Positions 1-64,000 of a DNA stretch of 64,000 nucleotides are shown piece by piece. The position numbers and the translations under genes were made by a program. Every line of letters begins with the position of its first letter. Position 1 is the stretch's first letter. The stretch is taken from the NCBI GenBank assembly GCA_963845185.1, contig CAWJRG010000010.1, positions 256,001-320,000 on the forward strand, in the 5' to 3' direction. The DNA is from an uncultured bacterium. GTDB taxonomy: Bacteria > Oederibacteriota > PGYV01 > CAWJRG01. The notes beneath the pieces were generated by a model. That model saw only the letters and a list, made by a program, of their open reading frames with translations. It did not search any database and was not told where the DNA came from.

Positions 1-1285
1 TGGCCCTGTTAAAATCTTGAATTGCTTCTTTTAAATCGCCTAAATTTTTTTCGGCAACTCCGCGGTTATAATAAGCATCTGCGTATTTAGGGTTAAGTTC
101 TATTGCCTTGTTAAAATCCTTCATTGCCCCTTTGTTGTGGCCTGATTTGCCCTTGGCAATACCGCGGTTGCTGTAGGCATTCGCGTCCAATGGGTCAATT
201 TTGATTGTCTTGTCATAATCTATAACAGCGTTCTTTAAGTCGCCAAATTTGCATTTAGCAAGCCCACGGTTTTCATAAGCCGGCACATATTTCGGGTCAA
301 GTGCAATTGCCGTATCAAAATCTTTAATCGCTTCTTCAAGCCTGTTTAAGTTATATTCGACAATACCGCGCCCGGTGTAAGCTTTCGCATCCTTCGGGTC
401 AAATTCAATTGCCTTGTCAAAATCTTTGATCGCTTCTTTAAAATCCTTTAAATTGTATTTGGCAATGCCGCGCCCGGTATAGGCTCTCGCGCCCTTCGGG
501 TCAAACGCTATTGCCTTGTTAAAATCTTCAATAGCACTATTAAGGTCATGTAAATTATATTTGGCAGTTCCGCGGTTGTAATAAGCATCTGCGTTCCTAG
601 GATCAAACTCTAATAATTTGTCATAATCCCTAACCGCATTATTAAAATCGCGTAGATTTATTTCGGCAAGACCCCTGCCAAAATAAGCCTGCGCATCCGC
701 AGGGACAAGCTCTATTGCCCTGTCGTAATTAATAATAGCACCTGTATAATTGCCCAATTGATATTTGGCAAATCCACATGTATCAAATGCATAAACAGAC
801 TTTGGGTCAAGCGTGATTGCTTTGGTGCAATCCTTAATTGCGCCTTTATAGTCGCCCAGGTTGTTTTTGGTTAACGCGCGGCTTGAAAAATTTGCCGAAT
901 CCTCCGGGTCAAGTTCTATTGCCCTGTTAAAATCCTTGATTGCGCCCGAAAAATCCTTTAACGCATTTTTGGCATTCCCTCGGCCATAGTAGGCTTTTGA
1001 AAGAGACGAGTCTAACTTTATTGCTTTGTTACAGTCTTCAATGGCTCCTTTGTTGTCAATATTGCATTTCGCCCTTCCGCGGTAAGAGTACGCTTCGGCA
1101 TTCTTGGGTTCAAGATCAATTACTTTGTCAAACCATTTTATTGCTTCGTCAAATTTTCCTGAGTCAAATGCAGTTTTACCTTCCGAAAAACATTTATCAG
1201 CATCATTATTATCAGAATAAATAAAAACTCCAAAATAAAATATAAATACAAAAAAAATTGATATATTCAAAATTTTTTTTCCCAT
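1..1285 (-). CDS. Exported tetratricopeptide-repeat protein (partial, runs off the window start)
   Basis: Not in the ORF track. Manual translation from ATG 1285 (SD GGAGG): MGKKILNISIFFVFIFYFGVFIYSD (hydrophobic N-terminus), then about 12 tandem 34-aa TPR units, e.g. ADAYYNRGTAKYNLHDLNSAIEDFNKAIAFDP. Confidence 0.9.
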   Translation of the reverse strand, partial: MGKKILNISIFFVFIFYFGVFIYSDNNDADKCFSEGKTAFDSGKFDEAIKWFDKVIDLEPKNAEAYSYRGRAKCNIDNKGAIEDCNKAIKLDSSLSKAYYGRGNAKNALKDFSGAIKDFNRAIELDPEDSANFSSRALTKNNLGDYKGAIKDCTKAITLDPKSVYAFDTCGFAKYQLGNYTGAIINYDRAIELVPADAQAYFGRGLAEINLRDFNNAVRDYDKLLEFDPRNADAYYNRGTAKYNLHDLNSAIEDFNKAIAFDPKGARAYTGRGIAKYNLKDFKEAIKDFDKAIEFDPKDAKAYTGRGIVEYNLNRLEEAIKDFDTAIALDPKYVPAYENRGLAKCKFGDLKNAVIDYDKTIKIDPLDANAYSNRGIAKGKSGHNKGAMKDFNKAIELNPKYADAYYNRGVAEKNLGDLKEAIQDFNRA

Positions 1286-1379
1286 GAAGCCTCCGCCTGA
1301 AATTAAAAACAATAACCAATTATTAGTATAACTCCTGTTTATGGGCCTGTCAATGATGAGCGCTGAATTATATTAACTC

Positions 1380-1443
1380 AAAAAAAAGAGGCAGGCCAAG
1401 GGAGTTGGAGGGGAATAAATGGGGGGGGTAAATGGCCTGCCCC
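1380..1443 (-). terminator. GC-stem hairpin with large C-rich loop and T-tract (sibling A)
   Basis: Inverted repeat GGCAGGCCA...TGGCCTGCC followed by a T run on the minus strand, 20 nt after the stop of the YHS gene. Confidence 0.7.
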
Positions 1444-1462
1444 AGGTGTTTCTACTCTATGT

Positions 1463-1948
1463 TTACTTTACATATTTATCTGGATTGTTTGCGAACTCGT
1501 CTATGCACTGATTGCAGCAAACGTAATATGTTTTGCCTTTATAGGCAAGCACTGCAGTAGCGTCTTTCTTTTTTAGTTTTTTTCCCATGACAGGGCACTG
1601 TACCATGTCATTTGGGTTTCCTTCAAGCTTTGCCTCGGTCACTCCATTTTTTGGAGTGATAGCCCCTGCTTTCTTTCCACAGCAGAATTTCGTGAATTTG
1701 GCGCCTTTTTCCTGTATCTCTTTGATTGTTGCTTTGTCCGCTGATGTCACCAGCACCTGAATGCCGTCTTTCGTGTTCACAACCTTTACTGTTGCACCCT
1801 TAACGCAAAATGGGCAGTTGCAGTTATCCATCATTTTACATTGGCCGCCGTTTTTCATATCTTTCATGTCGCTGCAGGCCGCATATATGCCAGATGTGGC
1901 GATCGCTGTGATTACTGTAAAAAATAGAATCATTATCGACTTTTTCAT
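1463..1948 (-). CDS. Exported Cys/Met-rich protein with C-terminal YHS/TRASH domain
   Basis: Signal peptide; CKMMDNCNCPFC segment; C-terminal CPVMGK...YKGKTYYVCCNQCIDEFANNPDKY. Confidence 0.85.
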   Translation of the reverse strand: MKKSIMILFFTVITAIATSGIYAACSDMKDMKNGGQCKMMDNCNCPFCVKGATVKVVNTKDGIQVLVTSADKATIKEIQEKGAKFTKFCCGKKAGAITPKNGVTEAKLEGNPNDMVQCPVMGKKLKKKDATAVLAYKGKTYYVCCNQCIDEFANNPDKYVK

Positions 1949-2068
1949 TTATTTCACCTCCTTTCATGTTATTCATTTGTTATTCACTTTATAGTTCATT
2001 TTACTTTACTTCTTTATTTGCGCATTCAACGAATCCGCTAACAATGTTGCGGAAATCTTTTTTATTTT

Positions 2069-2332
2069 TCATCCTCCAATCATTTTAATGGATTTTAGTA
2101 ATTCCGGCCATTTAACAACGGCAATCACGGCAATGACAATTATATAAGCCGTACCGAGTATGATGCCGGCATATGCGAATTTTTTCCCGCTTTTTCCCTC
2201 ATAAAATATTTCTCTTAATCCCAACCATCCCGCTATTATCGCGATTACGGCTTTTTCAATACCAAAAAAATGTACAAATGACAAAATCCCGATGACAAGA
2301 CTCAATACTGCTATCTTACTTTTGTTGTTCAT
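2069..2332 (-). CDS. Small membrane protein (DUF4190-like)
   Basis: AVLSLVIGILS...GLREI...GKKFAYAGIILG pattern. Start placed at MNNKSK behind SD GGAGG, overlapping the anti-sigma stop. Confidence 0.7.
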   Translation of the reverse strand: MNNKSKIAVLSLVIGILSFVHFFGIEKAVIAIIAGWLGLREIFYEGKSGKKFAYAGIILGTAYIIVIAVIAVVKWPELLKSIKMIGG

Positions 2333-2852
2333 GTATATTCCCTCCCTGCATGCATTTATTTTCACAGTTTTTATTCTTGCAGCACTGGCAAAGCATCATG
2401 CCGCATTTGTCGCAAAAATCTGAAAAATTTAGAGGCGCTAAAATCTTCTGGCCTGCGTTGTTGAAAAATGACGCTTGTGCAATATCCAGCGCCTGTTTTT
2501 GCGCCCCAGCGTTATTAATTCCGTATATTCTGGGCGATGCAATTAGTAAAAAAGTAAACATGACTATCAAAGCCGACAACGCAACAGGCACAGGCAACCA
2601 TTTAAACAAAGGAAACATAATTTTTTCAGGTTGTATTGCGCTAGCTTTTTCATTGAATTTGCTTCTGAAATAATTTGACGGTTCAATATCTTTTATAGAC
2701 TTTAAAATTTCCACCTGGCTCAAAAACAGTTTATACTCTTTATTGCACTCCTGGCAGCCTGAAATATGTTGCCATATTGCCTCTTTTTCCGTCTCTTTTA
2801 CTTCACCATCTATAAAAGTTGACATCTTTTTCCTTGCTTCATTATGTTCCAT
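2316..2852 (-). CDS. Zinc-finger (ZAS) anti-sigma factor with TM helix and Cys-rich C-terminus
   Basis: HISGCQEC (HxxxCxxC) motif, one TM segment, tail FCDKCGMMLCQCCKNKNCENKC; directly downstream of the ECF sigma. Confidence 0.85.
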   Translation of the reverse strand: MEHNEARKKMSTFIDGEVKETEKEAIWQHISGCQECNKEYKLFLSQVEILKSIKDIEPSNYFRSKFNEKASAIQPEKIMFPLFKWLPVPVALSALIVMFTFLLIASPRIYGINNAGAQKQALDIAQASFFNNAGQKILAPLNFSDFCDKCGMMLCQCCKNKNCENKCMQGGNIHEQQK

Positions 2853-2986
2853 AATTTTACCTCTTTTTTTATTCTCACTTATATAAACGCAATTGGAACG
2901 AAAAACTTGCGGTAAATTTTGTTATGATCCCGTTTTTAATTTTAGTATGAATGAAAGGGCTTGAAAAAAAGAAAAATATATGCTTT

Positions 2987-3574
2987 TTATAAGTTTTTAT
3001 CTGTTTTTACTAATATCTTTTTTAGTTCCTGCCTTGCCCTGAAAAGTAATGATTCGACTGATGGGACGGTAACTTCCATTATTCTTGATATTTCTTCGTA
3101 GGACTTTTCCTCGTAAATCCTGAGAATAACAGCTATTCTCTGGCTTTCAGGAAGCGATGCCAGCGCCTTTTTTACTGTTTCCTCTGTTTCCCTTTCTTCA
3201 AGTGATTTATCGGCAGATGCTGATTTGTCCTCCACATCCATTAATATCTTGCTGTCTTCGCCTTTTGTTGTTTTGCCCGCTCCAAAATCCCTATGCATTG
3301 ACGTGTCCCTCCTTATTTTCCTTTTATAATCAATGCATACATTTGTCGCGATTTTGTAAAGCCATGTTGAAAACTTGGCGTTTGGCAGGTAATTTTTTGC
3401 TGCTTTATAAACGCGCAAAAATACTTCCTGTGCAAGATCTTCCGAGCTATTTTTATCCCATGTAAAGCGATAGGCAAAATTAATTATAGGTTTTTCATAT
3501 TTATCCATTATTTTATCAAAAGCGGATTTGTCCCCGTTTTTAAATTCCAGCATTATTTTTATATCTTCATCCAA
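2987..3574 (-). CDS. ECF-subfamily RNA polymerase sigma factor
   Basis: Region 2 (EDLAQEVFLRVY, FSTWLYKIATN) and region 4 (LPESQRIAVILR, SYEEISRIM, SVESLLFRAR). Confidence 0.93.
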   Translation of the reverse strand: MDEDIKIMLEFKNGDKSAFDKIMDKYEKPIINFAYRFTWDKNSSEDLAQEVFLRVYKAAKNYLPNAKFSTWLYKIATNVCIDYKRKIRRDTSMHRDFGAGKTTKGEDSKILMDVEDKSASADKSLEERETEETVKKALASLPESQRIAVILRIYEEKSYEEISRIMEVTVPSVESLLFRARQELKKILVKTDKNL

Positions 3575-3647
3575 GCCGAAATCCCTCCTTTAATATGCAG
3601 TTTTTAATTCATACCGTTTTGCAATTAAGTATGGCAATTATACTAAT

Positions 3648-3707
3648 AAAAAAGGGGGGCAGGCCAAGGGGGGTTTGGAGGGGAATGGGGGATAAAGGCC
3701 TGCCCCC
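3648..3707 (-). ncRNA. Candidate small RNA / terminator hairpin with C-rich loop (sibling B)
   Basis: GGGGGCAGGCC...GGCCTGCCCCC stem plus T-tract; loop shares ATTCCCCTCCAA with the 1380-1443 copy. Confidence 0.5.
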
Positions 3708-3747
3708 ACATTAAAATTATATTCTGATAACTTTATTTATTTACATA

Positions 3748-3776
3748 TTAGACGTTTCTGCACCCTGATTAGTTCA
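3748..3776 (-). promoter_or_regulatory. ECF-type promoter
   Basis: Minus strand TGAAC-N17-CGTCTAA, matching the AAC/CGT pattern of ECF promoters. Confidence 0.5.
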
Positions 3777-3989
3777 TATATAATTATGGTTTTTTATTTT
3801 TCACTCCTTACTTTCAACCTAATATAATCAATATAATTTATTTCTTTTGTCTTCGGGAGTTTTCTCCATTTATAAATCTTACCTCCAAGTAAGATTTATC
3901 ACCACTTCACTGATAATACAATATCAAATTTATCTTATTTCGTCAAGTATTTTTTTATTGTTGTTAAAACTGCTCAATAGTTGCAAAAA

Positions 3990-4298
3990 TTATCCCCATT
4001 TATTTTCTCCTTTTTCAATATTAAGTTCTCTAGTTAAAAACATACTACCGTCAGAATCTTTTTTTTCCTGTTGCGGGTTTATTGCACCCTTTAACCTTAT
4101 TATTACACCGTCTTTTGCCCCTGGCAGAGCGTCAGTCAGGCTCTTTATCAATTTCTTTGTCTTTTCAGAACTTAAATAAATATTGGGAGTATCAGGAAGC
4201 ACCAAGAATGATGTGGGTTTTAAAATAAAAATATCAACTTCCAAATCCACCATTGCCCTATCCACCTTTTCCTTTTTTACCGACTTTATATTTTTCAC
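3990..4298 (-). CDS. Hypothetical protein, paralog of 4317..4625
   Basis: VDLEVDIFILKP...P.I..S..K.KK...IRLKGAINP aligns with its neighbour. Confidence 0.7.
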   Translation of the reverse strand: MKNIKSVKKEKVDRAMVDLEVDIFILKPTSFLVLPDTPNIYLSSEKTKKLIKSLTDALPGAKDGVIIRLKGAINPQQEKKDSDGSMFLTRELNIEKGENKWG

Positions 4299-4316
4299 AG
4301 CATTACCTTCATTTGC

Positions 4317-4625
4317 TTACTCTTCACCTTTCATTTCCTCCATAATAATAAAGCTATAATCTTCTGCAGTCTCTTTCTTCGGATTTATTTCACCTTTGAT
4401 ATTTATCCTTACGAAGTCTTCAGAACCCGCAACAGCTCGCGAAAATTCGTCTTGAAATTTTTTTGCTTTTCTTTTTGAAATTATTATCATAGGATACTCA
4501 GCAATACTTGTCTGCGTGCTTGGCTTTTTAATAAAAATGTTTAAATTGAGGTCCACTCCGTTTTCGGGAATGCTATCTTTTGTTTTGCTTTTAAAAAACA
4601 TTTTTTTTATTTTTTCAAACATCAT
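4317..4625 (-). CDS. Hypothetical protein, paralog of 3990..4298
   Basis: VDLNLNIFIKKP...RINIKGEINP; start overlaps the upstream stop codon. Confidence 0.7.
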   Translation of the reverse strand: MMFEKIKKMFFKSKTKDSIPENGVDLNLNIFIKKPSTQTSIAEYPMIIISKRKAKKFQDEFSRAVAGSEDFVRINIKGEINPKKETAEDYSFIIMEEMKGEE

Positions 4626-4948
4626 CCACCGCCACTTTCTTGGTTTTCAAAAATCCTTTTTATTTCACTTACCACCTTCTGTCTTTCATAATTTTTCATC
4701 TTTTCTGCATAATATATCGCTACATTTAAAATCCCTGTGCCATGGCACTGTTTTGCCCATGTAATTTTCTTGTCGCTTGTTTCTATCTCGGTCCTCGGCT
4801 TTTCCGATTCTCCTATATCAATAAGGTAATACTTGTTGTCTTCACGAATATCTTTACATAGCATTGCATAAACGGCAGGTTTGTCATAAACCATTTTTGT
4901 TGAAGGGAAAGGTCCCTCAAAAGAATAATTTCCGAATTTTATTGTCAT
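4622..4948 (-). CDS. Small GIY-YIG-like domain protein
   Basis: PAVYAMLC...YYLIDIGES resembles a degenerate GIY...YIG motif; SD AAGGAG. Confidence 0.55.
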   Translation of the reverse strand: MTIKFGNYSFEGPFPSTKMVYDKPAVYAMLCKDIREDNKYYLIDIGESEKPRTEIETSDKKITWAKQCHGTGILNVAIYYAEKMKNYERQKVVSEIKRIFENQESGGG

Positions 4949-5004
4949 AAATCTCCTTTCATTAATTCAAATTATTATATAACAAAACCACAAAATATTG
5001 AAGT

Positions 5005-6691
5005 TCAAACTGTACTTTTATTTATTATCATTTCTTTTTGTAGTTCTTTTCCTGCAAAATCTTTCTGTACAAATATCTTTTCACTGGTAAATGGGTCTAC
5101 GCCGGTATAATACATAAACGACGACCAAGTTGACGGTGACGGCGTAAAAATCTGGGCTTGTTCCGGATTTATATGCAACTCTCTTATAATAAATTTTCTA
5201 AGTTCTTTCATTTCATCCATGCCGCATCCGGGATGCGCCGCCATCAAATAATAAGTCAAAAACTGTTTCTTACAGGCCTTTTTATTTGCTTTTTCAAATT
5301 CATTTTTAAACCGTAAAAGCGCCCCTGCGTCCGGTTTATTCATAAGGTTCAATACTTTATCATTCGTATGTTCTGGTGCTATCTTAAGCTGACCCGATAT
5401 ATGGCCGGCAGTTATTTCCTCTATGTATTCTATTCCATATTCTTTGTCGTCAAGCACAAGGTCGTAACGTATTCCGGACGCAACAAATACTTTTTTTATC
5501 CCTTTTATTTTTACTGTTTTTCTTAAAAGTTCAATTTGTTTTTTATGGCTTATTTTTAGATTTTTACAGGCTCTAGGGGACATGCATTTTTTATTTTTAC
5601 ATATATTTTCCTTGCCGCAATACATTCCGTACATATTTGCCGTTGGCCCTCCCATGTCAAGTATATAGCCTTTAAAATCCGGCAGCTTGGATATTATTTT
5701 CTACCTCATTCAGTATTGATTCCTCGCTTCTCGAAATTATTTTTCTACCCTGATGAATTGCTATTGAACAAAAATTACATTCGCCAAAACATCCCCTGTG
5801 TGTTGTTATGGAAAACCTAATAGTATCCATGGCAGCTATCCTGCCTTGTTTTTTGTAATAAGGATGAGCGTCCCTTTCGTAATCAAGGCCGTAAATTTCG
5901 TCAAGTTTCTTTTGTGTGAGGTAATAAGCCGGCGGGTTCTGGATTAAATACCTAGTGTCCTGCTTTTGAATAATACCATTCGCGAAATCAGGCTCGTTAT
6001 TTTCATAAAATTTAATAAACATATCCAAAAAATTTTTCTTGTCGGATTTTACCTCTTCAAAGGATGGCAATTCAATATATCCTTGCTTTTTTTGAGCCGA
6101 AATATAGCATATTCCCCTAGCGTTGTTTACGTTCATATTGTTTTTTAATCTACCTGCTAGTTCAATGACAGCCTTTTCCCCCATGCCGTAAATCAGGTAA
6201 TCCGCTTTTGCGTCGAATAAAATGGATTTCCTTATGCCATCAGACTGGAAATCGTAATGCGCTATGCGCCTCAGGCTTGCTTCTATGCCGCCCAGCACAA
6301 TTGGTTTTGTTTTCTTAAAATACTGTCTTATAAGGTTTGAATAAACTATTACTGCCCTGTCCGGCCTTCTAGTATTGCGTCCCCCCGGTGTAAAATCATC
6401 ACTTTTACGTCGTTTATTTAAAGGCGTAAAATTTGTGATCATTGAATCGACACAGCCGGCAGTTACTCCCCAAAAAAGTTTCGGTTCCCCAAGCCGCATT
6501 ATATCATTCCCGTTTTTTATATCCGGCTGTCCTATTATTCCAGTTTTATAACCCGCCTCCAAAAGGACTTTGCCTATGATTGAAACGCCCGAATATGGGC
6601 TGTCGATATAGGCATCACCTGTTACAAGTATGACGTCAAGGTAATCCCACTTTAATTTTTGCAATTCTTCCTTTACGGTAGGTAAAAACAC
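5005..6691 (-). pseudogene. ygiQ: YgiQ/UPF0313 radical SAM protein, frameshifted near 5700
   Basis: N-part has VTGDAYID, GGIEASLRRIAHYD and RGCFGECNFC. C-part has DMGGPTANMYG, SGIRYDL, LKIAPEH and AAHPGC. One extra base at GAGGTAGAAAATAATATCC separates the two frames. Confidence 0.85.
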
Positions 6692-6709
6692 TTTGCCCTC
6701 ATTTTTATA

Positions 6710-8092
6710 TCAGCTTTTGTATTCCAGCTTTGACATTGTCTCAATATGGTAGGTGTGTGGAAAAAGGTCAAGGGCCGTTATTTCTTTCACGGAATACATT
6801 TCCTTTAAATCGCCCAGATCCCTCGCGAACGTCGCAGGGTCACAGGAAATATAAATGATGTTTTTGATTTTATGTTTTTTTATGGCCTCTATTGTGCCTT
6901 GAGCCAAGCCTTTTCTCGGCGGGTCAAGTATCAGCGTGCTCGCCGTGTTTCTTTTAAAAACATCGTCTATTATTTGTTCGGCATCGGCGTTGATAACTTC
7001 CGTATTTTTTATATCGTTCCTTTTTATGATTTCATTAAGCATATCAATACTGTTTTTGTTGATTTCCACTATGATTATTTTTTTTAATTTTTTGTAAAAC
7101 GGCAGCGAAAGTGTTCCGACCCCGCCGTAAAGGTCTACCACCACATCACCTTCGTTTATATACTTCTCGATAAAACCCGTCATATTCTCCAGCATGTCGG
7201 TGTTTACCTGAAAAAAGGTATCCGAACCAAGCAGGTATTCTATGCCTTTAAACTTTTTGCTTATATAACTTTCCCCCCACAAAACAATTTCTTTTTCGCC
7301 GAATATCCTGTTGCCTTTTGCCTTGTTTATGTTGGCAATTATCCCTTTAATTCCTGGTATTTTTTCCCTCATATATTTTACAAGCCCCTGCATAAAAAAG
7401 TATTTTGCCGGCTCTTCTGTGACAACAAAAGTAATCAGGCTTTCGCCCTGTCTGTTTACCCTGACCGTTATATACCGTAAAAAACCCTCTTCTTTATTTT
7501 CGTTATATACAGAAATATCTTCCTTGTGCTTTAAATAAATTTTAATATGATCTATTATATCGTTGATTTTCTCGTTTATTATATAGCACCTGTGTATATC
7601 CACCACTTCATGCGTATCTGCCTTGTAAAATCCTACTGACAAACTGCCGTTTTCAAGCAAAACTTTATACTGCGCTCTGTTCCTATAGAAAAATGGGCTT
7701 TTATAGGTTATTATTTTTTCCGCTTTTACCCCGCTGGTTTTCGCTATTTTATCGAGCATGCTGTTTAAAATCTTCAGTTTATATTTCGCTTGGGCTGTAT
7801 AAATTACGTTTAGCCAGTGGCAGCCTCCGCATATGGTAAAATGCGGGCACATTGCTTTTGTGTGAAGTGGAGATTTTGTCAGGACTTCTTTTATGCGTGC
7901 TACTGCAAAATTCTTTTTTAAATCCGTAATTTTTGCTTTTACACTGTCGCCCGGCACACCGTAAGGCACAAATATCGTAAAACCTTTATTTTTTGCCACA
8001 CCTTTGCCTTCGTATGCCAGGTCTTCAATGGAAACAACTACCTCCTGGCCCTCAGCTAAATTAACCGTGCTCTCATTTTTTTTCAAACTCAA
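6710..8092 (-). CDS. rlmD: 23S rRNA (uracil1939-C5)-methyltransferase, TrmA family with TRAM domain
   Basis: CPHFTICGGC, FFQVN, DLYGGVG, LDPPRKG, YISCDPATFARD, DLFPHTYHIE. Confidence 0.9.
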   Translation of the reverse strand: MSLKKNESTVNLAEGQEVVVSIEDLAYEGKGVAKNKGFTIFVPYGVPGDSVKAKITDLKKNFAVARIKEVLTKSPLHTKAMCPHFTICGGCHWLNVIYTAQAKYKLKILNSMLDKIAKTSGVKAEKIITYKSPFFYRNRAQYKVLLENGSLSVGFYKADTHEVVDIHRCYIINEKINDIIDHIKIYLKHKEDISVYNENKEEGFLRYITVRVNRQGESLITFVVTEEPAKYFFMQGLVKYMREKIPGIKGIIANINKAKGNRIFGEKEIVLWGESYISKKFKGIEYLLGSDTFFQVNTDMLENMTGFIEKYINEGDVVVDLYGGVGTLSLPFYKKLKKIIIVEINKNSIDMLNEIIKRNDIKNTEVINADAEQIIDDVFKRNTASTLILDPPRKGLAQGTIEAIKKHKIKNIIYISCDPATFARDLGDLKEMYSVKEITALDLFPHTYHIETMSKLEYKS

Positions 8093-8126
8093 TTCAGGCC
8101 TGCCTTTCTTAAATTTATAATCTTGA

Positions 8127-9599
8127 TTATTTCTGATCCTTTATCTTTTTTCTGAGAATCTCGTTTACCATTTGAGGGCTGGCTTTTCCTTTTGATTCTT
8201 TCATCGCCTGGCCCACAAGAAAACCAAGCCCTTTTTCCTTGCCGCCTTTTATTTCCATGGCAATTTGCTGATTCTCGGATATCACCTTGTCAATCAATGC
8301 CTCAATTTCCTTTGTGTTGGTTATCTGCGTAAGCCCTTTATCGCTTACTATTTTTTCAGGGTCATTGCCGTGTTCAAACATCTCGTCAAATACAGTCTTT
8401 GCTATTTTTCCGCTTATGATATTTTTTGTTATCATCTGTATCATTTTGCCCAAGGCCGCGGGCGCTATCTTTGTTGCCGTTATGTTCTTTACGCCCGCAT
8501 TGTTCATGCGGCCTAAAAGCTCTACCATTATCCAGTTGCTTGAGAGCTTGGGTTCATTGCATGCTTTTACCGTATTTTCATAAAAGCCGGCTGTTTCCTG
8601 GTCCTCGGTCAGAACTTCCGCGTCATACTTTGGCAGGCCGTATTCCTTGATAAATCTTTCCATTTTTTGGCCGGGCAATTCGGGTATTTCCTTTTTTATA
8701 CTTTCAATATAAATTTTGTCTGTTTCCATGGGCGGAAGGTCTGGCTCAGGAAAATACCTGTAGTCATGAGATTCTTCCTTACTCCTCATCGAAAATGTTT
8801 TGTCTTTGTTTGCGTCCCACAGCCTTGTTTCCTGCGTTACACGCTCACCCGATTCAAGCATTTTCATCTGGCGTTCCGCCTCAAATTCCAACGCTTTTTG
8901 TGCGTTGTTGAATGAGTTCATGTTTTTAATCTCGACTTTAGCTCCTAGCTTTTCTTCGCCTTTCTTCCTCACCGAAATATTTGCGTCGCAGCGCAGGCTT
9001 CCTTCTTCCATATTGCAGTCTGAAACATCAATATAACGCAGTATTGACTTTACCTGCTTTAAATAAAGGTATGCTTCTTCCGGCGTGCTTAAATCAGGCT
9101 CGCTCACAATCTCAATCAAAGGCACACCTGCCCTATTATAATCCACGAGGCTTTCCTCGGCGTCGCCTATCTGGCCTGTTTTTGTCAGGTGAAGCAGTTT
9201 ACCTGCGTCCTCTTCCATATGAAGCCGTGTTATCCCTATTCTTTTCTTTACGTCTTTATCCGCGATTTCTATAAATCCTTTTATAGCAATGGGCATGTCG
9301 TACTGGGATATCTGGTAGGCTTTGGGAAGGTCCGGGTAATAATAATTTTTCCTGTCAAATTTCGATTTATACGCGATTGTGCAGTTTAAGGCAAGGCCTG
9401 CTTTGATGGCGTGGTGCACTACCTGTTTGTTTATTACAGGCAGACTTCCCGGCAAACCGAGGCATACCGGGCATATGTGCGTGTTGGGTTCGGCTCCGAA
9501 TTCAGTCGGGCACCCGCAGAATATCTTGCTTTTTGTATTAAGCTCGGCATGCACCTCGAGCCCTATAACCACTTCATATTTTTCCTTCAGATTTTCCAT
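8127..9599 (-). CDS. gatB: Asp-tRNA(Asn)/Glu-tRNA(Gln) amidotransferase subunit B
   Basis: IGLEVHAEL, FDRKNYYYPDLPKAYQISQ, HMEEDAGK, RCDANIS, DYRYFPEPDL. Confidence 0.97.
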   Translation of the reverse strand: MENLKEKYEVVIGLEVHAELNTKSKIFCGCPTEFGAEPNTHICPVCLGLPGSLPVINKQVVHHAIKAGLALNCTIAYKSKFDRKNYYYPDLPKAYQISQYDMPIAIKGFIEIADKDVKKRIGITRLHMEEDAGKLLHLTKTGQIGDAEESLVDYNRAGVPLIEIVSEPDLSTPEEAYLYLKQVKSILRYIDVSDCNMEEGSLRCDANISVRKKGEEKLGAKVEIKNMNSFNNAQKALEFEAERQMKMLESGERVTQETRLWDANKDKTFSMRSKEESHDYRYFPEPDLPPMETDKIYIESIKKEIPELPGQKMERFIKEYGLPKYDAEVLTEDQETAGFYENTVKACNEPKLSSNWIMVELLGRMNNAGVKNITATKIAPAALGKMIQMITKNIISGKIAKTVFDEMFEHGNDPEKIVSDKGLTQITNTKEIEALIDKVISENQQIAMEIKGGKEKGLGFLVGQAMKESKGKASPQMVNEILRKKIKDQK

Positions 9600-9619
9600 T
9601 TACTATTTTATGCCTCTTG

Positions 9620-10018
9620 TCATTCTGCCTTATTCTCGCTGCTGCCGGGTTCCTGTTCCTGTGTCTCCTGTTTCGGCTGTTCCTGCGTTTCCTGCTTTGG
9701 CTCTTCCTTGTTTTCCTCGCCTGTTTCCGCTTCCTCTTCTTCTTTTTCCTCTTTCTTGAACTCCGCGGTTTTTTCCTCCCACTCATTTTCCTGCAGGATA
9801 ACAAGCGGCCTATCCGGATACATGGACATATCAAAATTTTCCATAGCAATATCCTGCGATCCGCAAGAAGCGCACTGGACTTCAATATCCACATCCCCGG
9901 AATCTTTCTGGCAGTAACGTGTCAGCACACCTGCGTTAAATTCCCACAGCTCAAGTGGTTTGTAATCAGTAACAACGCTTAAAAAGCCTTTGTCGTTTCC
10001 ACATTTTCTGCAAATCAT
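9620..10018 (-). CDS. Acidic hypothetical protein with two CxxC motifs and repeat tail
   Basis: SD GGAGGT; CRKC...CASC; E/Q-rich tail EPKQETQE-QPKQETQE. Confidence 0.75.
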   Translation of the reverse strand: MICRKCGNDKGFLSVVTDYKPLELWEFNAGVLTRYCQKDSGDVDIEVQCASCGSQDIAMENFDMSMYPDRPLVILQENEWEEKTAEFKKEEKEEEEAETGEENKEEPKQETQEQPKQETQEQEPGSSENKAE

Positions 10019-10029
10019 ATGCTACCTCC

Positions 10030-11490
10030 TTATATATTTGGCCTTTTTTTATGCCAATCAGTGTTTTGCTGGTAGATATTCGCGATGTCGAACATATCCT
10101 GCTCGCAAAAAGGCTTTCCCAGTATCTGCATTCCCACAGGCAAGCCTTTTTTGTCGAAACCGCACGGTATGGACAACCCTGGCAGTCCGGCAAGGTTTGG
10201 CGCTATGGTAAATATGTCGGATAAATACATTGTCATGGGATCCTCTGTCTTTTCTCCGACCTTAAAAGCCGTCGTAGGCGATACCGGAGTTATTATTATG
10301 TCAACTTTTTCAAATGTCTTGTCAAAATCTTTTTTTATCAACGTCCTCACCTTCTGTGCTTTTTTATAATATGCGTCGTAATAACCCGAAGAAAGCACAT
10401 ATGTACCAAGCATTATCCTTCTTTTTGTTTCCTTACCGAATCCTTTTTGCCTACTTTTCTTATACATATCAATCATATTGTCAGTCGTCGTGTCCCTGAG
10501 CCCGTATTGTACGCCGTCGAACCTGGCGAGGTTCGATGAAGCTTCGGCCGGCGCTATAATATAATAAACATCTATAGCGTAATCCGTGTGCGGCAAACTG
10601 ATTTTTTCTGTTTTTGCGCCGAGTTTCTCAAGCACCTTAACCGCGTCAATAATACTTACCTTGACTTCCGGCTGCATTCCCTCGATAAAATATTCTTCCG
10701 GAAGCCCTATAACCTTATTTTTTATGTCACTTTTTAAATTCTTATAATAATCCGCTACCTCAACAGGCGCCGATGTCGAATCACGGTTATCTTTCCCTGC
10801 TATATATTTCAGCAATACGGCGTTATCTCTCGCTGTTTTTGTAATCGGGCCTATCTGGTCAAGCGATGACGCGAACGCTATCAGGCCGTATCTAGATACC
10901 CTTCCGTATGTAGGCTTGAGCCCTGTTATTCCGCAAAGCCCGCTTGGCTGTTTTATCGAGCCCCCGGTATCCGAACCAAGCGCCGCTATGCACATGTCTG
11001 CAGCTACCACAGCTGCGGAACCACCACTTGAACCTCCTGGAACCCTTTCAATGTCCCACGGATTGCGCGTAGTAAAAAAAGCCGAGTTTTCTGTTGAAGA
11101 ACCGAATGCATATTCATCCATGTTTGTTTTTCCTATAAAAACCGCGCCTGCTTCCTGCAGCTTTTCAAGTACAGTAGCAGTATAAGGTGGCCTGTATCCC
11201 TCGAGCATTTTTGCCGAACAAGTGGTTGGATAGCCGTCAAGCACCATATTATCCTTTATTGCTATTGGTATGCCTGTAAGTTCCGTGACGTTTTGATTTT
11301 TTGATAATCTAGCCTCGGCAGCCTCAGCCGACTTATACGCAAGGTCTTCTGTCAAAGACACAAAGCCTTTTACCTTTGGATCAACCTGCTTTATCCTTTT
11401 ATAAACGCTGTCAAGGATATCTTTTGGCTTTATTTTCTTTTCTTTCAACTGCGTGCTCAGTTCCTCTATTGTCTGCTGGTACAGTTCCAT
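10030..11490 (-). CDS. gatA: Amidotransferase subunit A
   Basis: Amidase signature GKTNMDEYAFGSS, PGGSSGGSAA, GSDTGGSI, SSNLARFDG. Confidence 0.97.
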   Translation of the reverse strand: MELYQQTIEELSTQLKEKKIKPKDILDSVYKRIKQVDPKVKGFVSLTEDLAYKSAEAAEARLSKNQNVTELTGIPIAIKDNMVLDGYPTTCSAKMLEGYRPPYTATVLEKLQEAGAVFIGKTNMDEYAFGSSTENSAFFTTRNPWDIERVPGGSSGGSAAVVAADMCIAALGSDTGGSIKQPSGLCGITGLKPTYGRVSRYGLIAFASSLDQIGPITKTARDNAVLLKYIAGKDNRDSTSAPVEVADYYKNLKSDIKNKVIGLPEEYFIEGMQPEVKVSIIDAVKVLEKLGAKTEKISLPHTDYAIDVYYIIAPAEASSNLARFDGVQYGLRDTTTDNMIDMYKKSRQKGFGKETKRRIMLGTYVLSSGYYDAYYKKAQKVRTLIKKDFDKTFEKVDIIITPVSPTTAFKVGEKTEDPMTMYLSDIFTIAPNLAGLPGLSIPCGFDKKGLPVGMQILGKPFCEQDMFDIANIYQQNTDWHKKRPNI

Positions 11491-11544
11491 ACCCTTCCTC
11501 TTTTTTTTAACATTAAACTTTTAACTTTAAACATTAAACTGTTT

Positions 11545-11829
11545 TTAAATAATTTTCGGTACCTTAAACCCATTATTTTCTATCGAAGGCGCCGCGTCAA
11601 AAACTTTCTTTCTGTCAACTGTTTGCTTTATTTCATCTTCCCTATAAACATTTTTCATATCAATAGTGTAAAAAGTCGGCTCAATATTGTCCGTATCAAG
11701 CTTTTGAAGTTTATTAATATGTTCAAGAATATTCGAAAGCTGCTGCGCATATTTATCTTTTTCTTCCTCTGCTATCTCCAGCCGTGATAAATGCGCAATA
11801 TACTCAACGTCTTTCTTTGTTATTGCCAT
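11545..11829 (-). CDS. gatC: Amidotransferase subunit C
   Basis: ITKKDVEYIAHLSRL...REDE...FKVPKII, upstream of gatA. Confidence 0.95.
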   Translation of the reverse strand: MAITKKDVEYIAHLSRLEIAEEEKDKYAQQLSNILEHINKLQKLDTDNIEPTFYTIDMKNVYREDEIKQTVDRKKVFDAAPSIENNGFKVPKII

Positions 11830-11840
11830 GTTTCACTCCT

Positions 11841-11940
11841 AAATATCGTTTGTTTTGTCAAGCTTCCAGCGCAGACAAAACATTACGAGATTTTGTACCC
11901 GCTCAAGTCCGAGGCCACTGGGCCGAGGACAAGTGGTGCT
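11841..11940 (-). promoter_or_regulatory. Two-hairpin leader element, copy 1 (before gatC)
   Basis: AGCACCACTTGTCCTCGGCC..GGCCTCGGACTTGAGCGGGTAC..GTAATGTTTTG..CAAAACAAAC..TAGGAG; homologous to three other copies. Confidence 0.75.
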
Positions 11941-12016
11941 TTAAAAATGCAAATAAATAACTTACGCCCGTTTTTGCGGGGTACTTTTAAACTTATCTTT
12001 TTTACCTGTACAAAAG

Positions 12017-12045
12017 AATTTATCATAAAAAAATAAAGTATTCAA
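12017..12045 (-). promoter_or_regulatory. Sigma70-type promoter for gatCAB
   Basis: TTGAAT-N17-TAAATT with TGn extended -10. Confidence 0.5.
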
Positions 12046-12101
12046 GGTCTATCTGGAGATTGGAGGTTGATTGTATCCCCAAAAAACCGAATTTTACTGA
12101 T

Positions 12102-13919
12102 TTATTCAGGCTTACTATTATTTTTTGCAGCATTTAAAAGCGTTTTTATTTCTGCGGTCTTTTTCTCGGATCTGGTCCATATATCCACTGCTTTTTTATA
12201 TTCCCCCATGTCATAATATATGTTGCCCAACAGATTGTAAAGCGCGCTGTAATTACCGTGCGCAGTTATAATTCTATTTAAGTATTCTATCGCTTGTTCC
12301 CTATTTTTATCCAAATACATTATCGCAAGCATCAAGCAGGCTTTTTCTGACGGATAATCTGTTGTAAAGTCCTTAAGCTCGCTGAAAGCCTTTTTAAAAT
12401 TAGCTTTGGTATAAAATTCAGAGTCATCTGCAGGTGTTAAATACTTAAAATATTTATCGATTTTTTGGGGGTTTACAAAAATAATAGCTTCATCGTCAAA
12501 ATATACAGCTTTATAATTAAGTCCGGATAACTTATCAATAACTGGTGCCCCATAGGAAAGTAAAAAACTGTTTATGTTGTTTTTTGCAATGAAATCCTTA
12601 TAATTCCCTTGCGTGTAATATATATTAGAATATTCCTGAATTACTGTAAACAGCGCGTTAAGCCTGCCGTTTACCATTATTTTATATTCCGGGAAAAGCA
12701 TATACTCAAAATATCCGCCCCATTCGTAATTTGAAAACAAATTTGGCGGTACTTTTGATTTCGTAATATATTTAAGCGCCTGCTCAGGATAAATACTTTT
12801 TGGAACTGCTGCTATTTTGAATGCCCCAAAAGCAAGCAGTAGCAAAGTCACGGCAATATAAATTTTATTGTTGAATGTAACAAGGTCTTTGTTTTCAGTC
12901 AACAAAACATCCTTCTTAATAGCCAAAAAGATATAATAGGATAAAATTGGCAAGGATGTTATTATAAACAAGGGTATGTTTTTCCTGACTGCTAGACCGG
13001 CTGTCAGGAATAAAAGGATTATAACGCCGTCCTTTAGAAATACCGCGTTTCTCCTTATATCTGAGTCTTTCAAGTTGCGAAAAAATACCAGTATAACCGT
13101 TGCCGAATAAATAAAAAAAACTGAAAAATATGCTGCGTTATCAATATTCGAAAAATCAAATCCAGTCTGCCATTCTTTTATATATTGTTTGATTCCGAAA
13201 TCCTGCATGAAAAAAATTAAACTTTTCGGGCCCTCGGGGCTTATAAACGATGCGAGTATTACGCCGGCAAGTGAAATCAGTAATATTCTAAAATCGTAGG
13301 ATTGTCTCTTTTCCTTTAACTTATATAAATTAACGCTGTAAAAAACACAATATATAAACATAACAATCGCGCCGATTATTTCTGTCGCGTGTATGTTCAC
13401 CCATAAAACAGCTGCAACAGGAAGCGAATAGTATAATATTTTATGGCTTTTTACCGGCTCATGCTCAAGTACATATATGAAATACAGAATGAATAAAAAA
13501 GTGAAAAACTGGGGCCTTAAAACCAGGAAAGGCGACAGCAAATATACGGCAAGAAGCCAAAAAGGCAGTACCGGCTCAAGGTATTTGGCCTGCTGCCTCA
13601 CTCGTATAACAAGAAAAAGCAGGCCAAAAAGTCCTGCTGCCATGAGTATTTTGAAATATAAAAGGTTGTTTATTCCAATAAAAATCGACAACAAATAAAT
13701 AATAACGTCAAAAAGCCATTCATGCGAATACCATTTTTGATTCGCAGCATAGGAAAAAGTATCATATTTCGGCAGGCCGTGAGCTTTTATTATTTCCCTG
13801 CCCGATGACATATGCCACCATGTGTCGCTGTCGAGAAAGTTGTTGTAAGAAATGGAAAAAAGGACAAATAAGGCGGCCAAAAGGAAAAAACCTTTTATTA
13901 GAGTGCTTTTTACGGCCAT
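12102..13919 (-). CDS. Polytopic membrane protein (GT-C-like) with C-terminal TPR
   Basis: DSDTWWHMSSGREI, HEWLFD, RPQFFT, WVNIH, YEWGGY motifs; many TM segments; terminal YNLLGNIYYDMGEYKKAV. Confidence 0.7.
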   Translation of the reverse strand: MAVKSTLIKGFFLLAALFVLFSISYNNFLDSDTWWHMSSGREIIKAHGLPKYDTFSYAANQKWYSHEWLFDVIIYLLSIFIGINNLLYFKILMAAGLFGLLFLVIRVRQQAKYLEPVLPFWLLAVYLLSPFLVLRPQFFTFLFILYFIYVLEHEPVKSHKILYYSLPVAAVLWVNIHATEIIGAIVMFIYCVFYSVNLYKLKEKRQSYDFRILLISLAGVILASFISPEGPKSLIFFMQDFGIKQYIKEWQTGFDFSNIDNAAYFSVFFIYSATVILVFFRNLKDSDIRRNAVFLKDGVIILLFLTAGLAVRKNIPLFIITSLPILSYYIFLAIKKDVLLTENKDLVTFNNKIYIAVTLLLLAFGAFKIAAVPKSIYPEQALKYITKSKVPPNLFSNYEWGGYFEYMLFPEYKIMVNGRLNALFTVIQEYSNIYYTQGNYKDFIAKNNINSFLLSYGAPVIDKLSGLNYKAVYFDDEAIIFVNPQKIDKYFKYLTPADDSEFYTKANFKKAFSELKDFTTDYPSEKACLMLAIMYLDKNREQAIEYLNRIITAHGNYSALYNLLGNIYYDMGEYKKAVDIWTRSEKKTAEIKTLLNAAKNNSKPE

Positions 13920-13920
13920 A

Positions 13921-14238
13921 TTAATCTTTTATTTTGATAAAAACCATTTTTACCGTGTCTTTTGTGTCGTTTGTTATACTGTGGTTTTCTTTTTTCTCCG
14001 CGGTGAACGCGTCGCCTGCTTTTACCCTGAATTCTTTCCCGCCTGCCATAAACTTAGGTGCCCCGGACACAAAATAAAAAAGCTCAATCTCGTCTTCATG
14101 CGAGTGCTCGTTTATGGCATCTCCGGGCTTTATATAAGCCACGCCAAGTGCATATTTTTCCGCGGTAAAAAGGTACTTCGAGCCAGACTGTTTTTCCTTA
14201 TTTTTAAACTCCACCTCATTGTCGTTTACATGTTTCAT
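13921..14238 (-). CDS. Cupin domain protein
   Basis: PGDAINEHSHEDEIELFYFVSG...KAGD...HSITN. Confidence 0.9.
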   Translation of the reverse strand: MKHVNDNEVEFKNKEKQSGSKYLFTAEKYALGVAYIKPGDAINEHSHEDEIELFYFVSGAPKFMAGGKEFRVKAGDAFTAEKKENHSITNDTKDTVKMVFIKIKD

Positions 14239-14247
14239 TTTTCCTCC

Positions 14248-14345
14248 TAAGTAAGAGTTTATTTTGTAAACCCGCAGAGTGAAGCAAAATATTACTCTTG
14301 CTTACACCCGCTCAAGTCCCGATTTTACGAGGGACAAGAGGTGTT
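14248..14345 (-). promoter_or_regulatory. Two-hairpin leader element, copy 2 (before cupin gene)
   Basis: ACACCTCTTGTCCCTC..TCGGGACTTGAGCGGGTG-TAAGCAAGAGTAATATTTTG..CAAAATAAACTCTTACTTAGGAGG. Confidence 0.75.
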
Positions 14346-14443
14346 AAAGTCCGTCGATTTTGCCGGGTGTAAAAACCAAAGCCAAAATCTTACGGAATCT
14401 TGCACCCGTTCTTGTCTCCATAAGGAGTAAGTGGTTTCTTTTA

Positions 14444-15892
14444 TCATTTTTTTTTCTTATATAAAATAATATCCTTTGTTTCGATTTGTTTGTCGTAAAA
14501 AGATCTGAACAATTGCGAAAATGCTTCTTCTTTTTCCTGCCGCGTAAGGACAAAAAAATCAGGCGGGTTATCCGCCATTTTCGCCCCAAACGTTTCCATG
14601 TCGTGCTGATAATACCCGAAAGCGTAAGCGTATACAAACCTGGAAGGCGCTTTAATGCCTGTCAGGAAATATATTTCAGGCTCGTTTGGCCATACAAACA
14701 AAGTGGTTTTGTCTGTTTTTCCCCTGTTTATTATTTCTGCCACGGCGCTGCTCTCATAAAACATTTCCTTGGTATATACACCGCTTTTATAAAATTCTAT
14801 CAATTTTAAATAATTGATGAAAAAAAATATATTAGCGATGAAAAAAACTGCTAATACCGTTAAAGCCGCCTTGTAATTAGTTTTTTTTGTAATCATTGTA
14901 TAAAAATCCCTGAACATTATTGCCGCAAGGATAGCAAGTGCAGGAATAAAAACCATGTAATAATGTGCGTATGTATCCTTAAGTATTCTTATTCCTATAT
15001 ACATTGTTATTACAGAGAAACAAATTAAAAAATTGACCCTGTCTTTTGGAGCTTTGAAAAGCTTGTATGCCGACCATAAAAAGGCCATAAGAAGCAACGC
15101 ATTCGAGTTTATTATTAACCTTAAAACCGCAAAAAGTTCGTCGTTGTTAGTTCCGGTTGCTTTTGCGCCTATATAAAAAAGGTTGTACATGATGTTACAG
15201 TCAATAAAATAATTCAATATACCGTTTTTTACGCACCATATTAATACCAGCAGGGTTATTGTCAGGAACCCAGCTGTGTACCATGCTGCGTAACTGATTA
15301 GGTCTTTTTTATTTTTATAGTAAAAAATAAGGTAAATAACCGGCGCCACAAACACGAATAAAACCATGGTTTTTATGTACACGGCTATGCCTATGAAAAT
15401 GCCTGAAATAAAAAAGTTGACATGCGCATATTTTTTTTCAATATCCGTTAAAAACAGCAATGATAAAATCAGGGGTATCTGCAGAAAAACCTCGGTATTG
15501 GCTGTTTCGCCCCCCATCATATAATTATTCTGGTATACCATGTATATAAGCGCTGCGAGCAGAGATAACCACCTACCGCTTATATGCCGCATAAAAATAA
15601 AAACAAGTATCATGGTTACAATGACGCATAAAGTTGTAAATGTCCTTATGGCATATACGGAAATCCCAAAAAAATCAAAAGCGGTTTTGTAAATATAATA
15701 AATAAAGGGCGGTTTCTGGTCAAAAGTGTCCTTATAGGGCAGTTCGTTATGGTATATGTGCTGCGCCATGTAGGCGTATGTGCCCTCATCCCTGTCAAGC
15801 GGCATGCCGGTAAACGGCACTCTTATGGCAGCCATAATTATTATTAACAGCAGCAGCATGCAGATTTCCAGTATGGTTATTTTCTTTTCCAT
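14444..15892 (-). CDS. ArnT/PMT (GT39/GT83-like) membrane glycosyltransferase
   Basis: LDRDEGTYAYMA, PYKDTFDQKPP, ANTEVF, many TM helices. Confidence 0.8.
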   Translation of the reverse strand: MEKKITILEICMLLLLIIIMAAIRVPFTGMPLDRDEGTYAYMAQHIYHNELPYKDTFDQKPPFIYYIYKTAFDFFGISVYAIRTFTTLCVIVTMILVFIFMRHISGRWLSLLAALIYMVYQNNYMMGGETANTEVFLQIPLILSLLFLTDIEKKYAHVNFFISGIFIGIAVYIKTMVLFVFVAPVIYLIFYYKNKKDLISYAAWYTAGFLTITLLVLIWCVKNGILNYFIDCNIMYNLFYIGAKATGTNNDELFAVLRLIINSNALLLMAFLWSAYKLFKAPKDRVNFLICFSVITMYIGIRILKDTYAHYYMVFIPALAILAAIMFRDFYTMITKKTNYKAALTVLAVFFIANIFFFINYLKLIEFYKSGVYTKEMFYESSAVAEIINRGKTDKTTLFVWPNEPEIYFLTGIKAPSRFVYAYAFGYYQHDMETFGAKMADNPPDFFVLTRQEKEEAFSQLFRSFYDKQIETKDIILYKKKK

Positions 15893-17007
15893 CAGACTGC
15901 CGCTTTAATTATTTTCATTACTTTTTCTTTGTCCATTTCCACCGGGTTATAAGCCATTGAGCCTGTGTAAATTGTCTTTTCCATAATCTCCTGAATCTTT
16001 TCTTTGATATTTTTGTCTATGCCCGTTAATTTCAGCGGGATTCCCATTTTCCTGTTCAGGCTTCTTACACCTTTGATAATGTTAAACTCGAGTATCTTAT
16101 TCAATTTATTGAATTCTTTTCTGCGCTGCCTTGAGTTGAATTCAAGTACATGAGGCATAAGCACAGCGTTTACAAGGCCGTGCGGTACTTTAAGTACTGC
16201 TCCGATCGGGTGCCCAATACCATGTATCGCGCCCAATCCTGCGTTTGCGAAAGCCATGCCTGCTGTAAGGCTTGCCAAAAGCATATCATAGCGTGCTTTC
16301 CTGTTATTGCCGCTTTTATATGCTTTATAAATGCTCAGGAATACAGTCTCGATTGCCTTTACGGACAAGGCCCTTGTGCATTCGTTAGCCGATTTGGAAA
16401 AATACGACTCGGCTGCGTGGCTTAAGGCATCCATGCCGCTGTATGCTGTTATTTTTGGCGGCATTGTGAGGGTCAATTCGGGGTCAGCTATAACAGCGTC
16501 TGATATCAGCGAATCTCCCCTTAAGCTTATTTTAATGCCTTTTAATGTATAAGTCAAAACCGCATTTTTGGTTGTTTCTGAACCCGAGCCCGCGGTTGTT
16601 GGTATGGCTATAAAATAGGCGCCTTTCTGAATTACCTTTGCCTTCTCGTCAAGAAAATCCTTTACGCTTAAATTGTGCCTGAATATGCCTGCCGCGGCTT
16701 TTGCGCAGTCAAGCGCGCTGCCGCCGCCCATGCCTATTATGCAGTCTATATTGTTTTGCCTGGCATAAGAAGCGCAGTAATCAACCGTTTCCACTGAAAC
16801 TTCAGGCTCAACCCTGTCAAATATAAATATTTTTTTTTGCAGGCCGTTTAATATATTTAAGACGCTGTTTAAAACCCCTGATTTTTTTGCTGAATTTTTG
16901 CCTGTAACGACAAGGATATTCTCCCCTTTTACCAGCCCGCCCAGTTTTCCCATGCTGCCGTACCCAAAAAATATCTTCGGAGGGAAAACCATGCTGAATT
17001 CCTTCAT
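15892..17007 (-). CDS. Iron-containing alcohol dehydrogenase
   Basis: GMGGGSALDCAK, IPTTAGSGSE, GMDALSHAAES, HGIGH, PHG. Start reassigned to MKEFS, overlapping the upstream stop. Confidence 0.92.
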   Translation of the reverse strand: MKEFSMVFPPKIFFGYGSMGKLGGLVKGENILVVTGKNSAKKSGVLNSVLNILNGLQKKIFIFDRVEPEVSVETVDYCASYARQNNIDCIIGMGGGSALDCAKAAAGIFRHNLSVKDFLDEKAKVIQKGAYFIAIPTTAGSGSETTKNAVLTYTLKGIKISLRGDSLISDAVIADPELTLTMPPKITAYSGMDALSHAAESYFSKSANECTRALSVKAIETVFLSIYKAYKSGNNRKARYDMLLASLTAGMAFANAGLGAIHGIGHPIGAVLKVPHGLVNAVLMPHVLEFNSRQRRKEFNKLNKILEFNIIKGVRSLNRKMGIPLKLTGIDKNIKEKIQEIMEKTIYTGSMAYNPVEMDKEKVMKIIKAAV

Positions 17008-17801
17008 ATAATAACTGCCCCGCCGTAACCAACAACCTGGCTGTAATCCCCGCTCGCATCCCCGGAATTCATATATCTGATTATCCTTCCTTCTTTTGCT
17101 CCAAGGAGTTTGCACGCATGCAGAAGTACAAAAGTAGGCATCCATCCGCACATTGATATGTCATGTTCCTGAACAGCCTCGACCAGGGCGTTTTCGTCCA
17201 TTTTCTCTATGGCAGAAAGTACAAAAGAATCTTTTGTATGCGCTGTTTTTGAATCCTCATAATGGGTCAGGTCGGTTGACGAAATAAGCAGCACATCCCT
17301 GTCTTTAATGCTTTCGCTTATCGCCCTTGCTGTTTCTTTCAGGTGCTCTATATTGTAATCCCTGAATATGATTGGAACAAAGGTAAAATTTTTCTTGATT
17401 TCCTGCAAAAAGGGCAGCTGCACTTCAATTGAATGCTCCCTTATATGCGCCGAAGTGTCCTTTAGCGCGTTATCTGAATTTTTTAATATGTCGTTTGCCA
17501 GCGGCTGGTTTATTTTGACATCGCCGAGCGGCGTCCTCCATACTCCTTCGTTCATGATTGAAATCGCCGGCCCCATGCCCGTATGGTTCGGCCCCATTAT
17601 TATTGCTATGTCCGGTATGTTTATTGACGAATACACTTCGCCCGCCACTTTCCCGGAATAAATATATCCTGCGTGTGGCACGACAATACCTTTAACGTCG
17701 AGCTTTTTTTCTTTTTCTACGATGTATTTATTGACATGCTTTTTCAGGGCATAAGCATCTGCCTCGTAAAACATTCCTGCGACAGCAGGGTCCCTTAGCA
17801 T
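17004..17801 (-). CDS. amrB: MEMO1 family / AmmeMemoRadiSam system protein B
   Basis: RDPAVAGMFY, PHAGYIYSG, GPNH, EHSIEVQLPFLQ, SSTDLTHY, SMCG, VVGYGG. Start at MLRDP behind SD AAGGAG. Confidence 0.92.
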   Translation of the reverse strand: MLRDPAVAGMFYEADAYALKKHVNKYIVEKEKKLDVKGIVVPHAGYIYSGKVAGEVYSSINIPDIAIIMGPNHTGMGPAISIMNEGVWRTPLGDVKINQPLANDILKNSDNALKDTSAHIREHSIEVQLPFLQEIKKNFTFVPIIFRDYNIEHLKETARAISESIKDRDVLLISSTDLTHYEDSKTAHTKDSFVLSAIEKMDENALVEAVQEHDISMCGWMPTFVLLHACKLLGAKEGRIIRYMNSGDASGDYSQVVGYGGAVII

Positions 17802-17815
17802 TTTAAACTCCTTAC

Positions 17816-17914
17816 GATAGCTTTTGTTTTGTCCAGCCGAAGGCGCCGGCAAAACATTACGCTATCTTGTACCCGCTCCAGTCCGAAGCCTACAGGCCGA
17901 GGACAAGCGGTGCT
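17816..17914 (-). promoter_or_regulatory. Two-hairpin leader element, copy 3 (before amrB)
   Basis: AGCACCGCTTGTCCTCGGCC..GGCTTCGGACTGGAGCGGGTAC..GATAGCGTAATGTTTTG..CAAAACAAAAGCTATC-GTAAGGAG. Confidence 0.75.
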
Positions 17915-17947
17915 ACAATATCGTTTTGACTTTTTTTATCCTAAAGC

Positions 17948-17976
17948 ATTTTACTCAATTTTCCTACTTGTGTCAA
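17948..17976 (-). promoter_or_regulatory. Sigma70-type promoter upstream of copy 3 / amrB
   Basis: TTGACA-N17-TAAAAT. Confidence 0.6.
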
Positions 17977-18030
17977 TCGGCTAGGCAGTTTCTAAAACTA
18001 CTTGTCCCAATATGTCTTTTCTAATTTAGA

Positions 18031-19953
18031 CTATTGATTAAAAAATTCTTTTACGTCATCAATATTGCGGGTAATATTTACTTCCGGCAAAGCTGCGATA
18101 AATTCCCTGCCATAAGATTTTGTCGTTATCCTTTTATCAAGAATCATCACAACCCCGGTATCTTCCTTTGACCTTATAAGCCTTCCAAATCCCTGTTTCA
18201 GCATAAAAATGGCTCTTGGAAGCGAATACTCCCGGAAAGCGTCGTCTCCCCTATCTTCGATATACCGGTGTATTGCCTTTTGCAAAGGGTGCTCGGGCAT
18301 CTCAAAAGGCAGGCGCGTAATAACCACACATTTCAAAATATTCCCGCTTATATCTATGCCCTGCCAGAATGTGTTTGTCGCGAACAGCACGGATCGCCTG
18401 TTTTTAAAATTCGCAATAAGCTCGTTCGGGTTCAGTTCTCCCTGCATCATAAATTCCCTGTCCCTGTTTTCCCTTTTCAGGGTTTTATAGGTTTTTTTCA
18501 TGAACTCGGTATTTGTGAAAAGTATTAACATGTTGCCTGATACCGTACCGATTATATCCGCCAGCTTATTTGCCAGGCTTTCCGAATAATTGCTGTCCTG
18601 CGGCGAGGCTATGTCGCTTTCAAGGTATAAAAGCGCCTGCTTTTTGTAATCAAACGGCGATTTCAGGAGCTTTGTCCGTGGGCCTGAAAACCCAAGCTGT
18701 TTTATTATATAATCAAAATCCTTTCCCGTCGAAAGCGTTGCCGAAGTAAAAATAGTGCTGTCGTAATTATCCAGCACCGTAGCAGCGAATATTTTATCAA
18801 TCCTGTAAGGAGTAATATAAAACACCGCGTTGTCTTTGCCCTCCATGGCGACCCAGTAAAAAAACTCCTCTTCATCGCGCTCTTGCCAGTGCTCCATGGT
18901 GCTTATGTATTCGTTGCACCTTGAAAGCAGGAACTCATAGTACTTTTTTAAATCCTCATTCCTTCCGGTTTCATACGCTATTGATTCAGCCAGCTCGAAC
19001 AGGGTGTCTTTAAGCCTGGTGTGGATGTCTATTTTATCCTTAAAAGGGAAATCAATAAGCACTGCTTCTTTTTCGTAAAGCCTTAATTCTGGGTTATTGT
19101 AAACAGCTTTGCTAAATTCCGTAAAATCCTTCCGCGCGGATATCAGGTGGCTGTGCAGGTTGCTGTATGTTTTTTTAGTGAGCCTGTCTTTTTGCCTTAA
19201 AAATTCCTCAAGCTCGGATATTAATTTCAAATATCCCTGCGTTGAAAAACGCCTGCTAAGCATGTCCCTGGCCACGTCTTCCACCCTGTGGCCCTCGTCA
19301 AAAAGCGCTATTGAGGAAGCCGGCAGGATCTTGTTGTCCACAGCCATGTCGCTGAAAAAAAGATGGTGATTTATGACTATAATATGCGCTTTTGTGAGTT
19401 TCCTTTTCATCTTGAAATAATAGCATTTAAAAAAATCCTCGCAACTTTCGTCCCTGCACAGTTCCGGCATCCTGTTTACTTCGCTCCATGCCTCGTCCGG
19501 TATATGAAACCTGCTGTTCCCGCGCAGTCCTGCCCCGTCCTTTAAAAACTCGAGCATTTCGTTGATTGAGTTTGTATTCATAAAAAGCGTGCCTTTATTT
19601 TTAAATTCAGCAGCCCTACGCATGCACATGTAATTTTCCGCGCCAAAAGCCACCTCGTACTTGAGCTCGGGGAATATTTTTTTAATGACAGGAAGGTCTT
19701 TTTTGTATATTTGCTGCTGCAGGGCCTTGGTATAGGTTGAAACAAAAACCTTTTTCTTGTTTGTTATTGCGTATTCCGCCAGCGGCATGAGATAGGCAAA
19801 AGTTTTCCCTATGCCCGTGCCTGCTTCTATTATAAGGTTGCCCTTGCCGTTATTTATTGTTTCTTTTATTATCTCGGCCATCATGACCTGCTGTAATCTT
19901 TCCTCGTAATTTTCTATGTGAAGGGGCAGCTCTTTTTCAAAATATTTCTTCAT
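18031..19953 (-). CDS. DinG/YoaA family ATP-dependent DNA helicase
   Basis: EAGTGIGKT, Fe-S cysteines (NYMC, C.DESC..F.KC), DEGH, TSATL, FWQGID, KQGFGRLIR. Confidence 0.92.
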   Translation of the reverse strand: MKKYFEKELPLHIENYEERLQQVMMAEIIKETINNGKGNLIIEAGTGIGKTFAYLMPLAEYAITNKKKVFVSTYTKALQQQIYKKDLPVIKKIFPELKYEVAFGAENYMCMRRAAEFKNKGTLFMNTNSINEMLEFLKDGAGLRGNSRFHIPDEAWSEVNRMPELCRDESCEDFFKCYYFKMKRKLTKAHIIVINHHLFFSDMAVDNKILPASSIALFDEGHRVEDVARDMLSRRFSTQGYLKLISELEEFLRQKDRLTKKTYSNLHSHLISARKDFTEFSKAVYNNPELRLYEKEAVLIDFPFKDKIDIHTRLKDTLFELAESIAYETGRNEDLKKYYEFLLSRCNEYISTMEHWQERDEEEFFYWVAMEGKDNAVFYITPYRIDKIFAATVLDNYDSTIFTSATLSTGKDFDYIIKQLGFSGPRTKLLKSPFDYKKQALLYLESDIASPQDSNYSESLANKLADIIGTVSGNMLILFTNTEFMKKTYKTLKRENRDREFMMQGELNPNELIANFKNRRSVLFATNTFWQGIDISGNILKCVVITRLPFEMPEHPLQKAIHRYIEDRGDDAFREYSLPRAIFMLKQGFGRLIRSKEDTGVVMILDKRITTKSYGREFIAALPEVNITRNIDDVKEFFNQ

Positions 19954-20035
19954 TAAATACCTCTTATAGCTTGGCATATAGAAAGGCTTAATTCATCCCC
20001 CAACCGGATTTGGGTATTTCTTCCCGGATTAAATC

Positions 20036-20758
20036 CTACCAGTTCTTTTCGTTATTATTCTGTTTCGGCTGGTTAAGGTTTCCGTTCATTCTTCTTTCCA
20101 TGTACTGCATTATTTGCTCGGGGCTCATGTTGAATAAATCAGGCATGTCCTGGTTCATAGCTTTCTGCTGCTGCTGTTTTTGCTGGCTTAAATACCCCTT
20201 AACCTGTTTTTCCTGGTTTTTCATCGCGTTAAGCATAGCCTGAATCTCATCGTCTGACATGTTTGGCCTTGGTTTAGCCGCTTGCTGTTGTTGGCCTTGT
20301 TGGCCATTGCCTGCCTGCTGCTGTTGGCTCTGGCCGTTTTGCTTATTTTGTTGCGCCTGATTTTGCTGGCCCTTCTGCCCCCGGCTTTGCTGTCCCTGCC
20401 CCTGCTTGTTTTGCTGATTCTGGTTTTGATTATTTGGGGGGGTTTTCTGCTGTTCCTCAAGTTTTCTTTTTGTCACATCTATATTAAATTGCGTGTCCTC
20501 ATCATCTGGCTTTAATTTTAATGCATAATTATATGCTGCAAGCGCCTTATCATACTGCTCTGTCCTGAAAAAAGCGTTCCCCAGGTTATAAAATCCCTCA
20601 AACCTGTCCGGATTTTTATTTACAAAATCCGAATATTCCTTTAACGCATCCTGGTATTGGCCCTTTAAATATGATTCATTGCCATTTTTAAACTGGTTGT
20701 CTGCTTGCGCGATTATCGGAAGCAAAAACATACAGGTTAATATAAGCATCTTCTTCAT
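20036..20758 (-). CDS. Exported TPR protein with Q/N-rich linker (BatC-like)
   Basis: Signal peptide, YNLGNAFF TPR, Q-rich stretch, MSDDEIQAMLNAMKNQE, terminal EKNW. Confidence 0.8.
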   Translation of the reverse strand: MKKMLILTCMFLLPIIAQADNQFKNGNESYLKGQYQDALKEYSDFVNKNPDRFEGFYNLGNAFFRTEQYDKALAAYNYALKLKPDDEDTQFNIDVTKRKLEEQQKTPPNNQNQNQQNKQGQGQQSRGQKGQQNQAQQNKQNGQSQQQQAGNGQQGQQQQAAKPRPNMSDDEIQAMLNAMKNQEKQVKGYLSQQKQQQQKAMNQDMPDLFNMSPEQIMQYMERRMNGNLNQPKQNNNEKNW

Positions 20759-20875
20759 TTCAAAACCTCTTGATAAAATATTTGCTATATTGTATCAACA
20801 GTTTTTTATAAAATCAAGTATATCCCCGCCCATTTCCCGGGTCCCTAATCCCATTTCTCGGATCCCGTATTCAAA

Positions 20876-22018
20876 TCATTCCACTGTTTTTCTGAACTGT
20901 TTAATAGCTATTGAAAAAACTATTATTCCAAACGCGAACAATGCAAATGTCTGCGGCAGCAGTTCAATAAAAGTCATGTCCTTGAGAAAAATTCCCCTGA
21001 CTATTATCAGATAATACCTCATTGGTATGATGTAAGTAAGCAACTGTATCGCCTCAGGCATGTTCTTTATCGGGAATATGAACCCCGACAAAAGCATCTG
21101 CGGCAGCATGAAGAATATCGCCGACAGCATTGCCTGCTGCTGCGTAGTCAATATCGTCAATATCAGTATGCCTAACCCCAGGTTTGTAAGTATCACAAAA
21201 AACGAGAGCGCGAGCAGCAGCAAAAAACTTCCCTTAAAAGATATATGGAAAAGCAGCAGGCTTATTACCACTATAGTAATTATGTCCACAAAAGAGATAA
21301 AAATATATGGGATTATTTTTCCGGCTATTATCTGCCACGGTTTTATGGGGCTTACCAGCATCTGCTCTATGTTCCCTGACTCCTTTTCCCTGACAAGCGC
21401 GAGCGCAGTGATCACCATGGTGACCACTGCGAGTATCAGTGCCAATACTCCCGGGACCATGTCGTACGCACTCAGCAGCTCGGGGTTGTACCAGGCGCGC
21501 TCTTCCATGACCACGGACGGCAGCGCACCTACTATATTGTGCATTGCGGTTATTTTATCCGCGAAAATTTCGTTTGAAAACGCCATTATTATCTGTATTG
21601 CCCTTGTCATGCTTATCCCGCCGGAATTTGAGTCTGTGCCGTCCACTATTACCTGCACCGGCGACCTTTTGCCTTTTTTAATGTTCTCCTCGAAACGCTG
21701 CAATATCCTGATGCATATTTTCGCCTTGTTACCGCCTATGGCTCTTTGTATGTCTTCTGGCGTCCGCGTAAAACCCGTAACCCGAAAATATTCCGTATGC
21801 ATAAATTTGTCAGCTAGTTTCCTGCTAAGCGCTGTGTTGTCCTCGTCGCATATCAGCGTCCTGACATGCGTCACGTCCGTGGTGGCCACGTAACCGAAAA
21901 CAATTGTCATTATTATGGGGGCCACCAGCAGGAAAGCTATGAGCCTCGTCCTCCTGAGCTCAATGAATTCTTTTTCTATAATATGCCTAACCGGCCCCAT
22001 CATTAATTTAATGTCCAT
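20876..22018 (-). CDS. ABC-2 transporter permease (YbhR-like)
   Basis: KEFIELRR, VDGTDSNS, WYNPEL, REKESGNIEQMLVSP, LSGFIFPI. Confidence 0.9.
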   Translation of the reverse strand: MDIKLMMGPVRHIIEKEFIELRRTRLIAFLLVAPIIMTIVFGYVATTDVTHVRTLICDEDNTALSRKLADKFMHTEYFRVTGFTRTPEDIQRAIGGNKAKICIRILQRFEENIKKGKRSPVQVIVDGTDSNSGGISMTRAIQIIMAFSNEIFADKITAMHNIVGALPSVVMEERAWYNPELLSAYDMVPGVLALILAVVTMVITALALVREKESGNIEQMLVSPIKPWQIIAGKIIPYIFISFVDIITIVVISLLLFHISFKGSFLLLLALSFFVILTNLGLGILILTILTTQQQAMLSAIFFMLPQMLLSGFIFPIKNMPEAIQLLTYIIPMRYYLIIVRGIFLKDMTFIELLPQTFALFAFGIIVFSIAIKQFRKTVE

Positions 22019-22047
22019 AATTTTCCAATCTGTAATTTATATACATT

Positions 22048-23211
22048 CTATCCGAGGTCCTTCCTGAATCTTTTCGCAGCCACAAGCATGAAAAACATGC
22101 CGAAAATAAAGAGAAAAAACGCCTCATTCCACAATGTCAATATCCCCGTATCTGCTTTTAAAAATATTGTCCTCAGCGCCGTAATAAAATACCGCGCCGG
22201 CATGAAATATGTCACTGCCTGCAGTATCCATGGCATCGAGTCAATCGAAAAAACAAACCCTGAAAGCAAAAATGACGGCAGCACTGTCCCGAAAGCCGTA
22301 CCTACCACCGCTATCTGCTGATTTGGCGCCACGGCTGAGATGAAAAGACCCATGCCCAGCGCGCAAAAAAGGAAAAGCAGAGTGAACAATATAAGAGTCA
22401 GGACATTTCCGCGGAAAGGCACTTTAAAAAGGAATACCCCCACCAGCACTATAAGCGCGACGTCTATAAGGCATATGAGGATGTACGGCACCAGCTTGCC
22501 CGCCATAAGTTCTATAGACTTTATCGGCGTTGCTATCAGCTGCTCAAAAGTCCCGTTTTCTTTTTCCTTGACCACGGTCAGGGACGTGAGCATGGCCGCG
22601 ACAAGCATCATGATTATCGCCGAAAGCCCCGGCACTATGTAATCTGTGCTTACAAGGTCCGGATTGTACCAGACGCGCGGCACCGGCTCGACCATTGGTA
22701 TGACCCTGGGGTTGAACCCGCGCTTTTGCACCGCGTTAAGCATAATATTTTGCGAAAATGAAGCTATTATGACGTTGGCGTACCCTATTGCCACGTTTGT
22801 CGTGTTGGAGTCCGAACCGTCGCCTATTACCTGGAGCCTTACTGTCCGGTTTTTCTTTATGTCGGTTTGCAGGTCTTTCGGCAGTGTAAGAATCATTTTT
22901 ATCCTGTTAAGCTTCAGCGCTTCCACGCATTTTTTCATGTCATTTTCCGTGGGATTGTAAACATCGAAATACCCGCTTGCCGTAAACTTCTGGATTATTG
23001 TCCTGCTGAGTGATGACTGGTCATAGTCCACCACGCCAAGATCTATCTTTTTTATGTCAAAATTAACTGCGTAACTGAAAAGTGCAAGCATCGCTATCGG
23101 CGCTGCAATGACTATTCCAAGTGACCTCGCATCCCTGATTATATGCAGGAACTCTTTTTTCATGACAGGAATTATTCTCTTGGGGTCTATTCTTCCTTTT
23201 TCGTTTGCCAT
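22048..23211 (-). CDS. ABC-2 transporter permease (YbhS-like)
   Basis: KEFLHIIRD, DGSDSNT, WYNPDL, KEKENGTFEQLIATP. Confidence 0.9.
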   Translation of the reverse strand: MANEKGRIDPKRIIPVMKKEFLHIIRDARSLGIVIAAPIAMLALFSYAVNFDIKKIDLGVVDYDQSSLSRTIIQKFTASGYFDVYNPTENDMKKCVEALKLNRIKMILTLPKDLQTDIKKNRTVRLQVIGDGSDSNTTNVAIGYANVIIASFSQNIMLNAVQKRGFNPRVIPMVEPVPRVWYNPDLVSTDYIVPGLSAIIMMLVAAMLTSLTVVKEKENGTFEQLIATPIKSIELMAGKLVPYILICLIDVALIVLVGVFLFKVPFRGNVLTLILFTLLFLFCALGMGLFISAVAPNQQIAVVGTAFGTVLPSFLLSGFVFSIDSMPWILQAVTYFMPARYFITALRTIFLKADTGILTLWNEAFFLFIFGMFFMLVAAKRFRKDLG

Positions 23212-23231
23212 AATTTCACTCCAAGCAACAG

Positions 23232-24176
23232 CTAAGTGCTGGCTTTCTCATATTGTTTTACCAGGTTCACGAACACGTCTTCCATTGTAGGGTCCACTTT
23301 TTCTGGTTCTGTGGCTTTGATGCCTGCCGGCTCAAGTATGGCTTTTATCGCCGCTGCTGTCTCCTCAACGCCGTCGGAAGGTATCACGTGGAGAAGCGCC
23401 CCATGTATGGACACTTCCCCGAGCTTTTCTTTGTTCAGTGAGAGCAGTTTGTGCGCCTCTACTGGGGTGTCGCTTTCTATCTCAAGTATAGGTTTGTTGA
23501 AAACCGCGGCTTTTATGTCGTGTATGGTGCCTTCCATTATTATTTTTCCCGAGTGCATCAGCGCTATGCGGTTGCAGTGTTCCACTTCGTCCATGTAATG
23601 CGTGGTCACAAATACCGTGGTGCCTGTAGATGACAGCTGGGCTATTATCTCCCAGAACCTGCGGCGCAGCATTGGGTCCACGCCTGCGGTCGGCTCGTCA
23701 AGAAATAGCACTTCTGGGTGATGCGCTATGGAGCAGGCAAGCGACACCCTCTGCTTCAGCCCACCCGGCAAATCTCCGACTATCCTGTCTTCATACCCCT
23801 CAAGCCCTACTCTTTTCGCAACTTCTACAGCCCTTTCCTTTATTAAAGCGTCGTCAAGCCCGTATATTCCACCGTAAAAAGCTATATTTTCCCTAACCGT
23901 CAGCACAGGGTAAAGAGAAAACTTCTGCGACATGTACCCGAGCCGTTTTTTGATTTCCTCGGGCTGCTCCTTTATGCTGAACCCGGCCACGACAGCGTCA
24001 CCTGACGTAGGCGCCAGCAGACCGCAAAGCATACGTATAGTTGTGGTTTTTCCCGCGCCGTTGGCGCCCAGGAACCCGTAAATTTCTCCTTTTTTAACTT
24101 CAAAAGAAATTGAGTCCACTGCTGTGAACTTGTCGAATCTCTTTGTCAGGTCTTTTGCGCTTACCGATATTTCCAT
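23232..24176 (-). CDS. ABC transporter ATP-binding protein
   Basis: GANGAGKTT, GYMSQKFSLY, LDEPTAGVDP. Start placed at MEISV (alternative start 24224). Confidence 0.92.
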   Translation of the reverse strand: MEISVSAKDLTKRFDKFTAVDSISFEVKKGEIYGFLGANGAGKTTTIRMLCGLLAPTSGDAVVAGFSIKEQPEEIKKRLGYMSQKFSLYPVLTVRENIAFYGGIYGLDDALIKERAVEVAKRVGLEGYEDRIVGDLPGGLKQRVSLACSIAHHPEVLFLDEPTAGVDPMLRRRFWEIIAQLSSTGTTVFVTTHYMDEVEHCNRIALMHSGKIIMEGTIHDIKAAVFNKPILEIESDTPVEAHKLLSLNKEKLGEVSIHGALLHVIPSDGVEETAAAIKAILEPAGIKATEPEKVDPTMEDVFVNLVKQYEKAST

Positions 24177-24252
24177 TTTTTCTCCAATTTGTTTTTTCTT
24201 TTCCTGTATTAATTTTTCAATCAAAAATCCAAAATATAAACTCTAAAATGCC

Positions 24253-25155
24253 TTACTTGATTTTATCCACAAACACATCTTCCACATTCGCTGCGATTCT
24301 CCGGACACGCGCCCCTCCGGATTTTTTATTCAGGTCTTCTGCTGCTGCCTCGTCCCTGACCACCACATGGAAACGCTCGCCGAGCTGCTGCCAGTCCTTT
24401 ACATAGTCCACGGAATTCAGCATGGCCTCTACCTCAGCACCTTTTCCTTCCGGGAATATTTCCAGCACCACCCCGTCCAGCGCTTTTTTCATGTTTTTTG
24501 GCGTGTCGCTGGAAATTATTTTCCCCTTAAACATCAGGCCAATACGCGAGCACTGCTCTGCCTCGTCCATGTACGGCGTACTTACCACTATGGTCACACC
24601 CTCGGAGTGTATCTGCTGCAGTATTTCCCAGAAATCCCTGCGCGACACAGGGTCTACGCCTGTGGTCGGCTCGTCAAGGAAAAGTATTTTCGGCCTGTGT
24701 ATGAGCGTGCATATTAGGGCGAGTTTCTGTTTCATGCCGCCTGACAGCTTACCTGCCTGCCTGTCCTTAAAAGGCTCCAGCCTTGTCATGTCAAGCAGCG
24801 GCCCTAGGCGCTTATCCAGTGTATCTTTTTCTATATTATATACATCAGCGAAAAACCTTATATTTTCCTCGACCGTCAGGTCTGTATAAAGGCTGAACTT
24901 CTGGCACATGTAACCTATGTGTTCCTTCAGCCCCTCTGCCCCCTGCGGCAGCTTGAACCCGAGCACCTCCACGCTCCCGGCACCCGGCAGCATAATGCCT
25001 GAGAGTATCCGCAATGTTGTTGTCTTCCCTGCGCCGTCGGGCCCTATGAGCCCGAATATTTCTCCTGCCATTACCTCAAAACTCAGCTTGTCCACTGCAA
25101 TTATGTCTTTAAACTTTTTAACAAGCTCTTTTACCTGAATAACTGTTTCAGCCAT
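24253..25155 (-). CDS. ABC transporter ATP-binding protein
   Basis: GPDGAGKTT, LSGGMKQK, LDEPTTGVDP. Confidence 0.92.
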   Translation of the reverse strand: MAETVIQVKELVKKFKDIIAVDKLSFEVMAGEIFGLIGPDGAGKTTTLRILSGIMLPGAGSVEVLGFKLPQGAEGLKEHIGYMCQKFSLYTDLTVEENIRFFADVYNIEKDTLDKRLGPLLDMTRLEPFKDRQAGKLSGGMKQKLALICTLIHRPKILFLDEPTTGVDPVSRRDFWEILQQIHSEGVTIVVSTPYMDEAEQCSRIGLMFKGKIISSDTPKNMKKALDGVVLEIFPEGKGAEVEAMLNSVDYVKDWQQLGERFHVVVRDEAAAEDLNKKSGGARVRRIAANVEDVFVDKIK

Positions 25156-25235
25156 AAAACCTCTTTATTAGTTTTTAATTCCGGGGTACAAACTTATAGC
25201 CTTTCAACTCGAAACTGGAAACCTGAAACTTTAAA

Positions 25236-26000
25236 CTATTTCGTTGCTATTTCCACATCCGCTGGTATTCCCGGCTTCAGTATATAATCCGGGTTCGGCA
25301 CCGTAACCTGTACTTCAAAAACTTCCTTTATTCTTTCGTCCTGTGTCTGCACATTTTTCGGCGTGAACTCGGCTTCGCTTGATATGAATGTAATCTTGCC
25401 TTCAAACCATTTCTTGGGATACGAGTCAATCTTTACCTTGGCGGCCTCTCCGTAAGTTATTTTTCCTATGTCAACAAGCGGCAAATAAATGGTCACTTTG
25501 GATAACGCGACATCGCCGAGCGTGAAAAGCGGGGTTCCTGAAGAAACAAGCTCTCCCTCTTCCACGTGCTTTTTCAGTATTACTCCGCTCCATGGAGCAA
25601 TGACTTTTGCCTCGTTAAGCATGACTTCCGCCTCTATTAGCTGGTTCTGCGCTGAAATGTAGTTTGTCCTGGCGTTGTCCAGCGACTGCTGCGAAGTGGA
25701 AGCCGTCTCAAAGAGGTTTTTTGTCCTGCTGTAATAGTCCTGCGCCTGCTTGTACATGCTTGCCGCGGCGTCTTTCTGCGCCACTACTATGGACGGGTCA
25801 AGCTCGGCAAGCACATCTCCCTTTTTCACCATTGAGCCCTCGTCAACGTAGAGCTTTGTGACTCGGCTCGATATGCGCGAAGCCAGGTCTGCTTCTGTGT
25901 CTTCCACTGTCCCGGACGCGGTTATCACGTTCGCTTTCCCGCACCCGCAAATAACCGCTGCTGCCGCTGCAAATATTATTGCAATTGCTGCCTTTTTCAT
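25236..26000 (-). CDS. HlyD/YbhG-like membrane fusion protein (lipoprotein signal)
   Basis: VICGC lipobox-like sequence, EGSMVKKGD, AEFTPKNVQT, LKPGIPAD. Confidence 0.9.
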   Translation of the reverse strand: MKKAAIAIIFAAAAAVICGCGKANVITASGTVEDTEADLASRISSRVTKLYVDEGSMVKKGDVLAELDPSIVVAQKDAAASMYKQAQDYYSRTKNLFETASTSQQSLDNARTNYISAQNQLIEAEVMLNEAKVIAPWSGVILKKHVEEGELVSSGTPLFTLGDVALSKVTIYLPLVDIGKITYGEAAKVKIDSYPKKWFEGKITFISSEAEFTPKNVQTQDERIKEVFEVQVTVPNPDYILKPGIPADVEIATK

Positions 26001-26022
26001 GTCAACCTCCTGTAATATTTGT

Positions 26023-26658
26023 TTATTTAATTACTCCTTCTTTCATCACATCCAGCACAAATTTCTTCCTGTCCTTTACGAATTTATTAAGCGCCATGTC
26101 ACCAATGCCAAAAAGTTTTGCTTTGTCTCCTATAAACGATTTTGCAACATAAACCGGCGCTACCTGGGCTATTAAACTTATAAGCAGGTGAAAAACGTTT
26201 ATGTTTTTTATTTTTCCGGCTTTCATTTGGCTTTTAAAATATTTGTAAATCTTTCCGTTCACCGGATTCATGGGTACAATCATAAAATTTTCCTTTGCTA
26301 TTTTAGCCAGCTTATCTCCGCCTCTTATAATTTCATAAAGAAGCAGCTTTACATACAGGCTGTTATCCGTAAATATTTCAATAAAGGCGTCCAGTATCTG
26401 GCTCATCTTTTTTTCCGGATCCACAGGTTCGTCGCTGATGCTGTTTAGCCTCTGCATAAGCCTAAAAAACAGGGTTTTCAGTGTTTCCTCGTATATGTTT
26501 TCCTTGTTCCGGAAATAATAGTGAAGCATTGCCTTGTTGACCTTGGCGCGGTTGGCTATATTTTGTGTGCGCGCCCCGTAAAACCCGTACTCCACAAATT
26601 CCTCTATTGCAGCTTTTAGTATCCTGTCTTTTGTTTCAACTTCGTTCTTTTTTATCAT
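26023..26658 (-). CDS. TetR/AcrR family transcriptional regulator
   Basis: ILKAAIEEFVEYGFYGARTQNIANRAKVNKAMLHYYFRNKE. Confidence 0.92.
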   Translation of the reverse strand: MIKKNEVETKDRILKAAIEEFVEYGFYGARTQNIANRAKVNKAMLHYYFRNKENIYEETLKTLFFRLMQRLNSISDEPVDPEKKMSQILDAFIEIFTDNSLYVKLLLYEIIRGGDKLAKIAKENFMIVPMNPVNGKIYKYFKSQMKAGKIKNINVFHLLISLIAQVAPVYVAKSFIGDKAKLFGIGDMALNKFVKDRKKFVLDVMKEGVIK

Positions 26659-26676
26659 ATTAGCCCTCCTGTTATT

Positions 26677-26805
26677 TCAGTTTATCCATCGGGCAAGAAT
26701 AAACGCAACGTAATTCATTATATTTTCCCTTTTACGGGTTAATCTTTTAATTCCGTACTGTTTTTTCTTATATATCTTTTTTGCTCTATTTTTTTGCTTT
26801 CCCAT
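26677..26805 (-). CDS. Possible small basic protein (42 aa; 52 aa from ATG 26835)
   Basis: Manual translation MGKQKNRAKKIYKKKQYGIKRLTRKRENIMNYVAFILARWIN; AGGA upstream; lies between the promoter and tetR. Confidence 0.3.
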   Translation of the reverse strand: MGKQKNRAKKIYKKKQYGIKRLTRKRENIMNYVAFILARWIN

Positions 26806-26850
26806 GAAATTTGTCCTTTTCCTCGTTTTTAGCATATCAACCATAAATAA

Positions 26851-26908
26851 TTAACCATTTGGTTTAACCATCTGGTTAAAAAATACAACATAAGAATGTT
26901 TTTGTCAA
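26851..26908 (-). promoter_or_regulatory. Promoter with tandem palindromic (TetR-type) operator
   Basis: TTGACA-N17-TATTTT followed directly by palindromes TTTAACCA-TC-TGGTTAAA and AACCA-TT-TGGTT. Confidence 0.65.
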
Positions 26909-27029
26909 GTATTTTTTGTTTGATTTATTATATTTTACCGGAGGTTTAACTTAAAAATGAAAGTTGACTTATTGATTTATGTCGATTTAATAATATGGTA
27001 TTCTAACCCTAATAATAATTTTATATTGT

Positions 27030-28037
27030 CTACGGCCCAAATACCTGAATCCTGTTATTTCCGTAATCCGCCACATACACATCTCCGATTCCATCAACCG
27101 CGACTCCCATGGGCCATCCAAACTCTCCAAATGCGGTTCCGAGAAATCCCCATTGCGTTATATATCCGCCGGTGGAATTGAATTTCTGGATTCTGTCATT
27201 GTATTTGTCTGTAACATACACATTGTTGTTTCCATCTACGGCAATTCCGCAGGGAATGTTAAATTTTCCCTCAGTGTCTCCATGGCTGCCCCATGTCAAT
27301 ATATAATTACCGAATGAATCAAATTTCTGTACCCTGTAATTGCCGGAATCCGTAACATATATATTGCCGCTGCTGTCTGCAGCAACTCCCATAGGCGTGT
27401 TAAATTGCCCATTGCCACTGCCCTGCGTTCCCCATTCCGCTGAAATCGCTGCTACCACTCCCGGTGAACTGAATTTTTCTATCCTGTCATTGCCGGCATC
27501 AGCGACATATATATTGCCGGCTCCATCCACGGCTATCCCGTAAGGACTATTAAATTGTCCGATTGCTGGACCGTAGCTTCCCCATTGTGTTACATAACCG
27601 CCGCCGGGAGCAAATTCCTGAACCCTGGCGTTTCCTATATCTGTGACATATATGTTACCGGCACCATCAACGGCAATTCCGACAGGATCATTGAATTGCC
27701 CTGCATTTGTTCCAAGAGTTCCCCATTGCGTTATATATGTGCCCGTACTGCTGAATTCTTCAATTCTATTATTAATAAAATCAGTAACATAAACAATTCC
27801 GCCTCCATACACCGCTACCCCATAAGGATAAACAAGTTGACCGGAACCGCTTCCCTGGTTTCCAAAAACTGCCAAAGGTGTTCGAGGAGTCGGAACCGCA
27901 GTTGGGGTTAATAATGATGAAGAGTCTCCTGGTGATGGTGATGATGATGAGCTGCTTGTCGGTGAAGTGCCTGAATTTTGCGAACATGCGCAAAGGAATA
28001 ACAAAGGTATCAATATTATAAGCACTGATTTTTTCAT
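27030..28037 (-). CDS. NHL-repeat beta-propeller lipoprotein
   Basis: MKKSV..LFLCAC lipobox, S/P/T linker, six repeats of F..P.GIAVD..GNIYV.D..N.RIQ.F. Confidence 0.9.
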   Translation of the reverse strand: MKKSVLIILIPLLFLCACSQNSGTSPTSSSSSSPSPGDSSSLLTPTAVPTPRTPLAVFGNQGSGSGQLVYPYGVAVYGGGIVYVTDFINNRIEEFSSTGTYITQWGTLGTNAGQFNDPVGIAVDGAGNIYVTDIGNARVQEFAPGGGYVTQWGSYGPAIGQFNSPYGIAVDGAGNIYVADAGNDRIEKFSSPGVVAAISAEWGTQGSGNGQFNTPMGVAADSSGNIYVTDSGNYRVQKFDSFGNYILTWGSHGDTEGKFNIPCGIAVDGNNNVYVTDKYNDRIQKFNSTGGYITQWGFLGTAFGEFGWPMGVAVDGIGDVYVADYGNNRIQVFGP

Positions 28038-28184
28038 TATTCTTTCTCCTTTTTTATTATTTATTTTCACATAATTATACATCATGTATAGTATTTTGTC
28101 AAATATCATTACCTTTTTATTTTTCGTAGGTTGACTTTTACTAAAATTTAAAATAAAATCTTTTTATTACGTTCCAGGAGGCAT

Positions 28185-30203
28185 ATGATATTGACTGATA
28201 TTTCTTTGGTTAAAAAATACTTAAATAAACTTCTGCATTTTACTCTTTATACGATTTTTTTTATCGTTCCAATTTCTTTCTGGCTCTCAGCTCATGAAAG
28301 TTTCGAAACGCCCAAAAGCATCAATTTTTATGTCCTGCTTGTTTTATCCGTAGTTCTGTTTATTATCCAGCAGGCCTTAAACAAAAATTTATGCCTTAAA
28401 TGGACTACCTTTTCCGTTCCGGTTATTCTATTGCTGCTTGTCTTTTTTGCCTCGTTGATGAAAAGCATTGCCATAAACAAATATGCTTTCCCGCTTCACT
28501 GGCAGTTTTTTAAGCTTATACTTGGAAATGTTATACTTTACTTTCTTATTATAAACATCTTTTCAAAAAACGACATTTTAAAATTGATTTTTTTCGTGCT
28601 TCTATCCCATTTTGTGGTTGTTGTTTACGGTGTGCTGCAGTATTTAGGCGTTGATTTTATACACTGGGTTTCTTTCGGCGAAGGGCGGGTTTACTCGACC
28701 ATGGGCAACCCCGATTATATGGCAACCCAGTTCAGCGACCTTATCCCGCTGCTCATAATACTCTCGCTTGCCGATATAAGGCGCGTATACAAATTCATTA
28801 TTTCCCTTTTCCTCGCCATGATGTTTTTCCTTGTCCTGGTGTCTCACGGCCGTGGCGCCTGGATTGGTTTTCTGGGTTCCCTTTTTTACATGCTTGTCAT
28901 GTTTGCTATGTTTTACGGTAAAATTTTCTTCCAAAAATACAGGTTTTTCTTTACGGGCATAATCGCGTTTGTTATCTTCCTGGTATGTATTTTTTCCTTC
29001 CCAAACCCTTTGAATAAAAACGCAAATACCGTTTTTGAAAGGCTGAAAAACGGGTTTAGCCTTACAAGCGATGCCGTAGCCGTGAGGCTTTTATACTATG
29101 AATCCGCCTTGCAGATGGTAAAATACAACCCTTTATTCGGCGTCGGCGTTGGGGGTTTTTCCCTGAACACGGCTTATTACCAGAAAAAAGTTTATGACAG
29201 GTGGCTCAGGGTTTATCCGCCGCTTGCGGACAAAATCCAGCCCCATGTTGAATTATATACCCACAATGATTTTCTTCAGACAATGTCTGAAATCGGGCTT
29301 GTAGGTTTTGGGGTTTTTCTGTGGCTTTTTGTCTGTTTATTTGTTCTCGCAATTTCAAAATTATCAAAAGAGGAACAACCGCTTTATAAAAACATACTTC
29401 TCGGCATAACGGCGTCGGCAATAGCTTTTTTGTTGAACGGATTGCTTAATTTCCCCTGGCGCGTCGTGCCTACTCTCGTTCTTTTGTGGACAGTATTTGG
29501 CTTTTTCTCTCTCGTTGAAAATAAAAAAATATTAAGAATCAATTTTAACATCAATATAAAATGGCTCGCTCCGCTGCTCGCGGTCCTGCTTTTGTTCGTT
29601 TCGGCGCTGCAGGTAAAAGCTTTATACGCGGATATTTGCATCAAATACGGCCAGGCATCTTTTGCCGCAGGCAAATACGAGGAAGCAAGAGTCACCTTTG
29701 AAAAAGCCCTTGCCAGTAACCCGCGCGGCACCGATATAATCGAACTTGTGCTTTATACCGGTAACGCGTATAACGCCTTAAAAAACATCAACAAAGCTTT
29801 GTATTATTATAAGGAAGGGCTTGCTATGTTCCCCAATTTCATAGAGTCTCATTATAATATAGCCAACGTATACATGAATAACTCCATGACCGACGACGCC
29901 ATAAGGGAATATAATATTGTGTTGTCCTTAAACCCGAAATTCACTGCTGCCATAAACAACCTTGCCAATATCTATTACGCAAAAAAAGATTACGCAAGGG
30001 CCCGTGACCTGTACCTGGACTCAATTAAATATAACCCGAACGGCGTTGAGTCACTCTACAACCTCGGCGCTGTATATTTCATGTTGAAACAATACCCCCA
30101 GGCTGCCCTGGAGTTTCAAAAAGTGCTTGAGATAGACCCGAATTATCAGCTTGCAAAAGACTGGCTGCAAAAAATGAAATCATTCGGCCTGGTAAAGCCA
30201 TAG
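28185..30203 (+). CDS. O-antigen ligase (Wzy_C) family protein with C-terminal TPRs
   Basis: RVYSTMGNPDY, GRGAWIG, PLFGVGVG, HNDFLQTMSEIG, then TPRs. Only confidently called plus-strand gene. Confidence 0.88.
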   Translation: MILTDISLVKKYLNKLLHFTLYTIFFIVPISFWLSAHESFETPKSINFYVLLVLSVVLFIIQQALNKNLCLKWTTFSVPVILLLLVFFASLMKSIAINKYAFPLHWQFFKLILGNVILYFLIINIFSKNDILKLIFFVLLSHFVVVVYGVLQYLGVDFIHWVSFGEGRVYSTMGNPDYMATQFSDLIPLLIILSLADIRRVYKFIISLFLAMMFFLVLVSHGRGAWIGFLGSLFYMLVMFAMFYGKIFFQKYRFFFTGIIAFVIFLVCIFSFPNPLNKNANTVFERLKNGFSLTSDAVAVRLLYYESALQMVKYNPLFGVGVGGFSLNTAYYQKKVYDRWLRVYPPLADKIQPHVELYTHNDFLQTMSEIGLVGFGVFLWLFVCLFVLAISKLSKEEQPLYKNILLGITASAIAFLLNGLLNFPWRVVPTLVLLWTVFGFFSLVENKKILRINFNINIKWLAPLLAVLLLFVSALQVKALYADICIKYGQASFAAGKYEEARVTFEKALASNPRGTDIIELVLYTGNAYNALKNINKALYYYKEGLAMFPNFIESHYNIANVYMNNSMTDDAIREYNIVLSLNPKFTAAINNLANIYYAKKDYARARDLYLDSIKYNPNGVESLYNLGAVYFMLKQYPQAALEFQKVLEIDPNYQLAKDWLQKMKSFGLVKP

Positions 30204-30209
30204 TCTCTA

Positions 30210-30668
30210 TTATTTTTCATCCATAAATTCCCTTAATTTTTTCATTATTTTATCGTAATGAGTCCCGTGCCAGAATACTCTGCCGCAGTTTTCACATATA
30301 TAAAACTCGTTCATTATCGAAAAAACACGTTCGGGTACTTTTTCCTTTATTGATTCTTTCGGTATTTTTACGAGGGGTTTGTTGCATTCGACACACAGGG
30401 TAAAAGCGTTTTTATAATCCAGTTTAAAATCCTTCACTGCCTTTTTAATCTGCCCGTTCAAATTATTTTCCGTAAGAAAATAGATTCTGGTATCCGGGCT
30501 TTTTATTTTGCTGTCTTTTGTTATTATAACTCTCTGTTCGGAAACGGCCAGGGGTATTAGTTTTTCCCTCTCATTATGCTTTACATATACGGTATCATAC
30601 CCTGCCACGCGCAGGAACTTTGCCAGCTTTCCGAACATGTTGTCCAAAATGAATTTCATTTTTCCCAT
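30210..30668 (-). CDS. Mut7-C RNase domain protein (PIN-like plus Zn ribbon)
   Basis: FILDNMFGKLAKFLRVAGYD, CVECN, CENCGRVFWHGTHY. Confidence 0.9.
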   Translation of the reverse strand: MGKMKFILDNMFGKLAKFLRVAGYDTVYVKHNEREKLIPLAVSEQRVIITKDSKIKSPDTRIYFLTENNLNGQIKKAVKDFKLDYKNAFTLCVECNKPLVKIPKESIKEKVPERVFSIMNEFYICENCGRVFWHGTHYDKIMKKLREFMDEK

Positions 30669-30740
30669 TTTTAGTCTATATATCCTGTATCCTTATCCCT
30701 ACCCCCATCTTTTCTTGTTTTTCCCCTCGCCCCTTATTTA

Positions 30741-32048
30741 TTATCCTCCGTAATTAATAGCCTCTGTTATTATTTCCGAATAAGACGGGTGTATGTGAAC
30801 AGCGTCTTTTATGTCTTCTGTTTTCATTCTATTTTTTACTATTACTGACAGCTCGTTCATAATATCCGCTATTTCCTCGCCTACAGCAGCCGCGCCGAGT
30901 ATCTGCCCGGTCGTTTTGTCGGCTATGAGCTTTAAAAACCCGCTGTCTTTGCCTTCCATTACAGCCTTGCCTATTGCCTTGAAAAAGTATTTGTAAATTT
31001 TGCAGTCCAAATTTTTTTCTTTGGCTTCTTTTTCGTTAAGCCCTATGCTCCCGAGCGCCGGGCTTGAAAAAACAAGCTTGGGAATCACTTTGTAATCAAT
31101 ATTGCCCTCTTTGCCTTCGGCTATATGCATGATTGCGGTTTCAGCTTCTTTATAAGCTGTGTATGCGAGCATGGGCGTTTCTATGCAGTCGCCCACAGCG
31201 TAAATATTCGGTATATTCGTCCGCATATTGTTGTTTACTTCAATAAACATGTTTTTCTTTAGTTTCACGCCTGCCTTGCCAAGTCCAATGGTTTCGGTGT
31301 TTGGCTTCCTGCCTGTTGCCTCAAAAATCATATCGTATTTTTCCATGCTGTCGCCTTCAGGCGTTTTAATTACTGCCGTGTTATCGCCCGTGATTTCTTT
31401 TACTTTGCTTTTTTCAAGTAGTTTTATGTTTTTCTTTTTGAATTCCCTGGACAGCGTCCTCACAGCCTCTTCGTCCTCGCCAAAAAGTATAGTGTCGAGT
31501 ATTTCAGCTATCGTGACGTCAACGCCCAAATTGCTGAGGAAAGATGCGTATTCGCACCCTATAACCCCGCCTCCTATTATAAGGGTTTTTTTCGGTACTT
31601 TTTCCAGGTCAAATATTTTTTCCGAGGAAAAAACTTCCGGCATGTTAAACAGCCTTTTAGACGATGACCCTGAAGCAATAATAAAATATTTTGCCCTGAT
31701 TGTCCTGTTCCCGGCCATAATCTCGCTGCTTGATATGAATTTAGCATCTGCGTTTATTATTTCTATTTTATGGGTCTCGAGCCTTGCCTTTAATCCCGCC
31801 TGCAAAAATTTTGTTTTTTGCATTACATCATTTTTTATTTTAAAATAGTCCTTTGTAAGTAAAGAATAATGCAAAAGGCCTTTTAAGGGTATGCACCCCT
31901 CGTTCAGGCAGACGCCGCCGAGTTTACCGGCATCCTTTTCAAAAATAGCTATTTTGTATTTATGCTTCACAGCCTCAAGCGCGGCAGTGTAACCTGCCGG
32001 CCCTGAACCGATAATTGCTATATCGTAATCTACTTCAGGTTGTTTCAT
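30741..32048 (-). CDS. lpdA: Dihydrolipoyl dehydrogenase
   Basis: GSGPAGY, GGVCLNEGCIP, GGGVIGCE, HIHPSYSE. Confidence 0.88.
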   Translation of the reverse strand: MKQPEVDYDIAIIGSGPAGYTAALEAVKHKYKIAIFEKDAGKLGGVCLNEGCIPLKGLLHYSLLTKDYFKIKNDVMQKTKFLQAGLKARLETHKIEIINADAKFISSSEIMAGNRTIRAKYFIIASGSSSKRLFNMPEVFSSEKIFDLEKVPKKTLIIGGGVIGCEYASFLSNLGVDVTIAEILDTILFGEDEEAVRTLSREFKKKNIKLLEKSKVKEITGDNTAVIKTPEGDSMEKYDMIFEATGRKPNTETIGLGKAGVKLKKNMFIEVNNNMRTNIPNIYAVGDCIETPMLAYTAYKEAETAIMHIAEGKEGNIDYKVIPKLVFSSPALGSIGLNEKEAKEKNLDCKIYKYFFKAIGKAVMEGKDSGFLKLIADKTTGQILGAAAVGEEIADIMNELSVIVKNRMKTEDIKDAVHIHPSYSEIITEAINYGG

Positions 32049-33013
32049 TTAAACACGTCCTTTATGTATATTAAATCATCCTGCGTCAGGGGCTTATCCG
32101 CGGCAGTTAAGTTTGTTTCCACCTGTTTTTTGTTCCTGAAGCCCGGTATTACGCATCCCACGGTATCATAACTTAAAACATACTGCAGGGCAACCCTTGA
32201 CAAATCCTTTATTTCGCTTCCGAACCTTTTTTTCAGCTTCTCGACTTTTGGTTCTAGCTTTGATATTTCTTCGGTTGTAAAGCGCTGGTCTCCTTTTCTG
32301 TGGTCTCCCTCTTCGAATTTCGGCGGATTTTTTGACGTATATTTCCCGAGAAGCAGCCCCTGCGCAAGAGGGCTGAAGGCAACAAACGACATTTTCCTTT
32401 CTTTTAAAAGCTTATTTACCGGCGTGTTTTCCCTGACAAACTGGTCGTCTGTGATATTTGCCCAGCTTTGCAGCACATCAGGCTTTATGGATGGTGAAAG
32501 CTTTAAGAAATCGTTGCTTGAATAGGATGAAAGCCCGATAAAACGTATTTTGCCCTGCTGTTTCAGCTTGTACATTGCCTCAACCGCGCCGTTTAAATAT
32601 TCGTCTTTTTCACCGAAATTTCCGTGGTGAAAATAATAAAGGTCGATAAAATCCCGTTTTAAATTTACAAGCGACTGCTCGCACTGGTGAATTATATGCT
32701 GCGGCTCATAGGCATTCAATGCCGTCCCGGGAAACCAGCCGACTTTTGTTGCTATTATGACTTTTTTATTTTTGTCGCCCAATGCCTTTGCGAGCATGCG
32801 CTCTGCCCTGCCGTTGCCGTAAACATCAGCGTTGTCAAAGTGATTAACGCCTTTTTCAATGCCGTAATTTATGGCGTCAATGGCGTCTTTTTCATCCACG
32901 TTTGCCCAGCCATTCGGCTCGCCGTTTACCCAGTTCAGCCCGCCAAGCGTCCAGCATCCAAGCGAAATCTCCGAGACTTCCAGATCCGTTGTTCCAAGTT
33001 TCCTGTATTTCAT
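32045..33013 (-). CDS. Aldo/keto reductase
   Basis: SEISLGCW, FDNADVYG, IATKVG, IDLYYFH, SPLAQGLL. Confidence 0.92.
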   Translation of the reverse strand: MKYRKLGTTDLEVSEISLGCWTLGGLNWVNGEPNGWANVDEKDAIDAINYGIEKGVNHFDNADVYGNGRAERMLAKALGDKNKKVIIATKVGWFPGTALNAYEPQHIIHQCEQSLVNLKRDFIDLYYFHHGNFGEKDEYLNGAVEAMYKLKQQGKIRFIGLSSYSSNDFLKLSPSIKPDVLQSWANITDDQFVRENTPVNKLLKERKMSFVAFSPLAQGLLLGKYTSKNPPKFEEGDHRKGDQRFTTEEISKLEPKVEKLKKRFGSEIKDLSRVALQYVLSYDTVGCVIPGFRNKKQVETNLTAADKPLTQDDLIYIKDVFK

Positions 33014-33112
33014 ATATCCTGCCTCCTAATTATATCGTTTATTTTCCAGCTCTGAGTTTGTAAAGGACAAATGCTGCTTGGATAATGTTTTCCTTGAAAC
33101 ATTATAACATTA

Positions 33113-33192
33113 AAACCCCTATTATCCCCCTTTATTAAAGGGGGATGCAATGCACTTCCCTCCCCCTTAACAAGGGGGAGTTGGAGAGGGTT
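33113..33192. repeat. Composite palindromic miniature repeat (CCCCCTT..AAGGGGG twice)
   Basis: AAACCCCT..TCCCCCTTTATTAAAGGGGGA..CTCCCCCTTAACAAGGGGGAG..AGGGTT downstream of typA. Confidence 0.6.
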
Positions 33193-33218
33193 TGCCCTTG
33201 CTTCCTGCTTACCATAGT

Positions 33219-35051
33219 CTAATTCTCTTCTTCTTCCTCTTTTGCTTTTGCGTTATGGGCGCGCTTGCGAACTGTCGGGTCCAGTATTTTTTTGCGCATC
33301 CTTATATTTTGCGGCGTTATCTCTAGCAGTTCGTCGTCGGCTATATATTCCATTGCCTGCTCCAGGCTGAATTTCCTGGGCGGCTCGAGATTTATGGCCT
33401 CATCCGAACCGGACGCCCGCATGTTTGTAAGCTTCTTTTCCCTGCACACGTTTATTATCATATCCTTGTCCCTGCTGTTCTCTCCTGCTATCATGCCAGG
33501 ATACACTTCGTCCCCGGGCTTTATGAAAAAAGCTCCTCTGTCTTGCAGTTTATCTAGCGCGTAAGCAACAGTTATGCCTTTTTCCATCACAATCAGCACC
33601 CCGCGGTTCCTTGTAGGCACCTCGCCTTTATATGGCCCGTATTCGTGAAAACTGTGGTTAAGTATGCCTGTGCCGCGTGTTTCAGTGATGAATTCATTGC
33701 GGAATCCGAGCAGCCCCCGTGTCGGCACATAAAATTCAAGCCTTGTGTAGCCGTCGCTCCCCGGCACCATATTTATCATCTCGCCTTTTCTTATTCCCAT
33801 TTTTTCTATCACAGTGCCCACATGCTCGGCAGGCACGTCCATAATTGCGTGTTCTATTGGCTCCATTTTTTCATTGTTTATTTCCTTGTAAATTACCTGC
33901 GGCTTTGATACCTGTAGCTCGTATCCTTCGCGCCTCATATTTTCTATGAGTATGGCAAGTTGCAGTTCGCCCCTGCCCTTGACAGTAAATGCCTCGGTCG
34001 AGTCTGTTTTTTCAACAACTATGCTCACGTTTGTCTGGAGTTCTTTTTGCAGCCTTTCCCCCAGATGCCGTGATGTTACAAACTTTCCCTCTCGTCCCGC
34101 AAAAGGCGAATTATTCACCATAAAAGTCATTGACATGGTCGGCTTGTCAATGTCAATAGTTGGAAGCGCCTCAGGGAATTCTTTGCTCGCCACAGTATCT
34201 CCCACGTCAATTATTTCCAGCCCTGCCAGCGATACAATATCGCCTGCAAAAGCTTCTTTTACTTCAACTTTCGCGAGCCCCTCAAAAGCCATTATCTTTG
34301 TTACGCGGTAAAGGATTTTCTGGCCGTCAGCCTTTATCAAATACACTTCCTCGCCTTGAGATACTTTCCCGTTGTATATTTTGCCTGTGCCCATTTTCCC
34401 GACATAGTTGTCGTAACCAATTGCTGATGTCAGGAACTGAAACGGCTTGTTGGGGTCGCCTGTTGTATCCTCGACGTGGCGTATTATCATGTCAAAAAGC
34501 GGCTTCATGCTGTCGCTTTTGTCTTTCATGTGGTCCTTTGCTATACCGTCTTTCGCGGACGCGTAAATCACCGGAAAATCCAGCTGGTCATCCGCAGCGT
34601 TCAGTTCCACAAAAAGGTCAAATATCATATTGAGTACTTCAGTGGACCTTTCATTTGGCCTGTCTATTTTATTTATAACAACTATGGGCATAAGCCCTGC
34701 TTCCAGGGATTTTTTCAGAACATATTTTGTCTGCGGCATGGGCCCCTCGAAAGCGTCAACCACCAGCAGCACCGAGTCCACCATTTTAAGTATCCTCTGC
34801 ACTTCCCCACCAAAATCCGCGTGTCCGGGCGTATCGACTATGTTTATTTTATATCCCCCGTAATGAAAAGCCGCGTTTTTTGAGAATATGGTTATCCCGC
34901 GCTCTTTTTCGATATCGTTCGAATCCATTACGCGCTCCACAAGTGTCTGATATTCTTTAAACACTCCCGCCTGCCTTAACATGCAGTCGACAAGCGTGGT
35001 TTTGCCGTGGTCAACATGCGCCACTATGGCTATATTCTTGATTTTGCTCAT
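33219..35051 (-). CDS. typA: Translational GTPase TypA/BipA
   Basis: NIAIVAHVDHGKTTLVD, DTPGHADFGGEV, GRGELQL, KKLTNMRASG. Start at MSKIK. Confidence 0.97.
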   Translation of the reverse strand: MSKIKNIAIVAHVDHGKTTLVDCMLRQAGVFKEYQTLVERVMDSNDIEKERGITIFSKNAAFHYGGYKINIVDTPGHADFGGEVQRILKMVDSVLLVVDAFEGPMPQTKYVLKKSLEAGLMPIVVINKIDRPNERSTEVLNMIFDLFVELNAADDQLDFPVIYASAKDGIAKDHMKDKSDSMKPLFDMIIRHVEDTTGDPNKPFQFLTSAIGYDNYVGKMGTGKIYNGKVSQGEEVYLIKADGQKILYRVTKIMAFEGLAKVEVKEAFAGDIVSLAGLEIIDVGDTVASKEFPEALPTIDIDKPTMSMTFMVNNSPFAGREGKFVTSRHLGERLQKELQTNVSIVVEKTDSTEAFTVKGRGELQLAILIENMRREGYELQVSKPQVIYKEINNEKMEPIEHAIMDVPAEHVGTVIEKMGIRKGEMINMVPGSDGYTRLEFYVPTRGLLGFRNEFITETRGTGILNHSFHEYGPYKGEVPTRNRGVLIVMEKGITVAYALDKLQDRGAFFIKPGDEVYPGMIAGENSRDKDMIINVCREKKLTNMRASGSDEAINLEPPRKFSLEQAMEYIADDELLEITPQNIRMRKKILDPTVRKRAHNAKAKEEEEEN

Positions 35052-35307
35052 AAAATAGAATAATCTCACTTTCAATTAGAATTTTAAGCCGGATTTCCTT
35101 TTGAGTTTTGCAGGAAAACGCTGAAATGCCTACGAAGGAGCCTCCTCTTAATATGTAATAATATGCTCCCTCCCCGAAGCGCTATCATACCCCGACTCTA
35201 CCAAGCGGGGTTTTTCGCGTAGCGGGATTAATATATAAAGAGTATAGCAGTTAGAACTGTCTAAATCAAGCAATTTGCTTATTTGGTTCAGGACTTTATT
35301 AAAAATA

Positions 35308-35880
35308 TTATGCTGTCTTTTTGATTATCCACGCCATGTTTTTACCCAAGTTTCTGAAGTTCCTTATGCCTTCCTCGTCGTTCATTATATCGCCTGGGTT
35401 GCGGGAAAGAGTCATGTTCCAGTAAGTTGAGCCGGGTATTACCATCTGCATTATTCCAAAGAAAAAGTTTATGGCGGCGTATGTAAAATTCGAACCTGCG
35501 CGCCGCACGCTTACTACAGCAGCGCCGGTCTTGCGTATAAACATACCGTCATTTGCCATGGAAACATAACCGCAGCGCTCTATGAGCGCCTTGATATTGG
35601 CAGTGACATTGCCGAAATAAACAGGCGAGCCGATTATGACGCCGTCTGCCTCTGCCATCTTGGCTATGAGCCCGTTCATGCCGTCGTCGGCAGCGCCGCA
35701 TTTTTTGTCCTTGTTCTGCCTGCATTTCAGGCAGGCAATGCAGCCGGAAAGTTTTTTTGTCCCGATATTAATAAGCTCGGTCTGTATGCCTTCCTTTTCA
35801 AGCTCCTCAAAAACAAACTTTATTGCCTGCTGCGTGTTGCCGTTTGCCCGCGGGCTGCCGTTAAAAGCAACTACTTTCAT
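35308..35880 (-). CDS. Flavodoxin family iron-sulfur flavoprotein
   Basis: FNGSPRANGNT, CIACLKC....KKC, GSPVYFG. Confidence 0.9.
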   Translation of the reverse strand: MKVVAFNGSPRANGNTQQAIKFVFEELEKEGIQTELINIGTKKLSGCIACLKCRQNKDKKCGAADDGMNGLIAKMAEADGVIIGSPVYFGNVTANIKALIERCGYVSMANDGMFIRKTGAAVVSVRRAGSNFTYAAINFFFGIMQMVIPGSTYWNMTLSRNPGDIMNDEEGIRNFRNLGKNMAWIIKKTA

Positions 35881-35968
35881 AAAATACCTCCTATGATCTT
35901 CCGAATTATTTTTTTAAGCACCTTTTATAGATTTATACAATAACTTGAGATTTTTGACAATATGGAAG

Positions 35969-36517
35969 TTAGTTATTTATCGCAAACCAGTATTCGGCCA
36001 GTTGTCTCTCGATTTTTTCATAGTCCCTGAAATACTTCTTAATATCCCAAAAAAATTCCCTGTTATGCCTTCTGTGCCTGAAATGGTTCAGCTCGTGGCA
36101 GACAATATAGTCTATCAGCCTCTCCGGCAGCTTTGACAGCGCGCAGTTTATTGTGATATTGCCCCTGCTGCTCCAGCTTCCCCATTTCGACCGCATGTTC
36201 TTGAAAAAAACTCTTGACGCCTTAACGCCCATTCTTTGTTCGTTTTTTAGGATGGATTTTTTTACTATCCTCTTAAATTCATTCATCGTCCTGATTATTG
36301 GCACCAGTCCAGCCGCATTCTGCTTTATCGCCTGTATCTCGTTTATTTTCCTGTAAATCCAGTTTTTATGTTTCTGTATTATCCTCTTTTCGTCCATATG
36401 CCTTCTCGGCGCTATCAGGACAAGCCTGCCTGTTTTAAGCTCTATCCTTGCGTGCTTTACGTCCCTGCGTTCGACCCGGTACGTTACATCCAGGTCATTT
36501 ATCCGTATTTTTTCCAT
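35969..36517 (-). CDS. YgjP/DUF45 (M48-like) metal-dependent hydrolase linked to Type I RM
   Basis: MRSKWGSWS, YIVCHELNH..H...F; overlaps the hsdR end. Confidence 0.88.
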   Translation of the reverse strand: MEKIRINDLDVTYRVERRDVKHARIELKTGRLVLIAPRRHMDEKRIIQKHKNWIYRKINEIQAIKQNAAGLVPIIRTMNEFKRIVKKSILKNEQRMGVKASRVFFKNMRSKWGSWSSRGNITINCALSKLPERLIDYIVCHELNHFRHRRHNREFFWDIKKYFRDYEKIERQLAEYWFAINN

Positions 36518-39500
36518 AATCCTGCGCCCCTATAATATCGGAAACTATGCTGCCTGATATCCTGTCCAGCTCATCCGGGTTATATCCCTTTTTCCTGAAT
36601 ATTCTCCTGATGATTTGCGTGACTGCCTTGCCTATTTCGGGGTTGGATATGTACTCGAGCATGTACTCGCCCTCCTCCCTGATTTTTTCCTTCACCTGTT
36701 TCATGCATTCCACGGCGTCCCCATCGCTCAGTTTTTCCTTTTTCAGCCGCAGGAACATGACATACTCTATATTGTCCAGCCCCAGCTCTTTTTGTTTGTT
36801 TTCCACTGCTTCTTTATCGTCGAATATGGCGTTCCCGGCTTTTATTATTTCCATGTAGGTTTTCACATTGCTCTGCCATTCCTGTATGAGCCGCATTACC
36901 CTGTCGGCCAGCTCCTCATAAATAGGGTTCTTTGCCTTGTCTACCAGTACATACTTTCGCAGGGCAAATATTATGCTCGCCGCCTTTTCTTCTGTCGGGT
37001 CCGCTTTCGCGAGCAGTTGCCTCATCCTTGCCTCGTCATACCGTATGCCCGGAAGCTCTTTTAAGCCTTTTATCTCCGTGCCCTTGTAAATATTTTCCAG
37101 CGTCCTCTTGAAATACTTGCGTATATAATAATCTTTTTCCGGCTCGTCGAAGTTTTTCTTGTAGTAATAATAAAACGCGGTCAGCCATTTATATTCCTTT
37201 AAGAATTTTATCTTGACTTCAGAGCTTCCGAGCAGCTCGTACAGCCGCCTTGCCTGCCTGTATTTCTCGTCGAATTCAGCCTGCCGCCTGTCTTCGGAAC
37301 TTATGAATTTCAGGATAGAAGTCAAGTGCTGGACATCATAATTCTCAAAATCAACTTTTCCTCTCTCCAGCAGCTTTTTTAATCCTTGTATTGTATCGGC
37401 AAACTTATCCGCCATTTTATCAAAGTCATACAATATGTTTTCCCTGTCTTTCTCCTCATACGCCTTAAAAGCCTTGTCTATGTCGTCGAGCACGCCCACA
37501 TAATCTATTACCAGCCCTGCTTCTTTTTCCTCATAGCGCCTGTTTGTGCGCGCTATCGCCTGTAAAAGCCTGTAATTTTTCAGGGCTTTGTGCAGGTATA
37601 CGGTCTGCAAAACAGGCGCGTCAAACCCTGTTATAAGCATTTCCGTTACTATCAAAATCTTCGGGCTTTTATCGGCGTTGTCCTTGAATTTGGGCGTTAT
37701 TTTCTTTTTGATTTCAGAAATATCTTTTTCATTATATTTTTCAGTTATCCTGCTGTACTGCGCGGCTATTTTTTGGTCTGCTTCCTTTTGACCCATTGAC
37801 ATGACTATTTCGGTTTCGTCTTCGTCAAAATACCTGTCCAGTTCTTCCTTGTACAGGCAGCATGCATGCCGGGACGCGGCTATCACGACTGCCTTGAATT
37901 TCCCGTCAAGGTTGGCTTTAAAATGCCCCGCGATATCTTTTGCTACTATCTTGATTATTTCAGGATTTTCAAGGACTACGTTTATTTTACTTAGGCGTTC
38001 CCTGACCCCTTTTTCCACGTCTTCTTTCATGGTCTCGTTTATTTCATCTATATCTTCCTGGTCGTAAAAGAACTTGATAAGGTCCCTGTCCACGTGCACT
38101 TCATCCGTCAATCTCGGCTGGTAGGCTATTTCAAGCGTGTACCCGTCCCTGACGGAATCTTCCATAAAATACCGGTCAAGGTAAAGTTTGTCGCCGTATT
38201 CAAATTCTTTATAAGTGTTCCTTTCCCTGTTTGCTATCGGCGTGCCTGTAAAAGCAAAAAGGTTTCCGCTTTTAAATATGCTTTTCATCTGCGCTGATAA
38301 AATCCCGTATTGCGACCTGTGCCCCTCGTCTATCAGGCAAATGACGTTTTTCCTGCCTGCTATGGTTGACTCGCTGCTGCCCGAGGCTTTTATTTCCTCT
38401 TCTATTGCCTTCATCTCGCTTTCAAAATCCCGTAGCTGGCCCGGATTAAACTTATGGATGAGCGTGACAAATACGCCCCTTTTGCCCCTGTATCCGTCGT
38501 GTTTCAGGATTTTCCGCAAATCCTCAATGGATGAAATCGGTTCAATGTCGGAGAACAAATCAAGATAACCGAACTCGTCGAATAACTGGGTCTCAAGCTC
38601 CTCCCTGTCCACAATAAAAAAAATGGACGGGTTTGCCGCTTCCCTCATCTGGAAAAGCTTATTCGCGGCAAATATCATGGTAAGCGTCTTTCCCGAACCC
38701 TGCCAGTGCCATATCAGGCCGCGGTCTTTTTCCTTTTTCCCGCTTATCCTGCCTGTCACCCTTTTTACAATCTTATCAGTTGCCCTGTACTGCATATAGC
38801 GGCATATTACTTTGGTTTTCCTGCCACGCTCTTCCCTGAAAAATAAATAATATTTTATAATATCGAGCAGCCTGGCAGGCTCAAGCATTTCAATTATGTC
38901 AAATAAATCTTTTGTATTCGTAGAGACAGGTTTCAAACCTGTCTCAGTTTTATCCTGTATTTCTTCAATGGATTTCCACTCGTACATCTGCGGCAATTCC
39001 CCGTTCCATGGGACTATCGGGAAATACTTTGACACGACATCAGCGCCGACTCCTATCTGGACATATTTGAATAATTCAGGTATTTTCTTTTCGTATGTTT
39101 TTATGTCTGTCACGGCGTCCAGCCAGCTCTTCCTCGCGCTTTCCGGACTTTTCAACTCTATGTTTACGAGCGGTATACCGTTGATATACAGCATTATGTC
39201 GCTCCGGATTTCCCTGTCTCCAGCCCTGTAAACCGGCTGGTTCGTGACAATATATTCATTGTTTTCAGTATTATTGAAATCAATGAAATTAAGGTCTTTT
39301 AATATTCTTTCTTTCTTATCCTCCACTCTTTGCCCGAATTTGATGTATTGCAGGGCATGTTTCATGCCTTGCTCGGTCGTAGGAAGCATTTTAAACTCAT
39401 GAATCTTGCGCGTGATTTCCTCAGGGCTGATGTTTGTGGATTTATTGATTCTTTCTATGGCGTTTTTAAGGCTGTTTTCCAGCAATACATCCCCAAGCGA

Positions 39501-39590
39501 GTTCCTCACCAGCCCCGCCCCGGGTATGTATTTCCATCCTGCTGCCTTTAACCGCTCTATAAACTGTTGTTCAAGACTTTGTTCTGTCAT
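36495..39590 (-). CDS. hsdR: Type I restriction enzyme subunit R
   Basis: DIMLYINGIPLVNIELK nuclease, WHWQGSGKT, DEGHRSQYG, FTGTP, MLITGFDAP, QAIARTNR. Confidence 0.95.
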   Translation of the reverse strand: MTEQSLEQQFIERLKAAGWKYIPGAGLVRNSLGDVLLENSLKNAIERINKSTNISPEEITRKIHEFKMLPTTEQGMKHALQYIKFGQRVEDKKERILKDLNFIDFNNTENNEYIVTNQPVYRAGDREIRSDIMLYINGIPLVNIELKSPESARKSWLDAVTDIKTYEKKIPELFKYVQIGVGADVVSKYFPIVPWNGELPQMYEWKSIEEIQDKTETGLKPVSTNTKDLFDIIEMLEPARLLDIIKYYLFFREERGRKTKVICRYMQYRATDKIVKRVTGRISGKKEKDRGLIWHWQGSGKTLTMIFAANKLFQMREAANPSIFFIVDREELETQLFDEFGYLDLFSDIEPISSIEDLRKILKHDGYRGKRGVFVTLIHKFNPGQLRDFESEMKAIEEEIKASGSSESTIAGRKNVICLIDEGHRSQYGILSAQMKSIFKSGNLFAFTGTPIANRERNTYKEFEYGDKLYLDRYFMEDSVRDGYTLEIAYQPRLTDEVHVDRDLIKFFYDQEDIDEINETMKEDVEKGVRERLSKINVVLENPEIIKIVAKDIAGHFKANLDGKFKAVVIAASRHACCLYKEELDRYFDEDETEIVMSMGQKEADQKIAAQYSRITEKYNEKDISEIKKKITPKFKDNADKSPKILIVTEMLITGFDAPVLQTVYLHKALKNYRLLQAIARTNRRYEEKEAGLVIDYVGVLDDIDKAFKAYEEKDRENILYDFDKMADKFADTIQGLKKLLERGKVDFENYDVQHLTSILKFISSEDRRQAEFDEKYRQARRLYELLGSSEVKIKFLKEYKWLTAFYYYYKKNFDEPEKDYYIRKYFKRTLENIYKGTEIKGLKELPGIRYDEARMRQLLAKADPTEEKAASIIFALRKYVLVDKAKNPIYEELADRVMRLIQEWQSNVKTYMEIIKAGNAIFDDKEAVENKQKELGLDNIEYVMFLRLKKEKLSDGDAVECMKQVKEKIREEGEYMLEYISNPEIGKAVTQIIRRIFRKKGYNPDELDRISGSIVSDIIGAQDYGKNTDK

Positions 39591-39633
39591 TTACCTACCT
39601 CTACGTAAAAAATATGAAGTAAAATTATATAAT

Positions 39634-41154
39634 TTAATCTCGAAAGAATACAGCTTCGCTATATCTCTTTGAGTTTTTTACAATTTCATTTGCTATTCTT
39701 TTTAATTCGATTTCTTTTTGAACATCATTTTTCCAAGCACGAGTAAAACGTAATTTCCATTTTTTTATTTTATTTAATGTTATTATCTGGGAATTTAAAT
39801 AACTAAATATATCTTTTGACTTTTTATTTTTCCAATCTAACAAACTTTTAATTTGAAATTCATTATCTAATTTTGATGAAATTTCATCTAATAAATCAAA
39901 ATGCAATTTTTTAGCGGATTTACAAAGTACTTTGGGAGGTAATTCTTGAATTATTTCCGCATAAGAAATACTTGTTTTCCATAAATTTTCTAAAGGTTGA
40001 TTGTTAATTCCCTCAATAAAAATAGCTTCTTTTGCGCCAAAGAAAAAATAAATTAATTGCCTGAAATTATAATAATCTTGGTCATTAGGGACATCCTTCA
40101 TATTAAATCTAAAAATGTCATCAGTTTTTATATTTATTACATATAATTCCGTCTTCGTTTTTCTATCATGATCCTTACTATTAATTATTTTTTTTCGTAA
40201 AATTTCAGAAAATTCGATAGCACTTAATCTATTATTCTTAGGTTTAACTAAATATAAAGCTATTGATTTCGTACCAATTTGCGGAATATTAGAAGCAAAT
40301 ATTCGATTTCCCAAAACAATTATAGGTAACTTTGGGAGGTAATTTTTTTCAATATCTTTTGGAATGTTTTTACCAATTATTAAAAATGCTCCTTTTACTT
40401 TATCAAAAGTACCAGCATCTCTAAAAATTTTCTTATCTATTTTTTCTTGAATTATTTCTCTTAAAACACTATTTAATTCTGCTTTTTTATTAATTTCTTT
40501 TTGAAAAAAATCATACATTTGTTTAGCATTTAACAAGCGAGCAATTTCAAATAGAATTTTTAATGTGTTTTTAAATCCTAATTCATTATTTAAATTTTCC
40601 AATTTATTTTTTTCATTTCTTAAATTATAAACATTAGCCATAACTCTTTCATTTCTTGTTGTTTTCTGAAAACTATATTTATTTAATCTTGTTATTATAA
40701 AATTTTTTAAATCTTTTAGCGTTGGTTCATTATTTAAATCATGCGGTTTTGCGTTTATATATATATTCAACAAGCATATAAATATAAGAGCGTTATTAAA
40801 TGGTTCATCTGCTTTAATAAGATTTTTCTCAAATATTTTTTCAATGCAATCTTCTAAACTAAGTGGATAGTCATCCGTTGCTTCAATCTTTTTAATATTA
40901 CCAATAAAGACCAATGCGTTATAAATCCTATCTATTATTTTAGTATTCCAGTCTTTATTGAATTTTTTTATCTTATATTCATCAATTACTTCTTTTAAAG
41001 CAAGCCACCCAAATGAAAATAAATTAATTATTAGTTTAATTATAAGGTTTTGATCTTTTAATGTGGTAAAAGTCAAAATTAACATTATTCCTATAATTAA
41101 TAAAAACAAAATCATATTTTTTTTATAAGTTAAAATAATTTTTTCAAATGTCAT
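39634..41154 (-). CDS. Hypothetical 506-aa protein with N-terminal TM helices, embedded in the RM locus
   Basis: Long, very AT-rich ORF; start overlaps the hsdS stop; two hydrophobic N-terminal segments; no motif recognised. Confidence 0.8.
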   Translation of the reverse strand: MTFEKIILTYKKNMILFLLIIGIMLILTFTTLKDQNLIIKLIINLFSFGWLALKEVIDEYKIKKFNKDWNTKIIDRIYNALVFIGNIKKIEATDDYPLSLEDCIEKIFEKNLIKADEPFNNALIFICLLNIYINAKPHDLNNEPTLKDLKNFIITRLNKYSFQKTTRNERVMANVYNLRNEKNKLENLNNELGFKNTLKILFEIARLLNAKQMYDFFQKEINKKAELNSVLREIIQEKIDKKIFRDAGTFDKVKGAFLIIGKNIPKDIEKNYLPKLPIIVLGNRIFASNIPQIGTKSIALYLVKPKNNRLSAIEFSEILRKKIINSKDHDRKTKTELYVINIKTDDIFRFNMKDVPNDQDYYNFRQLIYFFFGAKEAIFIEGINNQPLENLWKTSISYAEIIQELPPKVLCKSAKKLHFDLLDEISSKLDNEFQIKSLLDWKNKKSKDIFSYLNSQIITLNKIKKWKLRFTRAWKNDVQKEIELKRIANEIVKNSKRYSEAVFFRD

Positions 41155-42361
41155 TTTTAATACCCCTTTTAATCCTTTGTTTTCCTGTCAAAAGTACATT
41201 TATAAGCCCTTTTTTCAGAAGTTCAAATTTTCCTTTTCTATTTTCTTCGATATTTAATTGTTTATCAATATTTGAAATAATAGAAGCAATTTCACGTTGT
41301 TCAATTATAGACAATTTAACAATCTTAAAATTAACAATGTCCCTTTGAAAAAGATGGGGAATACTACTGCCGGATATTTTTTCCTTTATTAAGCTTGTAA
41401 AATTATTTGATTGGAAATATTGGAATACAAATTCAGCATCATATAATTTTTCATCAGTTCTTATAAGCATCATTGTTCCATTTATAGTTGCCTTATCAGG
41501 CAATTCATCAATATAAGCCACTCTTCCAATTGTTCCATCTTTACTTATGATAATATCTTTTTCTTTTAAAATAATTTCATGCGATTCTTCATATCTTTCA
41601 ATTGAAATATGTTGGCATCTATTCCAGATTACTTTTCCGTTTTCAATATGATTACCTGCTATAAGATAGGGCCCCGATTTAGTATATTCTTTTGAAGATA
41701 ATGCTCTCCATCCAATTCTTGCTTTAATATATGAAAAATCTCCTAGCCTAACCACCTCCCACTCCTCTGGTATCTCCCCAAGTTCGGTTTTTTTAAACTT
41801 CTTATGCCCTATGCCTCTTGTCAGCAGTTTCTGCATCATGCCTTTTTTCAGCCGCTCGGTCTTCTGTATCTTCTCCTCCGCCATCGAGATGGCGTCGTCA
41901 ACAGTGGACAAGACTTTGGCGATTTTGTTTTGCTCAATGATAGGAGGCATAACAGTTTTTCTTCTATACACAATGTCTCTATTTAATCCCGGAATAGCAG
42001 AGGAAGTTTCCATTTTTGATAAATCAAGCTTGTTTAATAAATAATAAAAGTATTTTAAATCAATATCTTTTTGCTTAAATTTAATAAAATATGTTGTATC
42101 TATAGCCCAAAAATCAGTATTGCACAAATGAATTGACCCAATAGACCCCTTTCTACCTACTAATATACCCGGCCCCTTAGCATTGTAGGAATCGTGATTG
42201 CCAACAAGTCCATTTGAACCATATACCGGATATTTTCCTCCATCCCGTTCATTCCTTTTTAAGGCAGAACCATATTCAAGTGTACAAATATCCCCAATTG
42301 ATATAAGGTTCCACTCTTCCGGTATCTCGCCAAATTCTGTTTTTTTATAGCCGGATTTCAT
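41144..42361 (-). CDS. hsdS: Type I RM specificity subunit S
   Basis: Two target recognition domains (TRDs), each preceded by K.TE.GEIPEEW; EQNKIA/EQREIA and LKKG.MQ.LLT conserved regions. Confidence 0.95.
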   Translation of the reverse strand: MKSGYKKTEFGEIPEEWNLISIGDICTLEYGSALKRNERDGGKYPVYGSNGLVGNHDSYNAKGPGILVGRKGSIGSIHLCNTDFWAIDTTYFIKFKQKDIDLKYFYYLLNKLDLSKMETSSAIPGLNRDIVYRRKTVMPPIIEQNKIAKVLSTVDDAISMAEEKIQKTERLKKGMMQKLLTRGIGHKKFKKTELGEIPEEWEVVRLGDFSYIKARIGWRALSSKEYTKSGPYLIAGNHIENGKVIWNRCQHISIERYEESHEIILKEKDIIISKDGTIGRVAYIDELPDKATINGTMMLIRTDEKLYDAEFVFQYFQSNNFTSLIKEKISGSSIPHLFQRDIVNFKIVKLSIIEQREIASIISNIDKQLNIEENRKGKFELLKKGLINVLLTGKQRIKRGIKNDI

Positions 42362-43302
42362 TGCTTCTCCTCCCCAGCTTCATCCATTAACAAAACAAGC
42401 GAACCTAAAATCATGTACGTTTCTATTACGCATAAATTAATATCTGTTTCTTTAAGATCGTTATGCGTTCCTTTCGAAAGTATATTATGGAGAAAAATTA
42501 CTCTACTATCTAAATCGGATACCCTTGCCATTAATAATTTTGCTTTATCGTCTTTTGCTTTTTGATCAATAAATGCAATAATTCTATTCTTATATTTATC
42601 ATCTGTTACATCAATTTCTGTCCCGTCATTACGAACAAATTTTTCTTTTCTAGCAGGAAATACCACATTTGCAAAAGCTTTAATTATATTTCGACATGTT
42701 GATAAGGCCTGCGACCATTCTTCAGGATTTGTTGAAGGAAGTCTGTCATATACAGCAATAAATTTGTCTATAATATCCGGAGAAATTTCCTGAAGTTTCT
42801 TATTAACATCTTTTTGCATTTTGATAAATATATCTTCAAGTATTTTTCCAAATTTATATTTGTGATTTATCCTCACAACATAAATATAAATATGTGATCG
42901 TATTTTTGCTAATAATCCCTTATTTTTCTTAATTCTTGCAGCAAGATGATTTCCCTTTGAATCCTTATATGAAATTTGATCTGTTTCTATTTCACTTTCT
43001 ATTTCCGGCACCGAATCAGTCCAATATTGATATATTTCTTTTCCCGCATTATCTTTTGTCTTTATATACCTTCCTGACCATCCAGCAAATGCTTGTAATT
43101 TATCATCTTTTATATCGGTAACATTCTGTTCTTGATAACCCATAAGTTCTGCAGCAAACCATTTTTCCGCCTCTTTATCATTTGTTAATCTTGCCAATTT
43201 TTGACACTTAAATAGAATCTTCTCAAAAGCTATTCTGTCCATTTCAAAATCTGAAATAATTTCTTCAGATAAATCTATTATGTTTTTATCTCGTTCGCTC
43301 AT
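42358..43302 (-). CDS. AbiTii-like N-terminal domain protein with helical (HEPN-like) C-terminal domain
   Basis: ILFKCQKLARLTND..AEKWFAAELMGY matches the AbiTii pattern; C-terminus EEWSQALSTCR..KYKNRI..LSKGTH. Recognised by eye only. Confidence 0.7.
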   Translation of the reverse strand: MSERDKNIIDLSEEIISDFEMDRIAFEKILFKCQKLARLTNDKEAEKWFAAELMGYQEQNVTDIKDDKLQAFAGWSGRYIKTKDNAGKEIYQYWTDSVPEIESEIETDQISYKDSKGNHLAARIKKNKGLLAKIRSHIYIYVVRINHKYKFGKILEDIFIKMQKDVNKKLQEISPDIIDKFIAVYDRLPSTNPEEWSQALSTCRNIIKAFANVVFPARKEKFVRNDGTEIDVTDDKYKNRIIAFIDQKAKDDKAKLLMARVSDLDSRVIFLHNILSKGTHNDLKETDINLCVIETYMILGSLVLLMDEAGEEKQ

Positions 43303-43316
43303 AAACTCACCTCACA

Positions 43317-45104
43317 TTATTTTATCTCATTTAAATATCCTTCTATTTTCTTTTCCTTTAAAGTCAGTTCTTTCTCCAGTCCTTTTATCTCTTTCCAGAC
43401 CTTATCCGTATCAATATCCTCGATTTCCTCTTCTTTAGAGCAGTACATGGTTACATTAAGCGACCAGCCATTGTTTTCAATTTCCGATATACTCACAACA
43501 CGGGAAACGCCTTTTTTGCCCCTGTAACCGTCGTTATTTATAAATTCCCCGTAATAACCTTTGATTTCTTCAATATTTTTATCAGCAATAATATTTAATT
43601 TCCTGACATCGGGATGTTTTTCAAATAATCCGGAAGCGTTAATAAACAAAACCTTATTTTTCATCTCTTCTTTACGTTTTTTGTTTATAATGATTACACC
43701 GCCCGGCGCGCCCGTGTTATAAAAAAGCTTTTCAGGCAGCAGCATGACGCATTCGATAAGCCCTTTTGTTAAAACCGCCTGCCTTATATTTCCTTCTTTC
43801 CCGCTTCGGAACATTGCGCCGTTATCTATCACTATACCCGCCCTTCCTTTTTTATCGTCAAGGCTTGCGATTACATGCTGTATCCATGCCCAGTCAGCGG
43901 ACTGGTTGGGCGTAAAACCGTAGGTAAACCTTTCTTTTACAAAATTTCCTTTTTTAAGGTTTTCTTCGGGATACCCGTCCTGGTTCCACGGCGGGTTCAC
44001 AAGGACAATGTCGAATGTTTTTAGTTTTCCTTTGTCCTCGAACTTCGGATATTTAAGGCTGTCGCTTAATTTCAAAACATCCTGCTTTATGCCGTGAATG
44101 TACAGGTTCATCTGCGCGAGCGCGACTGACTGGGCGTTTGCCTCCTCACCGTACAGGGAAAGGGTCTTTGCTTTTCCTGGCCCTTCCTTTTCAGTCACGT
44201 ATTTATATGCCTGCAACAGCATATTTGCCGCGCCGCAGGCCGGGTCATAAACATTCTCGCCTGATTTTGGTTTTGTTATTTCCACAAGAAGCCTTATCAC
44301 TTCTTTTGGCGTGTACACCTCGCCTTCCTTTGCCTTTTGCGGCGCGAAATACCTGATTATCCATTCATAAGAGTCTCCAAGCACGTCGTCGGAAACGTTT
44401 GAAAGCCGTTTTTCGCTGAACAGCTCGACAAGCTGCCTTAACAGCTCGGAATTTTCCTTGTTCCCGGAAAACTGGATAAAGGAAGTCTGTGATACTATTT
44501 CTTTTATCTTAGGGTTATGGTCGCCGATCTCCTTCAATATTTCCGACAACCCTTCGGGCAAATGGGACACATCGTTTCTTATGTTGTCCCAGAAATTCAT
44601 ATTGACACCCAGGTATTTGTCGGGCACGATAAAGTCATGATACGCTTCGTTCATGGCTTCTTTCTTTGCCTGGTTCTCCGAATACCCGTCTGCTTTTGCT
44701 TTTTCATATTCGTCTTCAAATTCCTTCTGCCACTTATCGCTTATCCTTTTTAAAAACAAAAGCACGAGAATAAACTTATAATCAACCCTTGTGCGTATAA
44801 GGTCCGCCGCGCGTTTTAAAATCTTTTCTATGTCATCCCTTGTCAATTCCTTGCTTTCGGAAAGCATTGGTTTCACCCCGTCGCCGCATTCCAGGAGCCT
44901 GTATATTTTTCTTCTGGCATTTTCCGGGTCTTTCACCACCTCAAGGCACTTATCCTTGCTGATGGAGGAAAGAATTGTCAATACCTGCTTTTCTTCGTCT
45001 CCATATGTGTCTTTAAGAATCCTGGCGGCATTCTCAAACCTGAACTTTCCTTCTCCCAGTTTATCCTTTAATATCTGGTATCTCTTTCTAACCCATTTAT
45101 CCAT
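43317..45104 (-). CDS. hsdM: Type I RM methyltransferase subunit M with N-terminal extension
   Basis: GEVYTP, YDPACGAA, NPPW (m6A motif IV), LPEKLFYNTG; about 85 extra N-terminal residues. Confidence 0.95.
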   Translation of the reverse strand: MDKWVRKRYQILKDKLGEGKFRFENAARILKDTYGDEEKQVLTILSSISKDKCLEVVKDPENARRKIYRLLECGDGVKPMLSESKELTRDDIEKILKRAADLIRTRVDYKFILVLLFLKRISDKWQKEFEDEYEKAKADGYSENQAKKEAMNEAYHDFIVPDKYLGVNMNFWDNIRNDVSHLPEGLSEILKEIGDHNPKIKEIVSQTSFIQFSGNKENSELLRQLVELFSEKRLSNVSDDVLGDSYEWIIRYFAPQKAKEGEVYTPKEVIRLLVEITKPKSGENVYDPACGAANMLLQAYKYVTEKEGPGKAKTLSLYGEEANAQSVALAQMNLYIHGIKQDVLKLSDSLKYPKFEDKGKLKTFDIVLVNPPWNQDGYPEENLKKGNFVKERFTYGFTPNQSADWAWIQHVIASLDDKKGRAGIVIDNGAMFRSGKEGNIRQAVLTKGLIECVMLLPEKLFYNTGAPGGVIIINKKRKEEMKNKVLFINASGLFEKHPDVRKLNIIADKNIEEIKGYYGEFINNDGYRGKKGVSRVVSISEIENNGWSLNVTMYCSKEEEIEDIDTDKVWKEIKGLEKELTLKEKKIEGYLNEIK

Positions 45105-45129
45105 GCTTTCCTCCTGATATACAAGTAAT

Positions 45130-45217
45130 CAACCAAATAGGTTGTATATTCCCGAAACTCAAAAAAAAAGACCTTTTTACTTATTCTAATTATAACGGCT
45201 GGATGCAAAAAAGTCAA
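45130..45217 (-). promoter_or_regulatory. Promoter of the RM operon and downstream palindrome
   Basis: TTGACT-N17-TATAAT (45217-45189); CAACC-N5-GGTTG at 45130-45144 just before the hsdM SD. Confidence 0.55.
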
Positions 45218-45301
45218 GCTCCTTTCAGCTATCGGCTGCTCCCCTGCATCAGGAATATCCTAGAAATTTCAGGAAGAACCTATAAATTCCACTTAACACC
45301 C

Positions 45302-46144
45302 TTACTCTCCTGCCACAAGATAATCCCCAGCGTGGTACGAGCTCCGGACATAAGGCCCGCTTTCGACGTGCAGGAACCCCATATCAAGCGCGATATTTTT
45401 ATATTCTTCAAATTTCTCCGGCTTAATAAACTCAACAACCTCGTAATTCTGGTTTCCAGGCCTCAGGTACTGACCTATGCTTAAAAATTCGCATCCCGCT
45501 TTCCTCAAATCGCTGAAAACCCCTTTAACTTCGTCATGCTTTTCACCCAGGCCGAGCATTATGCCCGATTTTGTGAATATATTCGGTGTTTTCCTGGCAA
45601 AAGCCAGCACTTGGAGGCTCTTTCCATAATCAGCGCCCTTCCTTATATTATATAAAGAAGGCACAACCTCAAGATTGTGGCCGAAAATCTCGGGCTTCGC
45701 GTCAAGGACCTTCTGTATCGCTCTAAAATCACCTTTAAAATCCGGGGCAAGTACTTCTACTTTAATGGCTATATTGTGCTCTTTGATCAGTTTTATCGTC
45801 TGCGCGAAGATTTCTGCCCCGCCATCCTCCATATCGTCCCTTGTGACGGAAGTTATCACAACATATCTTAATTTCATCCTTTTTACAGCTTCAAGCACCC
45901 TTTTTGGTTCATCTTTATCAATTGGCTTTGGCGTGCCCTTTTTTACACTGCAAAAACCGCACTGCCTTGTGCACGTGTCTCCGAGTATTAAAAAAGTCGC
46001 GGTGCTGTTGTGGAAGCACTCCGAGATATTCGGGCACCTTGCCTGGTGGCAGACAGTATGCAGGCCCAGGTCCTTCATGTAATCGTCAGTGCCCGCGATC
46101 TTTTTAAAATCTATTTTCTTGTTGAGCCAGTTTGGTTTTCTCAT
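45302..46144 (-). CDS. lipA: Lipoyl synthase
   Basis: TVCHQARCPNISEC, CTRQCGFC, VITSVTRDD, GQYLRP, VRSSYHA. Confidence 0.96.
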   Translation of the reverse strand: MRKPNWLNKKIDFKKIAGTDDYMKDLGLHTVCHQARCPNISECFHNSTATFLILGDTCTRQCGFCSVKKGTPKPIDKDEPKRVLEAVKRMKLRYVVITSVTRDDMEDGGAEIFAQTIKLIKEHNIAIKVEVLAPDFKGDFRAIQKVLDAKPEIFGHNLEVVPSLYNIRKGADYGKSLQVLAFARKTPNIFTKSGIMLGLGEKHDEVKGVFSDLRKAGCEFLSIGQYLRPGNQNYEVVEFIKPEKFEEYKNIALDMGFLHVESGPYVRSSYHAGDYLVAGE

Positions 46145-46148
46145 GATA

Positions 46149-46985
46149 TTATTCGCCTTCCATCGTCAGGGCAGGCTCATTCTGCCCGTCGGCCGTATTT
46201 TTCAGGTTCCATTCGTCTTTTGAATATTTCTCATCTATTAATCTTTTTATTGTATTTCTTTCATCAACTGTCAAATCCTGTTCTTTCAGGCCGAACCTGA
46301 ATGTGCGGTCAAAAGCCGCGATAAATCTTTCTACAATTTCGAAAACCATGATTTGTTTGTTTGTGAATTCATTAAGCGCACCGAAATTGGCGTAATTAAT
46401 ATCGGCGTTGAAATATTTTGATATTTTTCCACTGTTTATCGAAAGAGGTATTGACCCGTGCTGAAAAATCAATCCCTTTTTCCTTGCCTGCGCATTTCCG
46501 CCTATTTTCTTGTTTGCAATGATTATGTCGTATTCTTCCTTGCCTGAAAAACAAAACCCAGGCCGTTCCTCGGGCCTCGTGTAACTGATAACATCTTTCG
46601 CGTATCCGGGTTCCAGTCCGAAATCCTGGTATAATTTCATGATAAAAGAATTCAGCCTTTCAAAAGATTTTTTTACAGGCGCTTTTTTACATCTTATATC
46701 CTCTTCAGAACATATGATACAGTAAGTAAGTTCATCATCATGCAGTATCGCTCCGCCCCCGGTCATCCTCCTGACAATTGCAACATTATCGTTCCTGCAT
46801 TTTTCAACGCTTACGTCCCTTCCTGCGTCCTGGTATTTCCCGACGGATATCCCCGCAGGCTGCCATGAATAAAGCCTGAGGATCGGCGTTTTATTCAGCT
46901 TATAAAATTCAAACAATGACTCGTCTATGGCCATGTTTTCAAAAGCATGGTATGCTTTATACGGTATGTAACGCCAGGATTTCAT
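46149..46985 (-). CDS. Lipoate-protein ligase / octanoyltransferase (LplA/LipM family)
   Basis: NMAIDE, LRLYSW, VRRMTGGGAILH, KKIGGNAQ, QHGSI. Confidence 0.9.
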   Translation of the reverse strand: MKSWRYIPYKAYHAFENMAIDESLFEFYKLNKTPILRLYSWQPAGISVGKYQDAGRDVSVEKCRNDNVAIVRRMTGGGAILHDDELTYCIICSEEDIRCKKAPVKKSFERLNSFIMKLYQDFGLEPGYAKDVISYTRPEERPGFCFSGKEEYDIIIANKKIGGNAQARKKGLIFQHGSIPLSINSGKISKYFNADINYANFGALNEFTNKQIMVFEIVERFIAAFDRTFRFGLKEQDLTVDERNTIKRLIDEKYSKDEWNLKNTADGQNEPALTMEGE

Positions 46986-47020
46986 TTATTTTATCTCCCC
47001 GTTTCCTGCTGTATATATTT

Positions 47021-47048
47021 GTTGAGACGTTTTGCAAAGCGTCTCAAC
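47021..47048. repeat. Isolated REP-like hairpin
   Basis: GTTGAGACGTTTTGCAAAGCGTCTCAAC near-perfect palindrome after the gcvPB stop. Confidence 0.5.
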
Positions 47049-47055
47049 TTTTAAA

Positions 47056-48495
47056 TTATTCACAAATAATTTTTACTTCTTTAGCCGCTTTTGTTTCGTC
47101 CGGCCTTGATATCTCGGTCATCATTGGCGCGGACTTGATTTTTTCCGGGTCTTTCTCGGCTAGCCCGGCTATTTCTATCATTGCTGAAATAAATTCATCC
47201 AGGGTTTCTTTTGACTCTGTTTCCGTAGGCTCAATCATTATTGCTTCTTCCACCACCAGCGGGAAATATATTGTCGGCGGGTGTATGCCGCGGTCTATCA
47301 GCGCTTTTGCTATGTCAACGGCGTGTACCCCGTTTTTTGCCTGGTTTTTAGCTGAAAACACGCATTCATGCATGCATGTTTTGTCATAAGGCAAATAATA
47401 ATATTTTTTCAATTTTTCTTTAACATAATTCGCGTTTAAAACTGCTTTCTCAGCTACGTCAATCAGGCCTTCCTTCCCGAGCATTAAAATATAAGCGTAA
47501 GCCTTGAGCATGACTCCGAAATTCCCGAAAAACGAAGCCACTGCTCCTATTGTGTCCTCTTTATGTATAATTGCCTTGTACTGGTTGTCCATTCCGCGTT
47601 CCACGATTGGCGTCGGTAGCAATCCGGAAATTTTCTCTGATACTCCCACAACGCCCGAACCCGGGCCACCGCCTCCGTGAGGTGTTGAAAAAGTCTTGTG
47701 CAAATTTATGTGAATTATGTCAAAACCTATGTCCCCGGGCCTTACTTTGCCAAGAATTGCGTTTAAATTCGCGCCGTCGTAATACATGAGCGCGTCGTAC
47801 TTGTGTGATATATCTATTATTTCCTTTACCCTTTTATGGAAAATCCCGACCGTATTCGGCATGGTCATCATTACGCCTGCGACCTCGTCGTTCATCTTTT
47901 TCTTGAACAGGTCAAGGTCCATCTCGCCCTCGCTGTCTACAGGCACTGATATTACAGTGTAACCGCCCATTGCAGCGCTCGCAGGGTTTGTGCCGTGCGC
48001 CGAGTCCGGTACTATTACGTATTTTTTCTTATTGCCCTTGTTTTTATGGTAAGCAGCCATTAAAAGTATGCCTGTTAATTCGCCGTGTGCGCCGGCATAT
48101 GGCTGTGTAGTGAACTTTTTCATGCCTGTTATCTCTGAAAGCAAAAAGGACAGATTATAAACAACCTCCAGCGCTCCCTGGGCCGACTTTTCGTCTATAT
48201 ACGCGAGGTATGGATGCAAATCAGTAAACCCGGGCAGCACGCTGACTGCCTCGTTTATCTTGGGATTATATTTCATGGTGCATGAGCCCAGCGGATAAAA
48301 ATGCGTGTCGACCGAGAAATTTTTACGCGATAAATTTATATAATGCCTTATTACGTCAAGTTCCGAAAGTTCGGGCAAATCAGCGTCAATACTGCTTAAA
48401 TATTTAGCGTCTATTTTTTTGATTGTATCCGGATCCGCTTTCCCCGCGTCAACGCCTTTTCTTCCTTTTACGCTCTTCTCAAAAATCAGCTTCAT
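47056..48495 (-). CDS. gcvPB: Glycine dehydrogenase (decarboxylating) subunit 2
   Basis: FYPLGSCTMKYNPK, SAHGTNPASA, HINLHKTFSTPHGGGGPG, MIEPTETESK. Confidence 0.96.
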   Translation of the reverse strand: MKLIFEKSVKGRKGVDAGKADPDTIKKIDAKYLSSIDADLPELSELDVIRHYINLSRKNFSVDTHFYPLGSCTMKYNPKINEAVSVLPGFTDLHPYLAYIDEKSAQGALEVVYNLSFLLSEITGMKKFTTQPYAGAHGELTGILLMAAYHKNKGNKKKYVIVPDSAHGTNPASAAMGGYTVISVPVDSEGEMDLDLFKKKMNDEVAGVMMTMPNTVGIFHKRVKEIIDISHKYDALMYYDGANLNAILGKVRPGDIGFDIIHINLHKTFSTPHGGGGPGSGVVGVSEKISGLLPTPIVERGMDNQYKAIIHKEDTIGAVASFFGNFGVMLKAYAYILMLGKEGLIDVAEKAVLNANYVKEKLKKYYYLPYDKTCMHECVFSAKNQAKNGVHAVDIAKALIDRGIHPPTIYFPLVVEEAIMIEPTETESKETLDEFISAMIEIAGLAEKDPEKIKSAPMMTEISRPDETKAAKEVKIICE

Positions 48496-49823
48496 AGACT
48501 CTCCCTCACTGCTTTTGCAAAAAGGTTCATCTCGTTTTCCGTGCGTTTCTCTGTAACCGCGACAATAAGGTAATTGTCTTTGTTGTCGTAAAAAAGCGAG
48601 GCAGGCAGGCCTGCGCTGAATCCTCGGCTCAACATTTTCTTGGTAAAATCCTCTGCCTTGACAGGCAGTTTTATCGTGAATTCGTTGAAAGTCTGGCCTG
48701 ATTTCACCTCGATATTTTTTATTTGCATAAGTTTTTCTTTCAGATATCCGGCTTTTTCAAGGTTTATCAACGCGAGGTTCCTGAATCCGTCTTTACCGAG
48801 CAGGGAAAGGTATACTGCTGCACGTAAAGCGCAAAGTGCCTGGTTTGAGCATATGTTTGAAGTGGCTTTTTCCCTGCGTATGTGCTGCTCCCTTGCCTGT
48901 AAAGTCAGGACAAAACATCTTTTGCCGTTTTTATCGACCGTTTCCCCTGCTATCCTGCCCGGCATTTTCCTTGCGAATTTTTTGTCTGCTGTCATTATAC
49001 CGAGGTACGGCCCTCCGAAAGAAAGCGGCATGCCGAGCGACTGACCGTCTGCCACTGCAATGTCTGCTTTCATTTCTCCTGGCTTTTTAAGCAAGCCAAG
49101 GGATATAGGATAAAAAACAAGTATATTAAGAGCGCCTTTTGACGTTGAGTATTCAAAAATATCACTGTAATCGTCAACCACTCCAAAAAAATTCGGGTTC
49201 TGCATTATTACGGCCGCAGTATTGTCGTCTATAAGCGAATTTATTTTTTTTCTGTCAGAGCTTATGTCGCTTAAATCAGCTTCGACTATCTCGACATCGA
49301 GGTTTATTGTGTATGTATATAGTATCCTTGTATATAAAGGGTTTACTCCCTTATCTATTACGACTTTGCTTTTATTTGTTATCCTTATTGCCATTGCCAT
49401 TGCCTCGTATAAGGCAGTGCCGCCGTCGTACAAGGAAGCGTTTGCCGCGCCTAACCCGGTCAGCCGCGCCATCATTGTCTGGTACTCGAATATCGCCTGT
49501 AATGTGCCCTGGGAAGCTTCCGGCTGGTAAGGCGTGTATGCAGTGTAAAACTCAGAGCGCGAAGATACGCTGTCAACCGCAGCAGGTATAAAATGGTCAT
49601 AATATCCCCCGCCTAAAAAATTCACGTAATCTATCCTGTTTTTATCAGCAAGCGTTTTAAAAACTTTCATTGTTTCATATTCAGTCATGCCTGCCGGGAT
49701 GTTGAATGATTTTGGGGAAAATTCTCCGGGTATGTCCTTAAATAAATCGGAAACAGACCCAATGCCTATGCCCGAAAGCATTTCCTTTACTTCTTTTTCA
49801 GTGTGAGGCGTGAATGTTGCCAT
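48492..49823 (-). CDS. gcvPA: Glycine dehydrogenase (decarboxylating) subunit 1
   Basis: EFYTAYTPYQPEASQG, NASLYDG, REQHIRREKATSNICSNQ. Confidence 0.96.
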   Translation of the reverse strand: MATFTPHTEKEVKEMLSGIGIGSVSDLFKDIPGEFSPKSFNIPAGMTEYETMKVFKTLADKNRIDYVNFLGGGYYDHFIPAAVDSVSSRSEFYTAYTPYQPEASQGTLQAIFEYQTMMARLTGLGAANASLYDGGTALYEAMAMAIRITNKSKVVIDKGVNPLYTRILYTYTINLDVEIVEADLSDISSDRKKINSLIDDNTAAVIMQNPNFFGVVDDYSDIFEYSTSKGALNILVFYPISLGLLKKPGEMKADIAVADGQSLGMPLSFGGPYLGIMTADKKFARKMPGRIAGETVDKNGKRCFVLTLQAREQHIRREKATSNICSNQALCALRAAVYLSLLGKDGFRNLALINLEKAGYLKEKLMQIKNIEVKSGQTFNEFTIKLPVKAEDFTKKMLSRGFSAGLPASLFYDNKDNYLIVAVTEKRTENEMNLFAKAVRESL

Positions 49824-49824
49824 T

Positions 49825-50211
49825 TTATTCAAGGCCTTCTATGTATTTTTTGTACGCCGTTGTATCCATCAGGTTCTTGGTTTCAGCCGCGTCCTTTACT
49901 TCAATCTCTGCTATCCATCCGGCTGTATAAGGTTCTTTGTTTATAAGCTCGGGTGTAGCGTCAAGGCCGCTGTTTATTGCCACAACCTTGCCGGATAAAG
50001 GCGAATAAACGTCGCTTGCCGCTTTGACCGACTCCACTCCTGTCAAAACCTCGGATTGTTTCACCTGCTTGCCTGTGGCCGGCAGCTCGACAAAAGTAAT
50101 ATCTCCTAATTTATGCTGGGCATAATCAGTAATGCCGATTTTTGCTTTTGCACCTTCTATTTTTGCCCATTCATGTTCCTTTGTGAAATAGTAATTGTCA
50201 GGTACGTTCAT
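49825..50211 (-). CDS. gcvH: Glycine cleavage system H protein
   Basis: HEWA, GITDYAQ, ESVKAASD (lipoyl Lys), PELIN. Confidence 0.97.
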   Translation of the reverse strand: MNVPDNYYFTKEHEWAKIEGAKAKIGITDYAQHKLGDITFVELPATGKQVKQSEVLTGVESVKAASDVYSPLSGKVVAINSGLDATPELINKEPYTAGWIAEIEVKDAAETKNLMDTTAYKKYIEGLE

Positions 50212-50221
50212 TTTAAGCCTC

Positions 50222-50390
50222 CTAGCAAGAGTTTATTTTGCAAACCGTCAACAGGTGCAGCAAAATATTACTCTTGCTAGCACCCGTTCAAGTCCGAGGC
50301 CGTCAGGCCGAGAGTTAAATAGTCCTGTGGACTATTTAACGGGTAGCTTCCATAAGTTGGTATAATATAAAACTACCCACAAGTGGTGCT
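50222..50390 (-). promoter_or_regulatory. Two-hairpin leader element, copy 4 (before gcvH), carrying a ~66-nt insertion
   Basis: AGCACCACTTGT[insert]CTCGGCC..GGCCTCGGACTTGAACGGGTG-CTAGCAAGAGTAATATTTTGC..GCAAAATAAACTCTTGCTAGGAGG. Confidence 0.75.
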
Positions 50391-50398
50391 GGATATAT

Positions 50399-51493
50399 TC
50401 ATTCGTTATTTTTTATTGAAGTATTCTTTATAAAAGGCGGCGCTGTCACGATTGCCTCAGCCGCGCCCCTTTCTAGTTCGATTGTCAATTTGCCAGCCTC
50501 CTGGGAATATTCCCTATCAACGTAGGCAAATGCTATTCCTTTATTAAGATGCGGCGAAAATACCCCGCTTGTAACAAATCCTTTTTCCCTGCCGTCCACC
50601 ATTATTTTGTTCAAGTGCCTCGGCGTCCTCCTGCCATCCACTGCCAGCCCCACAAGTTTTCTTTTTATGCCTGCTGATTTTTGTGCAAGTAACGCCTGCC
50701 TGCCTGTAAATTCTTTTTCAAAATCAAGGAACCTTTCCATGCCGGCGTCAAGCGGTGTGGTCTCTTCAGTTAACTCATCGCCGTATAAAGGATAGCCTGC
50801 CTCAAGCCTGAGAATGTCCCTTGCGCCAAGGCCAGCCGGTTTTACGTCAGGGTCTTTAAGCATGAGCCTCCACAAATCAATGCCCTTGCTTATATCCACG
50901 TAAACTTCAAACCCCAGCTCGCCCGTATACCCTGTCCTGCTTATTATGTACTTACCACCCAGCATGTCGAATAAATCAAAAGCATAATATTTAAGTTTTT
51001 TAATGTTGTCTCCTGCTATTTTTTTCATGGCAGACATTGCGAGCGGTCCCTGTAAATCAAGTTTGACCGTCCTTGCGGAAATATTCTCAAAAGAAGCGTT
51101 TTTCGAAAGCCCCTTGCTTATTATCTCCGCGTCCCGCTGCTCGTTTGAAGCATTTACTACTATCATCCACTCGTCGTCTTTTTTCCTGTAAATTATTAGA
51201 TCGTCTATTATCGTGCCGTTTGGATTCAGGAGGAATCCGTACCTGCATATATTATTTTTCATTTTAACTAACGGGTTTGTTATTATTTTATCGAGCGACG
51301 ATTTAGTAGGGTCTTCCTTTATCAGGAATTCACCCATGTGGCATATGTCGAATACTGAAGCTTTTGTCCGGGTATGTTTTGATTCTTCGATTATGCTTCC
51401 ATAGTGGATTGGCATGTTCCAGTCTGCAAAAGGAGCCATAAGTGCATTTAATTTTAAGTGTTCTTCGTAAAGTATTGTATTTTTATAGTCCAT
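50399..51493 (-). CDS. gcvT: Glycine cleavage system aminomethyltransferase T
   Basis: FDICHMGE, IIDD, SRTGYTGELGFE, GLGARDILRLEAG. Confidence 0.96.
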   Translation of the reverse strand: MDYKNTILYEEHLKLNALMAPFADWNMPIHYGSIIEESKHTRTKASVFDICHMGEFLIKEDPTKSSLDKIITNPLVKMKNNICRYGFLLNPNGTIIDDLIIYRKKDDEWMIVVNASNEQRDAEIISKGLSKNASFENISARTVKLDLQGPLAMSAMKKIAGDNIKKLKYYAFDLFDMLGGKYIISRTGYTGELGFEVYVDISKGIDLWRLMLKDPDVKPAGLGARDILRLEAGYPLYGDELTEETTPLDAGMERFLDFEKEFTGRQALLAQKSAGIKRKLVGLAVDGRRTPRHLNKIMVDGREKGFVTSGVFSPHLNKGIAFAYVDREYSQEAGKLTIELERGAAEAIVTAPPFIKNTSIKNNE

Positions 51494-51604
51494 TATTATT
51501 ATCCTTTAATTGTGGGAACAAACTTAATCTAATGATAAAATTTCGAATCATTTTATAATAAAATCATTGAATACGTCAAGGGCATATATTTTTTTGTAAT
51601 TACC

Positions 51605-52528
51605 CTACTCCGCAGGCTTTTTTGACCATATATTCGCCAGTATTGAACCTGTAACAATACACCATACAGCGAACAAAGCGTTCGGCAGGGCTGATTGCGG
51701 GCCCAAGTATTTCAAAGCCAGCACAGCTCCGAGTCCAGCGTTATGCATGCCGACTTCCAGCGTCAGCGTACGTCGCATCTTTTCCTTAAACCTATAAAGC
51801 ATTCCAGCGGCGTATCCAATCACAAGCCCGAAAAAATTATGCAGGAAAACTGCCACAAAAATAATTATGTTCGCCTGCTGTAAATATTCCCTGTTAAGCG
51901 CCACCACCAGGCCGCAGATAAAAGCTATAAAGAGTGTTGAAATGGCCGGGAAGACCGCTTTTATTTTTTCAACCTGCTTTTTCATAAAATGCTTTATGGT
52001 AAATCCGACTAAAAGCGGCAATATCACCATCTGGATTATGCTGAAAAACATGGGCCAGAATGCCATTTTTATGTATGTACTCCCGTAGAAAAGCACAAGG
52101 GCGGGCGTGACAAAAGGCGCGAAAAAAGTTGTTGTGCTTGTAATCGCTATTGAGTAAGCCACGTCTGCTCCAGCAAGGTATGAAATTATGTTTGACGCCA
52201 TTGCGCCAGGCGCCGAGCCTGCAAGTATCAGGCCTATGGCGAGGTTAGGAGGCAGCTTCAAAGTTTTTGCGAAGAACCACCCCAAAAACGACATTACCCC
52301 AAACTGCGTCAGCGTGCCGAGCAGAACCACAAAAGGATTTTTTAAAAGCGGCCTAAAATCTTCAGGCGACATGACAAAGCCTATGCCGAGCATGGCAAAC
52401 ATGAAGAAATAGTCAAGGTATGGCCTTAATATGATAAGCGACTTAGGGAAAAGATATCCCGCAAAGCACACAAGCAATACCCAAACAACGAGAAACTTCG
52501 TAAACCAGCTACAGATTTTGTTAAACAT
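51605..52528 (-). CDS. Bile acid:sodium symporter family protein
   Basis: GLILAGSAPGAMASN, LEVGMHNAGLG, multiple TM helices. Confidence 0.9.
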   Translation of the reverse strand: MFNKICSWFTKFLVVWVLLVCFAGYLFPKSLIILRPYLDYFFMFAMLGIGFVMSPEDFRPLLKNPFVVLLGTLTQFGVMSFLGWFFAKTLKLPPNLAIGLILAGSAPGAMASNIISYLAGADVAYSIAITSTTTFFAPFVTPALVLFYGSTYIKMAFWPMFFSIIQMVILPLLVGFTIKHFMKKQVEKIKAVFPAISTLFIAFICGLVVALNREYLQQANIIIFVAVFLHNFFGLVIGYAAGMLYRFKEKMRRTLTLEVGMHNAGLGAVLALKYLGPQSALPNALFAVWCIVTGSILANIWSKKPAE

Positions 52529-52702
52529 TCGCAACCTCTATATGCCGTATAAAAAATATTTTTATTTAATTGCACTTCATTTTTCATTATCAGCCAAGTC
52601 TGAAAAAAAAGCAAGTCCAGGTTTGCATTTTTCAAATTGCTATAAAACTTGATCCCAGCCTTTCTTTTTGGCTTTATTTAAAGAATTTCGAGCATATAAA
52701 AT

Positions 52703-52925
52703 AAAAAAGCCCTCCCGGCTAAGGAAGGGCTTTTTTTACCGCCGCCGTTTGTTAGGTGTGAGCCACTTTTTCAAATGGCAAATGATATAAGGGGGTATAT
52801 CAAAAGGTGTGAGGCGGCGGTAAATTGTAAAACAGTCCAGGTCTTTTATGCCTCATTAATTGTTTGATATTTTCTTCATCTTTAAGCTTTATCAAATAGC
52901 TGTTATTCTCTTACTTAACTTATGC
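52703..52925 (-). ncRNA. Candidate structured small RNA ending in an intrinsic terminator
   Basis: Promoter TTGACA-N17-TAAACT (52958-52930); 12-bp stem TTTACCGCCGCC/GGCGGCGGTAAA enclosing two hairpins; terminator AAGCCC..GGGCTTTTTT. Confidence 0.5.
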
Positions 52926-53194
52926 TGAAAGTTTACCATACGTTTTGTAATCTGTCAAGATATATTATAAAATATTTTCAATTAAAATATACAATAGATT
53001 TGCTGGTTTTTTTGTATGTTTTATTGTTATACGCATAATAATATGCAAAATAGGCTATAAGTTGTAAACAATTGAGCCATTAGGGACAATTATACCAACA
53101 ATTCATGATTAATATGAAACTCTTCGGTAATATCAAATGAGTCTTACATTGGACTGGTTTTATCGGACAGAAATGTTAAAATTGATATTTTAAA

Positions 53195-54916
53195 TTAGAA
53201 ACTTTTTTCTTCCTTTACTATTTGCACAATTTTATCAAACACTGTTGTCTTATCCATCAGTTCAAAATCCTTGTTCCTTCTCAGTTTTATTTCTACTTTC
53301 CCATCTTTGAAATTCTTTTCGCCAACTGTCACCCTTAACGGGAACCCTATCAAATCCGCGTCCTTGAATTTTGCGCCCGGGGATATGTCCCTGTCGTCTA
53401 TTATCACATCTATGCCTGCGCCCTTTAATTTCTCGTACAAGTCAAAAGAGTATTTTACGCCTTCTTCATATTTCATGTTTACAGGGGTTATTACAGCTTC
53501 ATACGGCGCTATTGCAAATGGCCATATTATCCCGTTTTCATCGTTATTCTGTTCGATCGCGGCAGCTACTATTCTGGTGATGCCTATGCCGTAACAGCCC
53601 ATTATAAATTCCTTTGGTTTTCCATCTTCATCAAGGAAAGTTGCCTTCATTGATTTGCTATATTTCGTGCCCAGGTAAAACACATGCCCGATCTCTATTC
53701 CCTTTTGTTCCGATAAAACACCGTTGCATTTCGGGCATCCGTCGCCTTTCTGTACTCTTATAATATCTGCTGTCATGTCCTCTTTAAAATCCCTGTTGCG
53801 GTTCACGCCAATATAATGATACTCATGTTCGTTACCGCCGCACACAATGTTTTTCATGGCTGCCACTGTGGTATCAATTATCAGCGTAATGCCTTTTTGC
53901 TTGATGTTTACCGGCCCTGCAAATCCTACAGGTGCGCCTGTTTGCGAAGTAATTTCTTCGGGCGTCGCAAGCCTTAACTCGGAAGCATTAAGCGCATTTT
54001 TTAATTTTATCTCGTTTATTTCCCTGTCGCCCCTCATCATTGCGGCAACCATTTTCCCGTCTGCAATATACAATATTGTCTTTGCGGTGTCCTCCGGCTT
54101 TTTATTAAGGAACCCTGCCAGTTCTTCAACTGTCCTGATGTTCGGGGTATGCACCTTTTCCATCTTTTCTTCAGGCGCGTCCCCGCCCTTATTTTCAATC
54201 TTTCCTGTTGCTTTTTCAACGTTTGCCGCGTAATCGCACTTTACGCAGTATACTATTGTCTCCTCGCCGGTATCGGCCAAAACCATAAATTCCGCAGAAG
54301 ATGTGCCGCCTATTGCTCCCGGATCAGCCTCGACCGGCCGGTACTTGAAGCCTATCCTCTTGCAGATTTTGTCGTAAGTTTCATACATTTTTTTGTAAGC
54401 AATAAGCGCGTTTGGTTCGTCACGGTCAAAAGAATAGGCGTCTTTCATTATAAATTCGCGTGCCCTCATGACGCCGAAGCGTGGCCTTATCTCGTCGCGG
54501 AATTTTACCTGAATCTGATACAGGTTTATTGGAAGCTGCTTATAGGAACTTACCTGCCTGCGTATTATGTCGGTGATTACTTCCTCATGCGTTGGGCCCA
54601 GAGCCCATTCCTTGTCATGCCTGTCTTTTAGCCGCATCATCTCGCTGCCGTAAAGGTTCCAGCGCCCGGTTTCCTGCCAAAGCTCCGATGGCGAGAGTAT
54701 CGGCATCAGGATTTCCTGCGCTCCTGCTTCATTCATTTCCTCCCTTATTATATTAATCACTTTCATTGTGGACTTCCAGCCTAAAGGAAGCAGGTCGTAA
54801 ATACCTGCACCGATTTTAATTATCAACCCTGCCCTGAGCATAAGCTTATGGCTTATAGTTTCAGCCTCTTTCGGTGTTTCCCTTATGGTATTGATAAACG
54901 CCTTTGTCCATCTCAT
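53195..54916 (-). CDS. proS: Proline--tRNA ligase (bacterial type with editing domain)
   Basis: LGPTHEE, KFRDEIRPRFGVMRAREF, IEIGHVF.LGTKYS, MGCYGIG. Confidence 0.97.
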   Translation of the reverse strand: MRWTKAFINTIRETPKEAETISHKLMLRAGLIIKIGAGIYDLLPLGWKSTMKVINIIREEMNEAGAQEILMPILSPSELWQETGRWNLYGSEMMRLKDRHDKEWALGPTHEEVITDIIRRQVSSYKQLPINLYQIQVKFRDEIRPRFGVMRAREFIMKDAYSFDRDEPNALIAYKKMYETYDKICKRIGFKYRPVEADPGAIGGTSSAEFMVLADTGEETIVYCVKCDYAANVEKATGKIENKGGDAPEEKMEKVHTPNIRTVEELAGFLNKKPEDTAKTILYIADGKMVAAMMRGDREINEIKLKNALNASELRLATPEEITSQTGAPVGFAGPVNIKQKGITLIIDTTVAAMKNIVCGGNEHEYHYIGVNRNRDFKEDMTADIIRVQKGDGCPKCNGVLSEQKGIEIGHVFYLGTKYSKSMKATFLDEDGKPKEFIMGCYGIGITRIVAAAIEQNNDENGIIWPFAIAPYEAVITPVNMKYEEGVKYSFDLYEKLKGAGIDVIIDDRDISPGAKFKDADLIGFPLRVTVGEKNFKDGKVEIKLRRNKDFELMDKTTVFDKIVQIVKEEKSF

Positions 54917-54966
54917 ATAATTTCCTCCTGGCATCTGTATTATATATTCATCTTCTGTTATAACTT

Positions 54967-55251
54967 TTAAGTTCCGGGAGGGAACATTAAATCCATGTCC
55001 CGCTTGACTCTTTCAGCTTTTTGTTCTTCGCCTTTATTTATGTATATTTGCTTTACGTGTTCGTATAATTCTTTGGCCTTCATTTTATCGCCAATTTCAT
55101 AATACGATTTTGCAAGCGGCTCAACTATATAAGGGTCTTCCGGAAATTCTTTTCTCAAATTTTCATATTCGCTGATTGCTTTTACCCAATTTTTTGTGCT
55201 TGTGTAAACCCTCGCGCACCGCACCAGCACTAGCTTTGTCTTGTCGTCCAA
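54967..55251 (-). CDS. Small TPR-like protein
   Basis: KAISEYENL..FPEDP..LAKSYYEIGDKMKAKELYE; in-operon position. Confidence 0.7.
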   Translation of the reverse strand: MDDKTKLVLVRCARVYTSTKNWVKAISEYENLRKEFPEDPYIVEPLAKSYYEIGDKMKAKELYEHVKQIYINKGEEQKAERVKRDMDLMFPPGT

Positions 55252-55257
55252 AAATAT

Positions 55258-56331
55258 TCATCCCTTTCCATTTAAAAATCTTCCCAGTTCCATTTCAAAC
55301 TCCCGCAGCAAATTTTTTTTGCTTACCTTTTTTATTATAATGCCTTTTTTAAATATAACGCCTATTCCCCTGCCTCCAGCAATACCGATGTCAGCTTCTT
55401 TTGCCTCTCCCGGGCCGTTCACGCTGCAGCCCATTACCGCTATTTTTAAAGGTTTATCCAGTTTCATGGTTATTCTTTCGACCTTATGCGCAAGTTTTAT
55501 TACATCTATTTCTGTCCTCGCGCATGTAGGGCATGATATTATATCAACCCCTCTTTTGCGGAGATTAAGGTTATCAAGTATCCTGTAGGCAACATAAACT
55601 TCTTTTTCAGGAGCTGCCGTCAAAGAAACCCTTATGGTATCGCCAAGCCCTTCGTTGAGCAAAATGCCCAGCCCCATTGACGACTTTATTAGCCCGCCAA
55701 GCTCGGTGCCTGCCTCCGTGATGCCTATGTGCAGGGGGTAATCCCTGTATTCCGAGAATAATTCATATGCCGCAACTGTTGTAATTACATCCGATGCTTT
55801 AAGCGATATGACTATGTCAAAAAACTTTTGTTTCTCAAAAAAACCGATATATTCAAGCAGTGATGCCACCATTTTATTCGCTTTAATGTTTCCGCTTTTT
55901 TTGCCCGGCAGACGGCCGGCGGTTTCCTTCAGCGAGCCTGAATTAACGCCTATTCTTATCGGGATTTTTCTTTTCTTGGCTTCTTGTATTATTGCCTTTA
56001 CTTTTTCTTCCGACCCTATATTTCCCGGGTTTATCCTTATTTTATCAGCGCCAGCCCTGACAGATTCAATGGCAAGCCTGTAATCATAATGAATGTCTGC
56101 AACAAGCGGTATTTTAATCTTTCTTTTTATTTCGCCAATGGCTTTTGCGGAGTCCATATCAGGTACCCCTACCCTGATAATTTCGCATCCCACGGCTTCC
56201 AGTCCTTTAATCTGCCCTATTGTTGCCTTTACATTCTTGGTCCTTGTACTTGTCATGGACTGCACCCGTATGGGATTGCCTCCGCCTATGATTAAATTGC
56301 CTATTTTAACTTTTCTGGTTGCCACGTTCAT
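55258..56331 (-). CDS. ispG: (E)-4-hydroxy-3-methylbut-2-enyl-diphosphate synthase
   Basis: VQSMT, VADIHYD, RINPGNIG, HIGITEAG, SCPTCAR, MGCSVNGPGE. Confidence 0.97.
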   Translation of the reverse strand: MNVATRKVKIGNLIIGGGNPIRVQSMTSTRTKNVKATIGQIKGLEAVGCEIIRVGVPDMDSAKAIGEIKRKIKIPLVADIHYDYRLAIESVRAGADKIRINPGNIGSEEKVKAIIQEAKKRKIPIRIGVNSGSLKETAGRLPGKKSGNIKANKMVASLLEYIGFFEKQKFFDIVISLKASDVITTVAAYELFSEYRDYPLHIGITEAGTELGGLIKSSMGLGILLNEGLGDTIRVSLTAAPEKEVYVAYRILDNLNLRKRGVDIISCPTCARTEIDVIKLAHKVERITMKLDKPLKIAVMGCSVNGPGEAKEADIGIAGGRGIGVIFKKGIIIKKVSKKNLLREFEMELGRFLNGKG

Positions 56332-57389
56332 CCGCCTTTGATTATCCTCATAATGTCGTTATATGTGACAAAAATAATCAGGGTTATTATAAGCGCCCAT
56401 CCGAACTGCGCGAGCGCCTCCTGGACCTTCAGGCTCATTCTTTTTTTTGTAATAAACTCTATGAGAAAAATAAATACAAGGCCTCCGTCAAACGGAATAA
56501 TGGGAAGCAGGTTAAACAAAGCCAGGTTAATATTTATAATTGCGATAAGCATTAAAAGATTTAAAATCCCTGTTTTCGCGACTTTCCATGTAATCTGCGC
56601 AACGCCTATTGGCCCTGCAATATCCGGAGCAATTTTTCTTGTTATCATTTTATAAACGCCCTTGACTGTTAAAACCGTAAAAAACCAGGTTTGCTGGATT
56701 GCCCGGTTGCCGGCATCAATAATTCCTATTTTTTCCACTATAACATCCTGCTCGGACGGCATTATACCGATAAATGCCCTGTCTTTTTTGTCTTTTATCA
56801 CGTCTTCCACTTCTTCAATCTTCGGTGTTATTTTGAAATTCATGGTCTTGCCCGTCCTTTTTATAGTAATTAGAAGCGGGGCTCCTGTGCTTTTTGTTAT
56901 TGCGTCTGTCAATTCGTCCCAGTATTTGATTTTATTGCCGTTTACTTCAATTATCTCGTCTCCCTTTTTCAGCCCTGAAGTTTCCGCAGGGTATCCTTTT
57001 TTTAATTCACCTACAACAGGCTTTAAATTCGGTATTCCCGAAATAAAAACAATCCACATTAAAATTATCGCAAGCAAATAATTCTGGACCACTCCGGCAC
57101 AGCCAACGGCTATTTTCTTATAGGCAGGTTGGTTTAAAAAAGCACCTTCCCCGACTTTCTCAGCTTCTTCAGGCAGTTCGCCGGCAAGCTTGACATACCC
57201 GCCCAAAAACACAAGCAGGGATATGATATATTCGGTCTCATTGCGCTTAAATCCGAAAATTTTCGGGCCCCACCCTATTGAAAAGCTCTCAACTTTGATT
57301 CCCAGCCTTTTTGCCACAACAAAATGCCCAAACTCGTGAACGAATATGGTTAAACCGAGGGTTATTATTATATAAATTATTTCAAGCAT
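56328..57389 (-). CDS. rseP: RIP metalloprotease RseP (M50 plus PDZ)
   Basis: HEFGH, GGYVK, PDZ domain, NLLPIIPFDGG. Confidence 0.95.
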   Translation of the reverse strand: MLEIIYIIITLGLTIFVHEFGHFVVAKRLGIKVESFSIGWGPKIFGFKRNETEYIISLLVFLGGYVKLAGELPEEAEKVGEGAFLNQPAYKKIAVGCAGVVQNYLLAIILMWIVFISGIPNLKPVVGELKKGYPAETSGLKKGDEIIEVNGNKIKYWDELTDAITKSTGAPLLITIKRTGKTMNFKITPKIEEVEDVIKDKKDRAFIGIMPSEQDVIVEKIGIIDAGNRAIQQTWFFTVLTVKGVYKMITRKIAPDIAGPIGVAQITWKVAKTGILNLLMLIAIININLALFNLLPIIPFDGGLVFIFLIEFITKKRMSLKVQEALAQFGWALIITLIIFVTYNDIMRIIKGG

Positions 57390-58530
57390 TTATTATGTCC
57401 TCCGTAAATTTTCTCGTTATTTTGTCAGCCGCCATTATATCATTTAAACTCGCATTTTTAACAGTTTTGTGCATTTTCATAGCTTTCTCTATATAATAAG
57501 GTATTTTATCAAAGGAAATCCTTTCTGCCAGAAAATTTTTCACTGCAACTTCGTTTGCCGCGTTCATGCACGCGGGCATTGTGCCTCCTGTTTTTCCAGC
57601 GCGAATAGCAAGGCCGAACGCCCTGAACTTCTTTAAATCAACAGGATGGAATTCAAGTTTTTTCAGCTCAGTTAACTTTAGCGGCTTGATGACGCCGTGT
57701 TTTCTTTCCGGGTAAGTGAGGGCATACATAATCGGCAAACGCATATCCGGGTTTGACATCTGCGCTATCACCGAACCGTCTATGTATTCAACCATTGAAT
57801 GTATTATGCTTTGCGGGTGGATTACAACATTGATTTTTTCATACGGTATGTTAAAAAGATAATGCGCTTCTATTACTTCGAGGCCTTTGTTCATGAGAGT
57901 GCCGGAATCTATGGTTATCTTTCTTCCCATTTTCCATGTCGGGTGGATAAGGGCCTGTTTAACCGTGACTTTTTTTAGCTGTTCCGCAGGATAATTTATA
58001 AATGCCCCGCCCGAGGCTGTGATAATAAGCCTTTTCACCTGTTCTATCTTATTCCCCTGCAGGCACTGGAATATGGCGCTGTGCTCGCTGTCAATCGGTA
58101 TTATTTCAGCTCCGTACTTTTTTAATGCAGATTTTATGATATCTCCTGCTATAATCAGTGACTCTTTGTTGGCGAGCGCGATTTTTTTGCCTGCCTTTAT
58201 CGCTGCCATGAGCGGCGTTATTCCTGCCGCGCCGACAACGCTTATAAGCACTATATCAGCTTCTTTCAGTGAAGATATTTCAGCGAACCCCTGAAAACCG
58301 GTCAATACTTTTGTCCTGTCACAGGCATTCTTAAGCTCTTTTTCTTTTGTTTTATCAAGTATCGCCACGTATTTTGGACAATACTTTTTCATTTGTTTTT
58401 TCAGTTCTCTGGCATTATCATTCGCGGAAATTGCCAGGACTTTGTAATCTTTAAGTACCTTGTCAAAAAGGTTAAGTGCTGATTTGCCTATGGATCCCGT
58501 GGAGCCTATTATGACCACTTTTTTTGCCAT
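57382..58530 (-). CDS. dxr: 1-deoxy-D-xylulose-5-phosphate reductoisomerase
   Basis: IGSTGSIG, LANKES, PIDSEHSAIFQ, MNKGLE. True start is MAKKVV at 58530; the longer ORF reads through a repeat. Confidence 0.97.
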   Translation of the reverse strand: MAKKVVIIGSTGSIGKSALNLFDKVLKDYKVLAISANDNARELKKQMKKYCPKYVAILDKTKEKELKNACDRTKVLTGFQGFAEISSLKEADIVLISVVGAAGITPLMAAIKAGKKIALANKESLIIAGDIIKSALKKYGAEIIPIDSEHSAIFQCLQGNKIEQVKRLIITASGGAFINYPAEQLKKVTVKQALIHPTWKMGRKITIDSGTLMNKGLEVIEAHYLFNIPYEKINVVIHPQSIIHSMVEYIDGSVIAQMSNPDMRLPIMYALTYPERKHGVIKPLKLTELKKLEFHPVDLKKFRAFGLAIRAGKTGGTMPACMNAANEVAVKNFLAERISFDKIPYYIEKAMKMHKTVKNASLNDIMAADKITRKFTEDIINA

Positions 58531-58582
58531 TGTTTCCCTCGTAAATACTGAATTACCTCCGGCTTTGTTGGAGGGTTTAAAA

Positions 58583-58700
58583 ACTTCCCCTTCCCCCTCG
58601 ACGGGGGAAGGATTAAATATTCCAGCGGAATATTTAATGGCGATAGTCAATAAAATTTATAATCAAGCATTCCTCGCCAGGAACGGGATGAGGGTGAAGT
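58583..58700. repeat. Palindromic miniature repeat carrying a nested 67-nt insertion
   Basis: CCTTCCCCCTCGACGGGGGAAGG[ATTAAATATTCCAGCGGAATATTTAAT GGCGA..TCGCC]AGGAACGGGATGAGGGTG. Confidence 0.6.
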
Positions 58701-58974
58701 AGCGGCTGATTCCGTATCATTTCACGCCAACATCAGACCTCAAAACTTATTTTATTTAGTAGGGATTTAAAGTTTAACTTTTTTGTAAAACATGTGGATA
58801 AATTATAACACAAAACCCGGAAAATCATCTGTAAAATAATGTAAAAGAAGTTTTCGATGCAGAATATAAGGATATTGAAAGTCCACGAAGCGACAAAGAG
58901 AAATGGGGAACGAGGAAAAATTAAAAAGTGCAAAAATTTTAACTTAATAAAACCAAATCAGTTATTTTTTTTTA

Positions 58975-59235
58975 TTAATGGATTATGATTTTTGACTTTA
59001 TTCTTTCTTTTATCTTTGAATATTTTTTATCTGCATACTCACAACTATAAGCAAATATAGTGTACAGGACTGAAAGTGACATCAAGATTGACATTATTGT
59101 ACATAAATAAAATAAAAACCGCAATTCACTAAAATAATATTCAGATATTCCCATGCCAATCAAGCTGATCATCCAAACCAAAACGTTTTGATTAATGTAG
59201 TGCTTATCAATTTCGTCTGCAAGTTTACTCATCAT
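58975..59235 (-). CDS. Small two-TM hypothetical protein
   Basis: 86-aa ORF with two hydrophobic segments. Confidence 0.55.
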   Translation of the reverse strand: MMSKLADEIDKHYINQNVLVWMISLIGMGISEYYFSELRFLFYLCTIMSILMSLSVLYTIFAYSCEYADKKYSKIKERIKSKIIIH

Positions 59236-59239
59236 TTTT

Positions 59240-59385
59240 CATCATCTTCCTTCTTTTTCGGCTTGTTCCAGTAGGGACTCTTGCTTGGGGCAAATTATTG
59301 GGACTTCATCCTTGTTTCTAGACACCCTTATATGATTGTAGCGTTAACACTTGAACCCATTTATCGCAATCCTAATCCTTGCCAT
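59240..59385 (-). pseudogene. Decayed small zinc-ribbon protein
   Basis: MARIRIAINGFKC*RYNH...PIICPK, then a frameshift to KSPYWNKPKKK; fits a CxxC..CPKCKSPYW pattern broken by a stop, Cys loss and a 2-nt deletion. Confidence 0.6.
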
Positions 59386-59761
59386 AATAATACCCACGTT
59401 ATTAAACATATTTAAACTGGTATTCGTAATATCAAAATCAACCAGCCTGTTTTCATCATTAATTTTATCCCAAAAGGTATTTAAGTCAAGAAAATATATT
59501 TAATCTTTATAATTTTTATTACTATATTTTTCATTTAGCATTTTTAGAGGTTTCTTTAAATATCTGACCAATTTGCTCCTTCATATGGAGTTCCTGGAAA
59601 GCCCATATCAGCAGCGCCATTGTTTTTCAGCATAAGCAAAAATACTGAAACAAAATAAAAAGATTATTACAGGTAAAAGTTTTTTCATAAAAGCCTCCCT
59701 TGGTGGTGCGTATTCAATTTCTCTTTACTTACTTCCTTATTTTTCGGCAAAGCAGTTAAAA

Positions 59762-60799
59762 TCAATCCATTCTATTCATATTTGAAGAAATGTTTCCGAT
59801 AAAAAATATATTATATATAATTTGAATTGAGCAAAGAAGGGTATAGAGACCAGATCTTATTTGCAATGACGAAAATAAAAATAGCAATGATACTATTGCT
59901 GTACAAGCGTTAATAATTATAGCAAAATACGCCGCCCATTTTTTCATCATTAATAATCCAATAATCGGAATTAAACCCAATAATGATCCTAATAAACCAT
60001 ACGGAAAAGCCAAAATAGCCAATATAAACAAATTTATAATTCCTAAAACACAAAATAACGTGATAATAAACGGACGTTCAACACTCTTAGATATTGTTTC
60101 TTTTTTTTGGGCCGCAGCCAATGATTTATCTAATATTTCTCCACAATGTTTACATTTTATAGCTTCATAAAGTATTTCTTCAGCACAATAAGGACACTTT
60201 TTTGTTTTTGAGTGAAAAGTTTCAAAATTGTCATTAGCAATATCTTCTTCAGTAGACTCCGCGTTATATTCAGGTTTTTCATATGACTTGCTATAAGCTG
60301 TTTCCAGTATCCCTTCCTTATAAATCTCAACTTTTTCAATGGTTCCGTCTTCATAATACCAAGTACTTTTTCCATCGGGCTTATCATTTTTATATTCTTG
60401 TGTTGATTCAATTTTTCCTGATTTATAATACGTTTTGCTTACTCCAGATTCACAATTATTTACAAACTGTTCTTCGTGAAATAAATATCCTTCATTATGA
60501 TACAATTTAAAAATGCCGTTTAGTATTTCCCCTTTTTTTTCCACAATTTTATCTCCGTCATAAATCCAACGCGCTATTTCTTTTGTGCCTAAATAAAATA
60601 CCCGTGTTTCGGTATCAGACCATTTAGAAATTTTTTCATCTTTAGATGGTTTTATACCGGATATATTTTTTATTGTGTCTTGGCGTTTTACTACATTATT
60701 AGGTTCGTTTTTTGTTGTGCTTTTTAAAAATTCCCCACAATATCGGCACTTTATCGCGTCATCCTGTATTTCTTCGGCACAATAAGGGCATTTTTTCAT
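59762..60799 (-). CDS. Double zinc-ribbon / MORN-variant repeat membrane protein
   Basis: Two copies of [10 protein letters not shown]...AIKC..CGE.L; YYKSGKI/YYEDGTI repeats; C-terminal TM helices. Confidence 0.8.
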
Positions 60800-60936
60800 T
60801 GCCGCCTCCTGAAATTAGAATCAATTTTCAAGTGTAATTATATTCCCTGTTTACGGCTTTGTCAATAACGGCTACCTTCAAAAACCTCTTTCCTTCCCGC
60901 GTTTTTATCGTATGCAACCCTTCGTACATCTTTTTC

Positions 60937-62216
60937 CTACCTTTTTTTCATCCAATTTTTCACCATCTTCACACCCTGTTTAAACACTGCATGCCCTATC
61001 TTGCCAAAAAGTGACTTTGGCACATGGTTTTCCGCTTGCGTTATAATGTTCTTCACCAGTTCAAAGCCGGGATTTTTCTCTGTTTCTGGTCTCTGGTCTC
61101 TTGTTTCTGGTTGGGTATTACCTTGAGACTTGAAACCAGAAACCAGAGACTTGTTTTCCTTGTCATCACTTACCCCTTCCCCCTTACCACTTACCACCTC
61201 CCCCGCTCTTATCTGCTCATACAGTCCCGGCAAATCTGCAAGATACGGATTTTCGTCCAATTTACTGCCCTTATTCTTTAATCCCCATATTGCCCCTGCC
61301 GCGCCAAGCGCTGCCGCTGCGCCGCTGTCCTCGTCCGCTATTATAATATGAACACTGCCCTTAGCCGGCGTTTTTATCTGAAAATACCCTGTATCCTTCA
61401 ACTCCTGCCACAGCTTGGCATACGGCCCGTCCTGCCCTGAGCTTCCATCCTGAGCTTGTCGAAGGGCTGCCAAAGAGACCCCCTCTCCCGCAGGGGGCGA
61501 GGGGTGTGTTTTGCTGCCATCCCCGAAGGATTCCGGCGTATTGTCTGCTTTTATCCATTCAGCCAGCTTTTTGGCCTGCTTTTCAGTCATTTTCCCGGCT
61601 ATAAGCACCTTTATTGCCTTTTCCATCTTATCAACGTCGTCCGGATAACCATTCGCAAGCCCGGTTAGGGCAATTACGACAGACTCAGGTATCTTCCAGG
61701 CTGTGGATAACTCCGGATTCCGGAGTTGTCCACATATTTGCTCTCTTGCCGCTGTATTCAACAGCCTCATTACCTTTGCCACATTCCCCACATATTGAAA
61801 CCTTATTTGGAGCTTATCCGCGACTTCCTGGTTGTTGAGGTCAGGGCATAAAGCCATGTATTTTTCAATACCCAGGTAGTTGTCAAACCAGTTTGGCGGC
61901 TCCGCCTTATTGCCCATAATCAACTCCAGCATCTCATCTGCCGGGCTGAGGCCCTTTACAACAACCGCCTCTATTTCGGTCCAGTTGTTCTGCTTTGCGC
62001 CTGCGTACCTGTATGCCCGCATAGGATGTAATAGTTGATTCCCTGCCCCGACAGGCCGTCGCCGGCCTTTCTCTCGTCCGTCAAAAGCACCAGCTTGACA
62101 GGGTTAAGCAGCCCGTCCTTATCCATGGACTTTGCGACAGCGTCCACAATATCCTGTTGCAGGAAGCTCCTCGGGTTGTTTGGATGCGGCTTGATCTCGG
62201 AAATAGGTATCTTCAT
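60937..62216 (-). pseudogene. ParB/RepB/Spo0J-like protein, frameshifted near 62012
   Basis: KIPISEIKPHPNNPR..SMDKDGLLNPV..YYILCGH continues in another frame as RYAGAK..WTEIEAVV; HTH-like NNQEVADKL. One base is missing in the GHxR motif. Confidence 0.75.
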
Positions 62217-62238
62217 GTTAGAACCCCCATTATGTTTT

Positions 62239-62431
62239 GGGCGATTCATGAATCGCCCCTACGTAATGCACAGCGTTTTATTCCTTATGTAGGGGTAATT
62301 CACGAATTACCCTGTCTTTGCCGTTCATCTCGTTTTGGACAATTCGCTATAGTCCCGAGCGAAGTCGAAGCGGATGAATTGCCCGTCTTTGTTGTTTCAT
62401 TCGTTTTGGGCGATTCGTGAATCGCCCCTAC
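62239..62431. repeat. Cluster of four GTAG-type REP palindromes
   Basis: GTAGGGGCGATTCATGAATCGCCC (62262-62239, minus); GTAGGGGTAATTCACGAATTACCC (62289-62312, plus); interrupted copy 62337-62384; GTAGGGGCGATTCACGAATCGCCC (62431-62408, minus). Confidence 0.8.
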
Positions 62432-62437
62432 TCTTCG

Positions 62438-63250
62438 TTATTTGATAATAAAAAGTTTAATATATAGGTATAAGACTGGCGCGTTAAAAAGCAGCGAGTC
62501 AATTTTATCCATTATTCCGCCCATTTCAGGCAGCAGGTTCGAAGAATTTTTAACTCCCGTGTATCTTTTTATCACGGACTCTGCTATATCGCCTGCCTGC
62601 CCGGTGAAGGACAATAGTACAGCAAGTATTATAAGATGCGTCACTGGGAAAAAAGGAAAAAAATCCTTGAATATCAGAAGTTTTAATATTACTGTGGCAG
62701 CAATATTAATAATTATGCCTCCTATAAATCCCTCGACTGACTTTTTAGGTGAGAGCTCTACAATTAACTTGTGCCTGCCAAAAGCCACGCCTGTAAAATA
62801 AGCGCCCGCGTCGTAAATCCAGGTAAACATCATCAGCGAGAATATCCAGTAATTCCCCTGCGGTAACTTTCTTAAAAGTATCACAAATGTGCCCAGGGCA
62901 GTAAGATAAACAAAAGGGAATACGGTGTTCACAACCTTTGGCATATCCCTGTCCACATTTTTTGTTATTAGAATAATTGAGAGAAGGATCATTATCAGCG
63001 CCGCCAAAGTATAAAACCCGTACGCAGGGTTTCCTGTATATGCCACAAGCAAAAATGTTATAACCGAAGCCGTAAGCCCGATGTACATGAATGAAGCCAT
63101 CTTTTTTGCTTTAAAAATACTGTAGATTTCAATCAATCCTGCTAAAAAAACAGCCGTTACAAATGCATAAAACGGCCAGGTTATCGCAGACATTATAATA
63201 AAATAAATTGTCGGGCATGCTATGATGGCTATTATAATGCGTTTAAGCAT
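62438..63250 (-). CDS. cdsA: Phosphatidate cytidylyltransferase
   Basis: DAGAYFTG, SPKKSVEG, GDIAESVIKR..GVKNSS..LP..GGIMDKIDS. Confidence 0.95.
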   Translation of the reverse strand: MLKRIIIAIIACPTIYFIIMSAITWPFYAFVTAVFLAGLIEIYSIFKAKKMASFMYIGLTASVITFLLVAYTGNPAYGFYTLAALIMILLSIILITKNVDRDMPKVVNTVFPFVYLTALGTFVILLRKLPQGNYWIFSLMMFTWIYDAGAYFTGVAFGRHKLIVELSPKKSVEGFIGGIIINIAATVILKLLIFKDFFPFFPVTHLIILAVLLSFTGQAGDIAESVIKRYTGVKNSSNLLPEMGGIMDKIDSLLFNAPVLYLYIKLFIIK

Positions 63251-63962
63251 TTGTTACCCCGCCAAAACGCCTGTCGCGTTTATTAAATATTTTTATTGCT
63301 TCGACAAGCTGCAGCTTGCGGAAATCCGGCCAAAGTGTGTCAGTCACGTAAAACTCAGCGTAAGAAAGCTGCCATAAAAGAAAATTGCTCAGGCGCATTT
63401 CCCCGCTGGTGCGTATCATCAGGTCCGGGTCTGGAATGCCTTTGGTATACAGGTGCTCTGCTATTGTGTTCTCCGTTATGTCGGAAACCCGTATCCTGCC
63501 GTCCGCGTATTTTTTTGCTATGCTTTTAGCCGCCATGGTTATTTCATCCCTTGAACCGTAATTAAGAGCAAGCACAAGGGTCAAACCTGTGTTTTTCGAG
63601 GTTAATTTTATGACTTTAGCTATTTCTTTTTTTACGCCAGCCGGGAGTTTTGATATATTTCCTATGGCTAAAAAGCGCACGTTGTTTTTCATCATTGTCT
63701 TTTTTTCTTTTACGAGGTAATCCTTAAGAAGCCTCATCAGGAAGTTTACTTCACTTTCCTGTCTTTTCCAGTTTTCCGTTGAAAAAGCGTAGAGTGTGAG
63801 GTACTTGATTCCTAGCTCCGCGCAGGCTTCTGTAACAGCCCTTACGGATTTTGCCCCCTCTTTATGCCCCATGATTCTCGGCAGGTTCCTGTGTTTTGCC
63901 CATCTTCCGTTCCCATCCATTATTATGGCTATATGTGTGGGTAATTTTTCGCCTCTTTTCAT
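63243..63962 (-). CDS. uppS: Undecaprenyl diphosphate synthase (isoprenyl transferase)
   Basis: HIAIIMDGNGRWA, YAFSTENWKR, IRTSGEMRLSNFLLWQ, RRFGG. Confidence 0.97.
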   Translation of the reverse strand: MKRGEKLPTHIAIIMDGNGRWAKHRNLPRIMGHKEGAKSVRAVTEACAELGIKYLTLYAFSTENWKRQESEVNFLMRLLKDYLVKEKKTMMKNNVRFLAIGNISKLPAGVKKEIAKVIKLTSKNTGLTLVLALNYGSRDEITMAAKSIAKKYADGRIRVSDITENTIAEHLYTKGIPDPDLMIRTSGEMRLSNFLLWQLSYAEFYVTDTLWPDFRKLQLVEAIKIFNKRDRRFGGVTNA

Positions 63963-64000
63963 CAGTCACCTTTATGATAAATACCGAAAAGTGGAATTTT

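Follow-up and report, generated by a model that had tools for sequence, protein, structure and literature searches.

A dispersed family of structured ~100-nt modules in one order of candidate division FCPU426, in one genome mostly docked upstream of SD sequences

The two-hairpin leader element that was originally predicted to be a four-copy motif and a candidate new riboswitch is part of a far larger family. A covariance model (CM) search gave at least 148 copies in the 3.5-Mb genome that contains the window, i.e., the whole 64-kb stretch of DNA analyzed here. This number is a lower bound (150 candidates were scored), and the same genome has 83 exact core matches and 195 nhmmer matches. The copies are scattered over contigs C1, C5, C6, C8, C9, C10 and C11 beside housekeeping genes, and divide into discrete sequence subfamilies. 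The family was found in just one order of candidate division FCPU426, in 12 of 24 genomes, with 1-18 copies in each of these other than the genome of the window. The approximately 150 copies are a lineage-specific dispersed family of ~100-nt structured modules. On balance, and with modest confidence, we read them as a once-mobile, dispersed structured RNA module kept for general use in 5' leaders or between cistrons, rather than as a sensor.

Copies in the window and a nested second repeat

The window copies were located with covariance model R1, built in this analysis. CM and sequence together place four copies where they had been predicted, all on the minus strand and oriented with the downstream gene. 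Copy 1 (11840..11940; 93.7 bits, E 1.7e-19) precedes gatC, identified as GatC by Pfam, with the SD AGGAG at 11840-11836 and the ATG at 11829-11827. Copy 2 (14249..14345; 81.3 bits) precedes a cupin gene with the SD AGGAGG at 14248-14243 and the ATG at 14238-14236. Copy 3 (17814..17914; 86.3 bits) is found before Memo/amrB (Memo by Pfam), where the SD AAGGAG occupies 17813-17808 and the ATG 17801-17799. Copy 4 (50224..50390) lies between gcvT and gcvH, confirmed by Pfam as GCV_T and GCV_H, and begins 8 nt past the gcvT stop codon (50399-50401); its SD AGGAGG is at 50223-50218 and its ATG at 50211-50209. The SD begins 0 nt (copies 1, 2 and 4) or 3 nt (copy 3) past the stem base, so that the predicted distance of at most 3 nt holds for all four copies. 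The window also has a degenerate fifth copy, missed in the original prediction, which abuts copy 2 upstream (14346..14438, minus strand; CM 31 bits, E 4.3e-5; partial nhmmer match to model positions 36-106) and is a tandem remnant beside it.

The predicted promoters upstream of copies 1 and 3 were only partly recovered. The promoter scan detected a sigma70-type promoter of Memo/amrB (TTGACA-17-TAAAAT, 11/12 matches) at 17948..17976 on the minus strand, ~34 nt upstream of copy 3 and outside the element. For copy 1 there is only a weak 9/12 site ~80 nt upstream, adjoining the terminator of the preceding gene.

Copy 4 is longer than the others, and its CM match (52.1 bits) covers 50223-50326, while the 5' part extends to 50390 and is interrupted by an insert. 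The extra length is no part of hairpin 1 but a nested second repeat of ~65 nt. By sequence and fold, this element-2 has two hairpins and lies within the 5' strand of hairpin 1 (50313..50378, minus strand). A strict pattern finds at least 22 copies of element-2, most of them inside the family described here (element-1), where they insert in the same orientation and at loop positions. Element-2 has 30 sites in the genome of the window, and the order's 23 other genomes have none. Both element-2 and a group II intron-like element of the same genome also occur at SD or start-codon positions.

Structure and covariation

The hairpins hold as originally described, including P1, the conserved loops and the covarying stems. 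Hairpin 1 consists of P1 (RYACC/GGGURY), a conserved asymmetric internal loop (NCUUG and CUKGARCG) and P2. Hairpin 2 has a lower stem, a UAA/AA loop (GUAA...AAC), an upper stem and a small apical stem, and its lower and upper stems covary. In the family as a whole the loop sequences are nearly invariant and the stems covary. In an alignment of 32 sequences, 87.9% of the cells are paired, compared with 34-42% when the partners are slid, and the covariation score is 0.414 compared with 0.06-0.11; 22 of the 33 base pairs have changed on both sides. The claim of genuine covariation is thus upheld, with values far above the slid controls. The copies of the relatives aligned alone give 90.2% pairing, with 31 of the 33 pairs changed on both sides. 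As judged from these alignments, the helices of the family are maintained by compensatory changes. The paralogues are old, with a mean identity of 0.68 and a twin of at least 95% identity for only 11 of 117, and the pairing is nonetheless kept.

Folded as single sequences, copies 1 to 4 have z-scores of -1.8, -4.9, -3.6 and -6.7, and the fold of copy 1 is weak by itself (6 of 200 shuffles were equally stable). A wobble test on the relatives counted 61 G-U versus 9 A-C, which is consistent with folding as RNA or as only one DNA strand. In the genome of the window the counts are 26 G-U and 27 A-C (14 of the A-C in P1) and are not strand-specific; judged by these counts, folding as single-stranded DNA would also be compatible with the sequences.

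Docking, the SD and gain at orthologous sites

Of the 147 copies whose 3' end is intact, 104 are docked in sense orientation at the start codon of an unrelated gene, i.e., an ORF of 60 aa or more begins within -3 to +13 nt of the profile end; in the mirror control, 22 of 147 lie within 0-25 nt. The 5' coding sequences are unrelated in 103 of the 104 docked genes, and the dockings are therefore independent events. A refuting observation named in the original prediction, random orientation, was not seen in this genome: of 119 near-full copies, 79 are sense and 6 antisense between co-directional genes, 12 face a divergent gene and 7 are at convergent ends (15 inside crude ORF calls were left out of this tally). 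In 25 of 86 cases the copy begins at most 30 nt past the end of a co-directional upstream gene. Pfam searches of 40 docked genes, drawn at random from the 104, gave matches for 32 and none for 8, and showed no common function. The domains include argG, metK, carbamoyltransferase, Mur ligase, ATP synthase alpha, SecG, a TetR regulator, dehydrogenases, transporters and surface beta-propellers, and they show no sign of the proposed connection with amino-acid or nitrogen metabolism. Signal-peptide-like N-termini are encoded by 32 of 104 docked genes compared with 794 of 2731.

The SD is the gene's own and no part of the module, because an SD-like word is present in only 10 of 43 undocked copies (~15 of which abut the next copy directly) and because an orthologous Memo/amrB site without the element has its SD. 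Docked genes have stronger SDs, 69 of 104 matching over 6 nt or more, versus 927 of 2718. The unpaired probability of the SD is 0.474 with the element and 0.419 when the element is shuffled (Wilcoxon p = 0.003). This gain in accessibility is small, and docked genes are not above other strong-SD genes (0.478; p = 0.76). No terminator was found between element and start codon.

Comparison with relatives at orthologous sites indicates that the element was gained at two window sites, Memo/amrB and gcvT-gcvH. In the metagenome relative L047, Memo/amrB has no element, while the TTGACA-17-TAAAAT promoter and the SD-N6-ATG are the same. At gcvH, 23 loci from 22 other genomes of the order were found to lack the element, and of 22 relatives' loci measured, 14 have only 1-27 nt between gcvT and gcvH. 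At the cupin gene, copy 2 has an orthologous copy in L047 that is ~85% identical; the cupin proteins are 82% identical, and the rest of the intergenic region is unalignable between the two genomes. Placement in the relatives is different. Only 2 of 25 relatives' copies are docked on an SD, whereas 18 of 25 adjoin the terminator of an oncoming gene (A-run and GC-rich hairpin), and 10 of 25 have an own-strand terminator. In family f10 the module does not serve as a leader; its copies are antisense to both neighbours in 8 of 10 loci, and their promoter-like 5' flank did not match the promoter consensus when scanned. Given this gene-less placement, leader function cannot be the whole story.

The family, its structure, copy number, orientation, docking and gain at two sites are shown by the results above; transcription, the effect on the mRNA, a host factor and the way of spreading are inferred. 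The module has spread to ~150 sites, mostly in sense and directly 5' of a pre-existing SD, either downstream of the gene's own promoter or in an intercistronic position. It would be transcribed within the mRNA and fold autonomously into a pair of hairpins ending right at the SD, which stays free. Folded in this way, it could insulate the ribosome-binding site from upstream RNA and provide a defined and structured 5' boundary for the downstream cistron, possibly for decay protection or as a processing point. The two conserved loops it displays are probably recognized by a host factor.

Alternative readings and known repeat systems

Less likely is the alternative that the element is purely selfish mobile DNA, whose hairpins and loops would be recognized by strand-specific (single-stranded DNA) transposition or recombination. 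Such an element would preferentially insert on the 5' side of A-rich purine runs that lead into GG, the target being the SD in the genome of the window and an A-tract plus terminator stem in f10, and any effects on expression would be incidental. The presence or absence at orthologous sites, the ~100 independent dockings, the A/T-rich 5' flank, the tandem arrays and the insertion of the second repeat into element-1 loops in one orientation all fit, as do the 3' flanks (RGGAG here, A-run and GC-rich hairpin in the 18 relatives' copies) and the tolerated A-C in P1, which equals G-U on the opposite strand. However, terminal inverted repeats were not detected in 117 copies (mean best 16-nt identity of the 5' end to the reverse-complemented 3' end 0.50 versus 0.36 in the uncomplemented control). 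Nor was a consistent target duplication seen, as a shared flank word of at least 6 nt occurs in just 8 of 94 non-tandem copies, at inconsistent positions, compared with 4.5% in mismatched flank pairs. Neither a Y1/RAYT transposase (PF01797, for which the control search was positive in 6 of 14 reference genomes) nor TnpB (Zn-ribbon PF07282) was found in the 99.4% complete genome. Moreover, the copies are old and diverged yet still paired, the relatives' wobble counts fit RNA or only one DNA strand, and the cupin copy has been kept while its flanks were randomized, unlike a neutral parasite. The original alternative, a domesticated MITE as the source of the SD, comes nearer to these results than the riboswitch headline, with two changes: presence and absence at sites is borne out, but the SD is the gene's own, and the inverted ends and consistent target duplication of MITEs are missing.

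A genome-wide post-transcriptional regulon, in which an RNA-binding protein or the ribosome reads the loops, docked copies are its mRNA targets, and gene-less copies and tandem arrays act as decoys or sponges, like CsrA-CsrB, would account for the near-invariant loops, covarying stems and fixed docking distance, and is less likely again. Arrays are consistent with it, i.e., seven copies with an exact 100-nt period in this genome and 2-3 copies in relatives, although the former sits before a large gene and could simply be its leader. The f10 copies fold on the strand opposite to both neighbours and would need transcription of their own; against this stand the lack of a consensus match in their 5' flank and the own-strand terminator in only 10 of 25 relatives' copies. 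The targets also lack a functional theme, and both protein partner and transcription are putative. We give little credence to an RNA processing element, i.e., a new type of self-cleaving ribozyme or, in view of the ~20-bp coaxial hairpin 2, a substrate of the RNase III kind, where a cut would separate the cistrons and leave a fixed 5' end directly upstream of the SD. The copies that closely follow an upstream gene, such as copy 4, the conserved internal loops and the long hairpin terminating at the SD speak for it, but no Rfam ribozyme family matches and no cleavage site is identifiable in the sequence. Lastly, a riboswitch or other ligand-sensing leader is very unlikely and has almost no weight in our assessment. 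The element resembles riboswitches and Rfam cis-regulatory leaders in having, next to the SD, a structured 5' leader whose core is conserved and whose stems vary, and in copy 2 only, the minimum-energy fold pairs the 5' CCUCUU with the SD. An ordinary riboswitch is nevertheless ruled out by the copy number, in discrete subfamilies, and the diversity of docked genes; general SD sequestration and a terminator platform are both absent, sites are gained and lost between orthologues, and relatives' copies stand beside terminators or, gene-less, antisense to both neighbours. As predicted, the element is new to Rfam: Rfam 15 gave no match in the window at the gathering threshold, and at E up to 10 only chance matches, for example to miRNA and snoRNA models.

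Small structured repeats such as bcr, ERIC/IRU, BOX and Correia occur in 5' and 3' UTRs and between operon cistrons, and several families of this type, having inverted ends and target duplications, are true MITEs. To our knowledge, docking at a fixed SD distance has not been reported for them, whereas 104 of 147 copies are docked here and neither inverted ends nor duplications were seen. REPs are typically 20-40 nt and located at gene 3' ends. The REP/BIME-RAYT and IS200/IS605 repeats share imperfect hairpins, conserved bulges and strand-specific orientation with our element and likewise lack inverted terminal repeats and duplications, but the two hairpins of the element are dissimilar and the genome has no Y1 or TnpB gene. 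An integron attC array was rejected, as the copies lie over seven contigs by housekeeping genes and not in one cassette array. For the B. cereus bcr families, about half of the copies are reported to be transcribed, bcr3 is linked to a longer mRNA half-life, and bcr10 and bcr18 have conserved structures in 5' UTRs (PMC3446304). The nearest analogue is Neisseria REP2 (CREN), compared by description and not by sequence. According to Delihas (2011; PMC3184786), these are dispersed repeats of 120-150 bp without terminal inverted repeats, with two internal stem-loops predicted in RNA, positioned directly upstream of unrelated genes by the ribosome-binding site; they carry their own promoter, RBS and ATG in ~26 copies, and Borrelia plasmid IR-A/IR-B are similar. 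By this description, similar size, two stem-loops, lack of inverted ends and position before unrelated genes are common to both, but our element has neither promoter nor SD within, since copy 3 follows the gene's conserved promoter, copy 4 starts 8 nt past a stop codon and most undocked copies lack an SD. It also differs in its ~150 copies, strong covariation and gene-less copies in sister families.

A broader reading, doubtful at present, is that the module is the RNA half of a lineage-wide system with a loop-binding host factor, ~100 mRNA targets that carry it at a fixed SD distance, decoy arrays and an SD-homing origin. The gene-less copies and tandem arrays would then be independently transcribed decoys, and the element would home to purine-rich ribosome-binding sequences in a strand-specific manner without the usual transposases. 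On this reading, and as element-2 and the group II intron-like element likewise occur at SD or start-codon positions, mobile RNA or single-stranded DNA elements of this lineage may favour translation-start regions as landing sites.

Size and structure of the repeat family

Reading of the sequence confirmed that all four flagged copies are encoded on the minus strand and, as RNA, contain the two hairpins originally drawn, followed by a Shine-Dalgarno sequence (SD) and a start codon. By Pfam, the genes downstream of copies 1 to 4 are gatC, a cupin gene, a Memo/AmrB-type gene and gcvH, with a PMT-family gene upstream of copy 2 and gcvT upstream of copy 4. Rfam 15 gave no matches in the 64-kb window at gathering thresholds; with E relaxed to 10, the surroundings of the copies gave only chance matches. 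The covariance model built in this analysis (R1) recovers the four copies and, immediately upstream of copy 2, a degenerate fifth (14346-14438). However, the description as a four-copy motif was far too narrow. In the window's genome (G000; 3.50 Mb, 11 contigs, the window being C10:256001-320000) the model gives at least 148 matches (150 candidates scored), a profile from 49 clean copies gives 195, and the exact core GGACTKGARCGGGT occurs 83 times vs 0-1 for the reversed control. About 3% of the genes in G000 bear this strongly structured module of ~100 nt at a fixed distance from the ribosome-binding site. The copies divide into discrete hairpin 2 subfamilies, and some stand in tandem. A head-to-tail array of seven copies with an exact 100-nt period lies upstream of a gene of ~1100 aa (C9:916552-917180, minus strand), its last copy carrying an extra hairpin 2 insert, and arrays of two to three copies are found in relatives (loci L039, L043 and L055).

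The covariation proposed for the motif holds in the larger family. A hand-drawn structure of 33 pairs was tested on 32 sequences (23 from G000 and nine from relatives), where 87.9% of the cells were paired, vs 34-42% with partners slid by 1-3 columns. Double-sided changes occurred in 22 of the 33 pairs, and the covariation score of 0.414 (0.06-0.11 with slid partners) was reached by none of 500 shuffles. RNAalifold independently recovers P1 and P2 of hairpin 1 and, in hairpin 2, its lower stem. With 42 copies drawn solely from relatives, an alignment that was fitted to the model and leans towards it gave 90.2% paired cells, double changes in 31/33 pairs and a score of 0.509 vs 0.05-0.08. The invariant parts are the loops, i.e., NCUYG opposite CUUGANCG in hairpin 1 and GUAA...(U)AAC in hairpin 2.

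In relatives, G-U cells outnumber A-C cells by 61 to 9; therefore, the strand called sense is the folding strand. The mixed alignment, dominated by G000, has 26 vs 27 because P1 often has a C-A mismatch, which accounts for 14 A-C cells among the 32 sequences. This mismatch (GCACC with GGGUAC) is frequent in G000, e.g., at window 11840-11940 and 17814-17914, and looks as if the 5' and 3' halves derive from different subfamilies. Recombination between copies is a possible cause.

Docking at native Shine-Dalgarno sequences

Among the 147 copies with a 3' end, 104 are docked, with an ORF of at least 60 aa whose start codon lies -3 to +13 nt from the profile end, the profile itself taking in the SD. 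The raw list has 103 starts 0-11 nt past the profile end, while the mirrored control has 22/147 within 25 nt. The 5' coding sequence is unrelated in 103 of the 104 docked genes; the dockings therefore arose separately and do not reflect duplication of a single gene front. As to orientation, 119 near-full copies, minus 15 within crude ORF calls, comprise 79 sense and 6 antisense copies in gaps between co-directional genes, 12 copies facing a divergent gene and 7 at convergent gene ends. Judged by information content, the element starts with A-R-Y-A-C-C after a motif-less A/T-rich flank and ends right before RGGAG. The 43 undocked copies include ~15 that run into the next copy and 10 with an SD-like word; the rest have none. 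Five gene-less copies (C6:76481, C10:198782, C9:532601, C9:528257 and C10:350401) have a common sequence of ~30 nt after the element (CAAGGGAGGGAGCATAT..AGAGAATTTTT) and are therefore parts of a larger composite repeat.

The SDs of docked genes are stronger than average, with a match of at least 6 nt in 69/104 compared with 927/2718, a difference compatible both with a landing preference for strong SDs and with copies being retained at genes that are well expressed. Sequestration of the SD by the element was not found in computed accessibility, since the mean unpaired probability is 0.474 for docked genes vs 0.478 for 250 other strong-SD genes (p = 0.76); shuffling the element part lowers it to 0.419 (p = 0.003). 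In copy 2 (window 14236-14345, minus strand), P1 does not form in the single-sequence minimum free energy fold; its 5' CCUCUU, which extends into loop 1, pairs instead with the SD AGGAGG. This alternative needs a U at a variable loop base that is present in a minority of copies only.

Orthologous sites with and without the element were compared. A metagenome relative contig (L047) is syntenic with the window between positions ~12 and ~20 kb, its TPR protein being 53% and its cupin 82% identical. In front of its Memo gene, both the promoter (TTGACA-17-TAAAAT) and the SD-N6-ATG match those of the window, with only 15 nt in place of the window's 101-nt element. The gcvT-gcvH gap in G000 measures 187 nt and consists of 8 nt, the element with a nested repeat, and AGGAGG-N6-ATG. 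In 22 loci of relatives the gap is 1-377 nt (at most 27 nt in 14/22), and the covariance model, which detects the window's own copy, found no element at gcvT-gcvH in 23 loci of 22 other genomes. Comparison of these two sites, together with the undocked copies, indicates that the SD belongs to the gene and that the element came later. The suggestion of a domesticated MITE that supplies an SD thus stands in part: the element is absent at the orthologous Memo and gcvH sites, but the SD is the gene's, and the hallmarks of a MITE are missing, with no inverted ends and no consistent duplication at the element's borders.

At the cupin gene, conversely, window and L047 share a copy whose element sequence is ~85% identical, in an intergenic region that is otherwise not alignable. 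The paralogous copies appear old, with a mean pairwise identity of 0.68, a nearest-neighbour median of 0.88 and a twin of at least 95% in only 11/117. Taken together, the empty and filled sites, the conserved cupin copy with its unalignable flank and the old paralogues argue for constraint on individual copies and not for a recent neutral burst.

Distribution and accompanying repeats

At E up to 1e-3, the covariance model detects copies in 12 of the 24 genomes from the order, one with 18 copies, one with 7, one with 4 and the others with 1-3; at E up to 1e-5, it detects none in 75 genomes sampled elsewhere in the phylum. When one genome for each of 185,579 species was scanned with an exact pattern, 13 loci were obtained, titled candidate division FCPU426 or MAGs. 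Two out-of-lineage matches, titled Cypionkella and Planctomycetota, are not copies according to the model, and 60 exact 15-mer matches in viral contigs include no real copy. A look-up of public sequencing runs listed no RNA run, and the one DNA run matched 7% of the sequence words.

The context differs in the sister family f10, where the element is antisense to both flanking genes in 8/10 loci with mapped neighbours. Of the relatives' copies, 18/25 lie directly against a hairpin classed as a terminator of the oncoming gene (on the element's own strand, 10 of the hairpins are so classed too) and 2/25 are SD-docked. In one genus, a conserved 5' flank with a TATTAT/TATAAT-like box fails the promoter scan, and locus L040 has one promoter call on the opposite strand. 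The idea that f10 copies are sRNA genes with promoter and terminator is weakened, as the 5' flank gives no promoter call and the hairpin is mainly the neighbour's terminator. SD-docked copies are also present in another family (genome G001), whose docked genes have no orthologues in G000. On its 3' side the element borders a purine run in either context (in G000 the SD, in f10 the terminator A-tract), and this suggests a sequence- and strand-specific landing preference. Some genomes hold variants with hairpin 2 only. In L065 (genome G003) and L067 (genome G021), such a module follows the stop codon of a gene with a Cys-rich, zinc-finger-like C-terminus, and gene end and module are duplicated in tandem.

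Copy 4 owes its length to an unrelated two-hairpin repeat of ~65 nt inserted into the 5' strand of hairpin 1. This second repeat (window 50313-50378, minus strand; unit ~65-70 nt) reads GGGTAG...CTACCC and then forms a perfect hairpin of 12 bp. G000 contains 30 sites (e.g., C5:230158 and C9:112341) and 23 other genomes of the order none; the repeat is nearly always found within the first element, in the same orientation, at its loop positions or just before the SD. G000 also holds six identical elements of ~1.9 kb that bear a reverse transcriptase (RT) gene (C9:700695, C9:811636, C9:845477, C10:383780, C10:832145 and C11:62007; loci L132-L135). They start with GTGCG, the typical 5' end of group II introns, and are inserted one base past a start codon, after ..GGAGGcggttATGA. 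Each ends in its own SD and ATG, in frame with the interrupted gene, which continues with a signal peptide. One RT-bearing copy sits just after the junction of the second repeat and an SD.

A candidate leader module and its alternatives

Collectively, our results show ~100 independent placements of a structured module, in the sense direction, directly 5' of native SDs, with its helices and loops maintained. The element would be co-transcribed with the docked gene and may act as a generic leader module, i.e., an autonomous fold that keeps upstream RNA off the ribosome-binding site, an effect that is small in silico. It would also provide the cistron with a structured 5' border, and the two invariant loops are probable recognition sites for a host factor.

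The riboswitch originally proposed is very unlikely, as the docked genes are functionally unrelated and the SD is not sequestered. When a random 40 of the 104 docked genes were annotated with Pfam, 8 had no match; those sampled include argG, metK, a carbamoyltransferase, a Mur ligase, ATP synthase alpha, a purQ-like amidotransferase and dehydrogenases, as well as secG, a TetR regulator, transporters and secreted beta-propeller proteins. Signal peptides are not enriched among docked genes. A purely selfish element is a rival to the leader module. G000 has no Y1/RAYT or TnpB genes, and its six RT genes and seven IS110-family genes are unlinked to the element, save for one intron copy landed beside one. 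A candidate autonomous parent at C10:624-625 kb was rejected, since the split element halves there flank merely a desaturase-like gene, as was an attC array, because the copies are spread over seven contigs. Another rival is a regulon of factor plus decoys. With regard to the loops, pattern searches for mimicry of rRNA or other cellular RNA found only chance sites outside the family; with its simple patterns, the test is a weak one. A processing element is a further, unlikely rival. Among described families, the dispersed structured repeats of the Bacillus cereus bcr families are often co-transcribed in UTRs and can accompany longer half-lives (PMC3446304).

The closest described counterpart of the element is Neisseria REP2/CREN, which has no inverted ends, two internal stem-loops and a position directly upstream of unrelated genes, by the RBS; REP2 has ~26 copies and its own promoter, RBS and ATG (PMC3184786). 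In contrast, our element has ~150 copies and no promoter, RBS or ATG of its own. Heptamer repeats have reportedly been seen in Beggiatoaceae leaders in one study. No published description of this family was found in searches of the openly accessible literature, and the accessible text of a paper on the FCPU426 lineage does not mention repeats (PMC7031533).

For annotation, the family should not be labelled riboswitch, and its copies can mislead start-codon calls and yield false upstream starts. The Memo ORF as mechanically listed (window 17004-17852, minus strand) is such a case, its start being extended to a TTG within copy 3; the likely start is the SD-spaced ATG at 17801-17799. Precise arrival at the SD without a recognisable transposase, inverted ends or target duplication also bears on how such sequences move. 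Synthetic "insulator" parts, which make expression independent of context, would have a natural counterpart in the element if it changes the stability, processing or translation of mRNAs, and such an effect would show a mobile sequence rewiring a hundred gene leaders together. Binding by a factor, in turn, would make the family a new system of global post-transcriptional control in a candidate phylum without a cultured member.
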